IMG/VR virus record: IMGVR_UViG_3300031853_000031
Span: 4,579-68,578 of that record
Reading direction: 5' to 3' (one strand)
DNA from: a virus
Lineage: Duplodnaviria > Caudoviricetes
Length of the DNA stretch: 64,000 nt
Shown: positions 1-64,000 of the stretch, in pieces
Layout of the letters: each line of letters starts with the position of its first letter
Position numbering within the stretch: position 1 is the first letter of the stretch
The notes under the pieces: generated by a model
Databases searched by the model: none
Told to the model about the DNA's origin: nothing
Seen by the model: only the letters and a program-made list of their open reading frames with translations
Position numbers and translations under genes: made by a program

Positions 1-150
1 GCTAGTAGCAGTGATTACTCTAAGTGTGGTATAAGTTGTACCGCACAGGCCGCCGATTCATTAACGTTTTCTTGCACGACGGTACCGGGCGTTAATGTAT
101 ACGTTACTGCAATCGTTGTTAATACAACATTACTTGATTTCACTTCCTAA
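1..150 (+). CDS. 3' end of a truncated upstream ORF (tail-fibre accessory-like hypothetical)
   Basis: Frame 1 is open from position 1 to TAA at 148-150 (ASSSDYSKCGISCTAQAADSLTFSCTTVPGVNVYV...), followed by RBS GAAAGGAG of the next gene. Confidence 0.6.
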   Translation, partial: ASSSDYSKCGISCTAQAADSLTFSCTTVPGVNVYVTAIVVNTTLLDFTS

Positions 151-167
151 CTTAGAAAGGAGCCCAA

Positions 168-1145
168 ATGAAACTTCAAATTTTAATACCTCAATATGAG
201 GAATCCGATGAGGTAGTAAAACCATTGCTTGATTCAATTGCCATTCAGCAGAATGTCGACTTTGCTGACATCGGGATCATTATTTGTAATGATGGCTCTG
301 ACGTTTTCTTGTCTGATGAACTTCTTAATTCATATCCTTTTATCGTAGAGTATCATAAAGAACCTCACCGTGGTGTATCCGCGACAAGGGATGCTTGCTT
401 TAATTATTCGACTGCTGACTATGTGATGTTTTGTGACGCTGATGATATGTTTTTCAACATCATAGGTATTTTCCACATCTTATCAGAAACTGAGAAAGGT
501 TTTGACAGTTTGGTATCAACTTTCGTTGAGGAGACTAAAGCGCCTCATAATGGAGAAACTGTATACATAGTACACGGTTTATCCGATCAAACTTTTGTAC
601 ACGGTAAAGTGTATTCCAGACAGTTCTTACTTGATAACAACATTCGATGGAACCACAGTTTAACAATTCATGAGGATTCATTCTTTAACACACTTTGCCT
701 CATGCTAAGCAAAAAGCCGTCTCTTTGCAACGATCCGTTTTATCTTTGGAAATGGAGAGACGACAGCGTTTGCCGGCATGACAAAAAGTATATGCTAAAG
801 ACGTATAACAATATGTTGGATTCTAATGAGGCTTTGCTGGGAGAGTTGCTGTCTCGTAAGATGGAAACCGAAGCTTCTCAGTATTTTGTGTCTATGGTAT
901 TTGACACGTATTATACCATGAATAAGGTAGCGTGGATCAATCAAGAAAATCAGGAATACCGTGTAAACACTGAAAGAAGATTTGCTGATGTGTTTAAACA
1001 TTACAAGTGGTTGTGGGATAAAGCTACAGATGAAGAAAAACTTTATATTTCAAACGCAGTACGATCACGTAGTATTCACGAAGGTATGGCTATGGAATCC
1101 ATCACAATTTCCGATTGGCTTCGCAGAATAGAGGAGTTGGCATGA
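168..1145 (+). CDS. Glycosyltransferase family 2 (GT-A fold)
   Basis: N-terminal ILIPQYE, ICNDGS, HRGVSATRDACF, DxD motif FCDADD and late EDSFF; good RBS. Confidence 0.9.
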   Translation: MKLQILIPQYEESDEVVKPLLDSIAIQQNVDFADIGIIICNDGSDVFLSDELLNSYPFIVEYHKEPHRGVSATRDACFNYSTADYVMFCDADDMFFNIIGIFHILSETEKGFDSLVSTFVEETKAPHNGETVYIVHGLSDQTFVHGKVYSRQFLLDNNIRWNHSLTIHEDSFFNTLCLMLSKKPSLCNDPFYLWKWRDDSVCRHDKKYMLKTYNNMLDSNEALLGELLSRKMETEASQYFVSMVFDTYYTMNKVAWINQENQEYRVNTERRFADVFKHYKWLWDKATDEEKLYISNAVRSRSIHEGMAMESITISDWLRRIEELA

Positions 1146-1522
1146 GTTATATTTACTACAACGCTAACCCGGATGGTAAGCATGTTGGGGATTGCGTGAT
1201 TAGAGCTATAGCAACTGTTATGGATGATACTTGGGATGCCATATCTGCAGACCTTTCTATGATGCAACTTAGGATGCGTGACATGTCTAACTCAGATGCA
1301 GTTTGGGGTGAGTACTTGCACCAGAACGGGTTTGTTAAGGGGATACTACCTCATCCCTGTCCGAACTGTGTGACAGTCAAAGAGTTCTGTGAGATATTTC
1401 CTCATGGTCGGTATGTCGTTGCTACAGGTCACCACGTCATCGCAGTGATAGATGGTAATTATATCGATACTACAGACACCGGAAACGAAGTTCTTATCTA
1501 CTACTGGAGGAGGATAGAATGA
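1142..1522 (+). CDS. Conserved phage protein with possible papain-like Cys-His-Asp triad
   Basis: ATG at 1142 overlaps the upstream stop (ATGA). Motifs GDCVIRAIA, GHHVIAVIDG, IDTTD. The ORF-track start at 1115 is probably too long. Confidence 0.6.
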   Translation: MSYIYYNANPDGKHVGDCVIRAIATVMDDTWDAISADLSMMQLRMRDMSNSDAVWGEYLHQNGFVKGILPHPCPNCVTVKEFCEIFPHGRYVVATGHHVIAVIDGNYIDTTDTGNEVLIYYWRRIE

Positions 1523-1836
1523 TGAATTATGGAGGACAGCAGACACAACAAGGCACTGTCTTTGTGATGTTAGTGAACGGTGAAGATTTGCCAAATTCTT
1601 ACCCGGTGCAGCTTGGTTGTACCGGTATTTTTATCGATTTTACGTCTGGTAAATTCTGGGTAAAGGAGAATCCCAGCGGGGTGCCTAGACCTCTTAGGGT
1701 GTTCTCTTTCAAAGAGGAAACTCCTCAGCCCATGATACCGGCAGCTGGTGCTACGAACTATGTTTCAAGGGAAGAATTTGCGAGTCTTTCAGCAAAGATT
1801 GACCAACTCATAAGTGATCTGGGAGGTGCTAAGTAA
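1519..1836 (+). CDS. Hypothetical protein (cassette gene 2)
   Basis: RBS GGAGGA; coupled to neighbours; ends YVSREEF...LGG. Confidence 0.75.
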   Translation: MMNYGGQQTQQGTVFVMLVNGEDLPNSYPVQLGCTGIFIDFTSGKFWVKENPSGVPRPLRVFSFKEETPQPMIPAAGATNYVSREEFASLSAKIDQLISDLGGAK

Positions 1837-2045
1837 TGTATAATATTATGAACAATATTATAAATGCTTTTGGTGGTTTGCAGAACTTTGCTAACACTGT
1901 CAATCAGACCGATCAGGCACTTAGAGATAGGGGAATCTCTGCTGAGGGTAAAGTTCAAGAGATGGTTAATACCGGTAAGGCTAATCAATCACAGCTTCAA
2001 CTTGCTATGAAAATAGCAGACTTTATGACCGGTAGAAATAGATAA
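1836..2045 (+). CDS. Hypothetical N/Q/M-rich small protein (cassette gene 3)
   Basis: TAATG coupling; 69 aa. Confidence 0.7.
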   Translation: MYNIMNNIINAFGGLQNFANTVNQTDQALRDRGISAEGKVQEMVNTGKANQSQLQLAMKIADFMTGRNR

Positions 2046-2088
2046 CTTATTAACTTATATTTTCACAATACCGAAAGGAGACTTTATT

Positions 2089-2937
2089 ATGGGATTTAGT
2101 GAAAATGGTAATGGCATGGGTCCTGCTGACTTTGCTGCTTTACTTGGCAACAACGGTAATAATAATGGAGATGGTTTATTTGGTGGCGGTAGCTACTGGA
2201 TTATTGTCTTACTTATTATGGTATTCCTTTGTGGTGGACTGGGTAACGGCAACAATGCTGGCAACGTCCTTCCTTATCTTATGATGGGCGGACAGGCTCA
2301 GGCTCCAGCAGCAAGTGTTCAGAGCGGCTTCGATCAGGCTGCTATCATGGGCGCTATTGAGGGTGTTAGAGGCTCAGTAAACCAGGGAGCAGCTGACACC
2401 GCCTTAGGACTTGCTGGAGTTAGTCGGTCTATCTGCGAGGGATTTGGCCAGGCAGAGATTGCTGCTAACAACAGACAGATGGCGTCCATGAATCAGTACT
2501 TCAACGGTCAGATGACTACCATGCAGGGATTCAACACTGTTGGTGGAAAGATCGACATGCTTGGAGCCGATGTTGCAAGGGAGGCTTGTGCTGATAGGCA
2601 GGCAGTATCTGAAGGTCTTATGGCTCTTACTGCCCAGAACAATCAGAACACCAACACTATTGTAAATGCCATTCATGGAGTAGGCCAGGATCTTAAGGAT
2701 CAGCTCTTTGCACAGCAGATGTCTGCGAAAGACGATCTTATTGCTCAGCTTAGACAGGAGAAGGCGTATGCTAATCTGCAGGCTTCTCAGACTGCTCAGA
2801 ACGAAAGGATCGTTGACTCTATCTACAACAGACTTTCAACCTGTCCGGTAGGAACCACTCCGGTTTATGGCCAGACACCAATCTTTACTTGCAACCAGAA
2901 TCAGAATCCGGGCTGTCCATGTGGTGGAAACCTCTAA
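2089..2937 (+). CDS. Gly/Asn-rich protein with hydrophobic segment and Cys-rich C-terminus (cassette gene 4)
   Basis: RBS GAAAGGAG; GGGSYWIIVLLIMVFLCGG hydrophobic stretch; Q/A-rich middle; ends TCNQNQNPGCPCGGNL. Confidence 0.8.
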   Translation: MGFSENGNGMGPADFAALLGNNGNNNGDGLFGGGSYWIIVLLIMVFLCGGLGNGNNAGNVLPYLMMGGQAQAPAASVQSGFDQAAIMGAIEGVRGSVNQGAADTALGLAGVSRSICEGFGQAEIAANNRQMASMNQYFNGQMTTMQGFNTVGGKIDMLGADVAREACADRQAVSEGLMALTAQNNQNTNTIVNAIHGVGQDLKDQLFAQQMSAKDDLIAQLRQEKAYANLQASQTAQNERIVDSIYNRLSTCPVGTTPVYGQTPIFTCNQNQNPGCPCGGNL

Positions 2938-2946
2938 GATAAGGAG

Positions 2947-3423
2947 GTGAAAGCCATGTTATTTGCAGCTTCAAATCCTGGAGTTCAAACTGTTGCTCCG
3001 GGCGCAGCCGCAGTCTTCACTCTTGTAGAAGTGCCAGACATGCAAGGATATGTTAGGCCCAGACTTTCTGCTGGGACCTTCCTTCTTTCGGGTGGACCTT
3101 TTAGGAGAAGAAGATGTTGCTGCTCAAACATTAATCAGACAAGGGATTATGTTTCATCAGTGAAGGCTGATATTGCTGTACCGACAGGCGGAACCGTAGG
3201 AGAGATCTCCATGGCTCTTGCAATTGATGGTACGGCGGTGTCGTCTTCTGGCATGAGCGCAACCCCTGCAGCAGTAGAGGAATATTTCAACATCGCTGAG
3301 ACTATCGCTGTGGATGTCTTCAGAGGCTGCTGTGAGTCTGTAAGCTTTATTAACACTAGCGACCAGCCAATCTTAGTAAGAAACCCGTATATCGTAGTTG
3401 ATTTACCGGCTAATAGGAGGTGA
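2947..3423 (+). CDS. Beta-rich protein, possibly BclA C-terminal/C1q-like fold (cassette gene 5)
   Basis: RBS AAGGAGG; RRRRCCCS and GCCESV Cys clusters; IAVPTGGTVGEISMALAIDG strand pattern. The fold call is an inference. Confidence 0.55.
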   Translation: MKAMLFAASNPGVQTVAPGAAAVFTLVEVPDMQGYVRPRLSAGTFLLSGGPFRRRRCCCSNINQTRDYVSSVKADIAVPTGGTVGEISMALAIDGTAVSSSGMSATPAAVEEYFNIAETIAVDVFRGCCESVSFINTSDQPILVRNPYIVVDLPANRR

Positions 3424-3854
3424 AGATAATGGAAAGTACCTATGAAGAACTTCTTGAGCTTCTTGAGAAAGACATCAAGAAAATTGTTAAGAAGGGGGAT
3501 ATTTCCAAAGAAGACCTTTGCTCTATAAAGGAAGCCACCTCTTCTGTTAAGAATACCGAGGAGATTTTAGCCATGAGAAGGGCTAACAAAATGGGATATT
3601 CTGAAGGCACCATGAGAATGCATTATGGTGTTCCCATGCCTGACCCAGAGTATTCCGGCTACAATTCAGAAAGATCTCCCGTGACAGGTCGCTATATTTC
3701 AAATGGCGTTTCACCCAGAATGCCACACTATCAGGGACATTCTATCAAGGATCGTATGATCGCTTGTTTAGAACCAATGATGGACGAGGCTAAGGGCGAG
3801 TATGAACGCCAGATCGTTATGAATACTATCAACCGTATTCGTAGCGAGATGTAA
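3420..3854 (+). CDS. Hypothetical protein, acidic N-terminus and Y/S/R/G-rich middle (cassette gene 6)
   Basis: GTGA overlap with RBS GGAGG; followed by a hairpin. Confidence 0.75.
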   Translation: MKIMESTYEELLELLEKDIKKIVKKGDISKEDLCSIKEATSSVKNTEEILAMRRANKMGYSEGTMRMHYGVPMPDPEYSGYNSERSPVTGRYISNGVSPRMPHYQGHSIKDRMIACLEPMMDEAKGEYERQIVMNTINRIRSEM

Positions 3855-3865
3855 CTGATAACATA

Positions 3866-3900
3866 AGAGGGCCTCCTTAACCGGGGCTCTCTCACTTTTA
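3866..3900 (+). terminator. Intrinsic terminator after the cassette
   Basis: GAGGGCCTCC-ttaacc-GGGGCTCTC hairpin followed by CACTTTT. Confidence 0.55.
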
Positions 3901-3915
3901 GTAAAGGTTACGAAT

Positions 3916-4572
3916 ATGGCGATTATAAACACTCCGGTTTCTTCCGGAAATGTGAACTTAAAAGACGACACGCCTTCTTCTTTGACTGCTTCTTCAAGAA
4001 CATCTACTTCTGGTAGGGAATATCCGGTAGGTTTAGACGCCGATGAAAATTTATCCGTAAATGTACCTTGGCTTGATATTACTAAAGCTAGAGTTGATTC
4101 CGCATTAGGCGCTGGATCTGGGTCGTTGTTCTATAGACAAGATGGAAAATGGGCTTCTCCGGCTACTGGTGGAATTACTGTTAATACGTTGTATTTTTCA
4201 CGATATGGGCTAAACGTTAGTAGTGGTTGGAATCGCACTTATGTTTCGGCTGTTTCATGGTCAACTTATGCTTTACTTTTTATACATATTGCGATGTTAC
4301 ACCCGGCCGGCAGTAGTGGTTACACCAATTATGAAACTAAAGGAATATGGTATCCAAACCCGAGTATAACCATTCCATTATTTAACGGATTCAAAACTGA
4401 ATATGACTATTATTTTTATCCACTACGTAGAAATGTACCGGAGGGGTCATACAGCAGCCATAATCATCCTTTTGAATGTTTAAACCTTATATCTAGTGGA
4501 TGGGATACATTGGGGTTTTATGACGAAGGGTCTACTACAATAAAGCTTTTAGGCATTTACGGCATAAAGTAA
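3916..4572 (+). CDS. Hypothetical S/Y/G-rich protein, tail-fibre-like composition
   Basis: 218-aa ORF coupled to the lysin (TAATG); weak RBS. Confidence 0.6.
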   Translation: MAIINTPVSSGNVNLKDDTPSSLTASSRTSTSGREYPVGLDADENLSVNVPWLDITKARVDSALGAGSGSLFYRQDGKWASPATGGITVNTLYFSRYGLNVSSGWNRTYVSAVSWSTYALLFIHIAMLHPAGSSGYTNYETKGIWYPNPSITIPLFNGFKTEYDYYFYPLRRNVPEGSYSSHNHPFECLNLISSGWDTLGFYDEGSTTIKLLGIYGIK

Positions 4573-5300
4573 TGAAAACTTTCAATCTAACATCCAAGCA
4601 GATTCAAGGCATCGCTAACATCGTTGCCCATGAGCAAGGCTCTAAGGCTGGAAGATATGCAGAGGCTTCTCAGATTGCTAATCGGGCTGAGTTATATCAT
4701 GGTGGTGATCCGGTAAAGTGTGTCACTTCAGGCTGGTATGCTCACGGCAAATCAAGGTACGCGGCCGGTACGTCTAACGCTCAGGCTATTGCTATTGTTA
4801 AAGACGTATTCTTAAACGGTCACCGTACCTTGCCTATATATGTTGATGAGCATGACTGCATGAGTGATATCGACAAAGTAGTCAATAAGAAGGGACAGAA
4901 CATCAAGTGGAGCAAGTCCAAGTGGAAACCATTTGAGACACTAATCCACAACAAGATGAGTGCTAACTACTACTTTTATTCCTTCCCGGGCGGATGGAAA
5001 ACAGGAGTAGATCCCTTTGGCTACACCGGAAAGAAGAAGTCACCAAGTAACTCAAGCAGCTTCCATTATATTCTAGGAAGTGCACCAGCAGATGAGTGGG
5101 GTAGAATGATGCCAACATTGAAGCGAGGATCAAAAGGAAAAGCAGTCAAGATCTGGCAAACGATTCTTGGAATAAAAGTAACGGGTTCGTTTGGAGAAGG
5201 AACCGAGAAAGCAACGAAGGAATTCCAGAAGAATCACAAGTTGACCGCAGACGGCGTTGTGGGCGGTTTTACTTGGTCAGCCGGAATTGGCGAATTATAA
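4572..5300 (+). CDS. Endolysin: SleB/Hydrolase_2-like catalytic domain plus C-terminal PG_binding_1 domain
   Basis: C-terminus TLKRGSKGKAVKIWQTILG...G.FG..TEKATKEFQKNHKLTADGVVG is a classic PG-binding domain; N-terminus IANIVAHEQG...AEASQIANRA resembles the SleB catalytic Glu helix. Confidence 0.75.
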   Translation: MKTFNLTSKQIQGIANIVAHEQGSKAGRYAEASQIANRAELYHGGDPVKCVTSGWYAHGKSRYAAGTSNAQAIAIVKDVFLNGHRTLPIYVDEHDCMSDIDKVVNKKGQNIKWSKSKWKPFETLIHNKMSANYYFYSFPGGWKTGVDPFGYTGKKKSPSNSSSFHYILGSAPADEWGRMMPTLKRGSKGKAVKIWQTILGIKVTGSFGEGTEKATKEFQKNHKLTADGVVGGFTWSAGIGEL

Positions 5301-5323
5301 AACTGAATATTGTTATTAATACC

Positions 5324-5500
5324 TTATTAGTACAAATTGGCTAAAAGAACCGCTTGATACCTAACTATTATCAATTGATGTAGAATTGAACAAGAGATGC
5401 AAGACGGTCGGCAACCACGCATTATAAGCGGTTCTTCAACGCCAATAGAAGTACTAAGCAGTACTAAAAAGCAGACTATTAGTACAGTATTAGTACTGCT
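5324..5500. other. Probable attP region
   Basis: Non-coding gap between convergent lysin and integrase; AGTAC(T/A) arm-type repeats (about 5329, 5450, 5460, 5481, 5492); 11-bp inverted repeat AAGAACCGCTT 5345-5355 / AAGCGGTTCTT 5426-5436. Confidence 0.65.
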
Positions 5501-6680
5501 TTATTTTACTCATTTCTTTAATCAACCAGGAAGTTGGTCGCTCTGTATAGACAGATTCTGTGATGTCGGCTTTTACGGAGTGGCCAACTATCCTCTTGAT
5601 TGCAAAGTCATCAACGCCATATTTCTTTGCAAGGGAGACGAAGTGTTTTCTGGCGTCATGAAGTCTATGGTCAGGACTTATCCCATAAGCCTTGGTAAAA
5701 GTTTCATACTTTGCTCTAAGAGTGTTGTAGGCATAGGGCTTGCCTTCGTTGGTGACCAGTAACTCATGCCCACTCGCAAGAAAAACTTCGATTATATTTT
5801 TTACCAATGGATGGATTGGGATGATGCGATCACGACCGGCTTCAGTCTTCATGCCGCCAACCATATAACCATCTTCTAAAAAGACGTTGCTTGACTTCAT
5901 AGTGATAACTTCTCTTGGTCTAAGACCGGAATAGCACTGCAGCAGGGTTATTCTTGCAAGAGGTTCATGCTGGTTCTCCCAAAGGATTCTCATCTCATCG
6001 TCGGTGTAGGTGATGTGGGGTTTCTGGGTCTTAACTTCGCCCTTTAACTTATATTCTCTTGCATAGTTCCGATCAGTTATCTCAAACTCAATGGCATAGT
6101 CAAAGAGCTGGTTAAAGAGTTTCTTTATATTTCTCTTAGTGTTCTCGGTTGGGGACTGCTTCTTACCTCGTCTTATAACATATCCTTCTTCCATGCAAAA
6201 CTTAATGTGCTTTATCCTTATCTCTCTAAAGGGTGTATCATAGATCAGATGACAGTAATGGTAAGCCGACTCCACATTCACAAGTGTAGCAGAGGTTATA
6301 TTTTTTGAGTGCCTTGCTATCCACTTGTCATAGACTTCCTTAAAGGTAAGGTCAGATGCTAACTCATACGGCGATTTGTTGTACTCCACAAGAGCCATAT
6401 AAGCATCGTTGTAAGTATCAAAGTAAGCCTGAGGTTTAAGGAGCTTACCAATAGGTCTGCCATTTTCATCCTTACCGACAGTAACCATAGCCCGGTAAGG
6501 TTTTCTAACTCTTCCTTTGATTTTTGTAATTCGTCCAAAACCGTTAGGAAGTCGTAATCGTTTTCTGGAAATTTTCCCGGGTGGGATTTTTGGAAATTGC
6601 TTTTGGGGATTACCACAATGGGGACAAGAGTAGGCTTTGTCTGAAACTTGTAATCCGCATTCTTGACATGTAATCAACAT
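5490..6680 (-). CDS. int: Tyrosine integrase with N-terminal zinc ribbon
   Basis: YSGLRPRE (Arg I), KTEAG (Lys), HDARKHF (HxxR) and IVGH...TESVY (His, Tyr nucleophile); RLPNGFG arm-binding domain; CQEC...CPHC ribbon; RBS AAGGAGG. Confidence 0.95.
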   Translation of the reverse strand: MLITCQECGLQVSDKAYSCPHCGNPQKQFPKIPPGKISRKRLRLPNGFGRITKIKGRVRKPYRAMVTVGKDENGRPIGKLLKPQAYFDTYNDAYMALVEYNKSPYELASDLTFKEVYDKWIARHSKNITSATLVNVESAYHYCHLIYDTPFREIRIKHIKFCMEEGYVIRRGKKQSPTENTKRNIKKLFNQLFDYAIEFEITDRNYAREYKLKGEVKTQKPHITYTDDEMRILWENQHEPLARITLLQCYSGLRPREVITMKSSNVFLEDGYMVGGMKTEAGRDRIIPIHPLVKNIIEVFLASGHELLVTNEGKPYAYNTLRAKYETFTKAYGISPDHRLHDARKHFVSLAKKYGVDDFAIKRIVGHSVKADITESVYTERPTSWLIKEMSKIKQY

Positions 6681-6701
6681 TTGTACTACCTCCTTGTTAG
6701 T

Positions 6702-6730
6702 ACTATAACAGGCGGACGCAAAAAAGACAA
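6702..6730 (-). promoter_or_regulatory. Sigma-A-type integrase promoter overlapping the divergent phage promoter
   Basis: Minus strand TTGTCT-17 bp-TATAGT with TG extended -10; overlaps the CGCAA promoter at 6717-6740. Confidence 0.65.
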
Positions 6731-6746
6731 GTGGTATAATGAAAGA

Positions 6747-6890
6747 AAGTATATAAGAACTTATAGTTAGGTAGAGAGAATCGAAAGACTATTCCGACGC
6801 GGGATGAGGTGAGAAACCTACGAACCGGTACCCGGACTTGAAATACAGACGGAAAGCTATAAGTTTCTAAGTATACAACTCTTGTCTTTT
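6747..6890 (+). ncRNA. Putative structured ncRNA 1 (about 140 nt)
   Basis: Downstream of promoter 6717; no ORF; closing stem AACTTATAGTT 6758-6768 / AGCTATAAGTT 6855-6865 extended by GTATA/TATAC; T-loop-like AGGTGAGAAACCT; ends at a T-run. Confidence 0.65.
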
Positions 6891-6924
6891 TTTTCGCAAA
6901 ATCTACATTGGGTATAATGAAAGG

Positions 6925-7146
6925 AAAGAAAAAACTGATGAAGCCTAAGTGCGTTTTAACGAACGCATACGGTGAGCACGCAGGCTATGTAATCTTTTAA
7001 GGCACTATCATACCGGGAGTGAGCAGAGGGTGATGTGTTATATGCGGCGGCGAGATTACATGAGCGTTAATCTCCAAAGGGGAAAGCCCTAAGTGACGTA
7101 AGTTGGTATCAGTAAATTCGCTTTCTAATCAACGCATTATTTTTTT
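6925..7146 (+). ncRNA. Putative structured ncRNA 2 (about 220 nt)
   Basis: Downstream of promoter 6895; no ORF; stems CTGATG/TATCAG, AGCCT/AGGCT, TGCGTT/AACGCA, ATGTAATCT/AGATTACAT and GGG-GAAA-GCCC; T-run at about 7141. Confidence 0.65.
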
Positions 7147-7148
7147 CA

Positions 7149-7177
7149 TAGACTACCAATGTAACATTTGGTATAAT
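7149..7177 (+). promoter_or_regulatory. Sigma-A-type promoter for the 7200 ORF
   Basis: TAGACT-17 bp-TATAAT with TG extension; the spacer CCAATGTAACATTTGG is near-palindromic. Confidence 0.6.
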
Positions 7178-7199
7178 TTTTCCAAAGGAGGTATTTGAC

Positions 7200-7565
7200 A
7201 TGGGTTTAGTTAATATGAAATGCCCTAATTGTGGAGCGGAGTTGAAGATCGATAAGGATAGGGAAAATGTTTACTGCGAGTATTGCGGTTCTCATGTCTA
7301 TTCTCTAATCAAGACAAAAATCGTAGAAGAACATGTTACTAGGGATGAAACTCAGATAAAGAAAATGGAGATAGAAAAACAAGAACGGGAGAAAATGGAG
7401 AAGTACACAGCCCCATTTCTTACCGGTGATCTCGGCGCAATGCTAATCCTTTTTGGGATACTAGGGGAGTATTCTAATTGGTCTCTATTCACAAAAATAA
7501 TATGTATGATACTAGGCGTTGGCTTACTAATCCTAGCACTGATATTATATTTGAAAAAGAAATAA
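7200..7565 (+). CDS. Zinc-ribbon membrane protein (moron or superinfection-exclusion candidate)
   Basis: CPNCG...CEYCG ribbon; two C-terminal hydrophobic helices; RBS AAAGGAGG. Confidence 0.75.
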   Translation: MGLVNMKCPNCGAELKIDKDRENVYCEYCGSHVYSLIKTKIVEEHVTRDETQIKKMEIEKQEREKMEKYTAPFLTGDLGAMLILFGILGEYSNWSLFTKIICMILGVGLLILALILYLKKK

Positions 7566-7599
7566 TTTTTCGCAAAATCTACAGCGCTTATAATGAAAG

Positions 7600-7806
7600 G
7601 AGGTAGACCGCAAAAGATAAGACGGCATTAGTCATATCTATATACATGTCTATTTCACATCTAAAAGGGAAGTGATGTAATACCAAGCACCTCAAAGGTG
7701 GAAGGGTTGCAGTTTTCGACCAATCGTTCAATGAACGTAATGCGGAAGAGCTGTCCGGAACTGGAGTGTAAGTTGTTTTGGTGGAGCAGCTTCCTCTTTT
7801 CTTTTT
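7600..7806 (+). ncRNA. Putative structured ncRNA 3 (about 200 nt)
   Basis: Downstream of promoter 7571; SD-like AAAGGAGG with no following start codon; hairpins CACCT/AGGTG, GGTTG/CGACC, CGTTC/GAACG and GAAGAGCTG/CAGCTTC; T-run at the end. Confidence 0.5.
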
Positions 7807-7884
7807 GCCTGAACGAAGTGAAGACAAGCGAGCATCGCAAAATTTACACTCCTTATAGTAGAAAGATTAAGGAGGTATATTACC

Positions 7885-8073
7885 ATGAAAAAAGCTATAA
7901 CGATTATATTAAGTGTCATATTCGTATTAATGATTTGTGTTTTTGGAATGACTATTTTTAGCTTTATGGCTATTAATAGAGCGAGTGACGAAATCACAAC
8001 TACCATTGAGCGAATTGAAAACGAAAATGAAAAAGTCGATTTAGATTTAGAAAACTTGGTAAATGAATTCTGA
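7885..8073 (+). CDS. Small N-terminal TM protein
   Basis: Own promoter (7836), RBS AAGGAGG and downstream hairpin repeat. Confidence 0.75.
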   Translation: MKKAITIILSVIFVLMICVFGMTIFSFMAINRASDEITTTIERIENENEKVDLDLENLVNEF

Positions 8074-8178
8074 TTTTTGTCCTGAGCAAGACTTTAAACT
8101 GCTCATATTTTTTTCGCAAAATTTACAACTCCTATAATGAAAGAAGGAACTATAGATTTATTATAGGAGGACAAAACA

Positions 8179-8376
8179 ATGTTAAGAACATTAAATAATA
8201 TAGATGTAACAGAAATTGTTTGGAAACTATTAAAAGAGGTTTTCACCTTTGTAGTAATCTTTTGCTGCGTATGGGTAGCAGTAAAGGTGTCTACATTGGT
8301 AGACTTCAAAGTGTTTGCGTTAGTAATGTTAGGAATTATTTATGTGTTAATGTGTAAATTATCTAAAGATTCGTAG
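8179..8376 (+). CDS. Small two-TM protein
   Basis: Own promoter (8115); RBS AGGAGG. Confidence 0.75.
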   Translation: MLRTLNNIDVTEIVWKLLKEVFTFVVIFCCVWVAVKVSTLVDFKVFALVMLGIIYVLMCKLSKDS

Positions 8377-8510
8377 TTCCTCTTTCAAATCCTGAGCAAG
8401 ATTTAAAACTGCTCATTTTCTTTTTGCCATGATGGGGGATCGAATAAGGCACGCAGGTGACGTTATCTAATTGTAAACTTTCACTTATCAAACTATAAGG
8501 AGGTTTCACA

Positions 8511-8717
8511 ATGATAGCTTTTAGAAAAGGTCACATGCCAGTGTCTGTCGCCGCTAAAATATTCGGTAAGGATGCGAGTTGGGTTAGAGCCGGTATAACG
8601 GAAGGTTGGCTACCCATCGGCATCGTAACAGGTCAGGGTAAGAGGTGTAACTATTATATTTCACCAAAGAAGGTCTATGAGCTTACAGGTTACTTATGGG
8701 AGGGTGAGGAGATATGA
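8511..8717 (+). CDS. HTH DNA-binding protein (Xis-like)
   Basis: PVSVAAKIFGKDASWVRAG HTH; YYISPKK wing; RBS AAGGAGG. Confidence 0.7.
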   Translation: MIAFRKGHMPVSVAAKIFGKDASWVRAGITEGWLPIGIVTGQGKRCNYYISPKKVYELTGYLWEGEEI

Positions 8718-9097
8718 GTACGGTAATAAGAAACGAAGTATCCAAGTCCAACCCCTACTATCTCCCAAAGCACCGTTATCTGGAGCTTAAGCACTTCTGC
8801 CTGCAGTATCCTGATTGGAGAAAGGAATACGGAGCTATTATATTTGAGAAAGATGATGACTTTGACCCGACCGGCAAGAAGGCTGTAAGGCTTAAGATGC
8901 TGACGGATAGGATGGCTATGGTGGAAGAGACTGCTAAAGAGGTAGATCCAGTATTAGCAGAGTATCTCTTTTTTGCTGTAACGGGAGATAAGTCCTATAC
9001 ATACCTTAGAACAGCTATGAATATACCCTGTGGCAAGAATCTATACTACGACCTTTACAGGAAGTTCTGGTGGCTACTTAGTAAGAAACGGGAGTAG
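8714..9097 (+). CDS. RinA/ArpU-like transcriptional regulator
   Basis: ELKHFCLQYPDW; C-terminal HTH-like SYTYL...IPCGKNLYYDLYRKFWWLL. Confidence 0.55.
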   Translation: MSTVIRNEVSKSNPYYLPKHRYLELKHFCLQYPDWRKEYGAIIFEKDDDFDPTGKKAVRLKMLTDRMAMVEETAKEVDPVLAEYLFFAVTGDKSYTYLRTAMNIPCGKNLYYDLYRKFWWLLSKKRE

Positions 9098-9157
9098 ACG
9101 CAAGAAAAGCAGTGGTTATAATGAACCACTTAACTTGTTAAAAGAAAGGAGAATATT

Positions 9158-9367
9158 ATGAGCAAGTTAAAAAGAGAGACGTTAATGACATTAGTTGATG
9201 AGATAGGAGCGTATAATGATGCGGTATTGAAACTCTTCAAATGCATGGAAGAGGAAAAGATCGGCAAAGATAAACCACTGCTCCTACTCAAACAGTTGGA
9301 GGTCAGTGTACACGGTCTCAACCTTAACGAAGCCGTATCCAAAGTTTTGGACGAATTAAGTGAGTAA
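9158..9367 (+). CDS. Hypothetical early protein
   Basis: Promoter 9099; RBS GAAAGGAG; GAAA-loop hairpin follows. Confidence 0.7.
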   Translation: MSKLKRETLMTLVDEIGAYNDAVLKLFKCMEEEKIGKDKPLLLLKQLEVSVHGLNLNEAVSKVLDELSE

Positions 9368-9475
9368 ACTTATAAGGGCTCTGCCAGAAATGGCATCCCT
9401 TATAAACTTTTCGCAAAAATTACACCTCTTATAATAGAATCAAGAGGAATATTTTATTATAGGAGGTATGTTATC

Positions 9476-9691
9476 ATGATTAAATATTATATTACACTGG
9501 CTGTAGCAGGTATTTGTAACGCTATGGGCATTCTGATTGGAATGTTCTGTAGATTTCTTACCAATAACGGGATTAATATCCCTGAGGTAGTAACCATGCA
9601 GAATGTGTCCAAGGCATGTTTCCTGGTGTTCATTATCATGTTGGTCATTATGAATATTATGTTAATTATCGAAAGAAAACACAATAAGTAA
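9476..9691 (+). CDS. Small two-TM protein
   Basis: Promoter 9412; RBS AGGAGG; hairpin repeat at 9703. Confidence 0.75.
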   Translation: MIKYYITLAVAGICNAMGILIGMFCRFLTNNGINIPEVVTMQNVSKACFLVFIIMLVIMNIMLIIERKHNK

Positions 9692-9771
9692 ACTCTGATC
9701 AAGTCCTGAGCAAGACTTTAAACTGCTCATTATTTTTTTTTCGCAATAATTACATTCCTTATAATGAAGGA

Positions 9772-10215
9772 ATAATGTAAGGTTTGAGAGACCAACCTTA
9801 AAGATGGATTAAGCCATTGATAAATGGTAGCGTAGCCGTATCGCTAGGCTTGCTTAAATATCCTGGGCGTTAGGTCATTATTTCTACAAAATTATGTAGA
9901 CAAGTTATCACACGGACACGTGGTGGTGGCTACCTAATAATCGTTGATGAAGGGTTATTAGAGTGACGCAGATGATAATCGTAAGTCGGGCAGGCAATAA
10001 ACTGAAAAGGTGTTATTGTTTAAACTACAGATTTTGGGAACAGATATTATGTATGGCTGTTACGATAGTTAGGTGATCGAAAGTGAGCATGAACTCTTAT
10101 GAGGTGAGAAACCTGAACTGTGTGGCTATAAATCGAGCCATTGACGCCAGTATCTCTGAAGGCTGGTGGGCAGCGTTTGATGCGTGCGGTCCTAAGCATA
10201 GTATTTATTTTTTTT
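9772..10215 (+). ncRNA. Putative large structured ncRNA 4 (about 440 nt)
   Basis: Downstream of promoter 9742; no ORF of 60 aa or more; many stems (TAAGGTT/AACCTTA, GTAGCC/GGCTAC, TCTACA/TGTAGA, CTAATAAT/GTTATTAG, GGCAATAA/TTATTGTT, TGGCT/AGCCA, GCCAG/CTGGT); shares a module with ncRNA 1; ends at a T-run. Confidence 0.7.
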
Positions 10216-10235
10216 CTTAGAAAGGAGGTGAAATC

Positions 10236-10505
10236 GTGTTAACTAATATTATATTTTTGGCTGTTGGAGTTTTTGTAACGGTGTGGGCTTTTATCATACT
10301 AGACAGACTTACCGGCATTAGGAACAAACCCGTAGGTGAGCTTCAGGTGGATACAGAAAAGGAGATAGTCCAGTTAGTTTTCTATTCTACTCAGGACCTG
10401 CATCTCTCTATCCATGATAAGACCAGAGTGACCTTTGACGTGGTCCATAAGAGTCTGGATTTTAAGATCCCGGAAGAGTTCACGCAAGGAAAACAGAGCC
10501 TATAA
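10236..10505 (+). CDS. N-terminal TM hypothetical protein
   Basis: RBS AAAGGAGG; GTG start. Confidence 0.7.
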   Translation: MLTNIIFLAVGVFVTVWAFIILDRLTGIRNKPVGELQVDTEKEIVQLVFYSTQDLHLSIHDKTRVTFDVVHKSLDFKIPEEFTQGKQSL

Positions 10506-10547
10506 TGAAGGTGTTGTTAAGCATTATCCAAAGAAAGGAGTTATATC

Positions 10548-10997
10548 ATGGATAAGATTGCTGAGAATCACGAAGAACTTATTGAGAAGTTGCAGGCGCA
10601 TTTGCTTAAGCTGGATCCGGGTGATCCGCAGTATGGTAAGTTGCAAGCACGGTTGGATGCCATGATGAGGCAACGGAGTACAGACTTTAGAAACGAGCTT
10701 GACGCTATTGAGAACAACGAGCGTCTTGAGTTCGATCGCTGGAAAGCTGAGAAGGAAGCAGAAGAGAAAGCTGCTCAGAGAAAGGCTGACCAGGAGAAAA
10801 CCGAGAAGGAGTATGAGATCAACAAGGTCAAGAACAGGAATGATAAAGTCAGGAATGTTGTTGAATTCTTAAAGACTGGCTTCACCGTTTGCGTACCTGC
10901 CGCGTTAACCTGGGTGTTGGCAAAGAAGGAGATGGATCCTGTCGAACCGATCAATGTTAGACAAAGGATTTGGAATCTGATTCCAAAGATTAAGTAA
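10548..10997 (+). CDS. Charged coiled-coil protein with C-terminal hydrophobic segment
   Basis: Promoter 10483; RBS GAAAGGAG. Confidence 0.75.
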   Translation: MDKIAENHEELIEKLQAHLLKLDPGDPQYGKLQARLDAMMRQRSTDFRNELDAIENNERLEFDRWKAEKEAEEKAAQRKADQEKTEKEYEINKVKNRNDKVRNVVEFLKTGFTVCVPAALTWVLAKKEMDPVEPINVRQRIWNLIPKIK

Positions 10998-11125
10998 CTA
11001 TTGGTAATTGCATGAAAACACACTTTATAGCCTCTGTCAGAAATGACAGGGGTTATATTTTTTTCGCAAAAATGACAGCTGTTATAGTAGGAACCTATGG
11101 AATATTATTAATGGAGGTATTTAAT

Positions 11126-11371
11126 ATGAAGGTATACGTGTTAGTAAGCAAGTATAATGAGAACGACAAGCCGAGGTTTACAACTGATGTATTTCAGTCT
11201 TACGGAGAAGCTAATGACGCGGCGTTTGAGCGGATTAATAAAATAATCGGAGAGGATTATGTGTTTGATCGTGAAGCGTCGACAACAAGAGTGAAAATCG
11301 TAAGAAAAGTAGATTCAGGTTGGCTTGGTAGGGTTACTCACAGGTTTGTAATCACGGAAAACGAACTCTAA
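11126..11371 (+). CDS. Hypothetical early protein
   Basis: Promoter 11065; RBS GGAGG precedes ATG 11126, so the track start at 11012 would run through the terminator and promoter. Confidence 0.7.
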   Translation: MKVYVLVSKYNENDKPRFTTDVFQSYGEANDAAFERINKIIGEDYVFDREASTTRVKIVRKVDSGWLGRVTHRFVITENEL

Positions 11372-11467
11372 ACCTGTTCCTAGTCCTGAGCAAGACTTTA
11401 AACTGCTCATTATATTTTTTTCAATAATTACAGAGGCTATAATAGAAAAGCAAAGGAGGTAACAATT

Positions 11468-11680
11468 ATGAACCTAAAGTCGGAAGTAGCTTTGTACGAT
11501 TCCATGGTTGAAACTGAAGATTTGATTGAAAATATTCAAGGGAGGATTTATGGTTTTACAACAATCCCCCTTGAGGAAAGAGATGAGCTTTCAAGGAAAC
11601 TGTATGAGATTCGTATGAAGTTAGTAGATTATTCTAATGCATTAGGTGAGTCGTTAGTTATTATGGAAGCTTTTGATTAA
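11468..11680 (+). CDS. Acidic helical hypothetical protein
   Basis: Degenerate promoter 11420; RBS AAAGGAGG. Confidence 0.7.
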   Translation: MNLKSEVALYDSMVETEDLIENIQGRIYGFTTIPLEERDELSRKLYEIRMKLVDYSNALGESLVIMEAFD

Positions 11681-11729
11681 GGTAATAGTCCTGAGCAAGA
11701 CTTTAAACTGCTCATTATATTTTTCGCTT

Positions 11730-12035
11730 ATGACTTACAAAATCTACAAATGTGACCATTCTGTGTATTCTACATGTACATTATATTTTCATAAAGGTAA
11801 AGGACTAGCCATCATCCAGCAACGCTTTAACAAGAGGCTTAAGGTAACGTTCTGGTCGTCTGTTGACAAGGATTTAGCTGCAGAGATCGCTTATCATGAG
11901 AAGTTCTATGAATATTTCGTTGCTGAAGCAGGCTTCGCTAATGATGGATTATATCCTACCAAGACTATTAGACAGGTTATGTGGGCTCTTAAGATGAAAC
12001 CACTAAAGAAACATCCTTGGGAGACTCGTTGGTGA
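11730..12035 (+). CDS. Hypothetical protein
   Basis: First in-frame ATG after the hairpin repeat; no clear RBS or promoter. Confidence 0.5.
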   Translation: MTYKIYKCDHSVYSTCTLYFHKGKGLAIIQQRFNKRLKVTFWSSVDKDLAAEIAYHEKFYEYFVAEAGFANDGLYPTKTIRQVMWALKMKPLKKHPWETRW

Positions 12036-12100
12036 GTTCGCAAGAATAACAAAGGCTATAATGAAACCTGTTGGTGAGTTGAAGAAAGGAGTACATGTAA

Positions 12101-12172
12101 ATGGAAATGTTGGCGGTTTTCATGATCGCTTTGGGAATTTATATTCTCTATAAAGAGCATACAAAAACCTGA
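12101..12172 (+). CDS. 23-aa hydrophobic peptide MEMLAVFMIALGIYILYKEHTKT (not in ORF track)
   Basis: Own promoter 12039; RBS GAAAGGAG; downstream hairpin and T-run. Confidence 0.6.
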   Translation: MEMLAVFMIALGIYILYKEHTKT

Positions 12173-12286
12173 AGCAAATCATGAATAGGACTAAAGGAGG
12201 CTTTACAGTCTCCTTTCTTTTTCGCAAGAATAACACCTCCTATAATAGGTACAAGTTGATGTACATATTAAGAAAGGAGAACCATT

Positions 12287-12409
12287 ATGGTAAGTATTTT
12301 TGCGGGAGTTGTATTAGGTATCGCTTTAGTAGCGATGATACCGGCAGCAGAAGCCGTAAGTACAGAATTCCAGAAAGGAGAAATCCTTCTGAAGTACAAT
12401 CACGAGTAA
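12287..12409 (+). CDS. 40-aa hydrophobic peptide MVSIFAGVVLGIALVAMIPAAEAV... (not in ORF track)
   Basis: Own promoter 12223; RBS GAAAGGAG; GAAA terminator at 12414. Better supported than track ORF 12181-12447. Confidence 0.65.
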   Translation: MVSIFAGVVLGIALVAMIPAAEAVSTEFQKGEILLKYNHE

Positions 12410-12522
12410 ACGATAAGGAGCTTTGTAGAAATTACAAGGCTCCTTAGTTCTTCCGCAAAAATAACATCTCATATAATGAAGCGTATAGTGTGCTTCGTTA
12501 TATTTTAAAGGAGGATTTTATT

Positions 12523-12762
12523 ATGAAGAAATTAATATTCAAGCTGTCTATGTTAGCTGGAGCAAGCACCGCAGCTGGATGGGGTGGCTATTTTTGGTCT
12601 ATGAAAAACTTCAAGAACGGACATCTTAAAGAAGGCGTCCTGATTGGAACGATCACAGCCATTATAGCTACCGTCCTATCTGTTTGGGGCGGACAGAGAG
12701 CAATAGAGTGGACGAGTGAAGCATTAATAAACAACTCCAAAAAGGAGGAAGCAAGCGCTTAA
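12523..12762 (+). CDS. Small two-TM protein
   Basis: Promoter 12454; RBS AAAGGAGG precedes ATG 12523. Confidence 0.7.
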   Translation: MKKLIFKLSMLAGASTAAGWGGYFWSMKNFKNGHLKEGVLIGTITAIIATVLSVWGGQRAIEWTSEALINNSKKEEASA

Positions 12763-12845
12763 AACCAAGAAGAGGATTAGTAGAAATTACTAGTCCTCTT
12801 AGGTTTTTGCAAGACTTTGCGAGAAGCAGAAAGGAGTGTTGAAAA

Positions 12846-13058
12846 GTGGATCGCATTATTATTAAGTCAAAGCTCTTTAGATGGGTGTTAAGCAAGGTCA
12901 TCAAGAGAGCCATTAACAAGTCGTGTGGAGTAGACTCGGGGTTTACTCTGCATAGCTTTAACTTAGGGCATGACGATGGGGTAACCAAGATTACAGCCTG
13001 TTTCACCATTGAGGCGAGTGATGAAGACATTGTTAAGTTGTTTAAGGAGGAAGCTTAG
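12846..13058 (+). CDS. Hypothetical protein
   Basis: RBS GAAAGGAG; GTG start. Confidence 0.6.
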   Translation: MDRIIIKSKLFRWVLSKVIKRAINKSCGVDSGFTLHSFNLGHDDGVTKITACFTIEASDEDIVKLFKEEA

Positions 13059-13062
13059 AATA

Positions 13063-13458
13063 ATGGAAAGAACTAGAAGAATATTATATTTAATTATGAT
13101 GCTTGGAATCTTATCAGCTGAAGTATCATCTTGTAAGGCACACGCTTCCACAAAGACCATTGTCCCAATGGGCGAATTTCTGATCACCGCCTATTGTCCC
13201 TGCGAGGAGTGCTCAGAGGGTTACGGTCGTAAGACATCAACCGGTCATACAGCCCGAGCGGAGCATACCATAGCGGTTGACCCGTCAGTCATAAACTATG
13301 GTAGCAAAGTCAAAATCGGAAAACGCACATATGTAGCCGAAGACTGTGGCGGTAAAGTCAACGGTGACCATATTGATGTGTTCTTCGATTGTCATGAAGA
13401 GGTTGAAGGGTTTGGAAAGAAGTATAAGAATGTCTTTGTTGTGAAAGGAGAAAAGTGA
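13063..13458 (+). CDS. 3D-domain (MltA-like) cell-wall protein with N-terminal signal or anchor
   Basis: ITAYCPC, TSTG, TIAVDPSVI.YGSKV, AEDCGG and HIDVF (three Asp motifs); RBS AAGGAGG. Confidence 0.85.
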   Translation: MERTRRILYLIMMLGILSAEVSSCKAHASTKTIVPMGEFLITAYCPCEECSEGYGRKTSTGHTARAEHTIAVDPSVINYGSKVKIGKRTYVAEDCGGKVNGDHIDVFFDCHEEVEGFGKKYKNVFVVKGEK

Positions 13459-13889
13459 TGGGTGAACTGTATTATGAAAACGCAACTGGTTCGATGTTTC
13501 GTTCTAAGTCGGTTGAAGAGATTAGAAAGCGAATGGGAGAAATAGCTAAGAACTCAGAAGAGTCGTTACAGGCTGAGGGTTATTTGAGTGGTAAGACCGT
13601 CCAAGAATTATGTTTTGACGAGTTTTACAAACCATACTCCGGTAATGTTGTTACAGTCGTTGGTAGTTACATCAACGTATACTCCATAGGCGTTGATGTG
13701 TATGTCATTTTAAATGAACCAAACGATCAACCTAGGTCACACGAGGTTGGTGTTATAAGCGAGACGATAGGCAAATTGTTAAATGACAAAACGGAGACCA
13801 TAACTGAAAATAAAGTTTATGAGGCTCTTGATAAGCTGGAGTTAAAGTGTCTTAAGTTCGGCTTTAGTGTAAATATTATAATCCGATAA
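13455..13889 (+). CDS. Hypothetical protein
   Basis: RBS GAAAGGAG; overlaps the upstream stop. Confidence 0.7.
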   Translation: MMGELYYENATGSMFRSKSVEEIRKRMGEIAKNSEESLQAEGYLSGKTVQELCFDEFYKPYSGNVVTVVGSYINVYSIGVDVYVILNEPNDQPRSHEVGVISETIGKLLNDKTETITENKVYEALDKLELKCLKFGFSVNIIIR

Positions 13890-13939
13890 CGCAACAAAAA
13901 CATCTCCTATAATAGGTCGAATGAAAGGAGGACCAAGAT

Positions 13940-14308
13940 ATGAACAAAGAAAACGATACTATTGATATCCGCGAGTTCAAGCGTGAAGCTTTAAAGCGGA
14001 AGGTTAAGGAGAAGCTTGATTGGTGTAAAGACCGAGTCGAAGCCGGAGTTGAGTACATAGAGGAACACAAGGAACTTCTGATTCCAATTGGTGTTGCTCT
14101 TGCTGGAGGTATGAAGAGAGTTATCTCAAGCAGGGCTAAAGCCAAAGAGGAAGAGGAATTCGCGTGTAAGTATTACGACCCAAGGACTGGCAAGACCGAG
14201 TATGCCAGGAAGAAGCCTTCTGTTAAGCAGAGGCTTGAAATCGAACGAAGGTATCAGGAGGGAGAGTCGTATCTCGATATCCTTCACGATATGAGACTGT
14301 TAAAGTGA
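13940..14308 (+). CDS. Hypothetical protein
   Basis: Promoter 13890; RBS AAAGGAGG; terminator 14315. Confidence 0.75.
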   Translation: MNKENDTIDIREFKREALKRKVKEKLDWCKDRVEAGVEYIEEHKELLIPIGVALAGGMKRVISSRAKAKEEEEFACKYYDPRTGKTEYARKKPSVKQRLEIERRYQEGESYLDILHDMRLLK

Positions 14309-14380
14309 CGAGCGAGGAGCTTAGTAGAAATTACTAGGCTCCTTAGCTTTTTCTTAACGAAAGGAGATTATATTTAAGCA

Positions 14381-14653
14381 ATGTCAACTACTATAAACCT
14401 AGAAGATAGAACATTCTACGTTGGAAACTTCGTTCCGACAACAGAAGAGATTATCTGGCTCAGGAGTCAGTTTGAGGGTTATGACTTTGCTCTTGATCCA
14501 AGACCTCTTCAGAACAGGTTCACTATAAGTATGTGGGACGTAGAGCACCCGGAGGCTTTCTTAAAGTGTAATATCTACTACCCATTTGACCTATTCGACC
14601 TTAAGCGGATTATGCAGGCTATGGTCGAGGAAATTGACAGGAGGTGGCGCTGA
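14381..14653 (+). CDS. Hypothetical protein
   Basis: RBS GAAAGGAG. Confidence 0.6.
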   Translation: MSTTINLEDRTFYVGNFVPTTEEIIWLRSQFEGYDFALDPRPLQNRFTISMWDVEHPEAFLKCNIYYPFDLFDLKRIMQAMVEEIDRRWR

Positions 14654-14940
14654 TGTTTTGGACAGTATTACAGGAGTGCTTCCTTATTATATTCTGTATC
14701 TGTTGTGGTATTGCTTGCGAGGGTGATATCACATTTTCAGTGTATGCATTCTTTATGGGGCAGATCATCATTTGGGACAGATGTTATGAACGAAGAGAAA
14801 ATAAAGATACTACCGGTATTTGAAACTTATGTTGACTACGATGGTGACAGCTTTCTTACCGTGAAAAAGGGTCACGCGGACTATCGTAGCGGATGTAGAG
14901 CCCATTAGTGAGGAAATATTATATTTTATAAAGGAGGATA

Positions 14941-15789
14941 ATGAACATGACAACAACAGCAGTAATTTTACCAGAATGTGAACAGATTAAACAGAGGAGA
15001 CTTGAAATGGGGCTTTCTCAGGCAAAAGTCGAAGATAGTCTTGGATGGGGTAGAGGTAACCTTTCCAAATACGAGAAGGGTACTACCAAGATTCCGGCAG
15101 ACCGTAAAGAGGAACTCTGGGAGTTCTATGGTCTGGGTGCTAAGAAGGTCGCTGACTTCTTCGGGTTTAAGGAGACGGAGACACCAAGACCTGTTAAGGA
15201 CACTTCTCGTGGGTCTAGTACTCATAACGCTGAGGGTTATACAGATCCAACTATGGCAGAAGCTCTTAAGAAAGCTATGGCAGCTACCAAGTATACCGAT
15301 CCTCTGCCCGGTGAGGTGTGGACGAACTATAGGAACAACGGAGGCGTCCTTAGCAAGCTGATACTCTCTGTTGAAGGTAATACTGCTTACTGCCTGACAG
15401 TCTTCACTAAAGGTGCCAGCTATGACTTTAAGGTCAAGTGTAAGGCAGGTTTTACATATTATGTAGCCTTCGACAGGATGGAAGCTATCAAACTCAAAGA
15501 CCTTAAGGAAAGAAAGGCTATTATATCCTCTAAGTCTTTCGAAGAGGTTAAGCTTCACTTCGCCGGCTTGATGGGTATTGCTGTTGTAGAAAAGACCGTG
15601 GAGGTACCGGTTGAGGTTGAGAAGGTTGTAGAGAAGGAAGTCGTTAAAGAAGTTCCGGTAGAAGTAATCAAAGAGGTAGAGAGGGAGGCTCCAGTGATCG
15701 ACTCCTTTGAGTTTGAGATGTGCAAGAGGGAGCGTGACATCTACAAGGACATTGTAGACAGACTCTTGCCCTCTAAGACGCTTTTATGA
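14941..15789 (+). CDS. XRE-type HTH protein with C-terminal EVPVEVEKVVE repeats
   Basis: IKQRRLEMGLSQAKVEDSLGWGRGNLSKYEKG is an XRE HTH; E/K/V/P repeats near the C-terminus. Confidence 0.8.
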   Translation: MNMTTTAVILPECEQIKQRRLEMGLSQAKVEDSLGWGRGNLSKYEKGTTKIPADRKEELWEFYGLGAKKVADFFGFKETETPRPVKDTSRGSSTHNAEGYTDPTMAEALKKAMAATKYTDPLPGEVWTNYRNNGGVLSKLILSVEGNTAYCLTVFTKGASYDFKVKCKAGFTYYVAFDRMEAIKLKDLKERKAIISSKSFEEVKLHFAGLMGIAVVEKTVEVPVEVEKVVEKEVVKEVPVEVIKEVEREAPVIDSFEFEMCKRERDIYKDIVDRLLPSKTLL

Positions 15790-15971
15790 ATAGACAAGGT
15801 TTAAAGCCTTACTATCCTCGTTATTGGCCTGACTGGTTTAGTTACCACTATGCTTGTTGGGCCAATAATCATCGGGGATGGCAAAAGGCAAAGAAGAAAG
15901 AACGACGCATGGCTAAGAGGAGGCTTAAGCGGGAATTAAGAAAGGAGATAGAGAATGAACGTATATTTTGA
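15786..15971 (+). CDS. Small basic hypothetical protein
   Basis: Coupled ORF; aromatic N-terminus and K/R-rich C-terminus. Confidence 0.55.
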   Translation: MNRQGLKPYYPRYWPDWFSYHYACWANNHRGWQKAKKKERRMAKRRLKRELRKEIENERIF

Positions 15972-16605
15972 TACGGAATTTACAGGGCTTGTGCCTAACA
16001 CTACGCTGATCAGTATTGGTATGGTAGCGGAAACCGGTGAGAAGTTCTACGCCGAGTTTACCGATTATGATAAGGATTTGGTAACAGACTGGATTCAGAA
16101 AAACGTTGTTGATAAACTTGTGCTGAAACCAAACGAATCAATAATTACTAAAGACTGTTGGATGTTTTCCGGTTCGACAAATTATATTTGGAACAGGTTA
16201 CTTATTTGGTTCGAAAAAATCAGTGGAGCACAGTATGAAACCTTTCAGGATAACGCAAAAGCGTATATCCACCCTGAGCATCTAGGAGAACAAATTCAGC
16301 TAGTTTCAGACGTCTGCCATTACGACATGTACCTGCTTCAAAACCAGGTATTTGGCGGAGCTTTTAATATGCCGGTTAACATCAACCCGGTCTGCTATGA
16401 CATTTGTCAGGATATATGTGCTAGAGAAGTAGCTGGAGACGATTTAAAATGGTACCCCAACATGAACGGTATGGCAGATGCTTTCTATGTGTCAAGAGAG
16501 ATGTTCTGTAAGAAAGTAGCGGGCGATCTTCCTGAAGGTAAGAGGCACAACGCGCTTTATGACGCTAAAGTAATCAAAATGATATATGAAGGGATGAGAA
16601 AATAA
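15955..16605 (+). CDS. DEDDh 3'-5' exo(ribo)nuclease
   Basis: YFDTEFTGL (ExoI), SDVCHYD (ExoII), HNALYDAK (ExoIII). Confidence 0.85.
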   Translation: MNVYFDTEFTGLVPNTTLISIGMVAETGEKFYAEFTDYDKDLVTDWIQKNVVDKLVLKPNESIITKDCWMFSGSTNYIWNRLLIWFEKISGAQYETFQDNAKAYIHPEHLGEQIQLVSDVCHYDMYLLQNQVFGGAFNMPVNINPVCYDICQDICAREVAGDDLKWYPNMNGMADAFYVSREMFCKKVAGDLPEGKRHNALYDAKVIKMIYEGMRK

Positions 16606-16704
16606 TGGGTCTAGCGGCTTGTATAATATGGCTTCTACTCACTGCTTCAGGTTTTGTAAAAGTAAGCAACGATGTTTACTGGATGATCTGGGGCATGATT
16701 GTAA

Positions 16705-16989
16705 TTGCTATGTCGATTGATATACACGGACAGAGACTTACGAACGAGGAGGATGAAGATGAAAATGAGGACTACCGATAATTTATATTTAGTAACAAGA
16801 CATTATGATTTTCTCGTTATTGAGGACATCGATGCATATGGTATTACCAAAGACGGAGACGCCGTATATTTCGATATACTGAAGACTAATGGAGTTCGTT
16901 ATCGTCAGTTTTTTAACAAAGACCTAATACTATATATAGGTAACGACAAACAAGTCTTTGATCAGTTGAAAGGAGGGAACGATGAATGA
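16705..16989 (+). CDS. Hypothetical protein (true start probably at a downstream ATG)
   Basis: ORF track; GGAGG precedes an internal ATG near 16753. Confidence 0.5.
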   Translation: MLCRLIYTDRDLRTRRMKMKMRTTDNLYLVTRHYDFLVIEDIDAYGITKDGDAVYFDILKTNGVRYRQFFNKDLILYIGNDKQVFDQLKGGNDE

Positions 16990-17396
16990 GTGCTTTTATG
17001 TGTTCAAAAGAGACTCTATGGGATATGGCATTATATTTTGCTAAGTATTATCCGTGTGAGTGGGGTCACTTGTTAGAGAAGGAAGCTGGTGTAATTGAGA
17101 TCTATAAGGCTCTTGCTGAACTCAATGTCAAGTCTCTCATAGCAAGATACGGTGAGAGTGCTGTACCTGAGATGACTGGACCTTTGTCGGAATTATATTC
17201 TTATGAGGGCGATCTGGATGAGCAGGAAACAGATAATCTTTGCGTTGAGATGTCCTGTTATCTCTATCAGTCTTGTGAGGGTGACTGTGACGAGGATCCC
17301 ATATACGGATTAACACAGGAAATATTCAACGATACAGTGCGAGATGCGTTGTTTAGTAAACTCGACGACGATGTAATTACAATTTATTGGAGGTAG
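16986..17396 (+). CDS. Acidic hypothetical protein
   Basis: RBS AAAGGAGG; LNVKSLIARYGE...CYLYQSCE. Confidence 0.7.
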   Translation: MSAFMCSKETLWDMALYFAKYYPCEWGHLLEKEAGVIEIYKALAELNVKSLIARYGESAVPEMTGPLSELYSYEGDLDEQETDNLCVEMSCYLYQSCEGDCDEDPIYGLTQEIFNDTVRDALFSKLDDDVITIYWR

Positions 17397-17398
17397 AA

Positions 17399-17740
17399 AT
17401 GAAACCACTTGTTGAATATATAGGAAAGCCCGCACTTCTTGAGCAGACTGCTGAGGAGTGCTTAGAACTTGCATTCGCTTGTCTGAAACTTGCAAGATAC
17501 ATGCGTGGAGAAAACACAGTCTACGGACGGACGTATAGCGAAATGGTTGATTCCATTCATGAGGAGATTGCCGACGTGCGTATCACTATGGATGAGCTTG
17601 TTAATGCGGGCATGGTCCATTCGGACACCATATGGACTATGGAAGAGATGAAGAGAGAACGTATGGCAAGACGGTTTAAAGAATGTGATGGGGATGCTTG
17701 TGATATCGAATGGTTGAAGGAGGCTGAGACGGATGATTGA
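17399..17740 (+). CDS. MazG-like nucleotide pyrophosphohydrolase
   Basis: EQTAEECLEL...HEEIADV (ExxE...ExxD). Confidence 0.75.
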   Translation: MKPLVEYIGKPALLEQTAEECLELAFACLKLARYMRGENTVYGRTYSEMVDSIHEEIADVRITMDELVNAGMVHSDTIWTMEEMKRERMARRFKECDGDACDIEWLKEAETDD

Positions 17741-17984
17741 GGCTATAGCTGAACTCATGGATGAAAATCCGGGATTAGAAATTCGTTTAGAGCATGATCA
17801 GGATCTAAACGGAATTATATTCACAATCAGACTGGGGATAAATATCATAGAAAAAAGATATCTTATCAATGAAATTATAGCCGTGTGTGACGAAAATTTA
17901 GTGGATATCCATTTCAAGTATCTTCTTGAAGAAGCTGTAGAGGAGTTAAAGGAGGCAAACAAAAATGATAACAAAGAGATATAA
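17733..17984 (+). CDS. Acidic hypothetical protein
   Basis: Coupled ORF; RBS AAGGAGG. Confidence 0.6.
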   Translation: MIEAIAELMDENPGLEIRLEHDQDLNGIIFTIRLGINIIEKRYLINEIIAVCDENLVDIHFKYLLEEAVEELKEANKNDNKEI

Positions 17985-18285
17985 CATTATGCTGGCCGAC
18001 GGTCCTCTGGAGAATGATCCGGAAATAGATCAAGATATAGGTGAAGCAGTTAGAAAAACTGCAATGTCTCTTGAGTATCGGTGTAATATATTGCTCCGAC
18101 TCGAACAGGACTTTGGTCCAATATACACGATTTCAGTATCAAGCAGTGATCAACGGGTGTTTAAGAATATCGGATCAAGGTTAAGAGGTATCGCTTGCCA
18201 GTTATTGAAACTTAATAAAGATAAATATACCTCTATGAAATATTATAGTCGCTTATTAGTTGTTAAGGAGGCTAATACAAAATGA
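17965..18285 (+). CDS. Hypothetical protein
   Basis: RBS AAAGGAGG; coupled. Confidence 0.6.
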   Translation: MITKRYNIMLADGPLENDPEIDQDIGEAVRKTAMSLEYRCNILLRLEQDFGPIYTISVSSSDQRVFKNIGSRLRGIACQLLKLNKDKYTSMKYYSRLLVVKEANTK

Positions 18286-19055
18286 TTAAGCTAGAAAGCA
18301 CTAAAGTTGTTGGGTTTGAGCCGACTATAAGAGGTATGAGAAATCCAATGAATAGCTGGGAGAAAAGCGATACACTTTTTTGTGATTACGATGGGGATAG
18401 TTATACCATTAATGGAGACATGGCACCTATAGATAGTGGCTTTGAAGGCTGTGGTGGTGAGTATTATATTGTTGGTCCTAATGATCTTGACCTAATGAAG
18501 CGACTTGCTGCTGGCGGTCCTGTCCATGCTAAGTATAGAAGGATGATTGTGGTGTATGTAGATATTACCGCCCCATTATATTGGTGGAAGGAGTTTGACA
18601 CGTACAAAGTTGGTACAGTGGCTAATTCCTGCTCTACCATGCATAAGATTCATGCAAAAGAGTTCGAACTTGATGATTTTAGTCATGAACATATTATAGA
18701 CTTCTGGGGAGTAACGGTTAAAAGTCTAAATATGGGTAAATTTGATTTCGATGACCAGCCCATTATAGTACTTGGTGATGGAGATCATTTTGTTTCACCA
18801 TATGGCATTCTGAAGTTTACGATAAGTATGCTGAATAGATGTCGCGAATTATATTTAGAGACCAAAGACAAGAAGTACTGGTGGCAAATGATACAGTTGC
18901 TGCCGTCTTCTTACAACCAGAAGAGGACTGTAATGCTTAACTACGAAGTCTTGCATAACATCTACCACAGCAGAAAGGACCACAAACTTGATGAGTGGCA
19001 CTCCTTCTGTGACTGGATTAAGGAACTTCCATATGCGGATGAGGTGATATTATGA
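18282..19055 (+). CDS. ThyX-like flavin-dependent thymidylate synthase homologue
   Basis: VDITAPLYWWKEFDTYKVG...NSCSTMH, QLLPSSYNQKRTVMLNY...RKDHKLDEWH follow the ThyX topology with a divergent signature. Confidence 0.7.
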   Translation: MIKLESTKVVGFEPTIRGMRNPMNSWEKSDTLFCDYDGDSYTINGDMAPIDSGFEGCGGEYYIVGPNDLDLMKRLAAGGPVHAKYRRMIVVYVDITAPLYWWKEFDTYKVGTVANSCSTMHKIHAKEFELDDFSHEHIIDFWGVTVKSLNMGKFDFDDQPIIVLGDGDHFVSPYGILKFTISMLNRCRELYLETKDKKYWWQMIQLLPSSYNQKRTVMLNYEVLHNIYHSRKDHKLDEWHSFCDWIKELPYADEVIL

Positions 19056-19945
19056 CTATGTGGCCATTACCGGAAAATACATACTTAGGTTATAAAGATT
19101 TTTGTAAAGGTTGCAAACATTGTAAACCCGATATAGTATCTCAGGGCCTTGAGTATCATTTCTTGACTTGTGAGCACATGTCTGCTTGTGAGGCATTATA
19201 TTCGAGAATAACGGGAGGTGATAAAGATGCCACTGCTTTATCATAAACAGTGCATTATTTGTGGGGCTTATTTCAAACCAAGAAATAGAATCCAAGTCAC
19301 TTGTGGATCAAAGGTATGCCAAAGCGAATACAGTAAAAAAGTTAGAAGTCCTAAAAAGCATGGGTTAAAAGATCCGATGAAAGGACTTACCATGGATGCC
19401 ATTGCTGCAGAGAACCTTGGAATGACTTACGGGCAATACAAGGGAGCCCAATGGTGTAGGAACAAACAGGTAATGAGCAGCACCAGTCCGGTATATGAAT
19501 TTAGAGGCGTTGAATAGGAGGGATTATATTTTGGAAACAACAGCAATGTTAATCGAGTTTGAAAAGTGGTGCCCTAAGTGTAAGAATAATGTCCTGGCTG
19601 AGGAAGAGGATCCTTGTGATGAATGCTTAGAGCAGGGTTGGAACGAAGATTCCGTTAAGCCGATTAGGTTTGAGCCTAAGGAGTAAAATTATGACAAACT
19701 ATGAAAAGATGAAGCCGGCGTTAGATATGATCTTCGATGACGTAAATCTTGATGAAGCGGCAAAAGTTTTAAGTAACGGTCTTATCGCTTGTGAATTTTG
19801 CAATATTAGGAACTATTGCGATGAGAAAACGGATATTTATAACGACAGTAAACCGCCGTTAGGAAAGATTGTTACTTGCGAGGAAGTCTGCAAAATGTGG
19901 CTTAAAGAAAACGCAGAAAAAACAGTGGGTATAATGAGCGAATAG
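19052..19945 (+). CDS. Four small Cys-motif (Zn-finger-like) ORFs: 19052-19246, 19218-19517, 19495-19686, 19670-19945
   Basis: CKGCKHC..C, CIICG...CGSKVC, CPKC...CDEC and CEFC...C motifs; overlapping coupled ORFs. Confidence 0.55.
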
Positions 19946-19978
19946 TGCTCGGTTATTATATTTGAAAGGAGTTCGGAC

Positions 19979-20365
19979 ATGAACGAAGAAGTAAGAAACG
20001 AAGAGATCGTTGAAAAAGAAACTGTTAATAATGAAATAGTGGAAACTGAAACTTTTGACGAACCGGAAGTGATCCCGGCTGAAGAGGAATCTGACGGACT
20101 GTCTAAGGGAGCAGTTGCAGCGGTTGTCGTTGTCGGTGGACTCGCACTGTACGGTGCACGTAAATTAGTAAAAGACGTGATCGTACCAGGAGCGAAGAAA
20201 GCTGGCGGCGCGATTGTTAGCAAGATACCCTTTGACATCAAGAAGAAACCCAAGGTTCGGAAGAACAAGAAGGGGAATGTCGAAGTAGAAGTCGAAGCTG
20301 AGGAAGTGGACTTTGACGAGGTGTTCGAAGAAGACTTCGAGGATGAGGAGACTCCCAGCAAGTAA
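19979..20365 (+). CDS. Acidic-TM-basic-acidic membrane protein
   Basis: Promoter 19912; RBS GAAAGGAG; terminator 20389. Confidence 0.75.
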   Translation: MNEEVRNEEIVEKETVNNEIVETETFDEPEVIPAEEESDGLSKGAVAAVVVVGGLALYGARKLVKDVIVPGAKKAGGAIVSKIPFDIKKKPKVRKNKKGNVEVEVEAEEVDFDEVFEEDFEDEETPSK

Positions 20366-20452
20366 ACGAGTAAAAAACGCGAAACCGGAAGAGGATTAGT
20401 AGAAATTACTAGTCCTCTTAGGTTTTTCTCATAGTAATGAAAGGAGTATATC

Positions 20453-21223
20453 ATGAAAAGAGATTCAATTATATTTACCAATATGAAGTTGTTCGATGCT
20501 ATGGATTCGTTACAGGAGATAGGTGTTGTTGGAGCGCTAGCGAGTGTCGTTCTTATTACTATCGGCGGTTATGTTAAGGGACGGCATTGCAGAGCGCTTA
20601 ACGGTACCGGCAACGTGAATGGAATAGCTGACGTCGTCGAAAATCTTTATAAGTATTTTACAGACGATAATTCTGAGGTCATTGAAATCAAGAAAAGACA
20701 TGAAAATGAGGAGGACAACCATGAGAGGGATTAACTACAATTCTGCTAACTGGAATAACTTCAAAAGTAGAGCCAAGAGGGTAAAATCCGTTCAGGATCA
20801 GCAACAAATTAACCGTGAACTTATCGGTTATATTTCTATGCTGCAGGACCAGATAACAGAGATCAAGAAGAGTCTGGAGGATGATGGAAGATGAGTCCGA
20901 CTGGAACGTATTTGTGTTATGGGATTCAGCTAGCGGCTTTTTATCCTGAGCTTACATCTTTCAATTTAACCCCTTACAAGCTTAGTAAGGATCAGAAGTT
21001 CACAACGGTCTTTAAAAGGAGGACTCGAACAACCATAAGTCGGTGTGAATGGATGTTGAATTATATTTATACGAACAATGATGATATACCAGCGATAGTT
21101 AAGATGTTGATTGTTGGTGTTAATGCTGAGAATCGGTATCTTGATGTTAGAATATCTAATGAAGAGTTTGGTATGGAAGAACTTTGGAAGAAGTATGGAC
21201 CACGATTATATTCTAAGATTTGA
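20453..21223 (+). CDS. Three hypothetical ORFs (20453-20734, about 20721-20894, 20891-21223)
   Basis: RBSs and translational coupling. Confidence 0.55.
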
Positions 21224-21239
21224 AAGGAGATGACTAAAA

Positions 21240-22073
21240 ATGAACCTTGTAAAAATATTAAAGCCTTTAGAAAAAACCGCTTACCAGTTGCTTAGATCTG
21301 TTAAGGCTAACAGAACTACGCTCTACGCCATTGGAGCGACAGTTGGAGTGGTTGGGACGGCTGCGGCTAGTGCTAAGGCGGCTGTTAAGACCAAGGAGTA
21401 TCAGGAGGAGTATGCTGATGCGAGCTTTGCTGAGAAGGCGAAATTTATTGGTGGACTTTGGGTGATGCCGGTAGTAGTAGGAGGCGTTACTATCTTCTGT
21501 ATCTGGAGAGGACATAAGATCCACCTTGAGAAGGAAGCAAGTCTGGCTGCTATGAGTGCTTTCTGGAAGACCAAGTACGATGAACTTGATAAGAAAATCT
21601 CTGAGAAACTCTCTGAAGAAGAGTACAAAGAGGTTAAGGATGAGATATTCAAAGAGAACGTAGAGAAGGCAGCTAATGAACGGGGAGTGAATCTTGCAGC
21701 TCTGTCTAAAGGCCAGTTCTGGGTGTACGACGCTATAACAGGGCAGTTCATGAAGGTGACTGCAGACCAGATGACCTGGGCTACATATGCTCTTAATAAG
21801 CGTTTCATGGAAGGACAGGTCGTGCAGTATAACTGGTTCTTAGGACTGCTTGGAGGTAGACCGAGTGAACTTGCTAAAGACGTTGGTTGGGATCCTAACA
21901 ACGAGACGTTCTTTGAAATGTTGGACTACAATAATGGGTTCGGCATCGCACCGTGGCTTGATGTAGATGCTGACCATCACGCCGACATCAATATGGATCC
22001 TGTTAACTCTGAGGGCTTGCCTGTAGCGCAACTGTTCTACAAGTATGACCCCTTCTATCTATATGAAAAATGA
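21240..22073 (+). CDS. Paralogue family member 1 (DUF6353-like)
   Basis: AIGATVGVVGTAAASAKAA hydrophobic helix, second TM, C-terminal YNWFLGLLG...VGW; family name from recall. Confidence 0.6.
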   Translation: MNLVKILKPLEKTAYQLLRSVKANRTTLYAIGATVGVVGTAAASAKAAVKTKEYQEEYADASFAEKAKFIGGLWVMPVVVGGVTIFCIWRGHKIHLEKEASLAAMSAFWKTKYDELDKKISEKLSEEEYKEVKDEIFKENVEKAANERGVNLAALSKGQFWVYDAITGQFMKVTADQMTWATYALNKRFMEGQVVQYNWFLGLLGGRPSELAKDVGWDPNNETFFEMLDYNNGFGIAPWLDVDADHHADINMDPVNSEGLPVAQLFYKYDPFYLYEK

Positions 22074-22080
22074 GACGAAC

Positions 22081-22120
22081 GAACCCTTCGGGACCTGTAT
22101 GAGTTTCGAGGGGTTCTTTT
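22081..22120 (+). terminator. Intrinsic terminator
   Basis: GAACCCTTCGGGAC/GTTTCGAGGGGTTC hairpin followed by TTTT. Confidence 0.6.
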
Positions 22121-22580
22121 ATGGTGAGTGTTATGGGTAAAGATACACTATCATTAGGCGAAATTGTATTTCTAAAAGAATTTGACACTATTGGATGGGT
22201 AATAGATGAGGAAGATCCTGATGGCGATTATCGTGTAATGTATTACGATCACGGTCATTGTTGTTTTCAGTTATATTTCTTTGACATTACCGAAGTAGAA
22301 AGAACCGGTAGATTTGTTTACGATTTGCTTAAAGCAAGAGAGGAGTTAGTTGATTATGAGGATAACTAAGGATTTTGTGTTAGGGCTGTTGATAGGTATT
22401 GCTGGGATGAGCTGGGTTACTAATAAGAAGTTCGCATCTATCATTGAGGAAGACCGGAAAAAGCGTAAGACTACTGTAGAAGAGGCAACTGCTGAGATAC
22501 AGGACGTGGAGATCGCTGACATTATGGATATCTTTCACGAACAGGAGCAGGATGATGACGAGTACGACGACTTTATCTAA
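22121..22580 (+). CDS. Two hypothetical ORFs (22121-22369; 22350-22580 with TM and acidic tail)
   Basis: ORF track; coupling. Confidence 0.5.
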
Positions 22581-22855
22581 TCCGCAAGAAAAGCAGTTGG
22601 TATAATGGAAGGCTATAGGTCTTACTATTATATTTTGAAAGGAGTTTTATTATGAAGAAAGTATTGTTAGGAACTGGTTTAGGTTTCTTTGGCACCTGTT
22701 GTTTGTTATGCTGGAGGTGTCGTGATGATGCCTGGACCAAGGAGTTTACAGATTTTCTCTGGGAAGTGAACTCTGATTGTAAGAAAAAGATACTATAGTT
22801 GTACAAAGGGCTCTGTAATTATATTTACAGGGTCCTTTAGTTTTTTCGTTGGTTT

Positions 22856-23686
22856 TTGGAGGCTGTTATGAAACTACCGATTAAAGCTGTTAAGACAGCG
22901 CTGGTTAAGTATACGAAGATGATCCCTAAACTGATGGTCAAGGAGAGTCCTACTATACTTGCTGGGATAGGTGTTGTAGGCGTAGTTAGTGTTGCTGTAA
23001 CGACGCATACGGCGACCAAGAAGGCTGTGGAAAAGATGGAGGAAGTACGCAGCGAGGATGATTACGTGGAGCCCGAAACAAAGGTTGATGCTGCTATTGA
23101 GGAGGTAAAGGAGACATGGCAGTATTATATTCCTGTTGGAGCTATTATGGTGGTTGCTATCGTAGCTATCGTTCAGGGGAATAGGATAAGTTTGAGGCGT
23201 ATATCCATTCTTACTGATGCTTACAGGATGAGCGAGAAACTGAGGAAAGAGTATCAGACCAAGGTTAAGGAGGTCCTTGGAGAGAATAAGGAAGCCAAAA
23301 TCCAGAATGAGATAGCTCAGGACAGGCTTGATGAAGACCCTGTTGATGAGAAGTATGTCTATGCGACAGGGCATGGTAATAGTTTGATCAAGGACTGCTT
23401 TTCTGGAAGATACTTCTATAGCAATCCGGAGTTCATAAGACAAGTTAAGAATCAGTTGGATAGAAAACTCGTTATTGAAGATTATATTTCTGTTAACGAG
23501 CTTTTCTATAAACTAGATTTGGAGATGTTAGATGCTGCAGCGGACTATGGTTGGAGGGTAGACCACTGTGACATGAAGGATCTTACAGACATTAGACTAA
23601 TACCAGGTACAGCTTCTGATGGAAGGCCGTGTCATGTGCTGACGTATGAAGTTGAGCTGGGTTTTGATGTGTATGAGGATAGTTAG
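22856..23686 (+). CDS. Paralogue family member 2 (DUF6353-like); start probably ATG 22868
   Basis: SPTILAGIGVVGVV, YIPVGAI, ISVNELFYKLD...YGW. Confidence 0.7.
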   Translation: MEAVMKLPIKAVKTALVKYTKMIPKLMVKESPTILAGIGVVGVVSVAVTTHTATKKAVEKMEEVRSEDDYVEPETKVDAAIEEVKETWQYYIPVGAIMVVAIVAIVQGNRISLRRISILTDAYRMSEKLRKEYQTKVKEVLGENKEAKIQNEIAQDRLDEDPVDEKYVYATGHGNSLIKDCFSGRYFYSNPEFIRQVKNQLDRKLVIEDYISVNELFYKLDLEMLDAAADYGWRVDHCDMKDLTDIRLIPGTASDGRPCHVLTYEVELGFDVYEDS

Positions 23687-23930
23687 AAAGGAGTCGTTAT
23701 GAATAAGGTAATAAAGTTCGTGACCAGTCATAAGAAGGAAATCATGGCTATGGTTCTGTACGTTGGGGAAAAGATGATCACCGACCAGATCAATAAGCAT
23801 GAAATCCGGATGGCGGTTAAGGAAGAACTTGAAGATAAAGAGGAAGGGGGCAAGTAAGTTGCCTATTATGGGGTTTGGTGGAGTCATTTAGACACATCAA
23901 GCCCTATATTTTTCTCGCCGGTTTATAGAT

Positions 23931-24581
23931 ATGGAGGTAGATATGGATTTAAAGAGCTTGAAGCCTAATTCCAGGGCTTCTAAAGAGGGAAATGAGGAAA
24001 AATCCCAGGGGAAGAATTTGCAAAAAGCGGTTCTGGGGACGGTAATTGTTAAGGAAAAGACCGCACCCCATAAATTTTTCAGAACTTTCCTGGCGGAGGA
24101 CGCTAAAACCATAGAAAAGCATGTTGTTGAGGAGGTCGTGAAGCCAAGACTACTCGATATTATATTTGCAGCGGCTATGGATGGGCTCGAAATGGCACTT
24201 TACGGTCAAATTTCGACCAGAAGGAGTCGTGGAGGAGGCGGTTATACCTCTTATGGGAACTATTATCGGGGTTCTGATGACAGAAAACGGGAGAAAAAGT
24301 CAGAATCAAGGTCAAAACCCCTCGATAGAAGGACTATTTACGACCTTGAAGAGATGGAATTTGAGTTCAGAGAGGACGCTCAGAACGTTTTAGACGCCAT
24401 GTGTGACGTATTGGAGGAGTATCCTGCTGTGTCTGGGGCTGATTTGTGCCAACTTTTGGGTAAGCCGATCAATTATACTGACCGGAAATACGGCTGGACA
24501 GACCTTGGAAAGGCAAGAATCGAGCGTTTAAGAGGTGGAAATTACGTTCTGATCCTGCCCAGAGCGGAGGTTTTAGAGTGA
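23931..24581 (+). CDS. Hypothetical protein sharing the paralogue C-terminal ...LG...YGW motif
   Basis: VSGADLCQLLG...YGWTDL; central GGGGYTSYGNYY linker. Confidence 0.7.
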   Translation: MEVDMDLKSLKPNSRASKEGNEEKSQGKNLQKAVLGTVIVKEKTAPHKFFRTFLAEDAKTIEKHVVEEVVKPRLLDIIFAAAMDGLEMALYGQISTRRSRGGGGYTSYGNYYRGSDDRKREKKSESRSKPLDRRTIYDLEEMEFEFREDAQNVLDAMCDVLEEYPAVSGADLCQLLGKPINYTDRKYGWTDLGKARIERLRGGNYVLILPRAEVLE

Positions 24582-24661
24582 TAAAGCTAATTATATTTGC
24601 AATTCTCATATGGATTGTCGTTTACGTACTCGCTGACATGTGGTAAGCGGAGGGAATAAGC

Positions 24662-25041
24662 ATGGAAAGGCTAAAAATTCACATAAAAACGTGGAAAATT
24701 TGGAATAAAAGCTGTATGAATCGTCCTTTTTATAAGTTTTTGGTCCTGATCGGACTTGTTAAATCGCCAACTTTCGATATGTTAAAGGGTCATGAGGAGG
24801 AATTGGAAAAAACATGGCAAAAATTCCTGAAGAAAAGGTCGCTTTAGCCGTTGTTCACTCTAAAGTGGCCTTTGAAATGATGAAAGCAGACCCTACGATC
24901 AGGCATTCTTTGGTAATTTCTGACATTATTCCCGAAGATTTGGCTGTTGTAGTGGGTCGAGACGAGTTTGTTAAGTGGTTGGAAGGAGGAATCATACAGG
25001 AAAATGGGAAAACTGGTAGGAAAAGACGCCATAAATCCTGA
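24662..25041 (+). CDS. Two hypothetical ORFs (24662-24847, 24814-25041)
   Basis: ORF track; coupling. Confidence 0.5.
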
Positions 25042-25324
25042 TCATTACAAAAAACAGTGCTCAATTGAGTGCATCGAGGCTATGGAAATAGCTTTTGGGG
25101 CTGAAGGAGTGGTCAATTTCTGCCTTTGTAACGCCTTTAAGTACTTATGGAGGCATACAAACAAGGCTGGATACGAGGATTTAGAGAAGGCATCCTGGTA
25201 CGTTGACGCCGCAAGGGAGAAAATGCCCTTGATGGGTGATAAGAGAGGGCTTTATGAAGCTAAATTACTCTCTTTAAGTGAAGTTATCGCGACTTATGTA
25301 TTATATTTTGGAGGAAAATCATGA
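25004..25324 (+). CDS. DUF3310-like (SaV-like) protein
   Basis: INPDHY...ECIEAM...FCLCNAFKYLWR...KAGYEDLEKASWY. Confidence 0.8.
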   Translation: MGKLVGKDAINPDHYKKQCSIECIEAMEIAFGAEGVVNFCLCNAFKYLWRHTNKAGYEDLEKASWYVDAAREKMPLMGDKRGLYEAKLLSLSEVIATYVLYFGGKS

Positions 25325-26331
25325 AATTATTAAGCGTTGTTGCATCTAAAATGACAAATTCTATGGGTAAAGTTGGTTTAAAACTCACTAAGGCAGCTCC
25401 TGATATTCTCGTTGCTGCAGGTATTGGTGGACTTGTTGGAGCTACTGTTTGGCTGATTAAGAACGAGGAAAAGCGTAAGGAAATTCTCGAAGACTTTGCT
25501 GAAGAGAGAGAAAACATCGAGGCCGACAAGGAGATTTTAGAAGAGATGGCTGAATCTGGCAATACCGAGGCCGTAGAATGCCCTTCTGACGCACCAGAAG
25601 CCTCATATAGCGGTTTAGTGGTAAAATCCTATGTAGAGGTCGCTGGAAGGCTTGCAGGGCTGTATGCGGCTCCTGTGGCTTTATACGGGGTCTCTCTGGC
25701 TTGTATCTTAAAGAGCCATTATATTCTTAAAGGGAGAGTTGCAGGTCTTGCTGCTGCTTATGAGTGTCTGGACAGAGCCTATAAGAGGTACCGTGGGAAC
25801 GTCGTTGAGAGATATGGTGAAGAGGTCGACAAGGATATGGCTTACGGCAGAAAGAAGGAGACTATCATTGAGAGCCATCCAGATCCTGAGACAGGCGAGG
25901 AGATTGTTGAGACCAGCGAGAGAATGACTTACAACGTTCCTCTTGGTGGATCTGAGTTCGGTAGATGGTTTGAGCAGGGTGGTAGTTGGGAGTTTGAGAA
26001 GAACAATCCCATTTACAATATGACTTACGTTGTTGGAGTACAGGCTCAGCTTGATAACCTGCTGCACGCAAGAGGGCACGTATTCCTTAACGAGGCATAT
26101 GACGCTTTGGGATTTGAAAGAACGCCTGAGGGAGCTGTTGTAGGTTGGATCCTGGGAGCCGGGGACGATTGTATTGACTTCGGTATCAACGACAAGGTGG
26201 TTTGGGTTAAGGACCGCTGGCATGGCGACGGAGACGAGCTTACTGTTGTAGGAAGAGACGATTATGACGGCTTCAGACAGGGATTCTGGCTTGATTTCAA
26301 CCACGATGGAGTTATATTTGACAAGATTTGA
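25321..26331 (+). CDS. Paralogue family member 3 (DUF6353-like)
   Basis: APDILVAAGIGGLV, LYAAPVAL, RVAGLAAAY, GHVFLNEAYDALG...VGW. Confidence 0.75.
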   Translation: MKLLSVVASKMTNSMGKVGLKLTKAAPDILVAAGIGGLVGATVWLIKNEEKRKEILEDFAEERENIEADKEILEEMAESGNTEAVECPSDAPEASYSGLVVKSYVEVAGRLAGLYAAPVALYGVSLACILKSHYILKGRVAGLAAAYECLDRAYKRYRGNVVERYGEEVDKDMAYGRKKETIIESHPDPETGEEIVETSERMTYNVPLGGSEFGRWFEQGGSWEFEKNNPIYNMTYVVGVQAQLDNLLHARGHVFLNEAYDALGFERTPEGAVVGWILGAGDDCIDFGINDKVVWVKDRWHGDGDELTVVGRDDYDGFRQGFWLDFNHDGVIFDKI

Positions 26332-26398
26332 ATGAGCGGAATAAACGCTAAAGGTACCGGGCGTTTAGGAGATCAGTACAATTATATTTGGGAGAACA

Positions 26399-27806
26399 AT
26401 GAGCGATGGAGTAAAAGACGGCTGGGGAAGAAAGTATTTCAAATTCGCCGTTAATACGAAAGACAGGTGCTGTAAAGATTGTGATAGGAGGACCGTTGGA
26501 TGCCACAGCACCTGCGAGGATTATAAAAAATTTAGAGAAAGACACGAAGCAAATGTGAAAGCTTATAGAAAAGACCGTAAGAAGTGGGGTAGAAATTATG
26601 AGTAAATTATATTTTTTAGGTGGACTTTTGGTAGGTGGTCTTACCGGATTCTTCGCTGCTAAGAAGTATTATGAGCAGGTAAAGGAGGATGAACTTGCAA
26701 GACAGAGAGAATATTATGAGTCAGGTAAAGGAGACAGTGGGTCCAATGCTGACGGGTCACAAGAGGATGGTGGCCAGGAAGAAAAGAGTGCTGAGAAAGA
26801 AGACAAATCTGGAGATAGAGAAAGCAAAGAGGAAAAAATTACGCGTCTTAAGAACTATCAGATGTCACAGAAGGAGGTTAGAGAGCTTGTGGAGAGACAT
26901 GGATACGATGAAAGTAGAACTGTCAATCCCGGAGTGGGGGAGTACGCTGATGAAATAGAAATTATATCTCCTGAGGAGTATGCTACCGGTCAGACATATG
27001 CTGATGTGTCACTTACCTGGTATGAGAGAGATGGCGTTTTAGTCTATGATGAATGGAATGATGAGGACTATAATACTGAGGTAGTACTGGATGTTGAGAA
27101 CACTGTTGGGGTAGAGTGGAAAGAGCGTTTTAGCGAGTTTGAGGAGGATACAGTCTATGTAAGAAACCATAAAACAGCCACTGATTATACCATAACAAGA
27201 GAGGAGACAGCGTATGAAATCGACTAGAAAATTTGGGTATTGTGGGGTGAGTGAATGGGTAAAATTAAGAGATCCGTTAGGGCTTATTATATTTGGTTAT
27301 TAGAAAAAAGCGGGTTGGAAAAGGGCCTAATTAAGAGGTATTCTAAGACTCTTGAGGAGCTTTTTAGGAGACCTTTTTACTGGAAAATTGCCCATGATGA
27401 GAACCGAATTACGGACATTTTTGAGCTTAGAAATGAGTATGTTGACGGGCTTGACGAGGGGTCTGCTGAGGAGTTTTTGGATGAGATGGGAGGTATTGAG
27501 GCGACCCTTTTAGAGTTGATAATCGTGCTTGCTTTGAGTGCGGAATTTGACATTATGCATGACGATGATGTGGGTGACAGAACGGGATTTTGGTTCTGGT
27601 GTATGATGGAAAATGCTGGGTTTGACAAGTACGATAACGAGCATTTTGACAGGCTAAAAGTGGACCTAATTGCGTCAGATATAGTGGATAGACACTATAA
27701 AAAAAATGGCACAGGCGGACTATTTTTGGCACAAAACTATGATGTTGACATGCGAGAAACCGAACTTTGGTACCAACTTAACTACTGGCTTAGGGAGAAT
27801 TTCTAG
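26399..27806 (+). CDS. Three hypothetical ORFs (26399-26605 Cys motif; 26598-27227 TM and acidic; 27255-27806)
   Basis: ORF track; coupling; CCKDC..R..GCHSTC in the first. Confidence 0.65.
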
Positions 27807-28020
27807 GATTTTGTGCCAAAAAAATGCTTTTGTGCCACTTTTGTGCCACTTTTTTTTGAAAAATGGCACAGCGCAGAGCCTTTATTTATGCGGGTTTTGG
27901 GGCTTTTGTGCCACTTTTCCACTTTTTTTGTGTACTACTACGTGAGAAAAAAATGAAATTTATAAAGAATATTTTTTTTCAATATTTTTGGCACAAGTGG
28001 CACAAAACGTTATATTGGCA
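27707..28020. repeat. Iteron-like TGTGCCA/TGGCACA array; probable replication origin
   Basis: TGTGCCA at 27812, 27831, 27842, 27907; TGGCACA at 27707, 27727, 27864, 27989, 27998; AT-rich core about 27940-27988; directly upstream of the replicase. Confidence 0.7.
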
Positions 28021-28052
28021 AAAAATGGATTATTTGGAGGGCTTGATATGAT

Positions 28053-31000
28053 ATGTATGATTTTGTGAAAATAACTAGTAGATCTCCTAAGCACGGACTG
28101 GTTGAAGTATACCCGGAGTTTCTTGTAGAAACCTCTGATGATCTTATGATTAAGGGCGGTGATTTCTATGCTGTTTGGATGGAAGATAAACAGCTATGGA
28201 GTACAAATGAGGACGATGTGATTCGAACCATAGATGCGGCTATAAAAGACGAAGTAGAAAGACTTCGAAAAACGTCTAGCGATCATGTCAAAGGATTATA
28301 TTTGAAATACTCCTCGACAAGGATGATAAAGTCTTGGCATTCTTTCGTCCAAACAGATATGCGTGAACATTTCACTCCCCTTGATAAGAAGATTATATTT
28401 GCAGACACTAAGACTACGAAGAAAGACTACGCCTCTAAAAAACTTCCCTATTCTTTGAGTGATGGGGAATGTCCTTGTTGGGATGAACTTGTGGGAACAT
28501 TATATTCTGAGACAGAGAGGGCGAAGATCGAATGGGCTATTGGTGCCATCGTAACGGGTGATTCGAAAAAGCTTCAGAAGTTTCTTGTTATGTATGGTGA
28601 TCGTGGAACTGGAAAGTCAACGATAATAAACATCATTGAACAGTTGTTTAAAGGGTATTGCACGACGTTTGTATCTAAAGCTTTAGGTAGTTCAAAAGAT
28701 TCGTTTGCGATGTCGCCTTTTAAAGATAATCCCCTGGTGGCGATTGAGCATGAGGGTAATTTATCAAAAATTGAGGACAACTCAAAACTTAACGCTATCG
28801 TTTCTCACGATTCGGTAGTGATTAATGAAAAGTTTGAAAAGGCGTATTCACAAAAGCTTAACACTTTTATTGTTATAGCCTCTAACAAGCCTGTTAAAAT
28901 TACTGATTCTAAATCTGGTCTTTTAAGACGTTTGATAGATGTGACGCCTACAGGAAATAAGATACCAGCCGAACGATATCTTTATCTGACGAATAATATT
29001 CAGTTTGAGTTGGGCGCTATAGCCAAACATTGTAAGGATGTATATCTCGACATGGGTTTTCGTTATTATGATAACTATGTGCCGAAGCTTATGCTCGGTG
29101 AAACCAACGACATGTATAATTTCTTAGAAGACATGTATGATGAGTTGGTAAGAGAAGACGGAATTACAATGAAGTCTTTATGGGCTAGATACAAAGAATA
29201 TTGCCAGGAAGCCAACGTGCCTTATCCGTTTTCTTATAGGGTTTTTAAGACTGAGGTTAGGCCGTATTTTACTGATTCGTACGAGCGAAAGAGATTAGAG
29301 GATGGGACTCAGGTACGAAACTATCTATCCGGTTTCAAGGCGGAGAAGTTTGATTATATTTTCCAGAAGGAAGAGTCTGAGAAGGAGAAAGGAGCAAAGA
29401 ATAACTTCTGGCTGGAGTTTGGAGAATATGAATCGGTTTTTGATGAGGAGTTTATTGATTGCCCTGCTCAGTATGGTAGCGGTAAAGACGAGAAACCTAT
29501 GAAGAGCTGGGACGATGTTGAGCTGGTGTTGGGGGATCTTGATACTACGAGACTGCATTACGTGAGAGTTCCATTATATTTGATATGTGTGGACTTTGAC
29601 ATTAAGGATCCTGTCACTGGTAAGAAGAGTCTTGAGCTTAACATTGAAGCAGCCAGTAAGTGGAAAGCTACCTATGCTGAGCTTAGCAAGTCTGGGGGTG
29701 GGATACATCTCTATTATATTTATGAGGGAGATGTGGAAGCTCTGGAGAGAAACTATGGCGATGACATTGAGATTAAGGTGTTTACCGGTAAGTCCAGTCT
29801 TAGAAGGCGGCTTACTAAGTGCAATAATCTCCCAATCGCCAAGATAAGTAGCGGTCTTCCAAAAAAGGAGGTGAGGAAGACGGTATCTAAGAAAACAATT
29901 GAAGATGAGAAACATCTGGTAAATAAGATTAACATGGCTCTTCGTAAAGAAGTGTCGCCAGGTAAGACAGTAACCTGTGTTAATTATATTTATGACACCC
30001 TTGAAGAAGCTTACAACAGCGGTATGCATTATGATGTGACTGCTTTGAAGGGAAAAATACTTGGGTTTGCTATGGGGTCTACCAATCATAGTCAGGAATG
30101 TGTGGACAGAGTAGCGAACATGAGGTTTTGTTCGGACGATGTTTCGGAACCAGTTGAGGCTAGCAGTGATTTGCTGGTCTTTTTTGATGTGGAGGTTTTT
30201 AAGAACCTCTTTGTGATTGTCTGGAAAGCTCAGGATAAGAATCATAAGCCTGTTATTATGATAAACCCTAAACCTGAAGAAGTTGAGGCGCTGTTTGATT
30301 TTAGATTGGTGGGCTTTAACAACAGAAAGTATGATAATCATATTCTCTGGGCGGCTATGATGGGTTATAACAACCTACAGCTCTATCATTTGTCTCAGAA
30401 TATCATTGGCAACGTGGATGGTGCTTGTTTCAGGGAAGCTTACAATCTTTCTTATGCTGATATTTATGACTTCAGTTCTAAGAAGCAGAGTCTTAAGAAG
30501 TGGGAGATTGAGCTTAAGATTCATCATGAGGAGCTTGGTCTTAAGTGGGATCAGGAAGTTCCACCAGAGCTTTGGGACAAAGTGGCACAGTATTGTGTTT
30601 ATGATGTCCTAGCAACTGAAGCAGTGTTTGATGCTTGTCACGGGGATTATACTGCCAGACAGATTCTTGCTGAGCTGAGTGGACTTAAAGTCAACGATAC
30701 TAACAGGGCCCATATCACAAAGATTCTGGTTGGGAATGATAAGAACCCCAAGCATGTTTACACAGACCTATCAATTATATTTCCAGGATACAAAATGGAA
30801 TGGGTTAACGGGAAGAAGTGTAACATGTATCGTGGAACGGATGTTGGTTTTGGTGGCTATGTGTACGCAGAACCCGGTGCTTATACAAACGTTGCCCTTC
30901 TTGACGTTGGTAATATGCATGGCGCAAGCATACTCGCCCTTAACAAGTTTGGTGAGCATACTAAGAACTACAAGGAAATCAGAGACGCACGTATGGCTAT

Positions 31001-32039
31001 TAAGTCTGGCGACTTTGATAAGGCCAAGACCATGCTTGGTGGAAAGCTTGCCAAGTATCTGACCAATCCTGAGGAAGCTGATCAGTTACAGACAGCCCTT
31101 AAACTGGTGCTTAACTCAACTTATGGTATTGCAGCGGCTACGTTCCCGAATCCGCTTAGGGATGATAGGGACGTGAACAATATTATTGCGCTTCGTGGTG
31201 CTTTATTCATGAGAACGTTGCAGGATGAAGTAGCCGAACGTGGTTTTACTGTAGCGCATATAAAAACAGACTCCATCAAGATACCTGATGCTACTCCTGA
31301 GATTATCGAATTCGTTATGGAGTTTGGCAGGAAGTATGGATATGAGTTTGAGCATGAGGCGACATATGAGAAGATGTGTCTTGTCAATAATGCCGTTTAT
31401 GTTGCTAAGTATGCTACGCCCGAATGGTGTGAGGAAGCTTATGGTTATATTCCAAAGGATTGTAAGAAGCATCCGGGACAGTGGACGGCTACTGGCACAC
31501 AGTTCCAAGTTCCGTATGTCTTTAAGACACTCTTTAGTCATGAACCAATTATATTTGACGACATGTGTGAGACCAAATCGGTTAAGACTGCTATCTATCT
31601 GGACTTTGCAGAGGATAAGTTTGATGTGAGTCAGTGGGAAGATCTTAAAGCGTTTAGGGAGATTAGCCCTGAGAAGAGAACTAGGAAACAGGATAAGTTG
31701 GTCGAGCTTTATAAAGACATCAGCGATCAGGAGCTTGATGACATGATAGCAGAAGGTCACAATTATATTTTCATAGGACGGGTTGGAAGATTCTGTCCTA
31801 TGGTGAAAGGTTGCGGTGCTGGGTACTTGCTTCGTGAAAGCGATACCGGTTTTAGTGCTGTGACTGGAAGTAAAGGTTATATGTGGATGGAGGCAGAGTC
31901 TGTTGAGAAGCTTGGCCTTCAGGATAAGATTGATAAGAGCTATTATATTTCACTAGTTGATGAGGCTATTAAGTCTATCAGTGAGTACACAGATATTGAA
32001 TGGTTCTTAGATAGTGACGTAGAAGACGCAGTAGCGTGA
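28053..32039 (+). CDS. Fused SF3-type helicase / AEP primase / 3'-5' exonuclease / family B DNA polymerase
   Basis: GDRGTGKS (Walker A); DFDIKD...SKSGGGIHLYY (AEP); FFDVEV, GFNNRKYD, YCVYDV (Exo I-III); DVGNMH, KLVLNSTYG, KTDS (PolB A-C). Confidence 0.9.
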   Translation: MYDFVKITSRSPKHGLVEVYPEFLVETSDDLMIKGGDFYAVWMEDKQLWSTNEDDVIRTIDAAIKDEVERLRKTSSDHVKGLYLKYSSTRMIKSWHSFVQTDMREHFTPLDKKIIFADTKTTKKDYASKKLPYSLSDGECPCWDELVGTLYSETERAKIEWAIGAIVTGDSKKLQKFLVMYGDRGTGKSTIINIIEQLFKGYCTTFVSKALGSSKDSFAMSPFKDNPLVAIEHEGNLSKIEDNSKLNAIVSHDSVVINEKFEKAYSQKLNTFIVIASNKPVKITDSKSGLLRRLIDVTPTGNKIPAERYLYLTNNIQFELGAIAKHCKDVYLDMGFRYYDNYVPKLMLGETNDMYNFLEDMYDELVREDGITMKSLWARYKEYCQEANVPYPFSYRVFKTEVRPYFTDSYERKRLEDGTQVRNYLSGFKAEKFDYIFQKEESEKEKGAKNNFWLEFGEYESVFDEEFIDCPAQYGSGKDEKPMKSWDDVELVLGDLDTTRLHYVRVPLYLICVDFDIKDPVTGKKSLELNIEAASKWKATYAELSKSGGGIHLYYIYEGDVEALERNYGDDIEIKVFTGKSSLRRRLTKCNNLPIAKISSGLPKKEVRKTVSKKTIEDEKHLVNKINMALRKEVSPGKTVTCVNYIYDTLEEAYNSGMHYDVTALKGKILGFAMGSTNHSQECVDRVANMRFCSDDVSEPVEASSDLLVFFDVEVFKNLFVIVWKAQDKNHKPVIMINPKPEEVEALFDFRLVGFNNRKYDNHILWAAMMGYNNLQLYHLSQNIIGNVDGACFREAYNLSYADIYDFSSKKQSLKKWEIELKIHHEELGLKWDQEVPPELWDKVAQYCVYDVLATEAVFDACHGDYTARQILAELSGLKVNDTNRAHITKILVGNDKNPKHVYTDLSIIFPGYKMEWVNGKKCNMYRGTDVGFGGYVYAEPGAYTNVALLDVGNMHGASILALNKFGEHTKNYKEIRDARMAIKSGDFDKAKTMLGGKLAKYLTNPEEADQLQTALKLVLNSTYGIAAATFPNPLRDDRDVNNIIALRGALFMRTLQDEVAERGFTVAHIKTDSIKIPDATPEIIEFVMEFGRKYGYEFEHEATYEKMCLVNNAVYVAKYATPEWCEEAYGYIPKDCKKHPGQWTATGTQFQVPYVFKTLFSHEPIIFDDMCETKSVKTAIYLDFAEDKFDVSQWEDLKAFREISPEKRTRKQDKLVELYKDISDQELDDMIAEGHNYIFIGRVGRFCPMVKGCGAGYLLRESDTGFSAVTGSKGYMWMEAESVEKLGLQDKIDKSYYISLVDEAIKSISEYTDIEWFLDSDVEDAVA

Positions 32040-32055
32040 AAGGAGAATTATATTT

Positions 32056-32580
32056 ATGGAATACAGGAATATCCCCAATATCGTATTAAAGGACGTTGAC
32101 GCAAGACAGATGATGTACAGGAACTTCGCAGGTAATGAAGGAAGATTCAATCCTGCAGGCAGAAGAAGCTTTACTCTTAGGTTTAATCCCGATCCTAAAG
32201 TGGACGGTCCGTTAGTTGAGCAGCTTAAGGCTGATGGATGGAATATCCGTGATAAGGAAACACGTGATGGCGATCCCATGTGCCAGCTGCAGGTCTTTGT
32301 GGACTTCTCTAAAGCCAAGTTCATGCCCAACATCAAGATGTATCGTAACAGCGATATGAGAGGTGTGAGGATTACAGAGTCAAACGCCGATCTGCTTGAT
32401 TCGTCAGAGATTGTTTCGTTTGACGTTAGCATTAGACCCTATCAGTGGGAGACAGCTCCTGGCACATCCGGTGTTAAGGCTTATGTTAAGTCTATGAATG
32501 TCGTAATTGAGTATGACGAGATCGCTGATCGGTACGAACATGGTGTTGCGGAAGACGATGAAGAACTTCCGTTCCTGTAA
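32056..32580 (+). CDS. Single-stranded DNA-binding protein
   Basis: Located in the replication module; OB-like pattern; acidic tail EDDEELPFL. Confidence 0.7.
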   Translation: MEYRNIPNIVLKDVDARQMMYRNFAGNEGRFNPAGRRSFTLRFNPDPKVDGPLVEQLKADGWNIRDKETRDGDPMCQLQVFVDFSKAKFMPNIKMYRNSDMRGVRITESNADLLDSSEIVSFDVSIRPYQWETAPGTSGVKAYVKSMNVVIEYDEIADRYEHGVAEDDEELPFL

Positions 32581-33779
32581 TGGGAATTGAGCTGGATGCT
32601 CATCAGATAGAAGCTGTTAACAAACTTGGTAATGGTAAGATACTTTGTGGCGTAGTAGGTTCAGGTAAGAGTCGTTGTGCTCTTGCCTACTACTTCTGCC
32701 GTGAGTGTCAGGGCAAGGTACGGCTTAATGGTAAGGGTCGTTATGTGAAACCTAAGAAGCCTAAGCCATTATATATTATCACTACAGCAAGGAAGAGGGA
32801 TACATTCGAGTGGGAAAAGGAATGTCTCCCTTTTCTTCTTAGTGACGAAGTTACCGTAGACTCATGGAATAACATCAAGAAGTATGTAGATGTTAGAGAT
32901 GCGTTCTTTATATTTGATGAGCAAAGAGTTGTTGGTTATGGAGCATGGTCTAAGTCTTTTATAAAGATAGCTAGGAACAATCGCTGGATTCTTCTTAGTG
33001 GAACACCCGGTGATACTTGGATGGACTATATGTCTGTCTTCATAGCTAACGGATTCTTTAAACACAAGACTGATTTCGTTAATCAACATGTGGTCTTTAA
33101 GAAGTTCTCACGTTACCCAAACCAAATCGACTATTATATTTTTGAGGATCGGTTAGAGAAGTTAAGAGACCAGATACTGGTGGATATTGAATACACCAAG
33201 CCTGCCACCTCACACGAACAGGTTGTCCAAGTAAGTTATGATAGGACACTCTATAAAACGGTTCGTAGCAGACGGTGGAATATCTATAAGGACGAGCCGG
33301 TTCAGAACATTTCAGAACTCTGCTACTTGCTTAGAAGAATTATCAACACTGACGAGAGTAGAGAGAAAGCAGTTATAGAAATTGTTCGTGAGAAGAAGAA
33401 AGTAATTATATTTTACAATTTCAATTGCGAATTGGACATGCTTAAAGGGATTAAGTATGGGAATGGCTTTTCTGTTGCAGAATGGAATAGTTATAAGCAT
33501 GAGCCTATTCCTAAGACAGACAAGTGGGTGTACTTGGTTCAGTACGCTGCCGGTGCTGAAGGATGGAATTGTATAGAAACAGACACTATTATATTTTTCT
33601 CACAGAACTACTCATACAAAATTATGCAACAAGCTGCTGGTCGTATAGACCGACGCAACACACCCTTTAAAGACTTGTATTTTTATCACTTGAAATCAAG
33701 AGCTCCGATTGACAAGGCTATCTCTGTAGCCCTTAAAGAGAAGCGTAATTTTAACGAGTCTCGTTTCATCGGAAAGTAG
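32580..33779 (+). CDS. SF2 (SNF2/DEAD-like) helicase
   Basis: VGSGKS, FDEQR, LSGTPG, GAEGWN and QAAGRIDR motifs. Confidence 0.9.
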   Translation: MGIELDAHQIEAVNKLGNGKILCGVVGSGKSRCALAYYFCRECQGKVRLNGKGRYVKPKKPKPLYIITTARKRDTFEWEKECLPFLLSDEVTVDSWNNIKKYVDVRDAFFIFDEQRVVGYGAWSKSFIKIARNNRWILLSGTPGDTWMDYMSVFIANGFFKHKTDFVNQHVVFKKFSRYPNQIDYYIFEDRLEKLRDQILVDIEYTKPATSHEQVVQVSYDRTLYKTVRSRRWNIYKDEPVQNISELCYLLRRIINTDESREKAVIEIVREKKKVIIFYNFNCELDMLKGIKYGNGFSVAEWNSYKHEPIPKTDKWVYLVQYAAGAEGWNCIETDTIIFFSQNYSYKIMQQAAGRIDRRNTPFKDLYFYHLKSRAPIDKAISVALKEKRNFNESRFIGK

Positions 33780-33871
33780 CCTTTCGCAAAAAAAACAGAC
33801 GGTATAATAGAAGAGAAGGGAAGAAATATGCCATTTTTGATATTATTTTGGCATTTTCTTATATTTTTTCG

Positions 33872-34162
33872 ATGAAAGAGTCAAGATTTCAAATGAAACT
33901 TATAGAAGATCTGAACGCTCTATTTCCCGGTTGTATGGTAATGAAACTAGATGCTGGGTACCGTCAGGGCATACCAGATCTTCTTATTTTGTTTAAAGAC
34001 AAATGGGCTGTGTTGGAGTGTAAGGCTAGTGCGACAGCACATCACCAACCTAATCAAGACTATTATATTTCTAGGATGGATGATATGTCCTTCGCTAGAT
34101 TTATCTATCCTGAGAACAAGAAGGAGGTCTTAGATGAACTTCAACGAGCATTTCAAACTTAA
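33872..34162 (+). CDS. VRR-NUC nuclease
   Basis: ESRFQ..LI, GIPDLL, AVLECKA, PNQDYY; promoter 33785 upstream; start uncertain. Confidence 0.8.
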   Translation: MKESRFQMKLIEDLNALFPGCMVMKLDAGYRQGIPDLLILFKDKWAVLECKASATAHHQPNQDYYISRMDDMSFARFIYPENKKEVLDELQRAFQT

Positions 34163-34691
34163 AGGTTCTCATTCTTTTTTGGGTGCCTCTAAGTATCATT
34201 GGATACGATACGACGAGGATAAGTTCAGGAAAGCATGGAGTAACCATGAAGCAGCCTTACGAGGCACTGCTGATCACGAGTTTGCAGCCTTGTGTATTGC
34301 ACGTGGTCAGAAGTTACCTCGTAGTAAACAAACCCTTAACATGTACGTTAACGACGCAATAGGCTTTGGGCTTAAGCCCGAGGTCACGTTGCGGTATTCT
34401 GATAACGCCTTCGCGACAGCTGATGCTATTGATTTCAAAGAGCGTAAGAAGTTGTTGCAAATCTTTGATTTGAAGACTGGTGTCGTTCCGGCACATATGG
34501 AGCAGCTGCTTGTGTACGCTGCTTATTTTTGTTTGGAATACAAGATGCGTCCTTCTGAATTCAAAACAGAACTTCGTATCTATCAGAACAGTGACGTCGT
34601 AATTTATGAACCCGAAGTAGATGAGATTGTCCCCATAATGGACAAGATCATTCACTTTAACAAGATCATCGAAGAGAGGAAATACCAATGA
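34134..34691 (+). CDS. PD-(D/E)xK (Cas4/RecB-like) exonuclease
   Basis: RGTADH, ATADAI, IFDLKTG and EQLLVYA. Confidence 0.75.
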   Translation: MNFNEHFKLKGSHSFLGASKYHWIRYDEDKFRKAWSNHEAALRGTADHEFAALCIARGQKLPRSKQTLNMYVNDAIGFGLKPEVTLRYSDNAFATADAIDFKERKKLLQIFDLKTGVVPAHMEQLLVYAAYFCLEYKMRPSEFKTELRIYQNSDVVIYEPEVDEIVPIMDKIIHFNKIIEERKYQ

Positions 34692-37615
34692 GTATTATTA
34701 TATTCTCAGATGAGTTGATGCATTATGGTACTCCTCATTCGGGAGCAACCCCACACTCAGGACGCTATCCTTGGGGATCTGGTAAGAATCCACAAAGACA
34801 TAAAAGTATTCTTCAGAGAGCTGGCGAACTTAAAGAAGCTGGATTTACAGCTAGTGAGGTAAGAGCAGTTATGGGTACCACGGATAGCGAAATAGCTGCG
34901 GCTAAAGCTAGAGAGAACAAATGGGGTGATGCTGATGCTCTTCACGAACAGAACAAGGCAACGCTTGCTAAGATTAAGAAGCTTGAAGAAGAAGGTAAGA
35001 CATCGACACAGATTAAAGAAGAAACCGGGTTATCCAGTGGTGATGTTAGAGCTTTAAAGTCTGTCGTAAAGAAGCGTCAGCTTCAACTCGATGTTACAGA
35101 GGCTAGAAGACTTCGAGATGAGGAACACCTTGGGCCCACTGAAATTGCTCGACGTATGAACACTGGTGAGTCTACGATTCGTAACTATCTTAAAGACTCG
35201 TATAAAGAGAAAGTGGATCGTCAAGATGACATCATCAATGTTTTAAAGGCCGAGGTCGATAAAAAGAAATACATTGACGTTGGTAAAGGTGTTGAACTTC
35301 AGCTCAATATTACAAGGGATAAACTTGACAAAACTGTAAAAGAACTTAAACAGCAAGGGTATACTATACACCATTTATCCGTTCCACAAGCTACTAATCC
35401 TGTACACAAAACATCGATCCAGGTATTAACCAAAGATGATGTACCGTGGAAAGAAGTTAATGCTAATCGTGAAAAAGTAGCAACCATATTGGATGTGTAT
35501 TCGGATGGTGGTGAGATTAAGAAGAAAGCCCCACCCGTCAGTATTGACTCATCACGTATCATGATTCGATACAACGAAGATGGTGGTGTAGATAAGGACG
35601 GTGTGTTGGAGCTTAGGCCAAGCGCTAAAGACTTATCGATGGGTGGAAACCGGTATTCTCAAGTCCGAGTCGCAGTTGATGACACCCACTATCTTAAAGG
35701 CATGGCGATGTATGCTGATGAGAAGGACTTCCCACCAGGTATCGATATTATATTTAACACTAATAAGCATAGGGGCACACCTATGATCGGAGAAGATGCT
35801 GATCATGAAGTTCTTAAGCGATTGAAGACTGATAAAGTCACCGGTGATGTTGATGTCGATAATCCTTTCGGTGCTATTGTAAAACAAAAGACGTATGTTG
35901 GAGACGATGGAAAGGAACATCAGTCCCCCATCAACATCGTTAACGAAGATGAAGACTGGGAGAAGTGGTCAAAGAATCTTTCTGCACAGTTCTTATCTAA
36001 ACAATATTTAGCTACTGCTAAGAAACAATTAGACCTCACATATAGAGATAAAGTGAAAGAGTTTGAAGAGATTCAGGCTCTTACCAATCCCGTTCTCAAA
36101 GAAAAACTGATGCGGTCTTTTGCTGATGATTGCGATTCAGCAGCAGTTCATCTCAAGGCTAAGGCGTTTGATCGGCAAGCGAGTCATGTTATTCTTCCTA
36201 TGCCTTGGAATAAACCTAATGAGATCTATGCACCGAATTATGAACAGGGTGAGGAATTGGCTCTTGTACGATATCCACACGGTGGAACGTTCGAGATTGC
36301 TATCGTTACTGTTAACAATAACAATCCTAAAGCTAGAAGATTAATAGGTAACGCCGCACACGCTGTGGGTATTAATCCAGAAGTAGCACAACAGTTATCT
36401 GGTGCAGACTTTGATGGTGATACTGTAGTTTGTATTCCTACTAGAGGTAATAAGATTAAGGCAACGAAAGCTATTAAGGAGTTAATAGACTTCGAGCCTA
36501 AAGAAAAGTATCCTGCTTACGAAGGTATGCCTCGTGTCGGTCCTGATACTGGATTCCATAAACAGGCTGAGATGGGTCGAGTTACAAATCTTATCACGGA
36601 TATGACCATTAAGCACGCCACTACTGAAGAAATTATTAAAGCTACTAAACATTCCATGGTAGTAATAGACGCTGAAAAGCATAATCTCGATTGGAGGCGT
36701 AGCTATGAAGAGAATCAGATAGAGGCGTTGAAGCGTAAATATCAGAACACCGCTTCTAACGGACGTCCGGGTGGATCATCGACTATCATCTCTCGTGCAA
36801 AGTCCCCCTACATGGCTCCTGAAATAGACACCAACCGGCCCTATAAGATCAATCCTGAAACCGGGGAGAAGGAGTTCCAGTTTACAAACAAGACCCATAA
36901 CAAAAGAAATAAAGACGGGACCTATAGCGACAAAGAGATACCCAACACCTATAAATCCACCAAGATGTACTGGGCTAAGGACGCCTATGAACTAACGTCT
37001 GATGGGAAGGGTGGTACTAAGATGGAACAAGCCTATGCTGACTATGCTAATAGTCTTAAAGCATTAGGTGATAGGGCCAGACTGGAGTCGGTCCATATAG
37101 AGAGTATCCCCTATTCAAAAGAAGCCCGTCGTGTTTACAAAGCTGAAGTAGAATCGTTACAGGCTAAACTTAATGCTGCTATAGCCCACTCTCCTAAAGA
37201 ACGTAAGGCTCAACTTGTAGCGTCTAAAGTGATTGCTGCTAAAAAAGAGGCCAATCCAGACATGACTAAAGAAGAGGAGAAGAAGATGCGGTCTATAGCT
37301 ATAGCAGACGCACGTTCTCATCTTATAGGTACACAGAGTAAGCCTCGTATTACAGAGATTACAGATCGTGAATGGGAAGCAATTCAGTCTGGTGCTGTTA
37401 CTAAGTCCATGCTTAGAGAGATTATTGATAACTCTGATCAAGACATGATTAGACAAAGAGCAACACCAAGAACTAATAGTAAGACATTAACACCTGCACA
37501 GAGGGCTAGTATACACGCCATACTTACTAACCCCAACAACAAAGTAACACAAGCTGAATTAGCTAAACGTTACAATGTTTCAGTATCTACGATCAATAAG
37601 ATTGCTCGTGAATAA
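34688..37615 (+). CDS. Single-chain two-barrel RNA polymerase (YonO / RdRP-like) with HTHs and N-terminal HxG tag
   Basis: SGADFDGD at 36398-36421; LVRYP upstream; QVRV...YLKGM second-barrel motif; HTHs GPTEIARRMNTGESTIRNYL and TQAELAKRYNVSVSTINKI; starts SDELMHYG. Confidence 0.85.
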   Translation: MSIIIFSDELMHYGTPHSGATPHSGRYPWGSGKNPQRHKSILQRAGELKEAGFTASEVRAVMGTTDSEIAAAKARENKWGDADALHEQNKATLAKIKKLEEEGKTSTQIKEETGLSSGDVRALKSVVKKRQLQLDVTEARRLRDEEHLGPTEIARRMNTGESTIRNYLKDSYKEKVDRQDDIINVLKAEVDKKKYIDVGKGVELQLNITRDKLDKTVKELKQQGYTIHHLSVPQATNPVHKTSIQVLTKDDVPWKEVNANREKVATILDVYSDGGEIKKKAPPVSIDSSRIMIRYNEDGGVDKDGVLELRPSAKDLSMGGNRYSQVRVAVDDTHYLKGMAMYADEKDFPPGIDIIFNTNKHRGTPMIGEDADHEVLKRLKTDKVTGDVDVDNPFGAIVKQKTYVGDDGKEHQSPINIVNEDEDWEKWSKNLSAQFLSKQYLATAKKQLDLTYRDKVKEFEEIQALTNPVLKEKLMRSFADDCDSAAVHLKAKAFDRQASHVILPMPWNKPNEIYAPNYEQGEELALVRYPHGGTFEIAIVTVNNNNPKARRLIGNAAHAVGINPEVAQQLSGADFDGDTVVCIPTRGNKIKATKAIKELIDFEPKEKYPAYEGMPRVGPDTGFHKQAEMGRVTNLITDMTIKHATTEEIIKATKHSMVVIDAEKHNLDWRRSYEENQIEALKRKYQNTASNGRPGGSSTIISRAKSPYMAPEIDTNRPYKINPETGEKEFQFTNKTHNKRNKDGTYSDKEIPNTYKSTKMYWAKDAYELTSDGKGGTKMEQAYADYANSLKALGDRARLESVHIESIPYSKEARRVYKAEVESLQAKLNAAIAHSPKERKAQLVASKVIAAKKEANPDMTKEEEKKMRSIAIADARSHLIGTQSKPRITEITDREWEAIQSGAVTKSMLREIIDNSDQDMIRQRATPRTNSKTLTPAQRASIHAILTNPNNKVTQAELAKRYNVSVSTINKIARE

Positions 37616-37623
37616 AGAAAGGA

Positions 37624-37866
37624 ATGAAAGTAATGATTGCAATGTTATCAACTTCTGATAATCCTTTCAATCCTTTTACAAACTTTGAAGAATGGTACGA
37701 GTATGATGAGCGAAATAATTACCATTCCACTTCGTATTTAGGTCGAATTGCAAGACTTTCTCCGAATTTAACAAATAAAGAATACGAAGATGAAGTTGAA
37801 AGAGCGATTGATGAGATTATTAAGTACAATTTAACAGGAAATTACATTAAGGTGACACAGCCTTGA
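37624..37866 (+). CDS. Small acidic hypothetical protein next to the RNAP
   Basis: RBS GAAAGGA; MLSTSDNPFNPF... Confidence 0.65.
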   Translation: MKVMIAMLSTSDNPFNPFTNFEEWYEYDERNNYHSTSYLGRIARLSPNLTNKEYEDEVERAIDEIIKYNLTGNYIKVTQP

Positions 37867-37867
37867 T

Positions 37868-37950
37868 AGGGGGGAGGGGGTACCCCGAATCCCGCCCCCT
37901 CCCTGCATCGCGGCGTCCTTATATTTTTCTCCGGGGGTTAAAACCCCAAT
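37868..37950. other. Probable cos / genome-end region
   Basis: GC-rich island between the RNAP and terS/HNH; GGGAGGGGG/CCCCCTCCC inverted repeat, then GCATCG-CGGCGTCCT (37911-37919). Confidence 0.5.
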
Positions 37951-37957
37951 TATATTT

Positions 37958-38127
37958 TCAGAAACATTCCACCAGGGCATGGGGACTAACTAGTTAATTG
38001 CTATACATTGTTCGTTCGTTATAGGTTTTTCTTTGAGCTCTTTTCTAAAAATCGGTGTCGAAATTTGTGTCAAATGTCCTCCAAAAAGTGATTACAAAGT
38101 TCTCGTGCCTTGTTGGAATGTTTCTGA
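37958..38127 (+). ncRNA. Structured late-operon leader or ncRNA
   Basis: Perfect 14-bp inverted repeat TCAGAAACATTCCA/TGGAATGTTTCTGA, extended by about 15 bp with several G:U pairs. Confidence 0.45.
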
Positions 38128-38164
38128 CTTATATTCTATACCACACTAAACTAATCAAAAGGAG

Positions 38165-38500
38165 GTGACATGTGTGGGTAAACGTGCTGAGCGTCCTGCT
38201 ATGTCGCCGGAAGCAAAAGAGCAACAAATGATTGGACTCGCTATTGACTGCTGTGAGCAGCGTATGCGTGATGGAACAGCTTCTTCTGCAGAGATTTGCC
38301 ACTATCTCAAGCTTGGAACAACTAAAGCCAGACTTGAATTGGAAATCTTAGAGCACGAGAAACAGTTAGTCATCGCAAAGACCGAGTCCATTCGTAAAGC
38401 AGAAGAATCTTCCGCACTATACGCCGAGGTAATTAAGGCTATGAAGATCTACAAAGGCGAAGAGGACGAAGAGGAGGACTATGATGAGGACATATACTGA
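38165..38500 (+). CDS. Probable terminase small subunit
   Basis: First gene after the putative cos; helical; RBS AAGGAGG (start possibly GTG 38174). Confidence 0.55.
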   Translation: MTCVGKRAERPAMSPEAKEQQMIGLAIDCCEQRMRDGTASSAEICHYLKLGTTKARLELEILEHEKQLVIAKTESIRKAEESSALYAEVIKAMKIYKGEEDEEEDYDEDIY

Positions 38501-38900
38501 ACTTATCACCCTTCCGACCTTTGAAGAACGCTTTAACTACCTGAAACTTGACAACAAGGTCGCCGAACAGACCTTTGGAGCAGAAAGATATTTGAACCAG
38601 AAGTTCTATCGGTCTCCCGAATGGCGAAGACTCCGCGACCAGATAATAGTAAGAGATCTGGGCTGTGATATGGGTTTGCCCGGTTACGAAATCCATGGAA
38701 AGATCATCATCCACCATATGAATCCTATAACGATGGAAGACATCTACCATGCTTCGAACGCTCTGATGAATCCTGAGTTCTTAGTTTGTGTAAAACACGC
38801 TACCCACAACGCCATCCACTATGGTGACGATACGATTCTCAGAACAAACGTCGTAACAGAACGCAAACCCAACGATACCTGCCCTTGGAGGAAGTCATGA
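38481..38900 (+). CDS. HNH endonuclease (cos-packaging associated)
   Basis: RDLGCDMG...IHHMNP...LVCVKHATHNAIH. Confidence 0.85.
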   Translation: MMRTYTELITLPTFEERFNYLKLDNKVAEQTFGAERYLNQKFYRSPEWRRLRDQIIVRDLGCDMGLPGYEIHGKIIIHHMNPITMEDIYHASNALMNPEFLVCVKHATHNAIHYGDDTILRTNVVTERKPNDTCPWRKS

Positions 38901-39724
38901 GAACACAATACCAAGACTTTCTAGTCCATCATGGACGTCTAGGACAAAAATGGGGTGTGAAAAACGGTCCTCCCTATCCGCTCCAACTAAAGGGTAAGTC
39001 CTACGGTTCAGTAATGAAGAAAAAGCTTACCCGGAAACAGACAAAAGAGTTAAAGAAAGAGTTTTCACGACAATCTGAGAAGGATAAAGAAGAAACTAAG
39101 AATGAAAAACGAGAGCTTCATTCGGCTGGTATACACAAAGGCATCTTTAATGACTACCTCGAAAAAGACAAATCCCTTTATCGCTATAGTAGTACGGATA
39201 AGGAGTCTTTGGACAATCGGCGTAAATACGTCAGTGTTACAGAAACGGACAGAAGAGTCTATAAGAACGACGCTGAAGCGAATGCCCTGTCTAACAAGGG
39301 AAAAGACGTATATTTGTACGAATACACTTCCAAGGAACGAATTAAGATTGCCAGAGCTGAGAAGTTTATCAAGGATGCGATCCGAGAATATGGCGACGAC
39401 GATGTAAAAGAAGCTTGGAAACAGACGAAAATAGCTAATGTCCGCAAACATTATCACAAGCTTAATAGCGAGTTAAAAGATCCGTCAAACAATAAAAGAT
39501 GGATGTTTGATCATGCTGCGGATAATCAGGAAAAGGTATCTAAGTTTCTTCATGATGTCTTATACGACCCCGAAAAGTCTAAGAAGTTCTACGATAAGTA
39601 TTACAAGAAAGGTTATCGTGCGATTGTCGATCCTGAAGACTATTCTTCTGGATATTACTATCCACTGATAGTTCTAAATCCAAAAGAAAGCATGGTAACC
39701 AAGAAAGTTAAAAGGGTGAGATAA
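38897..39724 (+). CDS. HHG-tagged protein A with ADP-ribosyltransferase-like domain
   Basis: FLVHHGRLGQKWGVKNGPPYPL; LYRYS, KYVSVT and KGYRAIVDPED...PLIVLNP resemble ART strands. Confidence 0.6.
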   Translation: MRTQYQDFLVHHGRLGQKWGVKNGPPYPLQLKGKSYGSVMKKKLTRKQTKELKKEFSRQSEKDKEETKNEKRELHSAGIHKGIFNDYLEKDKSLYRYSSTDKESLDNRRKYVSVTETDRRVYKNDAEANALSNKGKDVYLYEYTSKERIKIARAEKFIKDAIREYGDDDVKEAWKQTKIANVRKHYHKLNSELKDPSNNKRWMFDHAADNQEKVSKFLHDVLYDPEKSKKFYDKYYKKGYRAIVDPEDYSSGYYYPLIVLNPKESMVTKKVKRVR

Positions 39725-39725
39725 G

Positions 39726-40088
39726 ATGAACGACTCAATTCTAACTTCTATAAAGAAACTCCTAGGAATCCCAGCTGATTACACTCACTTCGACGAAGAC
39801 ATCCTAACCCAGATCAACATGGCTTTCTCTACGCTTAAGCAATTAGGCGTTGGACCAGAGGATGGCTTTACTGTCGAAGACAAAAACGACTTCTGGGACG
39901 ACTATATGGACGAAGGTCCAACTCTCAACATGGTGAAAACCTATATTCAGCTCAAAGTTCGTCAGACATTCGACCCGCCAACCATTTCAGCAGTCTTAAC
40001 CTCTCTTGAGAGCCAGATAGCTGAGCTTGAGTGGAGGCTCTTAGTCGAATGTGATCCTGATTCCACGAATGAGGGCGAAGAGGAATAG
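39726..40088 (+). CDS. Head-tail connector (gp6/gp15-like)
   Basis: SILTSIKKLLG...FDEDIL..IN...LKVR..FDPP...ELEWRL. Confidence 0.7.
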   Translation: MNDSILTSIKKLLGIPADYTHFDEDILTQINMAFSTLKQLGVGPEDGFTVEDKNDFWDDYMDEGPTLNMVKTYIQLKVRQTFDPPTISAVLTSLESQIAELEWRLLVECDPDSTNEGEEE

Positions 40089-40092
40089 CAAA

Positions 40093-41064
40093 ATGAAAGC
40101 GTTTACTAAATACCAAGACTTCTTAGTCCATCATGGACGTCCTGGACAGCGATGGGGTGTGAAGAATGGTCCTCCCTATCCTCTCGGTGCTTCTAACCAG
40201 AAGTATAAGAAGATGATGAAAGATCGGAAAGGGACAGTTCACGAGCCGTTTTCCGAAGCTGACATTTCCAAGGCTGAATGGAATAAGTTCAAGAAAATGC
40301 TTGCTGAAGAAGAGTCTCGTGAAAACATTAGCCTAATGGAGGCGGATGCCAGGGCAAAATTAGAGAAGAAAAATACGAAAAAGGCGTTGACTGCGTCGGC
40401 AGTACTAACTCCTATTTTTCCTCTTTTGTTGATAACCGACATATCAAACGCAAAGCTGCTTGCCGACAATCGTTCCGCTGAAAAACTTGAAAAAGCCCTT
40501 CTTAAGCAAATCGAATCTAACACCCGTGTTGACCCGAAAACTGGTTTTAGGCTAAAACAAAAAGAGATGACCATACCACAGGATGTTGCTATGATCAACC
40601 CCGGTTTTAAGACCTTTAACGATTCGTATAAGCATAACTGTACTTTCTGTACTACTGCTTATGATATGCGTCGTAGAGGTTATGACGTTATGGCCAACAA
40701 GACTCCGAATGATCAGATGACAGGACAATTCTTCCAGTGGTATCCTAAATCTAAGATGGTATCCATTACTAGATCGTCCAATTCTAACGGTGATTATCTG
40801 AAAGAAATCCAAGATGAAATCACCAAACAGGGTAATGGTGCCAGAGGTAACTTTTCTGTTCAGTGGAAGGGTGGAGCTGGCGGACATTCGATGGCTTATG
40901 AGGTTGTTGGAGATAAGTTCGTGGTTATCGACGCTCAGTCTAATAAGATCTACAAGGATAAGGACCTATCGAGGATCATCGAACACACCGACTATGCGAC
41001 CTATATCAGATTAGATAACGTAGACATCAATCCAAAAATGATAAAGAAGGCGGTGAGACCATGA
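40093..41064 (+). CDS. HHG-tagged protein B with papain-fold toxin (Tox-PL / Gln deamidase-like) domain
   Basis: FLVHHGRPGQRWGVKNGPPYPL; HNCTFCTTAYDMRRRGYDV (Cys), GGHSMAY (His), VIDAQS (Asp); ATG at 40093. Confidence 0.8.
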   Translation: MKAFTKYQDFLVHHGRPGQRWGVKNGPPYPLGASNQKYKKMMKDRKGTVHEPFSEADISKAEWNKFKKMLAEEESRENISLMEADARAKLEKKNTKKALTASAVLTPIFPLLLITDISNAKLLADNRSAEKLEKALLKQIESNTRVDPKTGFRLKQKEMTIPQDVAMINPGFKTFNDSYKHNCTFCTTAYDMRRRGYDVMANKTPNDQMTGQFFQWYPKSKMVSITRSSNSNGDYLKEIQDEITKQGNGARGNFSVQWKGGAGGHSMAYEVVGDKFVVIDAQSNKIYKDKDLSRIIEHTDYATYIRLDNVDINPKMIKKAVRP

Positions 41065-41315
41065 CACCAAAAGAAGCAGTAGCATCTGTGAAAAAAGTTC
41101 ATCCGAACCATGTGCCGACACAGGTGCTCGATTACGATAATGATTATTACATTGTCGAGGCTTTACCGAAAGGCGTTGACAAGAGTTCTGACGACCCTTA
41201 CTATGCTGTAGAAAAGAAAACCGGTAAAGTCTACTTCTATCATCCAGGTGGCGATTTCATCAAATTCTTTGATGCATTAGATAATAGAGCCATCAAAATA
41301 GGAGATGTAAAATGA
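41061..41315 (+). CDS. Putative immunity protein (Imm35/YrhB-like)
   Basis: 84 aa; ATGA overlap with the toxin gene; MTPKEAVASV...PYYAVEKKTGKV pattern. Confidence 0.55.
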   Translation: MTPKEAVASVKKVHPNHVPTQVLDYDNDYYIVEALPKGVDKSSDDPYYAVEKKTGKVYFYHPGGDFIKFFDALDNRAIKIGDVK

Positions 41316-43012
41316 GAACACAATACCAAGACTTTCTAGTCCATCATGGACGTCTAGGACAAAAATGGGGTGTGAAAAACGGTCCTCCCTATCCGCTCCA
41401 GCTTAAAGGCAGATCTTACGGCTCTATCATGAAGAAAAAGAAGAAGCTTCCTGAGGCGGAGGTTGCTACAAAGAAGGAAGGATCGTCAGATAGGGCGAGT
41501 CAGAATCAGAGTCGGGCAGCTTCAGATGTTTATAAAAAATGGGATAACGACACATTACTGTCTACTCGCAAAGAAGTAAAAGATGTCCATGACGAATTAA
41601 ACAAGATCCCAAAGAAACATCGTACAGAAGCTCAGCAACGTCAGTATGAAGATACCAAACAGAAACTTAGTTTGTTAGATAAAGAACTCAATAGGCGTTC
41701 TTCCAAAGACTTCGATGCAAGTGCTTCTAATAATCCGTCTCTTAGAGCCAATCTCGACACGATCGAGCAGATGATTCGACAGCATATGATCAATGAAACT
41801 AATCGTTCAATAGACCTTAACAATCAGACGGTTAATAATGTTGTTACACAGCAAATGATGTTTGGTAAAGGCCAAAAACAAGGCTCCATCGCAGACAGGG
41901 CAAAATCTTTTCTTAAGAACTACAACTCCCCAGAAGCCAAAGCTGCTCGTGAAGCCCGTCGTCATGAGGAAAATCTTAAGATGATGGAGAATATGAGAGC
42001 TCATGATGAGCGTGCTGCTCAGAAACAGAAAACGAAAGACTTAAAGGCTGAGCGTGAAGAACATCAGAGAAGACTTAAGGAGATCGAAGCCGAGCTTAAG
42101 AAGGACAAAGAAGAACGTAGTCACGAGAAAGCCATGAAGATGCTTGAGAAGTATCAGAAGAAAAATGGTAGTGATGTCGAGGATACCTCGGGCTCTGAAG
42201 AGCGTGGCTCTATCACCGATAGAGAGGGTAGTTCAAGGGATTGGTCTAAAACTGAAAAAGCTATCGAAAAACAATCTAGCAAAAGTCTTAGGAATAGTTT
42301 TCAGGAGGCCCAATTCTGGAAAGAAGATCTTAGAGATAGACTCACAGAAACCAAGGACCCCAAAGAGAGAGCCGAGATTCAGAAGAGTATTAACGAAATA
42401 GACAAACGGCGTCAGTTAATACAAAAAGAGTTAGACAGTCGTAGGAAGAACGGCGATGCTGATACGCTCACTCAAACGCAAGGCTCTCTTAGGGAAAAAG
42501 CTAAGCAGGCTATCGAGAAGTACAATTCTCCAGAAGAGAAAACCAAGCGTGCAGCGGCTAGAGCCGAACGTGAGAGAGTTAGAGCAGAGAAAGCTGTGGA
42601 GAAAGCGATAAAAAGGTCTGAACGTAGTGAGGCCAGAGCTGAGCGTAAGCGTGAACGGGCGGAAGCTAAAGCCGAAGCCGCCAGGGAAGCTGCAGCGGCT
42701 GAAAGAAAGAAGTTTCTTGATAATGCCACTCCTGAACAGATTCTTAAACGTCATGATGAGTTCACTACAAAAGAAGTAGACGATGCCATTGTGCGTATCA
42801 GGCAGCGGCAGACATTGCAGTCTCTTAGCGAAACTGAGAAATCTCAGACCGAACGCTTTATTAAGAATACTTTTAATAAAGTCAACACTGTTGAAAAGTT
42901 TGTATCGACTTCTATCAAGCTTTACGATGACTATGAGGACTTCATGAATATTCTCAACAAGAGACCTCGTCGTAAAGATCAGAAGAAAAATGACGATAAA
43001 AAGAAAGAATAA
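41312..43012 (+). CDS. HHG-tagged protein C, highly charged coiled coil
   Basis: Same tag; E/K/R/A-rich; no catalytic motif recognised. Confidence 0.8.
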   Translation: MRTQYQDFLVHHGRLGQKWGVKNGPPYPLQLKGRSYGSIMKKKKKLPEAEVATKKEGSSDRASQNQSRAASDVYKKWDNDTLLSTRKEVKDVHDELNKIPKKHRTEAQQRQYEDTKQKLSLLDKELNRRSSKDFDASASNNPSLRANLDTIEQMIRQHMINETNRSIDLNNQTVNNVVTQQMMFGKGQKQGSIADRAKSFLKNYNSPEAKAAREARRHEENLKMMENMRAHDERAAQKQKTKDLKAEREEHQRRLKEIEAELKKDKEERSHEKAMKMLEKYQKKNGSDVEDTSGSEERGSITDREGSSRDWSKTEKAIEKQSSKSLRNSFQEAQFWKEDLRDRLTETKDPKERAEIQKSINEIDKRRQLIQKELDSRRKNGDADTLTQTQGSLREKAKQAIEKYNSPEEKTKRAAARAERERVRAEKAVEKAIKRSERSEARAERKRERAEAKAEAAREAAAAERKKFLDNATPEQILKRHDEFTTKEVDDAIVRIRQRQTLQSLSETEKSQTERFIKNTFNKVNTVEKFVSTSIKLYDDYEDFMNILNKRPRRKDQKKNDDKKKE

Positions 43013-43025
43013 GGAGTGACTCTAT

Positions 43026-44759
43026 ATGGCATTATCTAACACTGCCACTCCTTACTACTATGGTCAATTTCGTGATGCGGTAATGAGAGGTGAGATACCT
43101 GTCTGTGAGACTATTGTTATGCAGATGAATCTCATCGACAAGTTAATAGAAGATGCTAGATACTACTATGACGATCGGGCTGTCGAAGGTTGGATTAAGT
43201 TCTGTGAAGCCGAGCTTACTCTGACTGATGGTTCCGATCTTTTCTTATTACCGACATTCAAACTCTGGGCTGAGGACGTCTATGGTTGGTACCACTTTAT
43301 AGAAGAAGACGTCTGGAACAGAGCACAACGACGCTTTATCAAGAAACAGGTAAAGCATCGTCTAAGAAACAAGCAATACTTGATAGTTGCCAGAGGAGCG
43401 GCTAAGACTGTATATGGTGAATGTCATCAGGCTTATGGTCTGACGGTAGACACTACTACAACTCATCAGATTACCACGGCTCCAACCATGAAACAAGCAG
43501 AAGAAATACTATCTCCTTTCAGAACTGCTATAACCAGGGCTCGTGGGCCGCTCTTCCGGTTTCTTACAGAAGGATCTCTCCAGAACACCACTGGCAACAA
43601 AGCACTTAGACAAAAACTTGCATCCACAAAGAAGGGCGTTGAGAACTTCTTAACGAATTCTCTCCTTGAAGTACGACCTATGTCTATCAACAAGCTTCAG
43701 GGGTTACAGAACAAGTATTCCACTGTCGATGAGTGGTTGTCTGGTGACATCAGAGAGGACGTTATAGGTGCCCTAGAGCAGGGCGCATCTAAGGTGGATG
43801 ACTGGCTCATCATTGCTATGAGTTCAGAGGGAACAGTCCGTAATGGAGCTGGCGATACCATCAAAATGGAGCTTATGGACATCCTTAAAGGTAAGTATGA
43901 AGCTCCTAACGTGTCTATCTGGTGGTACAAACTCGACAACCTTGAAGAAGTAAACATGCCTGAGATGTGGTTGAAAGCCAATCCTAATCTTGGTGCGACC
44001 GTATCTTACGAGACTTACGAGATTGAGAAGCAGAGAGCTGAGAACGCACCTGCCGCTCGTAATGACATCCTTGCTAAAAGATTCGGTATCCCTATGGAGG
44101 GGTATACTTACTTCTTTACTTACGAGGAAACCTTCTGTCACGAGAAGAGGGACTACTGGCAGATGGAATGTGCTATGGGTGCTGACCTTTCTCAGGGTGA
44201 TGACTTCTGTGCATTCACTTTCCTATTCCCTCTTGGCGATGGTTCCTTCGGCATTAAGACCAGGTCCTACATCACTTCTTTAACTCTTCACAAACTTCCA
44301 GCTGCTATGAGAATTAAGTACGACGAGTTCATGAAAGAAGGTTCTCTCATTGTTCTTGAGGGTACGGTTCTTAACATGATGGAAGTCTATGAAGACTTGG
44401 ATGAGTTTATTACAGCTAACGAGTATGATGTCAACTGCTTCGGTTACGACCCGTACAACGCAAAAGCTTTTGTGGAGAGATGGGAACTGGAGCATGGACC
44501 TTTTGGTACTGTGAAAGTCATTCAAGGTGCCAGAACAGAATCAGTCCCCCTTGGCGAACTTAAGAAACTCGCCGAAGAGAGACTACTCTTGTTTGATGAG
44601 GAACTTATGTCCTTTACGATGGGGAACTGTATCACCCTTGAAGATACTAATGGTAACCGGAAACTGCTTAAAAAGCGCTATGAGCATAAGATTGATAATG
44701 TCGCAGCTCTAATGGATGCTTTCATAGCTTATAAGGAAAATCTGGATATGTTTGATTAG
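43026..44759 (+). CDS. Terminase large subunit
   Basis: VARGAAKT (Walker A), TVDEW (Walker B), GADLSQGDDF (RNase H-like nuclease), KIDNVAALMDA. Confidence 0.95.
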   Translation: MALSNTATPYYYGQFRDAVMRGEIPVCETIVMQMNLIDKLIEDARYYYDDRAVEGWIKFCEAELTLTDGSDLFLLPTFKLWAEDVYGWYHFIEEDVWNRAQRRFIKKQVKHRLRNKQYLIVARGAAKTVYGECHQAYGLTVDTTTTHQITTAPTMKQAEEILSPFRTAITRARGPLFRFLTEGSLQNTTGNKALRQKLASTKKGVENFLTNSLLEVRPMSINKLQGLQNKYSTVDEWLSGDIREDVIGALEQGASKVDDWLIIAMSSEGTVRNGAGDTIKMELMDILKGKYEAPNVSIWWYKLDNLEEVNMPEMWLKANPNLGATVSYETYEIEKQRAENAPAARNDILAKRFGIPMEGYTYFFTYEETFCHEKRDYWQMECAMGADLSQGDDFCAFTFLFPLGDGSFGIKTRSYITSLTLHKLPAAMRIKYDEFMKEGSLIVLEGTVLNMMEVYEDLDEFITANEYDVNCFGYDPYNAKAFVERWELEHGPFGTVKVIQGARTESVPLGELKKLAEERLLLFDEELMSFTMGNCITLEDTNGNRKLLKKRYEHKIDNVAALMDAFIAYKENLDMFD

Positions 44760-44932
44760 TCTTCTCTTTCAATCCAATTACCAATGACACGCTTACCATC
44801 TAGGTAGGTCCATTCGCCATCCTCTTCGTCCTCGTTGTAAAAGGTGGCTTCGGCTTCTTCATAGGTGTCATAAACTTGGGTGCTACGATATTCAGACTCA
44901 TCTTCTGTTACAGAATAAACCCTATATCCCAT
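44756..44932 (-). CDS. 58-aa acidic antisense moron protein (not in ORF track)
   Basis: MGYRVYSVTEDESEYRSTQVYDTYEEAEATFYNEDEEDGEWTYLDGKRVIGNWIERED; RBS GGAGG; upstream TTGCTT-16 bp-TATACT with TG extension on the minus strand. Confidence 0.75.
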   Translation of the reverse strand: MGYRVYSVTEDESEYRSTQVYDTYEEAEATFYNEDEEDGEWTYLDGKRVIGNWIERED

Positions 44933-45004
44933 AGTACTTCTACCTCCGTTTAAGTGCTATTTATTGCTACTAATAACAGTATACCAGAAAGTGAGGATTA
45001 AGCA

Positions 45005-46282
45005 ATGCCTAGTTTTGGATCCAGGCTACAACATGCTTGGAATGCTTTCTTCAACAAAGACCCCACACCGCAAGCCCGGGTTGAGTATGGCTACTCGTCA
45101 TATCACAGACCCGACAGATATCAGATGTCACCAAGTAACAAGCGGTCTATCGTGTCAGCGATTTACAATCGTATAGCCGTAGACGCTTCCATGGTGGCAA
45201 TCGAACATGTAGATACAGATCCGGATCAAAATCATCGCTTTGTAGGAGTACGTAAGTCTGCTCTTAACGACTTGCTTACTGTCAGAGCAAATATCGACCA
45301 GACTGGCAAGGACTTTATTAGAGACATTATTATCTCTATGTTTGACGAAGGCTGTATTGCTTTGGTTATCACTCAGGCTACAGATGACCCACGACTTACT
45401 AACATCTACGACATTGGTTCTGCCAGAGTTGCAAAGATTGTCCAGTGGTATCCGGAACATGTAAAAGTACAAGTATACAACGAAAGAACCGGCCATCGAG
45501 AAGAACGTATCTATCCCAAGGAATGTACCGCCATTATCGAGAACCCGTTCTTTCTAATCATGAACGAGCCTAACTCAGTTCTCCAGCAGCTTATCAGGAA
45601 GATGAACTTGCTGGATTATGTGGAGTCAAGGGCTAATTATGGGAAGTTGGATTTGATTATTCAGCTTCCTTATTTAGTTAAGACGCCTAAGAAACAGGCT
45701 CAGGCTGAACGACGTCGTAAAGACATCGAACAACAGTTATCCAGTTCCGATTACGGAATTGCATATACAGATGGTACGGAGAGAATCACTCAGCTTAACC
45801 GTCCTGTCGAAAACAAGATTTGGGAAGAAGTGAAAGACTTAACGAGCATGTTATACAACCAGTTAGGAATGCACCAATCCATCTTTGACGGCACGGCGAA
45901 CGAGCAGACGATGATTAACTACTATAACCGAACCATCGACCCCGTGTTAGCCGCTATTGCTGATGCTATCAACATGAAGTGGCTGACCAAAACTGCACGT
46001 ACGCAAGGGCAGACCATCCGGTATTACAGGAGTCCCTTTAGGCTTACACCTGCTAAGGAGATTGCTAACATCGGAGGAGCTCTCATACAAAGCGAGGTCG
46101 TATCGTCCAACGAAGTGCGTGCTGAGCTTGGTTACGTACCGTCTGATGATCCTAGAGCTGATCAGCTTCTTAACAAGAACATCAACACGGTTGACCAATC
46201 TACGCAGGCGGCAGAGAATCCTCCGTCTGTGGAGGACTCTGTAAAAGTAAAAGGAGGAACAGATCAAAATGGCGAAACCTGA
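45005..46282 (+). CDS. Portal protein (HK97-like)
   Basis: After TerL; SIVSAIYNRIAVD, IFDGTANE, NEVRAELG motifs. Confidence 0.9.
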   Translation: MPSFGSRLQHAWNAFFNKDPTPQARVEYGYSSYHRPDRYQMSPSNKRSIVSAIYNRIAVDASMVAIEHVDTDPDQNHRFVGVRKSALNDLLTVRANIDQTGKDFIRDIIISMFDEGCIALVITQATDDPRLTNIYDIGSARVAKIVQWYPEHVKVQVYNERTGHREERIYPKECTAIIENPFFLIMNEPNSVLQQLIRKMNLLDYVESRANYGKLDLIIQLPYLVKTPKKQAQAERRRKDIEQQLSSSDYGIAYTDGTERITQLNRPVENKIWEEVKDLTSMLYNQLGMHQSIFDGTANEQTMINYYNRTIDPVLAAIADAINMKWLTKTARTQGQTIRYYRSPFRLTPAKEIANIGGALIQSEVVSSNEVRAELGYVPSDDPRADQLLNKNINTVDQSTQAAENPPSVEDSVKVKGGTDQNGET

Positions 46283-48152
46283 ATTACAGTGTGATTTCTC
46301 CGGCTGGGTTACGAAAAACGACGTTAAATGTGCAGACGGACGAGTCATCAAACATGGAGCCTTCGCTGACAATGAGGGTGAAACTGTCCCGTTAATGTGG
46401 GGACACAATCACTCCGACCCTTCTAATGTTCTGGGAAAGATGCTTCTTAGAAACTTAGATGAGGGGACATACGGCTATGGCTTCCTTAATCATAGTGCCA
46501 AAGCTGATGAGGCAAGAGAGCTTCTTAAGCATGGCGATATTACCAGAATGTCTATATGGGCAGGGGAACTTGTTCATCAGGACTGTAACGTTGTTCATGG
46601 CCGAATTAAAGAAGTAAGCCTTGTCGTTGGTGCCGCTAATCCCGGAGCCAGGATTGAAAATGTCTATCTGGCTCACAGCGATGGTGAAGGTGAAGTATTA
46701 GACGATGAAGCTGTAATCTTCTTTGATGATGGCATTGATTTCTTCCACTCTGACGAACCTGAAGAAGGTAAAAAAGAGGAAAAGAAGGAAGAGAAGGAAG
46801 AAGGGAAAGAAGAAGGCGAAATGGATCCGGAAAAGATCTATAAAACTTTAAACGACGATCAGAAGAGATTGTTCACTTTTGTAGTAAATGAAGCCCTCGA
46901 ATCCGGCAAAGCCGACGAGGAAGAAAAAGAAGTTAAACATTCGGAAGGAGAAACTGAAATGAAATACAATACTTTTGATACTGGTGCAGAGCAGGCTAGA
47001 GGTAACTTCATCTCTCACGCTGACCAGGAAATGATTATGGAAATGGCTAAGGACCGTGGTGTAGGTTCTTTCCAGAACGCATTTAAGATTTATGCCGAGC
47101 AGAACGAACTGATGCATTCCGACGCAGCTGACGCTGTAGGTGGTTTTACTACATCACCAACAGAGAACCATTTCGGACTTGAAGCTGTATTCCCGGAATA
47201 CAAGGAAGTATCCGGCAGCAAGACCCCGGAGTTAATCACTTCTGATCAGGGCTGGATCACAACAGTCATGAACAAGGTTCATAAGAGCCCCATCTCCAGA
47301 ATCAGAACCAGCCATCTCGACATTCGTGGACTGGACGAGCTTCGTGCAAAGGGTTATCAGAAGGGCCGGAAGAAATCCCTGTCTGGCAACTTCGAGTTTG
47401 CTCGTAGAACAACCGATCCTCAGACTATCTATGTTCGTAACTCCCTGCACAGGGATGATATCATCGATATCACAGACTTTGACTATGTAAACTACCTCTT
47501 TAACATCGACAAGATGATGCTGAACGAAGAGCTGGCTACAGCTATCATGATTGGTGATGGCCGTGCTCAATCGTCCGATGACAAGATCTTCGAGACACAT
47601 ATCAGATCTATCTGGCATGATGACGACCTGTACACCATACATGTAGATCTTGATACTACAGATCCCGAGATTCAGGGCAGCGAGACTGAAGGATACTTCG
47701 GTGAGAACTACATCATGGCTGAATCCATGATCCAGACCGTTCTCTATGCACGTGAGAACTTCAAAGGCACAGGTACTCCTGATATGTTCATTACTCCTCA
47801 TATGCTCAACGTAATGCTTCTGTCCAGAGACCGCAACGGCCGTAGAATCTTCTCCAGCAAGAACGAACTGGCTGCAGCTCTTAACGTTGGTGCTATCCAT
47901 ACAGCCGAACAGTTTGCTGACAAGACTCGTACCGCTACTATCAACGGAACCGAGAAGACCAAGAAGCTCATCGCTATCATCTGCAACCTGGCTGACTACT
48001 CTCTGGGTCATACAAAGGGTGGCGAAGTAACACACTTTACACAGTTTGATATCGACTTCAACCAGCAGAAGAGCCTGCTTGAGACCAGATGCTCCGGTGC
48101 TCTTACAAAGCTGTGGTCTGCTATCGCTATCGAGGAGGATGTAACTGCCTAA
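46269..48152 (+). CDS. Fused prohead protease (HK97-type S78) / scaffold / major capsid protein
   Basis: VPLMWGH (His), RMSIW (Ser), EVSLV...ANPGARI; acidic linker; capsid-like C-terminus FDIDFNQQK.L.ETRCSGAL. Confidence 0.9.
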   Translation: MAKPELQCDFSGWVTKNDVKCADGRVIKHGAFADNEGETVPLMWGHNHSDPSNVLGKMLLRNLDEGTYGYGFLNHSAKADEARELLKHGDITRMSIWAGELVHQDCNVVHGRIKEVSLVVGAANPGARIENVYLAHSDGEGEVLDDEAVIFFDDGIDFFHSDEPEEGKKEEKKEEKEEGKEEGEMDPEKIYKTLNDDQKRLFTFVVNEALESGKADEEEKEVKHSEGETEMKYNTFDTGAEQARGNFISHADQEMIMEMAKDRGVGSFQNAFKIYAEQNELMHSDAADAVGGFTTSPTENHFGLEAVFPEYKEVSGSKTPELITSDQGWITTVMNKVHKSPISRIRTSHLDIRGLDELRAKGYQKGRKKSLSGNFEFARRTTDPQTIYVRNSLHRDDIIDITDFDYVNYLFNIDKMMLNEELATAIMIGDGRAQSSDDKIFETHIRSIWHDDDLYTIHVDLDTTDPEIQGSETEGYFGENYIMAESMIQTVLYARENFKGTGTPDMFITPHMLNVMLLSRDRNGRRIFSSKNELAAALNVGAIHTAEQFADKTRTATINGTEKTKKLIAIICNLADYSLGHTKGGEVTHFTQFDIDFNQQKSLLETRCSGALTKLWSAIAIEEDVTA

Positions 48153-48171
48153 CTAACAAAGGAGGTACAAG

Positions 48172-48390
48172 ATGAGCATTAGGAAAGCTTTAGAAATCCT
48201 TGTAACAACTCTTGGCGGAGAGCCAACTTCCAAATCCATCAGAGGGCTTGTGGGCGATGTGTCCGCAGCTCTCGACGGTGAATCTAACGGTAGAACAGTT
48301 GCCGAACAGATCATCAATGTAGCTATCGCAAAAGGGTACAAACCTCCTGCAGAGTCTGACGAAGACCCGGAAGAAGATCCCGAAGGCTAA
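48172..48390 (+). CDS. Small head-associated hypothetical protein
   Basis: RBS AAAGGAGG; follows the capsid gene. Confidence 0.65.
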   Translation: MSIRKALEILVTTLGGEPTSKSIRGLVGDVSAALDGESNGRTVAEQIINVAIAKGYKPPAESDEDPEEDPEG

Positions 48391-48413
48391 CATCAAAATG
48401 AAAGGAAATTCTC

Positions 48414-48734
48414 ATGGCTAAGTTTTATGGCAAGGTGGGCTATGTTCTAACAGAAGAGACTGCTCCCGACGTGTGGATGCCTGTGGAAGTAGAACGTGAC
48501 TATTACGGCGACAGTTTAAACCTCACAAGCCTGAGGAGAGGAGTTGAGGTGAATGATAACATTGAGCTGTCCTGTGAGATACAGATTCTTGCTGATCCTT
48601 ACGCCTTTGAGCATTACGCCTACATTAAATACGTTGTGATTGACGGCTTTAGGTGGTCGGTCAAAAGCGTAAAACCTCGTTATCCGAGATTGGTACTGTC
48701 GATTGGAGGTGTCTACAATGAACAATCAGATTGA
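48414..48734 (+). CDS. Head-tail stopper/adaptor
   Basis: Position; ADPYA...WSVKSVKPRYPRLVLSIGGVY. Confidence 0.7.
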   Translation: MAKFYGKVGYVLTEETAPDVWMPVEVERDYYGDSLNLTSLRRGVEVNDNIELSCEIQILADPYAFEHYAYIKYVVIDGFRWSVKSVKPRYPRLVLSIGGVYNEQSD

Positions 48735-49041
48735 AAGTAGACGCCTTCAATTATCGGAAATACTCCACGAAATCATAGGAAATGAAAATGTGTATTTCCA
48801 GCCTCCAGAAAGCCTTAAGATGTCTTATCCATGTATAAGGTATCAAAGGTCTTCTGGAGATTCGATACCGGCGGATAATCTTAAATACGTTAGACGGCTT
48901 GGTTACGAAATCATGGTCATCAGTAGAAATCCATCAGAACCGGCCGTCGAACTTATCCCCGAAATGTTTCAATACTGTAACGAAGGAAGACATTATACGG
49001 CAGATGGACTGAATCACGATGTCTTCTACATTTATTGGTAA
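48718..49041 (+). CDS. Tail terminator
   Basis: NVYFQPPESLKMSYPCIRY...DGLNHDVF; RBS GGAGG. Confidence 0.7.
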   Translation: MNNQIESRRLQLSEILHEIIGNENVYFQPPESLKMSYPCIRYQRSSGDSIPADNLKYVRRLGYEIMVISRNPSEPAVELIPEMFQYCNEGRHYTADGLNHDVFYIYW

Positions 49042-49053
49042 AGGAGAAATACT

Positions 49054-49731
49054 ATGAGATTAGAATGGGATAAAGTCACCGAACGACTTTACGAAACAGG
49101 TGTCAGCAATGGCGTTTACTATAAGTATACTTCCGCTGGTGCATATGATAATGGTGAAGCATGGAATGGTCTTACCGGCGTAACTGAAAGACCTTCTGGC
49201 GCTGAATCCAACCCTATTTACGCTGATAATACCAAATACCTCGATTTAAGATCTGCAGAGGACTTCAACGCTACTATCGAGGCATACACTTATCCTGACG
49301 GCTTTTCTGCCTCTGACGGTAAGAGTGCGCTCATGGATGGTGTCAACATTGGACAGCAGAAGAGAGCTCCGTTTGGATTCTCTTATCAGACCATTATCGG
49401 TAATGATACTGAGTACAATGATTACGGTTATACAATCCATCTTATCTATGGTGCTACAGCATCACCTTCTGAGAAGACTCGTACTACTGTAAACGATTCG
49501 CCTGAAGCAACAGCAATGAGCTGGGAAGTCTCTACTGTTCCTGTACCGGTTGAGGGTTTTAAGCCAACTGCTCACTTGGAGATCGACTCTACTAAGTTCA
49601 CTGATGCTCAGATGACCGCTATTAAGAACGTTCTCTATGGCACCGATGAAGATGACGCACGTATGCCTTTCCCGGCAGAAGTAGCATCTATCTTACAGGC
49701 AGCTGCTGGTGGGAATGATTCTACTCCGTAA
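49054..49731 (+). CDS. Major tail protein
   Basis: YETGVSNGV...AWNGLTGV...YADNTKY..LRSAE.F..TIEAYTYP. Confidence 0.9.
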   Translation: MRLEWDKVTERLYETGVSNGVYYKYTSAGAYDNGEAWNGLTGVTERPSGAESNPIYADNTKYLDLRSAEDFNATIEAYTYPDGFSASDGKSALMDGVNIGQQKRAPFGFSYQTIIGNDTEYNDYGYTIHLIYGATASPSEKTRTTVNDSPEATAMSWEVSTVPVPVEGFKPTAHLEIDSTKFTDAQMTAIKNVLYGTDEDDARMPFPAEVASILQAAAGGNDSTP

Positions 49732-49752
49732 ACTAATATTTGATACTCGTAT

Positions 49753-49788
49753 GGGGCTTCCGCATAACGTGGAAGTCCTATTTTTTTA
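49753..49788 (+). terminator. Intrinsic terminator after the major tail gene
   Basis: GGGGCTTCCGC-ataac-GTGGAAGTCCT followed by TTTTTTT. Confidence 0.8.
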
Positions 49789-49803
49789 AGAAAGGGGCAA
49801 ATC

Positions 49804-50181
49804 ATGTATATCAAAGAATTAACTTACAAAGATTATAACGGAAACGAAAGAACCGAAAAATTCATGTTCGACTTGTCTCAGGCCGAAGTGATGGAAATGG
49901 AAATGGACAATAACGGCTTTGAAGAGTATGTCAAGAAGATCGTTTCAGCGCAGGATGCTAAACGGCTTAAGGATCTCTTTAAGGAAATCCTTCTCATGAG
50001 CTATGGAGAGATGAGTCTTGACGGTAAGTACTTCTATAAGTCCGAGGAACTTAGAAATAAATTTAAATCTACCAGAGCTTATTCAGATCTCTTTGTGCTG
50101 CTGGCCACAAATACCGAAGCTGCGACAGAATTTGTCAACGGTGTGGTCTCTAATGCAGGAGAAATCGTACCTGTAAAATAA
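49804..50181 (+). CDS. Tail assembly chaperone
   Basis: Position between the major tail and tape measure genes; acidic. Confidence 0.7.
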   Translation: MYIKELTYKDYNGNERTEKFMFDLSQAEVMEMEMDNNGFEEYVKKIVSAQDAKRLKDLFKEILLMSYGEMSLDGKYFYKSEELRNKFKSTRAYSDLFVLLATNTEAATEFVNGVVSNAGEIVPVK

Positions 50182-50211
50182 GCAAATTTTCTTTAGTTAG
50201 GAGGCAAGGGA

Positions 50212-50748
50212 ATGCTTACTCTCACGGTTCCAGCGTCAACTTTGTATAAATCTTCCTCTCATGAATTTATAAATTTAAAAGAAACAACTATTCAACTTGA
50301 GCATTCCCTTGTCTCAATTTCAAAATGGGAGTCAAAATTTTGTACTCCCTTTATCGGCAGGCAGTTAACTCTCCCTGAGTTTCGTGAATACGTGAAATGT
50401 ATGACCATGACTCAGAATGTGAATCCGTTGCTTTATCATAGTTTAACGAAAGAGAACGCTACTGACATCAAAGAGTATATGGATCGCCCTATGACTGCCT
50501 CCACTTTCCATGGGCGTCCTAGAAATACGTCTGGCGAGTTTGTTACCAGTGAAACACTATACTGTCTGATGTTCAATCTCAATATTCCTAAAGAATGCGA
50601 GAAGTGGCATCTTAACAGATTAATGGCTTTAATCAGGTATTGCCAGGCTAAGGCCGCCCCACCGGAAAAGATGAGCAAAGCAGAAACAGAAGCTTACTAC
50701 GCTAAACTAAATGCAGAGCGTCGTAAAATGTGGGGTACTAAAGGATGA
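50212..50748 (+). CDS. Second tail assembly chaperone
   Basis: Own RBS AGGAGG; LEHSLVSISKWESK...KWHLNRL. Confidence 0.65.
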   Translation: MLTLTVPASTLYKSSSHEFINLKETTIQLEHSLVSISKWESKFCTPFIGRQLTLPEFREYVKCMTMTQNVNPLLYHSLTKENATDIKEYMDRPMTASTFHGRPRNTSGEFVTSETLYCLMFNLNIPKECEKWHLNRLMALIRYCQAKAAPPEKMSKAETEAYYAKLNAERRKMWGTKG

Positions 50749-51155
50749 ATGAATACGTTCACATAGAAGTAAAGTCTGATGATAAGGTTGAAAAACGCCT
50801 TAAAGAAATGGCTTTATACATGAAGAACTTAAAGTATATCCACTACATGACAGAAGCTGGAAACAAAGGGGTAGCCGCTTTACAAGCAGCAACTCCTAAA
50901 CGAACCGGAGCCACAGCAGATGCTTGGACTTATGAAATCCGAATTGATGATGAAGGAGCTACCCTTTCCTTCCTTAATAACAATGTCGTAAAAGATTGGT
51001 TCAACGTTGCTTTAGCTCTGCAATACGGACATGGTACCGGTACAGGTGGCTATGTTCCGGGTATTGACTATATTAACCCCGCTCTTCATCCGATATTCGA
51101 TGAACTTCAAGCCCATTTAGTAAAGGTAGGTGATATTACTTGGGGAACAATGTAG
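50745..51155 (+). CDS. HK97 gp10-like tail completion protein
   Basis: ATPKRTGATADAW...LQYGHGT..GGYVPG.DYINPAL. Confidence 0.75.
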   Translation: MNEYVHIEVKSDDKVEKRLKEMALYMKNLKYIHYMTEAGNKGVAALQAATPKRTGATADAWTYEIRIDDEGATLSFLNNNVVKDWFNVALALQYGHGTGTGGYVPGIDYINPALHPIFDELQAHLVKVGDITWGTM

Positions 51156-54100
51156 AAAACCTCGTTGTTGAGGCGCAGTTTAAAAACAAACAGTTTGAGT
51201 CTGGTGTTGCCCAGAGTTTATCAACTATCCAGAAACTAAAGCAATCTCTTAAGTTTGAACAGACCGGGCAGAGCTTATCGAAACTGGGAACACTTGTAGG
51301 GCGAAGTAAAGACTCTATCGGGAATCTCGGTAAGAATGTAGACCAGATCGCTTATAGATTTTCTAAGCTTGGTATGATTACCACCAGAATCTTCAACAAG
51401 ATGATTTCGTCTGTTGAGAGTTTTGGTAGCAAAATGGTTAATGCCGTTTACGACCCATTAGTTCACGGTGGTATTCAAAGAGCTATGGACATCTCTCAGG
51501 CTCAGTTCATGGTCGAAGGTCTTGGGCAGTCTTGGGAGAAAGTTAGAGACGCTGTTGACGCTGCTGTTACCGGAACAGCTTATGGTTTCGATGAAGCAGC
51601 TAGAGCGGCTGCTCAGTTAGGTGCCTCGGGCGTTGAAGCTGGCGACACAATGACTCAACATCTATTAGCGGTTGCTGGTACAGCAGCTATGACTGGCGCG
51701 ACCTTTACTGATATCGCGGATGTCTTCACCGCCGTAGCTGGACAGGGTAAGGTAATGGCTTACCAGCTTAATCAGCTTTCGTTCAGAGGTCTTAATGCCG
51801 CAGCGATTCTTGGCGAACAGCTTGGTAAGACTGAAGCTGAGATTCGGGAGATGGTCAGCAAGGGAGAAATCGATTTTAATACCTTCTCGAAAGCGATGTA
51901 CGAGGCGTTTGGAGAACATGCCAAGGATGCTAACAAGACCTTTACAGGTTCGTTAGCTAATATGAAAGCCGCTATTAAGAGAATTGGGCAGGATGTCGCT
52001 CTACCTTCTCTTGATCATCTTAGAGACGTTTTTAATGCTATTAAACCTGCAGTTGATAAAGTACATGTTGCTTTAGGCAATTCAAAAGAAGGATTTCTTG
52101 GACAGATAGTTAGTGGCATAGGATTTGTATCAGGAAAACTTGCAAAGTTTATCAACGGCTTGGATTTCTCTTGGGTTACCAAAGTCGCTGATACCATTAC
52201 TAACATCTTTTATGGGATGTACGGTATCGCTCTTAAAACCGGTCGTACCGTAAGAGAGATGTTTCCCGGGAGTTTCACTAAAACTCTTACTGGAATCTCA
52301 GACGCCGTTAACAAATGGTCTAAGGGATTCAAAGATCGTAACTATACGTCGTATATGAAGGAACTTAAGGAAGAGGCAGAAGCTGCTAAGAAGCCTTTAT
52401 ACGACATTAACAAACTTGCCAAAGAAGTAATCAATGGTGATTATGGAAATGGCGATAAACGTGTCAAAGAACTTCACGCAATAGACGTATCCTATGCGAA
52501 AGTTCAAAATAGAGTTAATGAATTATTAGGATGTGAGAAGCGACATAAGGAAACTCAGGAAGACCTTGCCGCTGAAGAGCGTCGTCGTAAGTCTGTCCAA
52601 CAGAACTTAAATACACAGCTTACTAAACAGGTTAAGGCTACGAAAGAAGCGACGACTACATCTGATAAACTTGCGAATATTATCGGTGGTATGATTGCTG
52701 TTGTTAAGATGACAGCGGCTGCTACCTCAGCATTTTATAAAATACTACTTAAACCCGCTCTTAAGTCTTTCTTAAACTTTATCTTTAACGCCGCCAGTAA
52801 GATTGGTGCTAAACTAATCGAGCTTTACCACTACTCTAAAGATACTAATGCTTATACTAGGGCTTTTATAGCCCTACGAAACATTTTAGTAAAAGTTGGA
52901 AATGGTACTATGACGGTTGTACGGTATATGAAACGTCTAGGTTCCTATTTAGGTAGCCTTGGAAAACATGTACAGAAGCTTAAGCCTCTTGAGACTATCA
53001 TGACTGGTGCTGGCAAAGCTTTTAATACTTTCATGACTTTCATAACCGGAATACCGGAAAAAGTTAGAGAACTTAGTGGTCTTTTAGGAAACTTGACTGG
53101 TGTACAGCACCTCATCACAACATTATCTCAGCTTAGAGACTTAATTGTTGGCTCTTTTGTTAACGGATTACAACTGTTAACGGGTGCTATGGGCAATGCG
53201 TCCGATGCAGCATCAAATCTCTTCACACAAGATAATGCTTTAAACTTTATCAACGTTGTGTCAGAAGGTTTAGCTACCCTTATCGACCTTCTTATTGACG
53301 GTACGGGTAAAGTGAGGGAATTCTTCTCAGCCGCATCAGACCATGTTGGAGATCCTTTTGGTGGTATCGGCGATATGGTTGATAGCCTTAAAGGGAAGAT
53401 TAAACAGCTTGCTGGAGCGTCAGCGGATGCTTCTGGAGATGTTACTGGAATCTTTGATAGCTTCAAAGAAGGTCCTGCAACAGTATACCAGACAATTAAG
53501 AAAACCGTTGAATACGTTGTTAAAGGTTTGGCTGATGGCTTAGCAGGTATAAACTTAGATCGAGCTATCGGATGGGCTAAGGGGTTTGCATCGATTTATC
53601 TCTTACTCAAAATGGTTGATCTAATTAAGAGTTTGAAGGGTCCAATTGATTCTGTAAAAGCTATTCCTGATAAAATCTCAGGCGTATTGTCGGCTTTAGC
53701 AGGAACTATAACCAAATATCAGGATCAGATTAAGGCTGATTTAGTGTGGGCTCTGGCTAAGTCCATCCTTGCTATTAGTGCTTCTTTACTACTCTTATCT
53801 GGAGTAGAAACAGAGAAGTTATACGGTGTAGCTTTCTCTATGGCTATGGTTATCGGTGCCGTTGCGTTACTGGTTCGGGCTATCGGATTACTTCCACAGA
53901 AGGCACAAGTTAACCAGGCCGAGGAAGGTGTTAAAGAGGTGACAGCGACCCTTAGAAACACCATTAGTAGATTAGGCACAGCGTTAGGGGAAACCATTAA
54001 AGAGCTTGGCAAGAGTGCTGGATTAGCATCCGTTATCTTAGCGGTTGGTGTTAGCATATCGCTATTGGTAAAAACCTTTGTAATGCTCGCTAAAGCCAAG

Positions 54101-56902
54101 GTTACCTTTGGAGAGGCAGGACAGGCAGCTGTTATCATGCTTGTGGCAGCTATCGCATTAGGCAGTCTCACTGTAGCTTTAAGTAAATTTGCCGATGTTA
54201 TGTCCATTGGTACAGCGGCTACTGTATACGCACTAGCTTCTGCTGTAGCGAAAATAGCTGGTGTTGTTGTAGAAATCGGTAATCTTGGCAAAGGTACCGA
54301 TGTTAAGAAGGGTGTTATAGCAGTAGGCGTATTATTGCTTGCTCTTGGTGAAGCTACCAACCTTGCAGGTAAGAGCGGTAGAAGTTTTGGCGGGATTGTT
54401 TCTATGGCAATCACCCTCATGGTTCTAACCAAATCTATTAAAGCCCTGTTACCGGTTGTTGAAAAACTTGGTAACATGGACAATAACAAATTAATCCAGG
54501 CTAAGACAGCTATTACAGAGTTCTTAATTGAGCTTGCGTTGGCTGCGGCTGGTTTGGGTGTCGCTGTAGCATGGCTAAAAGATCTTGGAGATGGAGCTAA
54601 GAATCTTGTTGTTGTAGCAGGTGCTTTACTAATCATGGCTGCGGCTATGAGAGTATTCGCACCGGCATCTTACGCAGTTGGCCCAGCCTTAGCCGCTTTA
54701 GTTGTTTCACTAGCGGCTATAGCTGGCGTATCGTGGTTGTTTGGTCAATTTCCAGTACTTGGAACTGGTTTGGAAATCCTTGCAGTCGGAATGCTTCAAG
54801 TGGGCGGAGCTGCTCTTATGTTTGGCCTTGGTGCTGCAGCCTTTGGTATCGGAGTTGTAAAGATCGGAGAAGGTCTCACCAAGATTGGCCAAGGTATGAG
54901 AGACCTTGCTGACGGTTTTGTTGCTAGCCTTAAAACTGTTAGTGATCATAAAGAAGAAGTCAAACAGGGCATTTCTGATACTATTACCTCTATGGCCGAC
55001 GGGGTGTCTGAGTCTAAGGAAGACCTTAAGCGAGGTGCGGCAGATGCTATACTAGCTTTCTGCGATGCCGTAATAGAGAACGCTCCGAAGATTTCTGAAA
55101 CTGGTAAGACCATCTTTAAGGCATTGATCGTCGGTCTTGTAGAGACTGCCGACTTTGCTGTAACAGCTATCGTACATACTGTAACGTTAGTTATGGACAA
55201 CGCTGCTGATTTATTAGTTGCTGAAGGTGGTCCGTTCTGGAGCGCTGCTCATAAGTTGGTCAATGCATTTGGCAACTTCTTACAACAAGGTTTTACCGAA
55301 TTCTTTGGTGATACTCCGATATTTGAGTGGTTACTGAGACTTGCTGGTCTACAAGGTTCGTTATCTTTCCCGGGAATGGTTAACAGTGGCTTGAACTACG
55401 CTGATCAGAAAGGATTCGGTCCATCGTCACTCGGGCAGAAGAGAGACCCTAACGACACTGGCGGAGGCGGTTCAGCCTCATTTGGACCTGAAACTGAGAA
55501 AGCTTGGGCTGAAGCTGAGGAGAAGACTAAAGAAGGTAGCGAGAAAGTTAATCAGGCTACTATTGAAGGGTTTAATAAGATCCACGAATCAGCTGAAGAG
55601 AACTCTAAAGGCGTGATTAGTGATCCGGTCACAGATGAAGTTGATAAGCTAGTTGACTCACTTCAAAATGGCGATATAAACGTTTCAGAATCCTTGATGA
55701 ATAGTCTCTTCGGCGACGAGATAAAGAAGGCTGCAGAGGAGAATGGTATAGATCTTGGCGGTCCTATCACCGAGGGAATGGCTAAAAAGATAGCAGAAAC
55801 TAGTGGTTTGCCGGTTGATGCTATCATGGAAGTATGTGGTCTTACCGAGGAAGGTGCTAAAGATAAGCTCGAAATCAATTCTCCATCCAAGGTCTTTGAA
55901 AGGATTGGTAATGGGGTTGTAGAAGGCTTGGTTCTAGGACTTGGCAAGACAAGCGGTCTTACTGAAGCGATGTCTGGCATCGTTAATAAACTTACCAACG
56001 CTTTCAAAGGCAAATCCTTCGGTTCAGCCGGTAGAGGTTTGATGCAAGGACTTATAACTGCTGTGAAGAGCGGAATATCATCAACACAACAGTCTATTAA
56101 TTCTGGCGTTGTTAAATGGGTAACTACGATACGGTCGAAGGTTTCTCAGTTTACATCTGCGGGTAAATCATTGATGACAGGTCTTCGTTCGGGTATTTCC
56201 GGCATGGCTGGTCGAGTAGCGTCAGCCGTATCGTCGGTAGTAACATCGGCTAGATCGGCGGCAACGAGGGGTATACATAGTTTCCATTCGATTGGTTCTA
56301 GTATGATGACTGGTTTGCGCTCGGGTATCATTTCTATGGCTAGTAGAATCGCCTCAGCTGCGGCTGCTGTTGTTGCTAGAGCTATCGCTGCAGCCAAAGC
56401 TAAAGCCAAGATCAACTCTCCTTCTAAAGAGTTTATGTGGATTGGTGAAGGTTTTGGCGAGGGTATGATTAAGGGTATTGGCAACATGTCAAAGGCTGTT
56501 GCTAAAACTTCATCTGTGATGACCGAGAAAGCTATCGACACGGCTAAGTCAGCTCTCACTACTGTAGCAGACCTCTTAAGTACTGATGCTATCCCAGTTA
56601 TCACACCCGTCATTGACACCAGCAATGTATACGCTACAGCGGCTGATATCAATGCTTTATTTGGAAAGCAATCTGTGGGACTTAACGCCAACATTAACGC
56701 TCTTATGAACACCATGAACGCTAATCAAAATAGAAGCCCAAATTCAGATGTTGTAAGACAGCTTAAGGCTTTAAGTAAGGACATCGCTAATATGCCACGT
56801 AACAATTACAACGTGAATGGTGTTACCTACGATGATGGTAGCAATATTCACTCTGCAATAGAGACACTTATCAGAGCAACTGTAATAGAAGGGAGGGCTT
56901 AA
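51140..56902 (+). CDS. Tape measure protein
   Basis: 1920 aa, A/G/L-rich; tape-measure N-terminal domain (TAYGFDEAARAAAQLGASG); TTG start. Confidence 0.95.
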   Translation: MGNNVENLVVEAQFKNKQFESGVAQSLSTIQKLKQSLKFEQTGQSLSKLGTLVGRSKDSIGNLGKNVDQIAYRFSKLGMITTRIFNKMISSVESFGSKMVNAVYDPLVHGGIQRAMDISQAQFMVEGLGQSWEKVRDAVDAAVTGTAYGFDEAARAAAQLGASGVEAGDTMTQHLLAVAGTAAMTGATFTDIADVFTAVAGQGKVMAYQLNQLSFRGLNAAAILGEQLGKTEAEIREMVSKGEIDFNTFSKAMYEAFGEHAKDANKTFTGSLANMKAAIKRIGQDVALPSLDHLRDVFNAIKPAVDKVHVALGNSKEGFLGQIVSGIGFVSGKLAKFINGLDFSWVTKVADTITNIFYGMYGIALKTGRTVREMFPGSFTKTLTGISDAVNKWSKGFKDRNYTSYMKELKEEAEAAKKPLYDINKLAKEVINGDYGNGDKRVKELHAIDVSYAKVQNRVNELLGCEKRHKETQEDLAAEERRRKSVQQNLNTQLTKQVKATKEATTTSDKLANIIGGMIAVVKMTAAATSAFYKILLKPALKSFLNFIFNAASKIGAKLIELYHYSKDTNAYTRAFIALRNILVKVGNGTMTVVRYMKRLGSYLGSLGKHVQKLKPLETIMTGAGKAFNTFMTFITGIPEKVRELSGLLGNLTGVQHLITTLSQLRDLIVGSFVNGLQLLTGAMGNASDAASNLFTQDNALNFINVVSEGLATLIDLLIDGTGKVREFFSAASDHVGDPFGGIGDMVDSLKGKIKQLAGASADASGDVTGIFDSFKEGPATVYQTIKKTVEYVVKGLADGLAGINLDRAIGWAKGFASIYLLLKMVDLIKSLKGPIDSVKAIPDKISGVLSALAGTITKYQDQIKADLVWALAKSILAISASLLLLSGVETEKLYGVAFSMAMVIGAVALLVRAIGLLPQKAQVNQAEEGVKEVTATLRNTISRLGTALGETIKELGKSAGLASVILAVGVSISLLVKTFVMLAKAKVTFGEAGQAAVIMLVAAIALGSLTVALSKFADVMSIGTAATVYALASAVAKIAGVVVEIGNLGKGTDVKKGVIAVGVLLLALGEATNLAGKSGRSFGGIVSMAITLMVLTKSIKALLPVVEKLGNMDNNKLIQAKTAITEFLIELALAAAGLGVAVAWLKDLGDGAKNLVVVAGALLIMAAAMRVFAPASYAVGPALAALVVSLAAIAGVSWLFGQFPVLGTGLEILAVGMLQVGGAALMFGLGAAAFGIGVVKIGEGLTKIGQGMRDLADGFVASLKTVSDHKEEVKQGISDTITSMADGVSESKEDLKRGAADAILAFCDAVIENAPKISETGKTIFKALIVGLVETADFAVTAIVHTVTLVMDNAADLLVAEGGPFWSAAHKLVNAFGNFLQQGFTEFFGDTPIFEWLLRLAGLQGSLSFPGMVNSGLNYADQKGFGPSSLGQKRDPNDTGGGGSASFGPETEKAWAEAEEKTKEGSEKVNQATIEGFNKIHESAEENSKGVISDPVTDEVDKLVDSLQNGDINVSESLMNSLFGDEIKKAAEENGIDLGGPITEGMAKKIAETSGLPVDAIMEVCGLTEEGAKDKLEINSPSKVFERIGNGVVEGLVLGLGKTSGLTEAMSGIVNKLTNAFKGKSFGSAGRGLMQGLITAVKSGISSTQQSINSGVVKWVTTIRSKVSQFTSAGKSLMTGLRSGISGMAGRVASAVSSVVTSARSAATRGIHSFHSIGSSMMTGLRSGIISMASRIASAAAAVVARAIAAAKAKAKINSPSKEFMWIGEGFGEGMIKGIGNMSKAVAKTSSVMTEKAIDTAKSALTTVADLLSTDAIPVITPVIDTSNVYATAADINALFGKQSVGLNANINALMNTMNANQNRSPNSDVVRQLKALSKDIANMPRNNYNVNGVTYDDGSNIHSAIETLIRATVIEGRA

Positions 56903-56904
56903 TT

Positions 56905-59676
56905 ATGGCTGCTGGCATACTTGTCGATAGTATGGTCGACAAAAGCGCTCCTAAGATTACAGGTCTTAAACTTCGTAGGAATGCTGCTAACCCCAACGAG
57001 CTTATCGCTGAGTGGAATAAGTGTTCTATGAAGAAATACAAGCGTAACAAGAAAAATGAGCTTGCTATAAAAAGTAGCGGTAAGGTGAAGGCTATCGAAG
57101 CTGTTAAATCGTTTAGAATCGTATGGCATGTGTACAGGGTTGATGCTAAAGGTAAGACTGTTCGTACTGATTCAGTATCTACTCTTGACAATACGCACTA
57201 TCCTGTAAGTACAACACATACCATCGATTCTACTGCTACCAAGGTAACCTTCTTCATTAAACCAGAATCCAAGACCTATTCTTACGAAACCGTTAAGACT
57301 ACGACTACAGGCTCTGGAAAGAAGAAGAAAAAAACTAAGACCACTACGACCCATACTGGCTATTACTTTACCGGAGTTAAGGAGTACAGTAAAACCTTCG
57401 ATCTACAATCAGTTCTCGATACACCTCCTTCTGTACAGTTAAGCTCCAGTGCAGCAGCATCTGGTAACGGTTCTGACGTAAGGCTTACTATCACAGGCTA
57501 CCCGACAACTACTACTAAGATACAGTACGAAATTGCTGATGGACAGTCCAGTGGTAACGTCATACTTGCTACCACTGATGGTGGCTACCCCTCCTTCACT
57601 AAAACTCTTTGTAATACCAGAGTCGTTCTTAGTACTGGCTCATATACTGGTCAGATTATGGCTAGGGCAAGAGTCCAGTATCCGGGAGGTTTATGGGGTC
57701 AGTGGTCGAACTGGTCTTCATCGGTTTATTACTATTCCAACGATAAGGGAGCATCTGCTTCTGAACTTCAGGCTACGGCTATCAGCTCCACATCTATTTC
57801 TCTTACTTGGAAGCAGTTCGCTGCCGATACTTATGAAATTCAGTATGTTGTAAACGATCCGACTCTCTTTGATAGCACAGAAGGTACTACGGTTACGCAA
57901 GCCGCTAATCAGGGTACTACAAAGATTATCCAACAGCTTGAGTCGGGACAAACTTACTACTTCCGTATTAGAGGTTCTTACCAGGGCAGTTACACTAGCT
58001 GGTTCCCGACCTCGTCTACGGGTTATATTTCCGTAACCTTGGGTCTTCCGCCGGGGATACCAACCACTTACTCATTGCTTAACACTCTTGCTGTGGGTGA
58101 GACCGTGAGACTCTACTGGGTACATAACCCAAGAGATAAGTCAACGCAGGTCAAAGCTATGGTACAACTCCTCTTTGAAGGTGTTAGCGGTGTTAACGAA
58201 GGATATGTGGTTGTTAACAATCCATATTACGATGACGAAATTCGTAAGGATGAAAACCTCTACTTAGAGATTGATACAGGTTCGACTTTGACTGTTTACG
58301 GCTCTCCTGAAAACGCTGAGTCTAAGACGTCGCCTATATCCGTGTCATTCTCAGAAGGCGTTTCCTTCCAGTGGAGAGTTAAGACTCAGGGTATTGTTCC
58401 CGAATACAGCGAGTACTCCGTTTACAGGAAAATCACAGTTTACGCTCAGCCAGAGCTTACGCTTGAGGCTTCGTCCGATGGAGTAACATGGGATAATCCT
58501 ACCACTCTTTCTTCCTTCCCATTGTGGCTTAGGATGTCCATCACTCCACGTACTCAGGCACCTATTGGCTTCTCTGTGAACGTCATTGCTCAGGATTCTT
58601 ATTCTTACGATATGGTGAATGGTGAAACTGGCTATGTGACGGCTGGTGAAACTATCTTCTCTGACTACGTGAACGTTACAGAGAACCCATATGTATACAA
58701 GCTCGATTCGACGAAAGCCGCTCTTCAAAATGGCGTATCTTATTTGATCACTACAGCGGTTGCTACAGATATTGGGTTGAGTGCAGAGAACGATTACTAC
58801 ATCACTCCAGCTTGGGAAGATGTCGGAATGGCTCCCACAGCGGATGTTGAGGCTGACTTCGATAGGTTAATATGTATGATCCTTCCTGTATGCTTCGAGT
58901 CTGATGTGGATTACGACCAGTATATGGAGTATGACGAGGAAAATGACGAATGGCTTGTTGATGTAGATTCTTTCGACTTCGAGCCGATGGAGAACGTGTC
59001 TTTAGCTGTTTATCGGGCTAACTCTGATGGGTCTTTCACAGAGATAGCGAGCGGTTTATCCAACCCACCAGATGAGCCCATCGTTGACCCGCATCCAACT
59101 CTTGATTATGTCTACTATCGGGTTGTCTCCACGTACATCCCAACAGGACAACAGGAGTATACGGATTTCGGACCGGTAGAGTTTGATCAGCCCGGTCTTG
59201 TTCTTGACTGGGATCAGGAAGTAAGTTTGGTGGATGTCAACGACCTCGTTATGGAAGAAGAGGGTGTCATTCCGATTCAGGCATATCAAGGTTCTATGGT
59301 GACTCTGCCGTTTAATGTTGATACATCAGAAGGACACTCCAGAGATTCTGAGTTGATAGAATACATCGGTCGTCAAAGACCTGTTGGTTACTATGGAACT
59401 CAGCTGGGGGAGAGCTTCAGCTATAAGACGGAGATCCCGGTTGAGCCGGATGATGAAGAGTTAGATTGGTTGGGCGATGCGATTGTCTATGGTGGCTACA
59501 CATACACTATCGGTATGTTAAGGCAACTATCCAGATACATGGGACCAGTCTACGTACGAGACAATTTAGCCAGGTCTGGTTTCTGGGCTCATGTGGACGT
59601 TTCTATGGAGATTAACCATATGGCTCACACTGTTCCTGTGACTTTAACCGTAACTCCAGTCGAAGGAGGTGCTTAA
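56905..59676 (+). CDS. Minor tail / distal-tail protein with fibronectin-III-like domains
   Basis: ATAISSTSISLTW...LESGQTYYFRIRG FN3 signature; follows the tape measure. Confidence 0.75.
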   Translation: MAAGILVDSMVDKSAPKITGLKLRRNAANPNELIAEWNKCSMKKYKRNKKNELAIKSSGKVKAIEAVKSFRIVWHVYRVDAKGKTVRTDSVSTLDNTHYPVSTTHTIDSTATKVTFFIKPESKTYSYETVKTTTTGSGKKKKKTKTTTTHTGYYFTGVKEYSKTFDLQSVLDTPPSVQLSSSAAASGNGSDVRLTITGYPTTTTKIQYEIADGQSSGNVILATTDGGYPSFTKTLCNTRVVLSTGSYTGQIMARARVQYPGGLWGQWSNWSSSVYYYSNDKGASASELQATAISSTSISLTWKQFAADTYEIQYVVNDPTLFDSTEGTTVTQAANQGTTKIIQQLESGQTYYFRIRGSYQGSYTSWFPTSSTGYISVTLGLPPGIPTTYSLLNTLAVGETVRLYWVHNPRDKSTQVKAMVQLLFEGVSGVNEGYVVVNNPYYDDEIRKDENLYLEIDTGSTLTVYGSPENAESKTSPISVSFSEGVSFQWRVKTQGIVPEYSEYSVYRKITVYAQPELTLEASSDGVTWDNPTTLSSFPLWLRMSITPRTQAPIGFSVNVIAQDSYSYDMVNGETGYVTAGETIFSDYVNVTENPYVYKLDSTKAALQNGVSYLITTAVATDIGLSAENDYYITPAWEDVGMAPTADVEADFDRLICMILPVCFESDVDYDQYMEYDEENDEWLVDVDSFDFEPMENVSLAVYRANSDGSFTEIASGLSNPPDEPIVDPHPTLDYVYYRVVSTYIPTGQQEYTDFGPVEFDQPGLVLDWDQEVSLVDVNDLVMEEEGVIPIQAYQGSMVTLPFNVDTSEGHSRDSELIEYIGRQRPVGYYGTQLGESFSYKTEIPVEPDDEELDWLGDAIVYGGYTYTIGMLRQLSRYMGPVYVRDNLARSGFWAHVDVSMEINHMAHTVPVTLTVTPVEGGA

Positions 59677-59677
59677 T

Positions 59678-60742
59678 ATGCCTGATTGGACCCAAGGGAT
59701 GCAGCAGACATTTGAGTACTATACTGTTGATCCAGCTACTTGGCGTAATGTTGAGAGAATAACAGAGGTGATTTCGTCCAACGTCGACCGTGATGATGAG
59801 GACGAGACCAAGGGTTCGGCAACCTTCGACGCCACTCAGGAGTTCGATGAAGGCTATGTGAGAGTGTATTTAAAGACTATTCAAAATGGAACCCCTGAAT
59901 CGTTCTCACTTGGAACCTTCTTAATACAAACCCCGCACGATACCTTCAACGGTCGTGTTCGGGGATTCTCATACGATGCTTACACGCCTCTGCTAGAGCT
60001 TAAAGAGAACTCACCGCCTCTTGGATACTTCGTTCCTAAGGGGTCTAACATCATGGAAACGGCATATCGGATTGTTAGAGACAACGTTCGGGCGCCAGTT
60101 CTGATGGGCGAGTCTGATGACGTTCTGGTAGAGGACTTTGTAGCGTCAGATAATGACTCATGGCTGAGCTTCGTTAGCGACTTGATAGCTGTTGCGAAGT
60201 TCAGCTTAGCTTTAGATGAGTTGAGCAGGGTGATGTTCATGCCGAATTCGGATATGGCAGCATCTCCGCCTGTATGGACTTATACTGATGACAACTCATC
60301 TATACTCTATCCTGACCTTGAGAGAGAAAGGGATTTGTATGGTATACCCAATGTCGTTCAGGTTACTTACACAACACCGGAGGAAGTACCGGTTACCGTT
60401 GAAGTGGTAAACGACGACCCGTCAAGTCCTACATCGACGGTATCAAGGGGCAGGGTGATACTGCATAGAGATACTAGTCCAAGCATCAACGGCAAACCAA
60501 GTTATCAAGAGCTTAAAGAGTATGCAACAACATTACTAAAGACTCTTTCGACTCTTGAGTATAAGATTTCTTATCGTCATGGTTACTGTCCCGTTAGGAT
60601 TGGAGATTGTGTCTTACTTAGTTACAAACGGGCAGGGTTTCTTCAAACAAAGGCTAAGGTGATTTCACAGTCTATTTCCTGTGAGCCTGGATGTCCTGTT
60701 GATGAAACCGCTGTCTATACTATTAAATTGTGGGAGGGGTGA
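59678..60742 (+). CDS. Baseplate hub / minor tail protein
   Basis: Position; RDLYGIPNVV, YCPVRIGDCV; RBS AAGGAGG. Confidence 0.7.
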   Translation: MPDWTQGMQQTFEYYTVDPATWRNVERITEVISSNVDRDDEDETKGSATFDATQEFDEGYVRVYLKTIQNGTPESFSLGTFLIQTPHDTFNGRVRGFSYDAYTPLLELKENSPPLGYFVPKGSNIMETAYRIVRDNVRAPVLMGESDDVLVEDFVASDNDSWLSFVSDLIAVAKFSLALDELSRVMFMPNSDMAASPPVWTYTDDNSSILYPDLERERDLYGIPNVVQVTYTTPEEVPVTVEVVNDDPSSPTSTVSRGRVILHRDTSPSINGKPSYQELKEYATTLLKTLSTLEYKISYRHGYCPVRIGDCVLLSYKRAGFLQTKAKVISQSISCEPGCPVDETAVYTIKLWEG

Positions 60743-60747
60743 TTGAC

Positions 60748-63700
60748 ATGGACCTATCGGCTACATTAAAAAAGCAATTTGCTAAGCTCGCCGCTCCGAA
60801 AGAAGTAAAAACTATCAACAAGCTTTACGGGACAGTACACGCCGTAGAAGGTCAAGCTGCGACGGTCCAGATAGACGGGTCTGACATCGCTACTCCTGTA
60901 ACCTCTCTGGTTGACATACAGGACGGTGATAGGGTAACGCTGTCTATCATCAACCATAAGATTGTCATCGACGGCAACGTATCCCGTCCTACAGACTCTG
61001 CCCTCGATGAGGTGGCTGAGTTACAAGAAGAGCTTGATAATCTGGATATCACAACGCTTGTACAGATCGTTGACGAGTACTGTCTAGCCACAGAGAATTA
61101 TATTCCTGAAGGACAGACCTTTGAAGACATCCGTTATACCGAGTGGGTAGAAGATATCACTGAGCTTACCTGGCAATCCGGGTATTTCTTCTGGCATAGG
61201 CAAAAATTTATATTTTCAGATGGTTCTATCACCTACTCAGATCCTTGGTTTGATGCAGTAGTGCAGATAACATATGAATCTGACAAGGCGGTAGAAGATG
61301 CTATGCAGGCTGCTGAGGACGCAAATGATGTTGCTGAGGCAGCTAATGCGGTAGCCAACCAGAAGCGTAGGGTCTTTAACTCGACACCCACTCCGCCTTA
61401 TGATCTTAACGACATGTGGTTTGATGGACCGCAGGGAGAAGCAAAAATCTGTATTAGGGCCAAAACTAAGAATCAGTCTTATGCGGATTCTGACTGGCAG
61501 CTTGCTACAAAGTATACCGACGATTCTACCGTAAACGCCCTTAAGAATCATTTTTGGTATGATTCCTCTGGAGCCCATGTAGCACAGACTCAGGGCGATG
61601 TAACAAGTGGATATGCTCAGACCATCGCATCAACCGGTATTGCTCAGACATATAATGGTAAACTGGTAACTTCTTGGACTAATACCGGACTTAATTTTTA
61701 TGATAATTCAGGGTCAAGTGCGGTATTGGTAGCTTCTTATGCTAAAGGCGGTTACACACACTATGTAAAGGGCAAGAGGATGATGTCTCTTACGGACTCT
61801 GGTCTTGCCCTTTATAAGTCTGACGGATCCACCTTAATGGCGGGTTTTCTTAGTACCGGTGTTACCTTTGCCAACGATGTTCCATTTACTATTGGTAATA
61901 ACAACAGCTATATCAAATGGGTAAAAGAAAATAACACTTGGAAGATTAAGATCGCAGCTGATGAGATTGAGATGGGTGGGAGCTCGCTCGATACCGGCGG
62001 TGACTATATTAAACGCAATCTAGTAACCAAAGGGCATTGGGATGCTGCTTTTGCGTCAAGTCCTTCTGGCGGCTGGACAAAAGAGTCAAGCTCTACGTTA
62101 CTCTCATATAATGAAACTACCGGTCTCATGAAAGTGTATTGTAGTGGTTCTTGGTATACCATTTACCAGGCTATTGCTGTAAAAGCTAACACTAAATACA
62201 CTATTTCTGCAAAAGTCGGGAGTTCATATCATATCGCATTTTCTACTTCAGCAGCCACAAACTCAGAACTCTCTGGTTGGACTACCGCCTCTGATGGGCG
62301 AGTTTACACTTCTGTTACAACCGGTTCATCTACTACCTATTATATTACCGTAATCGCTAGATCTTCTTCATATTCTTATGTTAATAACATTAAGGTAGAA
62401 GAAGGAGATTACAGCGGGTGGTACTCAGAAGAAGGGGAAAAAGGAGATACTGGCGCAACTGGTGCAACTGGACCTCAAGGTCCAAAAGGTGATAAGGGCG
62501 ATGCTGGAGATTCTAAATATGTTGTAAGAGTTTCTAGTAACTACGGCATTAGAGTTTATACTTCGTATTCGTCTGGGGAGGTTAATACCAGTTCTTATGC
62601 TGAGATTAATTCTAGCAATATTCTCATGGTAGCTGGTGGAACTCAGTATGCTAGTTTCGGAAGTACGACTACTATTGGGTATACTTCATATTATAATCTA
62701 CAGCTATCGTCCAGCGGAATTGATTTTAGATCTGGAACGTCAACGCTTGGAAGAATTACTTATCAATCAAGTGTGCCTAGCGAAAGTGGAGGATCAGTTA
62801 GCGATTCTAGTTTATGCATGGGCTATGGAACGTCTACTGATACAGCAGTTTATGTGACGTCTAATTATAGAGCCATATTAAGATCGTATTATACCAGTTC
62901 CACATATGCGTCACTTGTTGTTAAAGGCTCGACACCTTCTATAGTAGCATATATTAATTCTTCTAGTATTAGTGCGAGCGCTATAATAAATAGCACTTCG
63001 TTTAATTATTCTACAACGAATGCTTTAGCGACTGTATTTTGTAATAGCGTTAAGATGTTCGATGTTAATTCCAGATCAGTTGCGGTCAACGGTGTTAAAT
63101 ACGCAGTCGGACTCGCTACTGACGATTATTCATTTTTAGTCCATCAATATCATGCCGCCGGTTCTAGCGATTTTCCGGTAGAATCAACACGAATAATAGG
63201 TCACGGATCTGCCGGTCTTCATATTTGGGAATCTGGAAACTGGGGGTCGTATGTTCATCTGTACAGAACAACCGATGGAAATGCATATTTTCAGTTTAGA
63301 CCACTTACAACCAACGGTACAATGCTTGGCGGTTCTTCGCATCGTTGGAAACAGATTTGGTGTAATCAGAGCGATATTAATTCCACTTCGGACCTTAAAT
63401 GTAAACGAGTTGTTGAGGACCATGATTGGAAAGTGGATGAATTCATCATGGGTCTTAAACCTATAGCTTTTTATAGGATTGATGAAAACACCGACCAAGA
63501 AGAAGGCGAACTAAATATGGGTTTCGGAGCGCAGGACGTCTACGCTCTTACAAAGTCGCTTAATCTTGGAGATTTATCTATATGCTCAGCCACGATAAAA
63601 GGAAACGTTGATGATGGGCACTCTGGTGAAATAGAATACCATGGCGAAGATATCGACGATCAATATCTGTATTGGTCACTTCAATATAACCAGCTAATCG

Positions 63701-63771
63701 CCCCCATAGTCCTTGAACTGCAAAGATTAATGAAACGTGTTGAAGATTTAGAAAGGAGCACAGCACTATGA
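60748..63771 (+). CDS. Tail fibre / receptor-binding protein with CBM-like module, collagen repeat and C-terminal S74 chaperone
   Basis: RNLV...KANTKYTIS...IKVEEG (CBM-like); G-X-Y repeats at 62434-62511; TSD..CK...GFGAQDV...LIAPIVLELQRL (S74). Confidence 0.85.
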   Translation: MDLSATLKKQFAKLAAPKEVKTINKLYGTVHAVEGQAATVQIDGSDIATPVTSLVDIQDGDRVTLSIINHKIVIDGNVSRPTDSALDEVAELQEELDNLDITTLVQIVDEYCLATENYIPEGQTFEDIRYTEWVEDITELTWQSGYFFWHRQKFIFSDGSITYSDPWFDAVVQITYESDKAVEDAMQAAEDANDVAEAANAVANQKRRVFNSTPTPPYDLNDMWFDGPQGEAKICIRAKTKNQSYADSDWQLATKYTDDSTVNALKNHFWYDSSGAHVAQTQGDVTSGYAQTIASTGIAQTYNGKLVTSWTNTGLNFYDNSGSSAVLVASYAKGGYTHYVKGKRMMSLTDSGLALYKSDGSTLMAGFLSTGVTFANDVPFTIGNNNSYIKWVKENNTWKIKIAADEIEMGGSSLDTGGDYIKRNLVTKGHWDAAFASSPSGGWTKESSSTLLSYNETTGLMKVYCSGSWYTIYQAIAVKANTKYTISAKVGSSYHIAFSTSAATNSELSGWTTASDGRVYTSVTTGSSTTYYITVIARSSSYSYVNNIKVEEGDYSGWYSEEGEKGDTGATGATGPQGPKGDKGDAGDSKYVVRVSSNYGIRVYTSYSSGEVNTSSYAEINSSNILMVAGGTQYASFGSTTTIGYTSYYNLQLSSSGIDFRSGTSTLGRITYQSSVPSESGGSVSDSSLCMGYGTSTDTAVYVTSNYRAILRSYYTSSTYASLVVKGSTPSIVAYINSSSISASAIINSTSFNYSTTNALATVFCNSVKMFDVNSRSVAVNGVKYAVGLATDDYSFLVHQYHAAGSSDFPVESTRIIGHGSAGLHIWESGNWGSYVHLYRTTDGNAYFQFRPLTTNGTMLGGSSHRWKQIWCNQSDINSTSDLKCKRVVEDHDWKVDEFIMGLKPIAFYRIDENTDQEEGELNMGFGAQDVYALTKSLNLGDLSICSATIKGNVDDGHSGEIEYHGEDIDDQYLYWSLQYNQLIAPIVLELQRLMKRVEDLERSTAL

Positions 63772-63968
63772 ATCAGAAACCAATCATTTTAGCAAGAGAA
63801 GAATACGCTAAGGCAATTATTGACGCAACTAACTCTGCACCACTTCCTGCTTTTGTAAAGATCGATGTTCTTAACGGACTTATTCAGTCTCTTAATCAGG
63901 TTGCTCAGGAAGAGTATGCCAGAGAAAAAGCAGAGTGGGACAAGAATCAAAATGAGGAGGAAAATTAA
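63768..63968 (+). CDS. Small tail-fibre accessory protein
   Basis: ATGA overlap with the fibre gene; 66 aa. Confidence 0.65.
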   Translation: MNQKPIILAREEYAKAIIDATNSAPLPAFVKIDVLNGLIQSLNQVAQEEYAREKAEWDKNQNEEEN

Positions 63969-64000
63969 ATGTTTATCGTAGTTGAACTTCAGAAAAACGC
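63969..64000 (+). CDS. 5' start of a truncated ORF (MFIVVELQKN...)
   Basis: RBS GAGGAGG; runs off the window. Confidence 0.5.
   Translation, partial: MFIVVELQKN

Follow-up and report, generated by a model that had tools for sequence, protein, structure and literature searches.

Thermus phage P23-45 transcribes from two classes of phage polymerase promoter, an AT-rich motif for the virion enzyme gp96 and a GC-rich motif for the non-virion enzyme gp64 (PMC10770324). The Bacillus prophage SP-beta encodes YonO (PMC5467207), and a 50-bp intergenic motif has been described in Gordonia cluster DJ phage Vardy (PMC9671010). Phages typically carry strong early promoters that the host transcribes. The −10 element is common to all primary sigma factors, and sigma-A promoters of Firmicutes normally require a −35 box or a TG extension; in the middle promoters of phage T4, the MotA box lies ~12 bp before the −10. 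Here we describe a recurrent element in a 64,000-nucleotide window (bases 4579–68578 of a circular 68,578-bp assembly) and compare it with these systems.

A three-box element before early and middle genes

The first-pass annotation had reported 17 copies, plus one degenerate copy, of CGCAA-N5-ACA-N5-TATAAT, all on the + strand with fixed spacing. This held in a pattern search with shuffled controls: 12 matches in the window are exact, and allowing at most one mismatch gives 17, on the + strand only, against 0.01 predicted by shuffles (Table 1). The 18th copy, at 11420, is degenerate (TTCAA...ACA...TATAAT). The variants that had been listed (GCA in copies 6 and 16, TATAGT in copies 4 and 10, CGCAG in copy 15) were all correct, as was the claim that the structural module contains no copy; a search of the rest of the 68,578-bp genome also revealed no additional one.

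Only the three boxes and 3–4 purines 3′ of the hexamer are conserved among the copies. Their spacers and flanks show no conservation, so they are not recent duplicates. The element spans ~27 bp, counted from the first C of CGCAA through the post-hexamer purines; its boxes, whose centres are 9–10 bp apart, would therefore share one face of the helix. With the hexamer masked (C[GA]C[AG]-N6-AC[AG]-N5-xxxxxx-RRR), TATAAT or TATAGT occupied the masked position in 15 of 16 + strand matches versus 0 of 3 on the − strand.

All copies are intergenic. They precede small early genes, transcripts without an ORF, two middle genes and an operon that ends with a polymerase gene, and for 13 of the 18 a start codon with an RBS follows 24–72 nt downstream. 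Roughly half adjoin the T-run of an upstream terminator with no gap, which indicates that no sequence 5′ of CGCAA is required. The ORF-less stretch after copy 8 is a candidate non-coding RNA, and an Rfam search of it gave no match.

Table 1 Motif copies, polymerase gene and adjacent gene, in window coordinates
Feature	Position	Strand	Context
Copy 1, exact	6717..6740	+	Then ~150 nt without ORF; divergent from integrase gene
Copy 2, exact	6895..6918	+	T-run immediately 5′; ~280 nt ORF-poor transcript precedes gene 7200
Copy 3, exact	7571..7594	+	5 nt past gene 7200 stop
Copy 4, TATAGT	7836..7859	+	ORF 7885 starts 25 nt downstream
Copy 5, exact	8115..8138	+	Adjoins terminator T-run; 40 nt to ORF 8179
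Copy 6, GCA replaces ACA	9099..9122	+	35 nt to ORF 9158
Copy 7, exact	9412..9435	+	40 nt to ORF 9476
Copy 8, exact	9742..9765	+	Then ~470 nt without ORF
Copy 9, exact	10483..10506	+	41 nt to ORF 10548
Copy 10, TATAGT	11065..11088	+	Adjoins terminator 11026–11057 and T-run; 37 nt to ORF 11126
Degenerate copy, TTCAA replaces CGCAA, ACA and TATAAT intact	11420..11443	+	24 nt to ORF 11468
Copy 11, exact	12039..12062	+	3 nt past stop of ORF 11673–12035
Copy 12, exact	12223..12246	+	Adjoins terminator 12193–12216; 40 nt to ORF 12287
Copy 13, exact	12454..12477	+	45 nt to ORF 12523
Copy 14, exact	13890..13913	+	Immediately past ORF 13455–13889 stop; 26 nt to ORF 13940
Copy 15, CGCAG	19912..19935	+	Middle region; 43 nt to ORF 19979
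Copy 16, GCA replaces ACA	22583..22606	+	45 nt to ORF 22652, DUF6353 genes
Copy 17, exact	33785..33808	+	903 nt 5′ of polymerase ORF; heads endonuclease–exonuclease–polymerase operon
Single-chain two-barrel RNA polymerase, 975 aa	34688..37615	+	Proposed promoter reader
77-aa protein, function unknown, phrog_4303	37633..37866	+	Next after polymerase gene

Fit to host sigma-A promoters

CGCAA had been judged too near the −10 to act as a sigma-A −35 box, which held. The best −35 match at the 18 sites averages 2.6/6 versus 2.5 in random DNA, and an extended −10 TG precedes the hexamer at only 3 of 18 sites. The hexamer itself is a perfect sigma-A −10 (TATAAT) at 16 of the 18, degenerate copy counted, and TATAGT at the other two, so some activity of host polymerase at these sites cannot be excluded. 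Ordinary sigma-A-like promoters had also been claimed for the integrase, 7200 and 44932 genes. This was confirmed for gene 7200, which has a normal TG-extended promoter (TAGACT-17-TGgTATAAT), and the 44932 gene, a small minus-strand ORF, has a TGgTATACT-like element.

A two-barrel polymerase encoded downstream of copy 17

The 975-aa protein has a two-barrel polymerase fold, as shown by its predicted model; its enzyme activity is inferred. Top Foldseek matches of the AlphaFold model (pLDDT 84) were QDE-1 (E 3e-8) and the Thermus phage polymerases gp62/gp64. The protein matches PHROG 4291 (E=0), and its catalytic loop SGADFDGDT is invariant in 12 homologues. At the N terminus, a disordered leader (L-x-H-Y-G ... 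SGRYPWGSG) is followed by two helix–turn–helix (HTH) modules, while the C terminus carries a sigma-region-4-like HTH; matches to sigma-70 region 4 and other HTH families were found at both ends. It corresponds to the HTH domain-containing gene in the conserved replication-region block of the supercluster described by Koert et al. (bioRxiv 10.1101/842583). A small gene, like that for the 77-aa protein here, also lies 3′ of the polymerase gene in phages 1706, ReqiPoco6, Mudcat and PherryCruz; that the 77-aa protein is an accessory factor is possible, by inference only.

Virion delivery of the polymerase, raised as a possibility in the first-pass annotation, has indirect support only. The homologue in phage 1706, orf75 (34% identical), was deposited as a 'structural protein', and the disordered N-terminal leader resembles the leaders of three head-module proteins. 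Delivery is probable on these grounds, an inference resting on one database label and a short leader similarity.

The element tracks the polymerase across phyla

The same architecture, CGCR-N6-ACA-N5-hexamer-RR, was found in Lactococcus, Streptomyces, Rhodococcus, Arthrobacter, Gordonia and Bifidobacterium phages and in polymerase-carrying prophages of Clostridia. Among polymerase-bearing phages, Lactococcus phage 1706 has about 12 copies, Streptomyces phage PherryCruz 6, Rhodococcus phage ReqiPoco6 14 on the + strand and 0 on the − strand, and Arthrobacter phage Mudcat 7 on one strand and 0 on the other; the motif is also present in Bifidobacterium phage BitterVaud1. Gordonia phage Vardy has 8 copies with identical box spacing. 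The exact spacing is critical: searched in IMG/VR with the true spacing, at least 80 stretches match and at least 33 of them contain 2–10 copies, whereas lengthening either gap by 1 nt returned 86 and 108 stretches, of which 160 were all single matches, which is chance level.

Nine of ten motif-selected near-complete contigs, chosen by size and not randomly, encode the polymerase, versus 250 of 50,697 phage records overall. Conversely, all six polymerase-selected loci have one copy 892–908 nt 5′ of the polymerase ORF, so that the position of copy 17 is also occupied in relatives. Across five whole genomes of bacteria, 20.9 Mb in total, 37 of 40 matches fell within polymerase prophages, on the polymerase strand; for these hosts, the motif is essentially unused by the chromosome and private to the phage. 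Because it tracks the polymerase gene across phyla and is unused by hosts, the motif is most likely that enzyme's promoter.

Variation of the hexamer

Masking the hexamer in 80 loci selected from bacterial genomes for their polymerase revealed 116 sites on the polymerase strand versus 3 on the other. TTTTAT was commonest (50), followed by TATAAT (17), TATTAT (14) and others, giving a family hexamer of T-W-T-W-A-T. Position 2 is variable (T59/A37/G5/C4), while positions 1, 3, 5 and 6 are 94–99% conserved; TGTTAT and TCTTAT also occur in the same frame in relatives, and TATAAT, TATAGT and TTTTAT are mixed within single prophages. With W at position 2, the hexamer is released from the −11 A, on which sigma-70 factors depend most. 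Since position 2 is more often T than A, even within one prophage, sigma-A is an improbable reader, and across the family the hexamer is likely not a sigma −10 element, a conclusion drawn from sequence alone. Covariation of promoter variants with polymerase residues was sought and not found.

Proposed mechanism and rival readings

On balance, we favor the view that the 18 sites are promoters of early and middle genes read directly by the 975-aa polymerase and not by sigma-A holoenzyme, although the reader is inferred and there are no binding data. The two N-terminal and one C-terminal HTH modules would bind the CGCR and ACA boxes in duplex form, and the A/T-rich hexamer (TATAAT here, T-W-T-W-A-T family-wide) would serve as the melting and initiation element, with transcription predicted to start in the conserved purine run, at the hexamer or a few bases past it. 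The first polymerase molecules would probably enter with the virion, after which copy 17 would drive further polymerase synthesis. The motif binder and the start position are, like virion delivery, inferences; start sites, enzyme activity and binding are unmeasured family-wide. The first-pass annotation had left open whether phage RNA polymerase or host RNA polymerase with a phage activator reads the motif. The evidence, none of it experimental, supports the former because −35 and TG elements are lacking, the motif is linked to the polymerase, hexamer position 2 is free and hosts do not use the motif. Its further claim of two separate transcription programmes held in part, insofar as the structural module lacks copies, with the enzyme for the late genes still unidentified.

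The strongest rival, which we consider unlikely, is that a phage specificity factor redirects host core RNA polymerase, either by appropriating sigma as T4 MotA/AsiA do or as a small phage sigma. Such a factor would bind CGCAA/ACA around −30/−20, with sigma-A or the factor itself handling the hexamer, and the two-barrel protein could be that factor or do something else. In its favor, the CGCAA box is placed like the T4 MotA box, this phage has TATAAT as its hexamer, the polymerase gene is followed by one for a conserved small protein of unknown function and, the −10 being universal, cross-phylum conservation alone also fits host core polymerase with a conserved phage factor. Against it, across the family the hexamer more often has T than the −11 A, early genes would require the factor at time zero, and the block conserved between actinophages and Firmicute phages is listed with a single HTH protein, the polymerase-like one (Koert et al.). 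No sigma-like or MotA/AsiA-like family was found among 50 proteins scanned (not all ORFs).

Still less probable is that these are strong '−10 only' promoters of host sigma-A, with CGCAA/ACA being regulator sites, a UP-like feature or inherited baggage of a promoter–leader cassette. The perfect TATAAT at most sites supports this reading, which published notes on cluster DJ phages adopt; in the homologous 50-bp motif of Vardy, a sigma-70 −10 has been described (PMC9671010). However, the −35 is no better than random and TG extension is lacking, relatives have TTTTAT, TGTTAT or TCTTAT at the equivalent place, box spacing is exact across phyla, and the five host chromosomes are almost without copies beyond prophages. 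A lysogeny-repressor operator (CGCAA-N5-ACA) overlapping the early promoters, like the SPBRE of SP-beta, and silencing all early units is very unlikely. The phage does have an integrase and an XRE-type HTH protein (14941–15789), and the boxes sit within the core of the promoter, so that a protein bound to them would obstruct it; but they are non-palindromic and are kept in the integrase-less virulent relatives 1706, PherryCruz, Mudcat, ReqiPoco6 and Vardy, and this reading would leave the missing −35 and the TTTTAT variants unexplained.

Comparison with known systems

As in P23-45, a single-chain two-barrel phage polymerase is accompanied by its own conserved motif before early genes, confined to relatives carrying the enzyme, and one P23-45 enzyme is virion-delivered. 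The promoter sequences share no similarity, however, and the P23-45 enzymes are without fused HTH modules (gp96 is instead fused to the tape measure protein), whereas the present phage has a single polymerase and its element a three-box, one-face architecture. P23-45 also has experimental start sites and ChIP data, while the proposed promoters of this phage are sequence-based only. Like the polymerase described here, YonO is a two-barrel enzyme formed by a single chain and comes from a temperate phage of Firmicutes. Each of the two gives only a sub-threshold Pfam RdRP match, and among control genomes only Bacillus subtilis, host of the SP-beta prophage, gave a signal. Unlike the present enzyme, with its fused HTH modules and candidate promoters serving early and middle genes, YonO transcribes one late operon from an undefined promoter.

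T7/T3/SP6-type promoters resemble the element in being compact (about 23–27 bp) with fixed geometry and many same-strand copies, and in combining an upstream part recognized as duplex, an A/T-rich TATA segment adjacent to the start and initial transcribed bases rich in purines, but their enzyme family is unrelated (Pol I-like) and they form one continuous sequence, not three boxes separated by free spacers. The middle promoters of T4 (MotA box at −30, sigma-70 −10, AsiA) likewise place a box ~12 bp from a TATAAT-like hexamer without a −35, but need host sigma-70 at the hexamer, whereas in the present family T, G or C is accepted at position 2. The Vardy motif (CGCAnnAwTTACACGyCCTATAAT-GAGACCCCTAyGAAAGGA) is the same element: cluster DJ phages, like this phage, carry the polymerase, and the actinophage version differs in adding a conserved leader (GAGACCCCTAY) and RBS.

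A three-box element ahead of the non-structural genes

A pattern search of the window for CGCAA-N5-ACA-N5-TATAAT revealed 12 exact copies and 17 with at most one mismatch, all on the + strand, compared with an expected count of 0.00–0.01 from dinucleotide-preserving shuffles. The first-pass annotation had listed variants carrying GCA for ACA, TATAGT or CGCAG, had added one degenerate copy and had found none in the structural module: the listed variants were all correct, the degenerate copy held and was located at 11420 (giving 18 sites) and the structural module was indeed free of the motif. Outside the window, the remaining 4.6 kb of the 68,578-bp circularly assembled genome contained no further copy. 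With the hexamer masked, TATAAT or TATAGT was present in 15 of 16 matches to the flanking boxes on the + strand versus none of three on the − strand.

Alignment of the 18 sites placed information only in CGCAA, an A-rich tract, ACA, one G/C position, the hexamer and three to four trailing purines, which read GAAAG or AGAA. Spacers and flanks were unconserved, which argues for selection on the boxes and against recent duplication, an origin of the repeats that we rejected. No phage record gave a near-identity match in a megablast search with the promoter-rich region. All copies are intergenic, on the coding strand and ahead of non-structural genes, with a start codon led by a ribosome-binding site 24–72 nt downstream of 13 of the 18. 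Approximately half directly adjoin the T-run of a preceding terminator, and therefore the element appears not to depend on any sequence preceding the first C in CGCAA.

Firmicute sigma-A promoters normally require a −35 element or an extended −10 TG. The mean best match to TTGACA, sought with the usual 16–18 bp before the −10, was 2.6 of 6 at the 18 sites versus 2.5 at random positions, with matches of at least 4 of 6 in only two sites, and the TG was present in only three. The hexamer in this phage, TATAAT or TATAGT, does carry the sigma-type A at position 2 and T at position 6. An ordinary sigma-A-like promoter had also been proposed before gene 7200, an early gene starting near that position, and this claim held (TAGACT-17-TGgTATAAT). 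A further sigma-A-like site at 33837–33865 (TTGATA-17-TATATT), considered as a host start for the polymerase operon on induction, was rejected as belonging to a class at chance density (30 such sites found in that region, 30.9 expected).

Genome setting

The genome is coded almost wholly on one strand, and its features are collected in the Table. The four ORF-less stretches that follow copies of the element may be non-coding RNAs; no tRNA and no Rfam family was found in the window, and these transcripts thus remain unnamed.

Table. Features of the window, in map order where positions are available
Feature	Position	Strand	Remarks
Tyrosine integrase	5490-6680	-	
Putative promoters, 14 copies within 7 kb		+	Ahead of small, mostly orphan genes and four ORF-less stretches
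ORF-less stretches	6741-6890, 6919-7150, 7595-7835, 9766-10235		150-470 nt, no credible ORF
Terminator-promoter cassettes	8075-8114, 9700-9741, 11395-11419		Stem GAGCAAGACTTTAAACTGCTC and T-run ahead of three promoter copies
Repeated terminator hairpins	12770-12800, 20389-20419, 14314-14344		First two an identical 31-nt hairpin, third a close copy
Replication block			Primase-helicase-polymerase fusion and helicase
Paralogous DUF6353 genes (phrog_2152)	21240-22073, 22868-23686, 25321-26331		Three genes of the middle region; function unknown
Last putative promoter copy	33785	+	Heads endonuclease-exonuclease operon ending in 975-aa protein
Polymerase, 975 aa	34688-37615	+	
G/C-rich hairpin region	37868-37960		Right behind polymerase operon; inverted repeat (GGGGGGAGGGGG...CCCCCTCCC) and second hairpin; taken for cohesive-end site; head and tail genes follow
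Head-module proteins	38885-39724, 40051-41064, 41312-43012		Near-identical first 30 residues
58-aa ORF	44756-44932	-	Between terminase and portal genes; own ribosome-binding site and TGgTATACT element

The G/C-rich region behind the polymerase operon probably separates the right arm of the virion DNA from the left as a cohesive-end or terminator region, and the lone 58-aa ORF could be a moron, which it resembles. We also observed a second polar sequence, TTATATT, with 81 + strand and one − strand occurrences in positions 1–38000 (approximately 14 expected per strand) and near-absence at 40–60 kb. It sits within ORFs and also just ahead of ribosome sites (TTATATTTTGAAAGGAG; examples at 12498, 19956 and 22628), and its function is unknown. 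A related sequence, ATATT[CT], is similarly polar in phages ReqiPoco6 (140 to 2), PherryCruz (27 to 0) and BitterVaud1 (164 to 22), with the bias inverted in Lactococcus phage 1706 (47 to 149).

The element accompanies the polymerase in relatives

When gapped k-mers were scanned blind, CGCAA-N13-TATAA emerged from this genome, TTTACA-N5-TATAGT from 1706 and TCGCA-N19-TGAGA from Streptomyces phage PherryCruz. Once written out, as C(G/A)CAwGTTTTACA-N4-CTATAGT-AGAAAG in 1706 and TCGCAnGTTTTACG-N5-TATAAT-GAGACCCCTAC in PherryCruz, these are the same element. Copies were again confined to the + strand in Rhodococcus phage ReqiPoco6 (14 to 0), Arthrobacter phage Mudcat (7 to 0), Bifidobacterium phage BitterVaud1 (2 to 0) and Gordonia phage Vardy (8 to 0), and box spacing was identical in six cultured phages. 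The Vardy copies correspond to a published '50-bp motif', for which a regulatory role and a sigma-70 −10 within it have been suggested (PMC9671010).

Of 80 IMG/VR stretches matched by CGCA-N6-ACA-N5-TATAATGA, a lower bound on the total, 33 held 2–10 copies. Lengthening either gap by one base left only 86 and 108 stretches, and the 160 of these that were inspected were all single matches on contigs of every size, showing that shifted spacings drop to chance level. Of ten near-complete contigs picked by the motif alone, nine encode the polymerase, the sole exception being a 104-kb contig with a single match. Conversely, all six IMG/VR loci fetched by the polymerase alone carried one copy 892–908 nt before its start codon; the distance from the last copy to the polymerase ORF in this phage is 903 nt (Table). 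The copies described here have every sequence feature of a promoter class defined by this work, CGCR-N6-ACA-N5-TWTWAT-RR, that is assigned to the polymerase of 1706 and the actinophage supercluster, while its start site and its dependence on the polymerase are inferred.

Several polymerase-bearing prophage relatives (loci L453, L454, L408, L446, L484 and L485) have extra copies 1–5 kb downstream of the polymerase gene. It is possible that the late or adjoining genes of these prophages use the motif too, unlike those of this phage.

A degenerate hexamer in a motif apparently unused by hosts

We examined 80 loci from bacterial genomes, fetched by the polymerase alone, mostly from Lachnospiraceae, Oscillospiraceae and other Clostridia; many are prophages within large contigs. 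The hexamer-masked pattern yielded 116 sites on the polymerase strand versus three on the opposite strand. The most common hexamer was TTTTAT (50), ahead of TATAAT (17) and TATTAT (14), then TTTAAT, TATAGT, CTTTAT and TGTTAT. Positions 1, 3, 5 and 6 were 94–99% conserved, and position 2 was T59/A37/G5/C4, so the sigma-type A is not kept across the family.

TATAAT, TATAGT and TTTTAT are mixed within single prophages, and identical polymerases are paired with different hexamers. On a 67-leaf polymerase tree, the state of position 2 required at least 15 changes versus 23.8 with shuffled labels. We rejected covariation of this position with the polymerase tree because it flips even between identical enzymes; position 2 is simply degenerate, which left no reading domain to assign. 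The mixing and these flips imply that one reader accepts T-W-T-W-A-T. Recognition of a −10 element by sigma-70 family factors hinges chiefly on the A at position 2; since this base is not kept, sigma-A is unlikely to be the reader across the polymerase family. Covariation of box 1 (CGCA versus CGCG) with helix–turn–helix (HTH) residues was dropped, both variants occurring on the same contigs.

Across five whole genomes of bacteria (20.9 Mb), the degenerate motif matched 40 times, with 37 of these matches located in polymerase-bearing prophages and on the polymerase strand; the reversed pattern, run as a control, matched once. The motif is thus unused by the host in these five genomes; the host of this phage itself is unknown.

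A predicted single-chain two-barrel polymerase

The 975-aa protein matches PHROG 4291 (E = 0). Its SGADFDGDT loop (residues 571–579) is invariant in 12 homologues and in a 69-sequence alignment, closely resembles the NADFDGD loop that cellular RNA polymerase has in its beta-prime subunit and fits the DxDGD metal-binding loop. HTH matches occur at both ends, with sigma-70 region 4 matched at residues 933–974, and conserved segments include the recognition helices, with R121, S965 and T968 invariant or nearly so. The Pfam RdRP profile (PF05183) matched at E = 3.5e-4 and 14.3 bits, under the 23.8-bit cut-off; among control genomes, only Bacillus subtilis, whose SP-beta prophage encodes YonO, also matched, again below cut-off. 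PDB searches by single sequence or profile returned only weak HTH matches.

A structure model built from 69 homologues reached a pLDDT of 84 and a pTM of 0.70, replacing a first model from a 6-sequence alignment that was discarded (pLDDT 56). Foldseek matched it with probability 1.0, but at low TM-scores (0.26–0.42), to QDE-1 (E = 3e-8) and the Thermus phage polymerases gp62/gp64 (E = 8e-6 to 1e-4); RDR2 and cellular polymerases, through their largest subunits, ranked next. The model therefore predicts a two-barrel fold of the single-chain branch; DNA-dependent RNA synthesis is inferred.

This protein is the signature 'HTH / putative RNA polymerase' of a supercluster comprising Lactococcus phage 1706, Faecalibacterium FP_oengus and actinophage clusters AM, AU, AW, DJ, CC, EL and BI (bioRxiv 10.1101/842583). 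Its family spans at least 7,999 protein clusters, with relatives in the genomes of 297 bacterial species and in 250 phage records, and is still mostly labelled 'HTH DNA-binding protein'. No bench test of the family was found in the literature searched.

Proposed mechanism and virion delivery

On balance we favor the reading that the 18 sites are promoters read directly by the phage polymerase, every functional step of which is inferred. The three boxes are centered approximately 9–10 bp apart and thus lie on one helix face. Three HTH units of the polymerase would dock on CGCR and ACA, for which there are no binding data, and the A/T-rich hexamer would be melted beside the start. In 1706, the Shine-Dalgarno sequence AGAAAGAAGG immediately follows TATAGT and begins 19 nt upstream of annotated start codons; if this ribosome site is on the mRNA, transcription would start at or within 1–2 bases of the hexamer. 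This single hint, from sequence alone, supports a start nearer the hexamer than in sigma-type promoters. The copy ahead of the polymerase operon would sustain polymerase synthesis.

Early genes would require the polymerase at time zero, suggesting arrival with the virion. GenBank labels the 1706 homologue, orf75, as 'structural protein', a label repeated in the ReqiPoco6 record, and orf75 is reported to be a virion protein (abstract of Garneau et al. 2008); literature searches on 1706 and Arthrobacter phages returned nothing. The first 39 polymerase residues are disordered in the model and contain L-x-H-Y-G ... G-R-Y-P-W-G-S-G-K-N-P, which resembles, as a short sequence likeness only, the ...FLVHHGRxGQKWGVKNGPP that opens three head-module proteins. 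Packaging in the virion is a possibility supported indirectly, by database labels and this likeness. The head-module opening itself (..YQDFLVHHGRxGQ(K/R)WGVKNGPPYPL) might be a capsid-targeting or cleavage tag.

A bolder reading, which taken jointly we consider less likely than not, is that one HTH-fused, two-barrel, capsid-borne polypeptide does the whole job of a holoenzyme. Without any sigma factor, three HTH modules on the catalytic core would recognize the boxes on one DNA face of a 27-bp promoter. Carried in the capsid with a cleavable leader at its front, the enzyme would set infection going. In temperate members such as this phage, the host could not see the promoters, and a prophage without polymerase protein would therefore be silent with no repressor needed at each of the 18 promoters.

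Alternative explanations

The most serious alternative, and one that remains possible, is host core polymerase directed by a phage specificity factor. At T4 MotA/AsiA middle promoters, an activator box lies approximately 12 bp upstream of the −10, a geometry that fits our sites, but the −10 there is read by sigma, whereas the family hexamer here is not sigma-like. Against this alternative stand that degenerate hexamer and the absence of any other conserved DNA-binding protein; no activator or anti-sigma co-factor of the T4 type was seen among the 50 proteins scanned, which do not cover all ORFs.

Recognition by host holoenzyme alone agrees with the perfect TATAAT seen in this particular phage and with what has been published, but is improbable: the −35 and TG comparisons, the hexamers found across the family and the survey of host genomes all go against it. 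The idea that the sites form a lysogeny operator can be all but dismissed, and we reject it, because virulent relatives keep the boxes.

Relation to known systems

Under direct reading by the phage polymerase, the defined 27-bp candidate could show sigma-free promoter recognition by a minimal two-barrel polymerase and would offer a possible compact, host-orthogonal transcription module working in both Firmicutes and Actinobacteria. If right, this reading would also mend the annotation of hundreds of actinobacteriophage genomes, and for temperate members it prompts one to ask what controls lysogeny if early promoters are private to the phage.

Searches with motif strings returned nothing relevant in the literature searched, where the promoter of this polymerase is in print only as a sigma-70-like motif and a three-box promoter for an HTH-bearing two-barrel enzyme has not been described as such; the present phage is a temperate example of the CGCAA/TATAAT type. 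Private promoters for phage polymerases are already known from T7, N4 and P23-45. The likeness of this enzyme to virion-delivered polymerases (N4 vRNAP, crAss gp66 and P23-45 gp96) is indirect only, while with the single-chain two-barrel branch (QDE-1, YonO, P23-45 gp64/gp96 and crAss gp66) it shares the DxDGD loop and the predicted fold.

Follow-up and report, generated by a model that had tools for sequence, protein, structure and literature searches.

GlmY and GlmZ, the EutX-type riboswitch sRNA and CsrB form paralogous mimic or sponge/leader pairs, in which one recognition module is carried both by a free RNA and by a regulated target. The FMN and cobalamin riboswitch aptamers contain T-loop hairpins of the GGGUGAAAUUCCC type and are closed by a P1 stem. 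In bacterial Y RNAs such as YrlA, a T-arm-like element is embedded in a longer RNA with a long terminal closing stem, and a protein-tethering or decoy role has been established for the family (PMC4201824). The T-loop motif itself has been described as a 7-nt loop, closed by G-C, whose first base is U and whose fifth is A (PMC4919913).

Two RNAs of a temperate, uncultivated phage (complete genome, 68.6 kb) share features with each of these systems. ncRNA 1 is free, while ncRNA 4 carries a copy of the core of ncRNA 1; the parallel with GlmY/GlmZ, EutX and CsrB is a functional analogy only, the RNAs being unrelated in sequence and structure. As in riboswitch leaders, the copy in ncRNA 4 is followed by a U-run and an ORF; however, no riboswitch matched in Rfam at E<=10, and a flanking resemblance in ncRNA 1 is not kept in its ortholog. 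Unlike YrlA, neither RNA has a canonical T-arm. The Rfam Y RNA family gave no match here, and a scan of 20 early and middle phage proteins revealed no gene for Ro60 (TROVE), RtcB or a ligase.

We analyzed a stretch of 64,000 nucleotides of this genome (the window). Promoter-like sites of the CGCAA-N13-TATAAT type occur 18 times, all on the + strand, compared with 1.07 expected by chance. The early region is dense in terminators, terminator-promoter units recur in it many times, and with few exceptions each unit is served by a promoter of its own. The features discussed below are collected in the table.

Coordinates of ncRNA 1, ncRNA 4 and their neighboring features in the window
Feature	Position	Strand	Remark
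Promoter-like site of ncRNA 1 (CGCAA-N13-TATAAT)	6717..6740	+	One of the 18 sites
ncRNA 1, stand-alone structured small RNA	6747..6894	+	5' end approximate; 3' end is the U8 tract
Closing stem, 5' strands	6749..6767	+	Outer 6749-6754, paired with 6871-6876; inner 6757-6767, paired with 6856-6866; inner strand includes ATAGTT
CGAAAG (GNRA-type GAAA)	6782..6787	+	20 nt 5' of GGUGAGAAACC
Hairpin AGGU-GAGAA-ACCU	6807..6819	+	A-U becomes G-C in the ortholog
12-mer UUGAAAUACAGA	6838..6849	+	Identical in ncRNA 1 and ortholog; missing from the ncRNA 4 module
Closing stem, 3' strands	6856..6876	+	6871-6876 and 6856-6866; GCTATA inside
Promoter-like site of ncRNA 4	9742..9765	+	One of the 18 sites
ncRNA 4, ~440 nt without ORF	9772..10215	+	Predicted fold has three domains
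Copy of the ncRNA 1 core in the 3' domain of ncRNA 4	10065..10130	+	Identical blocks of 10, 8, 16, 4 and 6 bases
AGGU-GAGAA-ACCU in ncRNA 4	10102..10114	+	Same 13 bases as in ncRNA 1
89-aa ORF	10236..10505	+	No Pfam or PHROG family

In the early region of the phage, ncRNA 1 is a small folded RNA, presumably transcribed as a unit of its own. Its status as a stand-alone RNA, proposed in the initial annotation, is upheld by its own promoter, its U-run (6887-6894, with the next CGCAA promoter directly 3' of the tract) and compensatory changes in one other phage. The ends of the RNA pair as a 17-bp two-part stem just 5' of the U-run. Within this stem lie a GAAA element, a variable hairpin, a hairpin of 4 bp, one more hairpin and a conserved 12-mer. 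A single ortholog was found in another IMG/VR phage (L025:6442-6587; 68.6% identical, E 7e-11). All predicted pairs are kept between the two sequences (24/24), and five are changed on both sides, compared with 0-1 in slid controls. The closing stem shows four compensatory double changes, and the local hairpin AGGU-GAGAA-ACCU becomes GGGU-GAGAA-ACCC in the ortholog, changed on both sides. The pairs of this hairpin have ensemble probabilities of 0.93-0.98 in ncRNA 1 and 0.86-0.87 in the ortholog (ViennaRNA). The CGAAAG region forms a clean ACCC-GAAA-GGGU hairpin in the ortholog. Six pairs contain a G-U in ncRNA 1, in the ortholog or in both, so the fold is specific to the + strand.

Several other roles for ncRNA 1 were considered and rejected. 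No conserved ORF is present in ncRNA 1; its short ORFs are not kept in the ortholog, and a coding role was rejected. An antisense role against the integrase leader, or a reading as attP arm sites, was rejected because the ortholog does not lie beside an integrase and the fold is strand-specific. The conserved 12-mer was dismissed as a trans-antisense seed because its complements are not enriched in either phage.

Five blocks of ncRNA 1 recur letter for letter, and in the same order, in the 3' domain of ncRNA 4: ATAGTTAGGT (at 6763 and 10065), ATCGAAAG (6780 and 10076), ATGAGGTGAGAAACCT (6804 and 10099), GAAC (6822 and 10115) and GCTATA (6856 and 10125). Direct reading thus bears out the collinear match proposed from inspection of the sequence, together with the claim that the intervening segments differ: the successive linkers of ncRNA 1 and ncRNA 4 measure 7 versus 1 nt, 16 versus 15 nt without similarity, 2 versus 0 nt, and about 30 versus 6 nt. 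The pairing proposed to close the domain is possible in both RNAs: AUAGUU can pair with AGCUAU in ncRNA 1 and with GGCUAU in ncRNA 4. The closing stem covaries between ncRNA 1 and its ortholog. The local alignment score of the two RNAs is 55.5, compared with 27.0 +/- 4.6 (maximum, 45.5) for 1000 dinucleotide shuffles. Collinear chains of exact matches, each at least 7 bases long, were sought between ncRNA 1 and all other parts of the window on either strand; the longest was the one with ncRNA 4 (41 bases; next best, 22). GGTGAGAAACC occurs exactly twice in the complete genome. The spacing from CGAAAG to the hairpin is 19-20 nt in ncRNA 1, ncRNA 4 and the ortholog.

Identical blocks joined by unrelated linkers look like a functional core with swappable peripheral hairpins. 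In the ortholog the same blocks differ (identity about 5/10, 6/8 and 12/16, by hand count), and blocks that are alike within one phage while diverged in its ortholog suggest either concerted evolution or a common partner specific to this phage. Tentatively, we favor the reading in which the free ncRNA 1 and the leader-embedded copy share one partner, and the two copies would have been kept alike because that partner reads both. The same protein or RNA would recognize the GAAA element and the T-loop-type hairpin in each copy, with the hairpin as the likeliest contact surface. The two copies would then compete for the partner, following a sponge-and-target or mimic logic, and ncRNA 1 would tune whether transcription or processing passes the U-run of ncRNA 4 into the 89-aa ORF. 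Several observations count against a shared partner: there is only one ortholog of ncRNA 1 and none of the ncRNA 4 copy, selection on which is putative; energy models fold that copy differently; about 60 related phages lack the module; the scan for Ro60, RtcB and ligase genes was negative; and identical paired strands (AUAGUU with GCUAU) are expected from recent descent alone.

Descent of that kind, with no function attached, is a rather unlikely explanation of the match. The copy in ncRNA 4 would be the leftover of a partial duplication of, or gene conversion from, ncRNA 1 whose hairpins were replaced, without function and without a common fold. On this view, recombining cassettes, in which promoter and terminator units are repeated, make up the early region. 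In its favor, the two copies have 100% identical blocks that are not the same in the true ortholog, and even paired strands, for which complementarity alone is needed, share this identity; the ncRNA 4 copy has no ortholog, and its predicted fold is unlike that of ncRNA 1. Neutral drift accounts poorly, however, for five identical blocks among linkers that are all unrelated in sequence and length. Unrelated linkers argue against a simple recent duplication, which would have left them similar, whereas after an old one the blocks would have been eroded; the preserved spacing between CGAAAG and the hairpin likewise counts against a neutral history.

ncRNA 4 folds with a z-score of -2.9, and its 3' domain (about 10036-10212) is closed by a terminal stem. 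The U8 tract at its end (10208-10215) is followed by an RBS and a GTG codon at 10236 without an intervening promoter, so that ncRNA 4 doubles as leader of the 89-aa ORF. The nearest downstream promoter is at 10483, and the ORF is predicted to be expressed solely by read-through from the ncRNA 4 promoter. This layout of module, U-run, RBS and promoterless ORF is known from a single genome; ncRNA 1 has no downstream ORF. No homolog of ncRNA 4 was found in any locus or collection searched, and R1, the model of ncRNA 1, scores its copy of the core at 19 bits (E 0.29). The copy is thus best described as an apparently lineage-specific, shortened paralog of the 5' two-thirds of ncRNA 1. What energy models predict for the two copies differs, and their commonality lies in sequence. 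In ncRNA 4 the local hairpin has an ensemble probability of 0.0 (ViennaRNA), with pairing of AUAGUUAGGU and ACCUGAACUGU favored instead; forcing the hairpin costs +5.9 kcal/mol in a 78-nt domain and +4.6 kcal/mol in a 181-nt domain.

These alternative pairings could be read as a cis-acting switch, which we consider unlikely. ACCU (6816 and 10111) would pair either with the adjacent AGGU or with an upstream UAGGU and so toggle the U-run terminator; the ncRNA 4 copy would regulate the 89-aa ORF, and ncRNA 1 would be a terminated, orphan version. Both pairings are possible in both copies, the minimum free energy structure of ncRNA 4 is the long-range form (-19.0 versus -13.1 kcal/mol) while ncRNA 1 favors the local one, and the U-run of ncRNA 4 stands immediately before the RBS and ORF. 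Yet the long-range pairing is lost in the ortholog (CAUGU versus ACCCG), where it is the local hairpin that covaries; ncRNA 1 has no gene to regulate, the next unit having its own promoter; and no riboswitch family matches.

Known RNA families and sequence collections were searched. At the gathering threshold, Rfam 15 gave 0 matches in the window; at E<=10 (3.7 kb, and each copy alone) only chance snoRNA, miRNA and lncRNA matches appeared (E 1.7-6). A K-turn, prompted by C/D-box-like matches, was rejected because the stem-adjacent G-A/A-G pairs are not kept in the ortholog. There was no blastn match in phage GenBank. Scans of IMG/VR with exact and gapped patterns returned only the contig of the ortholog and chance matches in L002 and L115. 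JGI metagenomes gave 21 pattern matches, about the chance number by a rough estimate, none of which fits R1; those resembling the module (L068, L069 and L077) match no Rfam family there. The 12 pattern matches in GTDB genomes came from unrelated phyla. Searches with R1 came back empty for 50 complete records of relatives and for 56 loci surrounding the 127-aa gene, as well as for the nearest relatives, identified through the integrase (81-54% identity) and the 127-aa protein (69-52%). In the MAFFT alignment for a three-sequence module model, the CGAAAG block was misaligned. The initial annotation had called the module conserved, a description that these searches do not support: it is missing from about 60 related phages and is hence an accessory element, and the copy in ncRNA 4, having no ortholog, cannot be called a conserved module.

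Relatives carry an RNA of another kind. In about 50 of 65 related loci, a promoter of the same type precedes an anticodon-defective tRNA-shaped RNA, reported by ARAGORN as 'tRNA-???' with a 2-base anticodon and scoring 35-56 bits with the Rfam tRNA model. A covariance model built from these RNAs (R2; acceptor, D, short anticodon and T arms) describes clear cloverleaves with canonical D- and T-arms, in which 85% of cells are paired and 15 pairs show double changes. With ncRNA 1 they share the promoter type and 5' and 3' ends that pair just before a U-run, so that the cassette context of the R2 family (CGCAA/CGCGA-type promoter, paired ends, U-run) recurs here. Many lie in the early region, flanked by the 127-aa gene and the homolog of 11673-12035, and often, like ncRNA 4, directly before an RBS and ORF. 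However, they are cloverleaves, whereas ncRNA 1 and the ncRNA 4 module escape R2. In 65 related loci, used as a positive control, R2 gave 52 matches; on the whole window with filters off it found none in ncRNA 1 or ncRNA 4 at E<=10, and on the complete phage genome it gave 0 matches at E<=1. The best R2 match in the window is spurious (6615-6697, minus strand). Homology of ncRNA 1 to an integrase-proximal tRNA-like RNA of L101 was rejected, as the alignment is weak and confined to the 3' trailer and terminator.

The 4-bp hairpin of ncRNA 1 has a GAGAA loop or, read as GG[UGAGAAA]CC, a heptaloop of the T-loop type. It had been aligned position by position with the tRNA T-arm. The letters stand, with GGUGAGAAACC and GGUUCGAAUCC agreeing at 8 of 11 positions, among them the closing G-C, U1 and A5; the wider likeness to tRNA does not, as Rfam (E<=10), ARAGORN and R2 with filters off all fail on these RNAs. 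In the three-dimensional fold of a T-loop, positions 1 and 5 form a reverse-Hoogsteen pair across the loop, and a base intercalates between positions 4 and 5. The T-loop pentanucleotide U-(U/G)-N-R-A followed by two bulged bases fits U-G-A-G-A plus A-A, which is invariant in ncRNA 1, ncRNA 4 and the ortholog, a compatibility at the level of sequence only. An equally allowed reading of the hairpin is a putative GAGAA pentaloop closed by U-A. Canonical T-arm features are missing: UGAGAAA fits U-U-C-R-A-N-N only at positions 1, 4 and 5. No tRNA match to the RF00005 cloverleaf was obtained at E<=10 (Rfam; 3.7 kb, 161 nt and 191 nt), and ARAGORN found 0 tRNA genes in the window. Thus, likeness to the RF00005 T-arm comprises the G-C-closed heptaloop, U1 and A5 in a hairpin that in ncRNA 1 is conserved and covarying, against a 5-bp stem with UC at loop positions 2-3 in tRNA and four pairs with GA here. 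The tRNA T-arm lies directly 5' of the acceptor 3' strand; the module hairpin is about 36 nt (ncRNA 1) or 10 nt (ncRNA 4) away from the equivalent strand. No D-loop partner for an elbow was identified, though the stretch AUAGUUAGGUAGAG of ncRNA 1 resembles the D-arm AUAGCUCAAUUGGUAGAG of the tRNA-shaped RNAs of relatives.

It is doubtful, then, that the hairpin imitates a tRNA elbow or T-arm and soaks up a tRNA-binding host factor such as a tRNA-cleaving defense nuclease or a processing enzyme. The fit of the loop to the described motif (PMC4919913), the D-arm resemblance and the prevalence in relatives of tRNA-shaped RNAs with an abnormal anticodon loop, of which this phage has none, are what such a mimic would predict. 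Set against them are the missing cloverleaf, the negative results of three tRNA searches, the deviating stem, loop and position of the hairpin, and the lack of a known defense or counter-defense context. The decoy and docking functions suggested in the initial annotation are purely conjectural; circumstantial support comes only from the genuine tRNA-shaped RNAs that relatives have in this kind of cassette.

We consider it very improbable that the module is a cis-acting antitermination element of the HK022 put type or with a lambda boxB-type GNRA pentaloop, modifying polymerase to pass early terminators: the two similar copies each lie between an early promoter and a terminator in a terminator-dense region, and GAGAA closed by U-A is presumably compatible with a GNRNA pentaloop as in boxB, but nearly all units have their own promoter, making read-through unneeded, no N-like or Nus-related element was seen, and the module is missing from relatives whose cassettes are laid out alike.

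Since this phage is without the anticodon-defective, tRNA-shaped RNA present in almost all relatives, the module may serve a related purpose, while not being a detectable tRNA homolog. In a bolder version, to which we give little credence, the T-loop module replaced the usual tRNA-shaped RNA, and the mimic-and-target pair competes for a host or phage factor that reads the tRNA elbow. If true, such a replacement would let the phage control early read-through or blunt a tRNA-directed host response.

Many small folded RNAs of unassigned use are coming to light in the early regions of phages. The case described here offers an RNA of ~145 nt with covariation support and a second copy in the same genome, placed on a leader. 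Its family context is clear: in relatives, a non-canonical promoter, found 18 times here, stands before tRNA-shaped RNAs that cannot decode. If the copies do not share a partner, they document the assembly of phage ncRNA genes by recombination of smaller parts. If they do, they would provide a compact example of phage RNA mimicry that regulates the phage itself or its host, and a pointer to the role of the commoner tRNA-shaped RNAs in this phage group.

The short blocks that the initial annotation had described as running in the same order through ncRNA 1, a stand-alone small RNA, and ncRNA 4 were all confirmed by direct reading. The ncRNA 1-ncRNA 4 alignment scores 6 standard deviations over dinucleotide shuffles, and the chain of exact matches amounts to 41 bases (10 + 8 + 16 + 7), compared with 22 for the runner-up when ncRNA 1 is set against the rest of the window on either strand. 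The sequence GGTGAGAAACC occurs exactly twice in the complete genome, and the linkers between blocks are unrelated in the two RNAs. We conclude, on solid sequence grounds, that ncRNA 4 holds a lineage-specific paralog of the ncRNA 1 core. Just 5′ of the ncRNA 4 3′ domain, UUAAACUACAGA (window 10020-10031) agrees at 10 of 12 bases with the ncRNA 1 12-mer UUGAAAUACAGA; it stands before the ncRNA 4 module, not after it, and so close a match within ncRNA 4 has a chance expectation of about 0.04. Two ncRNA 1 10-mers, ATTCCGACGC and CGGACTTGAA, recur in order at about 47073-47211, inside an ORF, probably by chance.

Features of the early region and of related phage loci
Feature	Locus	Position	Strand	Remark
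Endolysin	window	4572-5300		neighbour in early region
Tyrosine integrase	window	5490-6680	-	neighbour in early region
CGCAA-N13-TATAAT copy	window	6717	+	upstream of ncRNA 1
ncRNA 1	window	~6747-6894	+	U8 tract 6887-6894
Terminator-promoter units	window	8075-8140; 8390-8425; 9700-9765
CGCAA-N13-TATAAT copy	window	9742	+	upstream of ncRNA 4
ncRNA 4	window	9772-10215	+	U8 tract 10208-10215
Rv2179c-like gene	window	15955-16605
DUF6353 paralogs	window	21240-22073; 22856-23686; 25321-26331		middle region
ORF with two ncRNA 1 10-mers	window	46269-48152
ncRNA 1 ortholog	L025	6442-6587
Second ORF-free unit	L025	6600-6745		own promoter
RNA-like element	L101	3850-4030		adjoining integrase
tRNA-shaped RNA	L032	2990-3062
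tRNA-shaped RNA	L003	10135-10208
tRNA-shaped RNA	L005	9274-9352
tRNA-shaped RNA	L009	7879-7949
tRNA-shaped RNA	L025	9311-9379
tRNA-shaped RNA	L101	5810-5878; 6192-6259		

Both RNAs lie in the early region of the phage, whose complete 68.6-kb IMG/VR genome, with terminal repeats, supplied the window (bases 4579-68578). Beyond the integrase, very small plus-strand units follow in series. A window scan found 18 copies of CGCAA-N13-TATAAT, all on the plus strand between 5775 and 33808 (1.07 expected by chance). The spacing is shorter than a normal -35/-10 promoter allows; since the base after TATAAT often opens the closing stem of the RNA, the start site may be unusually close to TATAAT. The U8 tract that terminates ncRNA 1 runs straight into the next promoter. 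A repeated unit, in which a terminator hairpin (CCTGAGCAAGAyTTTAAACTGCTCA) and T-run are fused to the next promoter, recurs in the window, as at the tabulated positions, and also in the relatives L060, L101, and L103. One early-region gene matches the Rv2179c-like 3′-5′ exoribonuclease domain at E 2e-6, slightly above the cut-off used by Pfam, and its product might trim the U-tailed RNAs. The phage proteins scanned included none of the RNA-repair or Ro60 type. Three DUF6353 paralogs are encoded in the middle region; L101 too has one such protein, downstream of its tRNA-shaped RNAs.

Among 56 related loci gathered via the neighbouring 127-aa protein, one (L025; 43% identity in that protein) carries an ncRNA 1 homolog (68.6% identity, E 7e-11) bordered by a promoter of this type and by a U-run. 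Aligned with each other, the two RNAs show standard pairing at all 24 predicted pairs and a change on both sides at five of them, whereas control structures slid by 1-3 columns gave 0-1 double-changed pairs and 33-50% pairing. Both segments of the terminal stem, outer and inner, contain compensatory changes, as does the hairpin AGGU-GAGAA-ACCU; its L025 counterpart reads GGGU-GAGAA-ACCC. At six pairs one RNA or both have G-U, which assigns the fold to the plus strand. CGAAAG, a clean GAAA-tetraloop hairpin in L025, lies 19-20 nt upstream of GGUGAGAAACC in ncRNA 1, ncRNA 4, and L025; the 12-mer UUGAAAUACAGA is invariant between the orthologs and absent from the ncRNA 4 copy. Comparative evidence of this kind makes a solid case that ncRNA 1 is a real RNA, and a new, rare, structured one. 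The second ORF-free unit of L025 follows the ortholog, and its 5′ end GAAGAGAAAG pairs with CUUUCUCUU, the bases preceding its U-run; such end pairing seems to be a general feature of these cassettes.

The module had been proposed to be conserved, but hardly any conservation was found. A covariance model of ncRNA 1 gave no convincing match in the remaining loci or in 50 complete records of relatives. The closest relatives, found via the integrase and the 127-aa protein, gave none either; they have flanking genes and terminator-promoter units in common with this phage, but not the ncRNAs. Gapped exact patterns run against IMG/VR, JGI metagenomes, and GTDB genomes returned the L025 contig and chance matches only, and the ncRNA 4 copy had no homolog in the loci and collections searched.

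The proposed T-loop-like character holds in part. The G-C-closed heptaloop UGAGAAA is compatible, at the sequence level, with the T-loop pentanucleotide pattern (PMC4919913), but the module was matched neither by Rfam tRNA or any other Rfam family nor by ARAGORN. ncRNA 1 fits no described RNA family; in kind, it is a further structured RNA of a phage early region with a T-loop-type hairpin. The context in relatives is suggestive. Their canonical T-arms (30 on the early-gene strand versus 2 on the opposite strand) belong to small RNAs that start directly after a promoter of the type seen in this phage (CGCGA/CGCAA). An acceptor-like stem joins the transcript 5′ end to the bases that immediately precede the U-run. 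The D- and T-arms have the canonical form, and the "anticodon" arm is cut short, its loops measuring ~3-7 nt, with GAAA among them. The cloverleaf is well supported (85% of cells paired versus 42-57% when slid; double changes at 15 pairs); Rfam scores these RNAs as tRNA at 35-56 bits, and ARAGORN reports "tRNA-???" with two-base anticodons. A covariance model built from them made 52 matches across 65 related loci and, with filters off, none in ncRNA 1, ncRNA 4, or the rest of the complete genome; nearly all related phages carry such an RNA (~45 loci besides those tabulated), and this one has none. In many relatives it occupies the interval of ncRNA 4, between the 127-aa gene and the homolog of 11673-12035, often directly followed by an RBS and ORF. 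L025 has both the ncRNA 1 ortholog and a tRNA-shaped RNA. Where ncRNA 1 stands in the window, L101 has a longer (~130 nt) element that combines a perfect T-arm, GGUGGUUCGAGUCCACC, with GGAGAA/UUCUCC as closing stem and is called by neither ARAGORN nor Rfam; its likeness to ncRNA 1 is confined to the 3′ trailer (66% over 110 nt).

Beyond the U8 tract of ncRNA 4, with no intervening promoter, come AAAGGAGG and an 89-aa ORF that opens with GTG, which makes ncRNA 4 a leader as well. A fold common to the two RNAs was not borne out by prediction. For the local hairpin, the predicted ensemble probability is 0.86-0.98 in ncRNA 1 and L025 versus 0.0 in the ncRNA 4 domain, where forcing it costs 4.6-5.9 kcal/mol and the first block is predicted to pair near-perfectly with ACCUGAACUGU instead. 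The discrepancy may reflect a genuine difference or a switch, or the energy model may fall short here.

Blocks identical within this phage, an ortholog that differs, and unrelated linkers point to either a common block-reading partner or patchy gene conversion. We tentatively favour a shared partner. A neutral mosaic remnant we regard as possible but less probable. A cis switch between two alternative ACCU pairings is unlikely: the predicted change of partner in ncRNA 4 would agree with it, but the long-range alternative, the first block (UAGGU) with ACCUA, is not preserved in L025. The tRNA-mimic decoy of the initial annotation, for which the heptaloop speaks and against which the failed tRNA searches stand, is slightly less likely still, and an antiterminator of the put or boxB type is very unlikely. 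With a shared partner, the blocks in both RNAs would be read by one and the same molecule, ncRNA 1 being the free form and the ncRNA 4 copy the form bound within a leader.

Follow-up and report, generated by a model that had tools for sequence, protein, structure and literature searches.

A strand-polarised TTATATT array in a phage genome encoding a QDE-1-like RNA polymerase

In a 64-kb stretch of tailed phage DNA (64,000 nucleotides, here called the window) the heptamer TTATATT recurs almost exclusively on one strand, and we find that it is a strongly selected directional signal, with selection acting at the level of nucleotides. The signal is probably tied to transcription. The phage is temperate; in public sequencing runs its sequence is complete only in a bovine gut metagenome, possibly the source, and no RNA run containing it was listed. 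We hypothesise, with a probability of roughly 0.35, that the word is an oriented, -10-like (N-A-W-A-W-T) entry signal for transcription that acts by density and is probably read by the phage's own RNA polymerase.

Synonymous codon choice is clearly overridden here by a signal at the nucleic-acid level, and the array marks a large and widespread phage lineage that takes in prophages of gut Lachnospiraceae and other Firmicutes, oral phages and Streptomyces phages. The signature gene of this lineage codes for an uncharacterised relative of the eukaryotic RNA interference polymerases, for which the array offers a concrete candidate template rule; the literature that we searched held neither a promoter or template rule for the QDE-1-like phage polymerase family nor anything relevant on a polar array in the lineage or on the word itself. 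In practical terms, the word can be used to mark the early region and the orientation of such prophages in gut genomes.

Copy number, strand and codon choice

By exact count the window holds 82 copies of TTATATT, 81 on the plus strand and one on the minus strand (at 63683), and the whole genome (68,578 bases, circular as judged from a 127-base terminal overlap) holds 87 and one. Dinucleotide shuffles (n = 100) gave 15.7 ± 3.65 copies on both strands together, with a maximum of 27, and when 7-mers are ranked by strand asymmetry TTATATT stands far in first place, followed by AAAGGAG at 43/5. The original prediction had put about 60 plus-strand copies at 7.5–38.1 kb, with few on the reverse strand; exact counting gives 69 between 7545 and 38135 and confirms the second point with the single minus-strand copy of the window. 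It was also right that copies are few in 38.2–64 kb, although the plus strand has four there (58023, 61098, 61208 and 62340) and not about two. Its picture of a word confined to the early and middle region stands for the main block, but eight further plus-strand copies at 1043–6302 had been overlooked and the four distal ones lie outside it.

The extended consensus is A-TTATATT-T/C with flat flanks, and the information is held in 7–9 bases only. Fifty-eight of the 81 plus-strand copies lie inside plus-strand open reading frames, in all three frames (18/14/26 over the whole window), four more are inside the integrase gene and about 13–19 are intergenic; some copies fall between a Shine-Dalgarno sequence and its ATG. 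Gaps of less than 100 nt between copies are scarce (4 against 13.4 expected). When synonymous codons were shuffled within the genes of the early region, 12.4 ± 2.9 copies (maximum 21) were expected against the 52 genic copies observed, so the enrichment persists under a codon-preserving null, while in the same shuffle the reverse complement proved to be depleted (1 observed against 6.5 ± 2.2). Expressed as opportunities, 52 of the 73 contexts in this region whose amino acids are compatible with the word contain it (71%, over 26 kb of genes). The integrase gene carries four copies on the plus strand, antisense to the gene (5792, 6049, 6125 and 6296), and none in sense orientation, with four of its five compatible contexts realised (P = 0.0075, within-gene synonymous shuffle).

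Chance or composition is ruled out as the cause by the exact counts together with the dinucleotide and codon shuffles, and a peptide-level cause is ruled out because the word uses all three frames, occurs between genes and runs antisense through the integrase gene. The word tracks the strand of the genome, not the sense of the gene, and is under nucleotide-level selection, which supports the directional DNA signal that the original prediction had listed among its possibilities.

Relatives and the host genome

About 60 relatives, comprising gut Firmicutes prophages, an oral phage and a Streptomyces phage, carry the same polar word with an ATATT core, and every carrier encodes a QDE-1-like single-chain RNA polymerase. 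The words found in relatives are TATATT, GATATT and CATATT, plus the unrelated CAAAAT, at densities of 2–7 per kb and of up to 7.6 per kb in relative L006, and the ATATT core spans phages of Firmicutes to those of Actinobacteria at about 42% polymerase identity. One prophage has an identical architecture in which CCAAAAT replaces the word, and this switch of word (TTATATT against CCAAAAT) with unchanged architecture is a natural experiment for finding the reader. Compatible orthologous contexts keep the word in 11 of 11 cases in relative L004 and in 6 of 7 in L006 (17 of 18 together), whereas the same codon is used at identical residues in only 21–32% of cases in those relatives, their synonymous sites being saturated. 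The gene for the helicase/primase/polymerase fusion alone has 12 copies, of which six recur at the identical codon in L004 and three do so in L006. Conservation in relatives, on which the original prediction had made its proposal depend, is thus found, and at the same codon positions.

The trait is not shared by the whole polymerase family. Mudcat and 1706 lack a dense polar word though both encode the polymerase; they have longer polar words in low copy number (CTATAGTAGA, 10/0, in 1706 and CTCTTGAAA, 9/1, in Mudcat), which resemble ordinary phage promoters. The word is absent from L001, which has 56% GC and is related to the polymerase fusion, and TACTGGT in L137 was rejected as an analogue, being a coding tandem repeat. 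On the polymerase tree, where the comparisons are all at about 50% identity, the word classes are scattered and the two phages with YCAAAAT are not sisters. No protein common only to these two phages was found, and within 10 kb of the polymerase gene no gene family convincingly tracks the trait (DUF6353 is present in 7 of 18 against 0 of 11).

Inside the array the opposite-strand word is missing or nearly missing from relatives too, with none against 4.2 expected in the Streptomyces phage PherryCruz, none in 29.5 kb of prophage G001 and one in 27 kb of prophage G002. A purged strand would be expected of a phage escaping orientation-dependent restriction (Type III or Type ISP enzymes, which cut only between head-to-head sites), whose recognition words are short, asymmetric and variable. 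In T7 all 36 CAGCAG sites of EcoP15I are on one strand, which is usually read as avoidance of head-to-head pairs, and the likeness to the present array, a short asymmetric word on one strand only in a genome whose genes all point one way, is plain. However, in the array the retained orientation is enriched several-fold over the codon-preserving null and conserved site by site. Escape from restriction accounts for loss on one strand but not for the other strand's enrichment by a factor of 4 to 10, and it leaves the saturation of contexts and the same-codon conservation unexplained; in G001 the purge is limited to the array, with five opposite-strand copies in the late region of the prophage. 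The enrichment brings this explanation close to refutation.

The 6.1-Mb genome of host G001, which carries a TTATATT-type prophage, contains 1046 forward and 1065 reverse copies (about 2,100), and 400 kb of it with positive GC skew contain 58 and 51. Since there is neither enrichment nor replication-linked skew, TTATATT is not the Chi-type or KOPS-type word of that host, and this origin of the array is ruled out for host G001.

These host counts also bear on the stoperator-like sites of the original prediction, at each of which a phage DNA-binding protein would, in the lysogen, block or dampen rightward transcription of early and lysis genes with toxic products, or would silence the early genes at a late stage of infection. 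The analogy stands as far as a one-orientation array in a temperate phage is concerned: in Cluster A mycobacteriophages (gp71 of L5, the repressor of TipsytheTRex) a temperate genome is dotted with copies of a single asymmetric word, which all point with transcription, need their orientation and vary in sequence among related phages, L5 gp71 being the precedent for orientation dependence (PMC9283540). Moreover, the array covers the block from the early genes to the polymerase and part of the lysis side while harmless structural genes are spared, the integrase copies would keep read-through from the left out of the prophage, close spacing is as rare as it would be for sites with a footprint, and the word switches between relatives as it does between immunity groups. 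Membership of the class fails, however. Cluster A stoperators are 13-mers that number slightly more than twenty in a genome and mainly occupy short gaps between genes (PMC9283540), whereas the present word has 7–9 informative bases, occurs 87 times, lies inside open reading frames in about three quarters of cases, is common in the host and reaches the density seen in L006. With some 2,100 host copies in both orientations, a roadblock protein would be titrated and would block host genes. The ATATT core is kept from phages of Firmicutes to those of Actinobacteria, including PherryCruz, whose annotation has neither integrase nor repressor, and this persistence speaks for a conserved machine and against a rapidly evolving immunity repressor. 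A block would not lead one to expect the opposite strand to be purged, and no repressor candidate co-varying with the word was found. We regard a blocking role as quite improbable.

Distribution of the word by gene module

The dense array spans the early genes, the replication genes and the RNA polymerase gene, up to the genome end (Table 1). The tail-fibre/lysis block realises 7 of 23 compatible contexts. The same order of modules, with many copies between the early genes and the polymerase gene, few over head and tail and a moderate number in the distal tail-fibre/lysis part, recurs in three temperate relatives, and prophages G001 and G002 likewise have a sparse head-tail zone. PherryCruz has its array in tail and lysis genes, with the replication genes nearly empty and two copies in the right 19 kb. 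GC skew across the array of the present phage is +0.2 to +0.3, and the word is on the G-rich strand.

Table 1. Coordinates (window numbering) of the array, its gaps and the genes discussed in the text.
Feature	Position	Strand	Remarks
Sparser part of array	1043..6302	+	8 copies; accessory and lysis-side genes, integrase region
Tyrosine integrase gene	5490..6680	-	PF00589; only clear minus-strand gene
Dense array	7545..38135	+	69 TTATATT copies, 2.2 per kb, none on -
Early protein, 127 aa, phrog_11237	8714..9097	+	Conserved at start of polar domain in three temperate relatives
SF3 (D5-like) helicase/primase/polymerase fusion, 1328 aa	28053..32039	+	DUF5906, Pox_D5, phrog_4210
Single-chain two-barrel RNA polymerase, 975 aa, QDE-1-like	34688..37615	+	phrog_4291, 1035 bits
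Genome-end region	37866..38164	+	G-rich hairpin, conserved right-end sequence, putative cos cut, then three word copies
Word-free head-tail module	38136..58022	both	19.9 kb, 0 copies; 0/12 compatible contexts used
Second, weaker polar word TCAAAAT(G/A)	41293..63953	+	14 copies on +, 0 on -
Distal tail genes	58023..62346	+	4 copies after 19.9-kb empty stretch

The second word, TCAAAAT(G/A), occupies the region where TTATATT is absent or sparse. TCAAAAT occurs 11 times in 38.2–58 kb, in all three frames, against 3.75 ± 1.6 after codon shuffling, and the hexamer CAAAAT stands at 15/1 by strand; downstream of the polymerase gene in 49 relatives TCAAAAT is found 234 times on the plus and 30 times on the minus strand.

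At the genome end, PherryCruz, Mudcat and 1706, whose physical ends are homologous, place a putative cos cut at about 37917, in an alignment made by eye that also included L144 and L006. A hairpin at 37934–37947 is followed by the word, and the first late gene starts at 38165. The original prediction had the last copies flanking a putative cos; they are indeed near it, but do not flank it, as 37919, 37950 and 38129 are all on one side of the cut, within the first 220 nt of the linear genome and upstream of the first late gene.

A distribution that follows temporal modules, with late head-tail RNAs free of the word, would also be shown by a mark at the level of RNA, where UUAUAUU would be the target of an RNA-binding protein or endoribonuclease setting the fate of early and middle RNA (decay, processing), as RegB of T4 does at GGAG. 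The word is on the transcribed sense strand in all frames, the motif is slightly less paired than controls (0.54 against 0.47 unpaired), and a gene at 15955–16605 codes for a protein of the Rv2179c 3'-5' exoribonuclease or RNase H type. An RNA mark nevertheless appears unlikely: it leaves unexplained the purge of the reverse complement on the same strand and, unless read-through RNA matters, the near-saturating antisense copies in the integrase gene, and a candidate sequence-specific RNase or RNA-binding protein was not found.

The locking of the word to one strand whatever the sense of the gene, and to the G-rich strand, invites a comparison with priming, in which T7 primase uses pentamer sites. 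Here the plus strand would be the template of the lagging strand (with rightward forks) or the displaced strand of a rolling circle, and the fusion primase or the QDE-1-like polymerase would use the word to initiate primers (pppAAUAU...). Since every word has a final T, with a fixed flanking preference after it, a primer made this way would have A as its first base; copies avoid lying close together, the relatives of the polymerase prefer single-stranded DNA, and the phage has an SF3 helicase/AEP primase/PolB fusion, the orthologue of which is gp55 of phage 1706 (PMC4889955). On the other hand, a whole genome needs replication, yet 20 kb are empty, the sparse zone goes by gene modules in three phages and the replication half of PherryCruz is nearly empty. 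Depletion of the opposite strand is not required for priming, and the density in L006 is beyond any priming need. We hold this alternative to be distinctly unlikely.

A third possibility is a guide or brake of the Chi or KOPS kind for a translocating machine, be it host AddAB/RecBCD, a phage RecB-like exonuclease with helicase, or the packaging or ejection machinery. Like Chi and the KOPS and SRS words of FtsK/SpoIIIE, which are polar words of 5 to 8 bases that act by density and orientation and vary among lineages, TTATATT is short, polar and over-represented. It lies on the strand whose 3' end is the inferred right end of the genome, which is the active orientation for entry from the right, its density is highest in the right 30 kb, and a RecB/Cas4-like exonuclease, an annealing protein and a helicase adjoin the polymerase gene in all relatives. 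Against this, the known words of the Chi and KOPS kind are rich in G, and in the host chromosome they are enriched and skewed with replication, whereas TTATATT is neither enriched nor skewed in host G001, is AT-only and follows gene modules; the right 19 kb of PherryCruz are nearly free of copies, and the second word of the late module fits expression classes better than a rule based on distance from the end. We consider a guide for a translocase very doubtful.

A possible -10-like entry signal and its candidate reader

The candidate reader is the 975-residue polymerase. It contains the motif GADFDGD with the invariant G572-A-D574-D576-G-D578, has HTH modules at both ends and is encoded by the last large gene before the genome end; among 250 phage records the gene, the signature of the lineage, is at the right end (for background on the family see the preprint 10.1101/842583). 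Its structural model (mean pLDDT 72) gave QDE-1 as the top Foldseek match (E 1e-7), followed by gp64 of the P23-45 family. When the PDB was searched by sequence, neither of two large proteins had a match. A related single-chain two-barrel enzyme, gp66 of phi14:2, transcribes single-stranded DNA far better than duplex, and such a preference would fit the need for a melted, AT-only entry word. A further lead, and only that, is the 127-residue early protein, with homologues 39–42% identical in prophages G001 and G002; its nearest named Atlas clusters are DUF1492, DUF722 and Phage_antitermQ (at 0.92–0.93), and it may possibly be a RinA/ArpU/Q-like regulator.

In the reading that we favour, A-TTATATT-T/C would be an oriented DNA element, with the hexamer N-A-W-A-W-T, acting on rightward (plus-strand) transcription by number and polarity and not as a gene-by-gene switch. 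Most likely it would serve as a minimal, easily melted entry or initiation site for the QDE-1-like single-chain polymerase or, less likely, for a host polymerase redirected by a phage factor. Rightward transcription of early and middle genes would gain from each copy, and this flow would continue, on DNA in circular or concatemeric form, into the promoter-poor late operon that begins just past the last three copies. Transcription as the level of action, the start of RNA at the word and the polymerase as its reader are all points that we infer.

Positions 2 (A) and 6 (T) are the essential ones of bacterial -10 elements, and this rule is obeyed by TATATT, GATATT, CATATT and CAAAAT. There is no -35 box or TG extension at fixed spacing, the upstream profile being flat in 81, 633 and 637 sites, while downstream of the word T/T is followed, in two independent sets (633 and 637 sites), by a T-poor, purine-rich stretch at +4 to +7, which counts for an entry signal as the expected place of a start site. 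If each copy initiates something, antisense RNA for example, a purge of the opposite strand is what one would expect, and several intergenic copies lie inside or directly after terminator hairpins, where a restart site would sit. Also in favour are the distribution by expression module and not by position, the presence of the polymerase in every carrier, the promoter-like low-copy words of relatives that lack a dense word, and the three copies within 250 nt upstream of the first late gene together with a promoter-poor late region, whose 20 kb have no excess of sigma-70-like promoters or terminators.

Several observations count against an entry signal. With 69 promoters over 31 kb, three quarters of which would be intragenic, the array would resemble no promoter set yet described, and a word of 7–9 bases with about 2,100 host copies would need something extra for its specificity, for example density, a helper protein or DNA in replication. 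The word classes, being scattered on the polymerase tree, do not demonstrate co-variation of word and polymerase; Mudcat and 1706 have the polymerase without the dense word, and PherryCruz keeps its array almost wholly outside the replication genes. A separate set of host-type promoters, TTCGCAA-N13-TATAAT in nine or more copies, is already present in the array region.

Non-canonical phage RNA polymerases are known to use short promoters, as in T4 late transcription (gp55), with the non-virion polymerases of phiKZ and AR9 and with N4 RNAP II and its single-strand-binding helper gp2. These promoters, like the present word, are very short AT-rich elements of -10 or start-site type with no -35 box, are oriented with the genes and are absent antisense, but they occur in tens of copies upstream of transcription units, whereas TTATATT is saturating, mostly intragenic and unpositioned relative to gene starts. 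In P23-45 two two-barrel polymerases go with AT-rich and GC-rich promoter motifs (10.1101/2022.12.01.518664).

A bolder form of the entry signal, which we think rather unlikely, is density-coded transcription, in which the QDE-1-like polymerase, possibly together with its single-strand-binding and helicase neighbours, would enter at hundreds of 7-base -10-like words spread through the coding DNA of its genome, the local word count would set RNA dosage and the late operon would be fed by the summed upstream flow. Lineages would then switch the word (TTATATT, GATATT, CCAAAAT), and TCAAAAT would be a second word for the late module.

Further candidates were rejected. A hairpin promoter of N4 type is ruled out, the sites being no more structured than controls. 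Polarity is specific to the word and was not found for N-A-W-A-W-T in general. A perfect -10 box in antisense (ATTATA read backwards is TATAAT) is ruled out, as the complements of GATATT, CATATT and CAAAAT in relatives are not TATAAT; the antisense TATAAT type makes up 6 of the top 11 promoter-like matches, and the number with a matching -35 is at chance level.

The TTATATT array and selection on the word

The heptamer TTATATT is found 81 times on the + strand of the window and once on the - strand (87/1 genome-wide; counts are given here as + strand/- strand), against 15.7 ± 3.65 copies expected for both strands combined from dinucleotide shuffles, and it ranks first by a wide margin among 7-mers for strand asymmetry. 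The informative bases are limited to A-TTATATT-T/C, with flat flanks. The window covers positions 4579-68578 of the genome. The 68,578-base genome, of the temperate siphophage type, has termini that overlap by 127 bases and its assembly is therefore circular; a bovine gut metagenome is the only public run containing it in full. All clear genes lie on the + strand, the tyrosine integrase being the sole exception.

Features of the phage genome, in window coordinates
Feature	Position	Strand	Remark
TTATATT	1043-6302	+	8 copies
TTATATT	7545-38135	+	69 copies
TTATATT	38136-58022		0 copies, both strands
TTATATT	58023-62346	+	4 copies
Head-tail module	from 38165	+	includes large terminase and tape measure
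Large terminase	43026-44759	+	in head-tail module
Tape measure protein, 1920 aa		+	in head-tail module
Distal tail, accessory and lysis-side genes	past window end, to ~5300	+	
Tyrosine integrase	5490-6680	-	after lysis-side genes
Long run of small early genes		+	after integrase
TTCGCAA-N13-TATAAT	6893-12227 and 33783	+	nine copies
127-aa early protein	8714-9097	+	phrog_11237
Rv2179c-like 3'-5' exoribonuclease or RNase H-like protein	15955-16605	+	early genes
DUF6353 paralogues (three)	21240-22073, 22856-23686, 25321-26331	+	early region
Replication block		+	after early genes; 1328-aa SF3 helicase/primase/polymerase fusion, annealing or single-strand-binding protein, helicase, endonuclease, RecB/Cas4-like exonuclease
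975-aa polymerase	34688-37615	+	last in gene order, after replication block

Genic copies use all three reading frames (18, 14 and 26), and other copies are intergenic, between a Shine-Dalgarno sequence and a start codon, or in or just after terminator hairpins; a hairpin element was rejected from the structure at the sites. Seven adjacent pairs are spaced 357-359 nt apart (7545/7904, 11053/11410, 11781/12139, 12139/12498, 20469/20828, 22271/22628 and 23125/23482), far above random expectation, and this spacing was absent from the G001 prophage, described below. The TTCGCAA-N13-TATAAT family, promoter-like, with fixed spacing and a T run before each copy, is distinct from the array, though in the same region.

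Within early-region genes 52 copies were observed, compared with 12.4 ± 2.9 after within-gene synonymous codon shuffling, and the reverse complement was depleted in the same shuffle (1 versus 6.5 ± 2.2). When every site where the protein sequence would permit the word was considered, it was carried at 52 of 73 in the early region (71%), 7 of 23 in the distal tail/lysis block and 0 of 12 in the head-tail module; thus both amino-acid sequence and codon choice are bent towards TTATATT in the early region, with no such bias of either in the head-tail genes. The minus-strand integrase gene carries the + strand word at 4 of 5 compatible sites and has none in its own sense, so orientation is set by the genome strand and not by the sense of the gene. 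Moreover, at orthologous sites still permitting it in the polymerase-fusion, helicase and RNA polymerase genes, the word is kept at 11 of 11 in the related contig L004 and 6 of 7 in L006, the seventh being CTATATT, which matches the consensus of L006 itself. Identical residues elsewhere share a codon in only 21-32% of cases in this comparison, so the nucleotide word itself is under purifying selection.

Relatives and alternative words

The contigs L004, L005 and L006, which supplied polymerase homologues at 61% and 53% identity, have the word at 22/3 and 12/1, or a relaxed B-ATATT-T (ATATT 122/24). In a wider survey of 80 viral contigs and 80 genome loci with the polymerase gene, TTATATT led the polar 7-mers at ~30 loci (34/1, 33/1, 30/0 and 29/0 among them), and (N)GATATT(T) was the leading polar word at ~22 (32/0 at one of them). 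Where the genome records name hosts, Lachnospiraceae and other Clostridia predominate. ATATT is polar, at 44/5, in an oral phage contig of 54% GC (top 7-mer CATATTC, 14/0). It is also polar in Streptomyces phage PherryCruz of 61% GC, at 28/0, where codon shuffling gives 8.7 ± 1.8 and 4.2 for the two strands. No dense word was found in Lactococcus phage 1706 or Arthrobacter phage Mudcat, both of which have the polymerase; they contain longer, low-copy polar words, CTATAGTAGA (10/0) and CTCTTGAAA (9/1) respectively, which are possibly ordinary promoters. A 15-base tandem repeat, TACTGGTRAC..., at the start of locus L137 (1-300, ~19 units) is a repeat in coding sequence, not a polar signal.

A prophage in the 6.1 Mb isolate genome G001 has TTATATT at 45/0 within 314,206-343,765, with background on both sides. 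The word does not belong to the host, as TTATATT occurs on the G001 chromosome 1046 times forward and 1065 times in reverse, and at 58/51 in 400 kb with clear positive GC skew. In the L144 prophage of genome G002, CCAAAAT takes the place of TTATATT, at 74/1 over 27 kb from the first early genes to just beyond the polymerase gene; the head-tail zone is sparse, nine copies follow in 3.7 kb of distal late genes, and the opposite orientation returns in the host DNA beyond. The array is thus a bounded property of the phage's early-to-polymerase block and recurs in three temperate relatives, and its sequence can change while the layout stays constant.

Locus L091 has TCAAAAT at 16/0, and TCAAAAT(G/A) is a second, weaker word in the window (14/0 in 41293-63953), using every reading frame and restricted to the late half, in which TTATATT is rare or missing. 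It occurs 11 times in 38.2-58 kb against 3.75 ± 1.6 in the codon shuffle, and at 234/30 downstream of the polymerase gene in 49 relatives. A general N-A-W-A-W-T bias was rejected, polarity being limited to particular words, and an antisense TATAAT box was ruled out because the variants GATATT, CATATT and CAAAAT have no such box.

The 127-aa early protein is conserved where the polar domain begins in three temperate relatives. It could be a regulator of the RinA/ArpU/Q kind; the closest named Atlas clusters are DUF1492, DUF722 and Phage_antitermQ at 0.92-0.93, which are leads only. DUF6353 shows a weak association with the polar trait across relatives (7/18 versus 0/11).

The RNA polymerase and readings of the array

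The phage lineage and its polymerase-like gene have been described previously (10.1101/842583; PMC4889955), and a single-chain two-barrel RNA polymerase has already been proposed for it (10.1101/842583). Our literature search found no description of a TTATATT array in this lineage; we class it with the oriented regulatory word arrays of phages. Because the 975-aa protein aligns with phrog_4291 from end to end, has a GADFDGD motif invariant across 20 homologues, and has a predicted structure (mean pLDDT 72) whose top Foldseek match is QDE-1 (E 1e-7), followed by P23-45-family gp64 polymerases and plant RDR2, it is such an enzyme, with HTH modules at both ends.

Any mechanism is constrained by a strand lock that is independent of gene sense. 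It is further constrained by near-saturation on one strand while the opposite strand is purged. The layout, which tracks expression modules and is repeated in relatives, is a third constraint. The remaining two are that the word is swappable and that a core is conserved from Firmicutes to Actinobacteria phages.

All the words found fit a -10-like hexamer, with A at position 2, T at 6 and A/T between, and in pooled sites the word is followed by T/T and then, at 4-7 bases downstream, by a run poor in T and rich in purines. Among related polymerases of the single-chain two-barrel kind, the preferred template is single-stranded. Based on this fit, the downstream profile, the template preference and the five constraints, we rank first, at a probability of roughly 0.35, an oriented, easily melted word at which rightward transcription could enter or start, read most likely by the phage polymerase, with copies acting additively. 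Several points weigh against this entry word: its density is unprecedented, most copies lie inside genes, so short a sequence is frequent in host DNA, some polymerase-bearing relatives have no array, and that of PherryCruz is located in tail and lysis genes. Among the rival readings, we consider a mark acting at the RNA level doubtful; a stoperator-like roadblock array, and priming sites for the primase-polymerase fusion or for the polymerase on single-stranded DNA, are slightly less probable and on a par with each other. A guide of the Chi or KOPS type for a translocase of phage or host is a little less probable again, and restriction escape is very improbable.

The genome end

In 250 deposited phages, whose hosts include Arthrobacter, Gordonia, Streptomyces and Lactococcus, the polymerase gene occupies the right physical end. 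Here the right end has a G-rich hairpin and then ...CTGCATCGC... (37866-37917), and both this sequence and the start of the left end have conserved counterparts at the physical ends of PherryCruz, Mudcat and 1706, so that homology places a putative cos cut near 37917. With such a cut, the linear genome would begin with the last three copies of TTATATT (37919, 37950 and 38129), which precede the first late gene (38165). In the late 20 kb neither sigma-70-like promoters nor terminators are in excess, while early-region terminators are at twice the expected number. The hairpin, CTGCATCGC and ~10 more bases are kept from Lactococcus phage 1706 through Streptomyces/Arthrobacter phages to gut prophages, and the genome-end sequence is also found at 13220-13260 of L144 and at the ends of L009, L010/L011 (Mudcat) and L002/L003 (1706).

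Follow-up and report, generated by a model that had tools for sequence, protein, structure and literature searches.

A promoter-led non-coding early cassette of a temperate phage ends in a new small folded-RNA domain

Introduction

Phage non-coding RNAs are poorly catalogued. Small folded RNAs from the early or immunity regions of temperate elements include the C4 RNA of P1/P7 and the CI RNA of P4. Folded RNAs built around the GAAA tetraloop and its 11-nt receptor, or around T-loops, include P4–P6 of group I introns, RNase P, T-box stem I and the TPP and c-di-GMP-I riboswitches. Two further classes, GOLLD and ROOL, are encoded by phages or prophages, have no known function and often lie near tRNAs; ROOL has a mean length of 581 nt and was first seen in cow rumen data (PMC5737381; bioRxiv 10.1101/2024.12.08.627333). 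At the level of genome organization, the early region of T4-type phages contains PeSL (promoter-early stem-loop) modules, small repeats that combine a strong promoter with a stem-loop terminator and mediate modular shuffling: this region is plastic, the modules lie on either side of short units that are not essential, and recombination between modules inserts, deletes and shuffles those units (Arbiol et al. 2010, PMC2839356).

Here we describe nc4, an ORF-free stretch of ~440 nt on the plus strand (9772–10215) that lies between a promoter copy and a T-run in the early region of a temperate phage. The nc4 unit is a real promoter-led non-coding cassette, and its 3′ third is a new small folded-RNA domain. 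As with PeSL, repeated promoter and hairpin/T-run modules stand between small units, and units appear to be inserted or deleted at these modules between relatives (a 474-bp unit is missing in one). Unlike the T4-type phages, however, this phage is temperate, is probably from the cattle gut, encodes an integrase and has Clostridia-like relatives, its promoter places TTCGCAA only 14 nt from the −10 box, its module sequences differ and the cargo of the cassette is non-coding. By analogy, the nc4 cassette works like a PeSL module and is not a member of that group.

The RNA itself can be set against the other precedents. Like C4 and CI RNA, nc4 is an at least partly folded RNA unit from the early region of a temperate element, whereas it has no match to C4, no antisense target above chance and is apparently dispensable. 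With ROOL and GOLLD it has in common that it is an ORF-free phage RNA, and its cattle-gut setting recalls that of ROOL in the rumen, but it is smaller, has 175 conserved nt and belongs to a family of three copies. It resembles the receptor- and T-loop-containing RNAs in having UAUGG and CCUAAG across a helix, a CGAAAG box and a UGAGAAA hairpin loop, yet it matches none of group I introns, RNase P, T-box, TPP or c-di-GMP-I.

Results and discussion

The window analysed here is a 64-kb stretch, bases 4579–68578 of a virus record that is 68,578 bp long and has direct repeats at its termini. One bovine gut metagenome contains 99% of the words sampled from the window; it is probably the source sample, and the phage probably originates from the cattle gut. 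An integrase gene on the minus strand (5490–6680), together with detected terminase, portal and prohead protease genes, identifies a temperate tailed phage in which nearly all genes besides the integrase are on the plus strand. The large terminase (43026–44759) shares ~73% identity with its counterparts in actinobacterial phages (Microbacterium phage Count and Streptomyces and Rhodococcus phages), and the early genes resemble those of gut Clostridia phages such as Faecalibacterium phage FP_oengus. Full-length relatives of the integrase in GTDB genomes are only 25–32% identical (Lachnospiraceae, Eubacteriales and Bacteroidia MAGs).

Behind the integrase, a promoter-like module, TTCGCAA-N14-TATAAT, recurs on the plus strand between 6.7 and 12.5 kb in 10 to at least 11 copies. 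The motif has 16 matches against 4.6 expected, a count reached by none of 100 shuffles. Most copies sit 30–45 nt upstream of a ribosome site and a small ORF, and a hairpin followed by a T-run (repeat family D3) is present five times in the early region. We infer from sequence that these repeated modules act as promoters and terminators. The 14-nt gap between TTCGCAA and TATAAT differs from the normal −35 spacing of sigma-70 promoters. In the window the promoter family extends over 6893–12480, with copies also at 22581 and 33783, and five copies are found in record G001. The phage also encodes a 975-aa protein (34688–37615) with matches to a sigma-70 region 4-like HTH. The space beside the integrase is occupied by ORF-free RNA units, and a cI/cro pair is not visible there. 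Two such units, nc2 (6925–7146) and nc3 (7604–7831), follow promoter copies.

nc4 occupies one promoter-to-T-run interval of this region, 3 kb from the integrase (Table 1). The promoter and terminator that the initial annotation had placed around it fared differently: the promoter is indeed present as a member of the repeated family at 9738–9765, with transcription predicted to start near 9772, and the T-run is present at 10204–10215, but a terminator scanner finds no canonical hairpin at 10205. In the predicted fold the U-run instead directly follows the 11-bp helix that closes the whole 3′ domain. Twenty nucleotides, including a ribosome site region, separate the U-run from the start of the downstream 89-aa gene.

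Table 1 Features of the nc4 unit and of its paralogue nc1 (window coordinates)
Feature	Position	Strand	Details
nc1, stand-alone paralogue of the 3′ domain	6748–6895	+	Own promoter copy
Upstream cassette boundary	9702–9737	+	Hairpin TGAGCA/TGCTCA plus T-run, one of five D3 copies; closes the 71-aa gene 9476–9691
Promoter copy TTTTCGCAATAATTACATTCCTTATAAT	9738–9765	+	−10 box 9760–9765; predicted start near 9772
nc4 5′ part, orphan	9772–10040	+	Predicted hairpins 9778–9800, 9903–9931 (loop GACA), 9934–9961 and 9992–10021
nc4 3′ domain, diverged copy of the nc1 fold	10042–10206	+	Outer helix 10042–10052/10196–10206; inner helix 10055–10063/10184–10191
UAUGG, 5′ strand of conserved internal loop	10052–10056	+	Sequence; position common to nc1 and L029a
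Boxes ATAGTTAGGT and ATCGAAAG	10065–10083	+	Common to nc1 (6763 and 6780); exact over 10 and 8 nt
ATGAGGTGAGAAACCT	10099–10114	+	16-nt exact match to nc1 at 6804; hairpin AGG-UGAGAAA-CCU at 10102–10114
CCUAAG, 3′ strand of conserved internal loop	10191–10196	+	CUAAG invariant in 3 of 3 copies (alignment A3)
U-rich end TTTATTTTTTTT	10204–10215	+	Repeats the T-run 9729–9742, 474 bp upstream
Ribosome site and 89-aa gene (GTG 10236)	10222–10505	+	No own promoter after nc4

The evidence that part of nc4 is a conserved RNA comes from nc1, a stand-alone RNA unit of ~140 nt next to the integrase and behind its own promoter copy, which shares three exactly matching blocks with nc4 in the same order: ATAGTTAGGT over 10 nt, ATCGAAAG over 8 nt and ATGAGGTGAGAAACCT over 16 nt. 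Among 59 loci fetched via two conserved early proteins we found an orthologue of nc1, L029a (IMGVR_UViG_3300012979_000044, locus L029, bases 5447–5590), which is preceded by TTCGCGA-N14-TATTAT, the form of the promoter in that other phage; downstream of L029a come another promoter and another ORF-free unit. When nc1 and L029a are simply aligned with MAFFT, RNAalifold yields 24 pairs, 5 of them changed on both sides and none broken, distributed over an outer helix (6 bp), an inner helix (11 bp) and a hairpin stem (4 bp). The hairpin stem covaries, AGG-UGAGAAA-CCU being replaced by GGG-UGAGAAA-CCC in L029a.

A covariance model, R1, built solely from nc1 and L029a, places the 3′ end of nc4 (10046–10220) second in the window, at full length and with 22 bits (E ~0.015–0.018); the match is weak, the E-values are rough and a pre-filtered whole-genome search did not return it. 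When nc4 is added, 98.5% of the pair cells in the three sequences are standard and 10 pairs are changed on both sides, compared with 34–47% of cells pairing in a control in which partners were slid by 1–3 columns; the three-sequence alignment was fitted to R1 and so favours the structure. Independently of the model, the minimum free energy (MFE) fold of nc4 gives the same two closing helices (Table 1), separated by an internal loop with 2 nt on its 5′ side and 4 nt on its 3′ side, so that nc4 shares the two-part closing helix around an invariant CUAAG loop that marks nc1-type domains. The spacing from the CGAAAG box to the hairpin RGG-UGAGAAA-CCY is likewise similar, at 21 nt in nc1 and 19 nt in both L029a and nc4.

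The nc4 copy has also diverged. In nc1 and L029a a UUGAAAUACAGA element stands ahead of the closing helix's 3′ strand; nc4 lacks it and has a 62-nt insert with two hairpins in its place. The T-loop-like hairpin is absent from the MFE fold of nc4, and forcing it costs 4.6 kcal/mol relative to that fold because the ATAGTTAGGT box can pair with the 3′ half of the hairpin instead. Judged by alignment and predicted fold, the 3′ domain of nc4 is one member of a tiny family of folded RNAs that is not yet catalogued, with three copies in two phage genomes in the data searched, numbers too small for a statistical test of covariation. Comparative support extends over ~175 of the 444 nt, at the 3′ end, and there is none for the 5′ 270 nt.

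Some elements of the domain recall known tertiary motifs, and we treat the receptor and T-loop candidates in nc4 as leads. UAUGG and CCUAAG (10191–10196) spell what we take to be the canonical 11-nt GAAA-tetraloop receptor, and the corresponding loop strands of L029a read UAUGA and UCUAAG. In nc4 the canonical register of the receptor conflicts with the best inner helix, which does not continue in that register; a receptor-like pair with a paired outer flank is expected about once per window by chance, and a stable GAAA hairpin stem is found in L029a only. The UGAGAAA loop follows the pattern U-N-N-R-A plus two bases and may be a T-loop. CCUAAG-like and GAAA elements are present in both nc2 and L029b (L029:5611–5750), another ORF-free unit behind a promoter copy; no sequence similarity was detected among nc2, L029b and nc4.

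Searches beyond these copies returned no further relatives. nc4 has no match in the 59 early-protein loci (nhmmer and blastn), nc4 and nc1+nc2 have none by blastn among 50,697 GenBank phages, and a DNA query with nc4 against the whole record G001 gave nothing. R1 detected no new member when run on 151 genomes of Lachnospiraceae, on 5 viral records that are related and on 21 loci, and a pattern search of 401 Clostridia genomes found none. Three pattern scans of IMG/VR recovered only the L029 contig and chance matches, a CRISPR array and coding DNA, and a scan of JGI metagenomes recovered only chance matches of the same kinds. The CRISPR array, with repeat ATATTAATCGCACCATATAGGAATTGAAAT, lies on viral-filed contigs L071 and L072 (IMGVR_UViG_2636416090_000002 and 640196209_000003) and is unrelated. 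For the 5′ part (9772–10040) we found no paralogue, homologue or protein-level similarity in the data searched. The neighbouring proteins of 149, 89 and 71 aa have no relatives in IMG/VR, and the 149-aa protein matches itself alone among 5.8 billion proteins. Within the phage, antisense targets of nc4 are limited to 11–12-mers, which is the chance level. A replication origin or iterons were also considered and rejected, as no tandem or iterated repeats are present.

A relative of the phage suggests that the unit comes and goes as a whole. A 1278-bp ENA contig (sample ERZ27256871) encodes an 88% identical orthologue of the 89-aa neighbour and a 94% identical orthologue (70 aa) of the upstream 71-aa gene, together with a 69-aa gene whose spacing, 318 bp, is that seen in the window. 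The genes that flank nc4 are 74 nt apart in this contig versus 544 nt in the window, and their start-to-start distance differs by 473 bp. Because the T-runs at 9729–9742 and 10203–10216 are direct repeats (D2) 474 bp apart, the promoter-to-U-run unit behaves as an insertion/deletion. By this comparison of gene spacing, the ~474-bp cassette is dispensable, a close relative being without it. nc4 can accordingly be described as present or absent between near-identical phages, and this natural pair is a ready comparison for finding its function.

We consider it fairly probable that nc4 is a stand-alone RNA, made early, whose structured 3′ end is leaky. Carried as non-coding cargo by one of the early promoter/terminator cassettes, it would be transcribed from a copy of the repeated early promoter, starting near 9772, into an RNA of ~440 nt with two parts, a lineage-specific 5′ part (9772–10040) and an nc1-type 3′ domain (10042–10206). 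Since the closing helix runs straight into the U-run, the 3′ domain probably acts as a leaky terminator and 3′ end cap. Read-through past the U-run would supply the 89-aa gene, which probably depends on such upstream transcription, and recombination between the flanking T-runs would gain or lose the cassette as one unit. The transcript ends and the termination are predictions, the tertiary motifs are candidates and any action in trans is putative; as a guess, nc4 could be a stable RNA that, early in infection, serves as a decoy or scaffold for a factor of the host or the phage.

Occurrence in an RNA library bears on this reading. X2, a metatranscriptome of bovine gut produced in another study, contains a 228-nt contig identical to 9811–10038 with 0 mismatches, and the rest of the 6-kb early region is absent from it save for one 34-nt partial match; a randomly placed contig would fall inside the nc4 unit with a chance of ~4–7%. 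The contig is a hint of an abundant RNA and no proof of one: it is an assembled sequence at depth 3.7, carries neither strand nor ends, lies outside the conserved 3′ domain and could stem from DNA carry-over.

What such an RNA would mean is a folded domain that moves as cassette cargo, either alone (nc1) or fused behind an unrelated RNA (nc4). If confirmed, it would add a small new RNA family with tertiary-motif candidates and an example of RNA ‘morons’ in rumen phages. Its value is bounded by a tiny family, an orphan 5′ part and the lack of a functional clue.

The same 3′ end could be read differently, with nc4 as a long cis-acting leader of the 89-aa gene (10236) and the 3′ domain as a riboswitch-like or protein-responsive element whose closing helix and U-run would either stop transcription or allow it to pass. 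The missing promoter of that gene, its start 20 nt from the U-run and the closing helix abutting the U-run all suit a leader, as does the competition between the ATAGTTAGGT box and the T-like hairpin, which amounts to two alternative folds 4.6 kcal/mol apart. The competing pairing is not preserved in L029a, however, the domains of nc1 and L029a precede another promoter and an ORF-free unit rather than a gene, the relative expresses the 89-aa gene without an nc4 leader, and no riboswitch or leader family matches. We therefore regard a leader as unlikely.

A lower probability still, and one we would call slight, attaches to nc4 being functionless transcribed filler, the remnant of a decayed or recombined cassette, retained only through its position between two recombination-prone T-runs. 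Consistent with this are its absence from close relatives, the 5′ 270 nt without a relative in the data searched and an ordinary folding energy, along with contigs from a sheep-gut run (X6) that suggest frequent joints at promoter copies. These contigs join copies at 6922>8108, 8819>9733 and 9765>12504, with short sides and low-likeness joints, and are a weak sign that relatives may carry other cassette orders or subsets. Against filler, the 3′ domain retains the helices and boxes of its family with compensatory changes, and nc4 copies are 97–100% identical in four runs: the source run X1, the RNA run X2 and the DNA runs X3 and X5, whose copies, at 97–98% identity, join the 3′ domain to the 89-aa gene. 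A former reading frame has also left no trace: we rejected a decayed gene after six-frame tblastn of nc4 against related loci and the rest of the phage gave nothing.

Folding energy deserves care in this context, as the initial annotation had called nc4 highly structured on the strength of at least eight stems, a long-range helix among them. nc4 is more stable than its dinucleotide shuffles (z = −2.6 on the plus strand and −1.5 on the minus strand), and the genome as a whole folds better than its own shuffles. Measured against 573 equally long stretches of the genome, with GC and G+U taken into account, nc4 reaches only z = −0.66 (rank 128), ordinary for this genome, and we do not uphold that description; scored separately, the 5′ part has z = −1.57 and the 3′ part z = −0.63. 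As nc1 is just as ordinary (z = −0.07) despite its covariation support, the energy test is uninformative rather than negative. The two arms of the long-range helix, GTAGCC at 9832–9837 and GGCTAC at 9928–9933, are complementary as described, but the helix is absent from both the MFE and the MEA folds, where each arm sits within a local hairpin with a pair probability of 0.90–0.93; by chance alone, 444 nt should contain ~24 pairs of complementary hexamers.

A broader proposal joins the four ORF-free units that follow promoter copies in the early region, nc1, nc2, nc3 and nc4, into one RNA-based system. The units would have tetraloop, receptor-like and T-loop modules in common and would either dock with one another as a defined RNA assembly or stand in for the missing cI/cro-type protein switch next to the integrase; nc4 would be an accessory subunit, present in some strains and absent from others. 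We hold this proposal to be very unlikely.

The initial annotation had set nc4 beside the large ornate RNAs of Firmicute phages, GOLLD and ROOL, had matched it to neither and had allowed that it might be a new class; a search of Rfam with Infernal was among the checks it proposed. We ran that check: cmscan at the gathering score gave no match over the whole window, and relaxed searches, at E up to 10 for 9650–10300 and up to 5 for 6680–7900, returned noise only. The families without a match include ROOL, GOLLD, OLE, raiA, HEARO, C4, T-box and riboswitches. Having no Rfam match, nc4 is not GOLLD or ROOL, and the idea of a large ornate RNA gives way to one in which ~175 of 444 nt are comparatively backed, the 5′ part is an orphan and the energy is ordinary. 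The 3′ third lies in a new small family.

Membership of GOLLD or ROOL, or a distant cousinship possibly involving multimeric cages, is accordingly something to which we give next to no credence. The rumen or cattle-gut origin shared with ROOL (PMC5737381), the phage context, a size of some hundreds of nucleotides and GAAA and receptor-like elements that could link molecules are compatible with it. Set against them are the lack of any match, with the E-value relaxed to 10, to ROOL, GOLLD, OLE, raiA or HEARO, a length below that of ROOL (mean 581 nt) and GOLLD (often >800 nt), and the composite look of an RNA conserved over one third. [quoted passage not shown] The neighbourhood points both ways: the phage context is there, but ARAGORN finds 0 tRNA or tmRNA genes in the 64-kb window; a phage setting, often beside tRNA genes, is typical of those families and does not define them.

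Coding capacity, lastly, is slight. No ORF of 60 aa or more is present, in agreement with the initial annotation, the longest being 45 aa on the plus strand and 50 aa on the minus strand. TAA, TAG and TGA each interrupt all six frames of nc4, so a changed genetic code opens no ORF, and we discarded recoding on this ground. Gene calling on the source contig passed over the best plus-strand ORF (45 aa, GTG 10083), although its neighbours are present in the protein collection, and it has 0 homologues. In nc1 the first and last shared blocks stand 31 nt apart and in nc4 24 nt apart, which shows that the conservation between the two RNAs is out of reading frame. That nc4 encodes one or more small proteins, such as this ORF or a 37-aa ORF at 9963, is thus barely conceivable: an SD-like AGGTGA does lie 6 nt ahead of GTG 10083, but the ORF is missing from the protein collection, overlaps an RNA domain conserved out of frame with nc1 and has no equivalent in nc1.

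One further element lies near the integrase. With the lysin gene on one side and the integrase 3′ end on the other, a hairpin-closed element at 5346–5438 (AAGAACCGCTT / AAGCGGTTCTT) contains ACCTAACTAT at 5359–5368. This sequence is perfectly complementary to the ATAGTTAGGT box that nc1 and nc4 share, a complementarity for which ~0.06–0.12 occurrences are expected by chance. The element could be attP, an RNA target or a coincidence.
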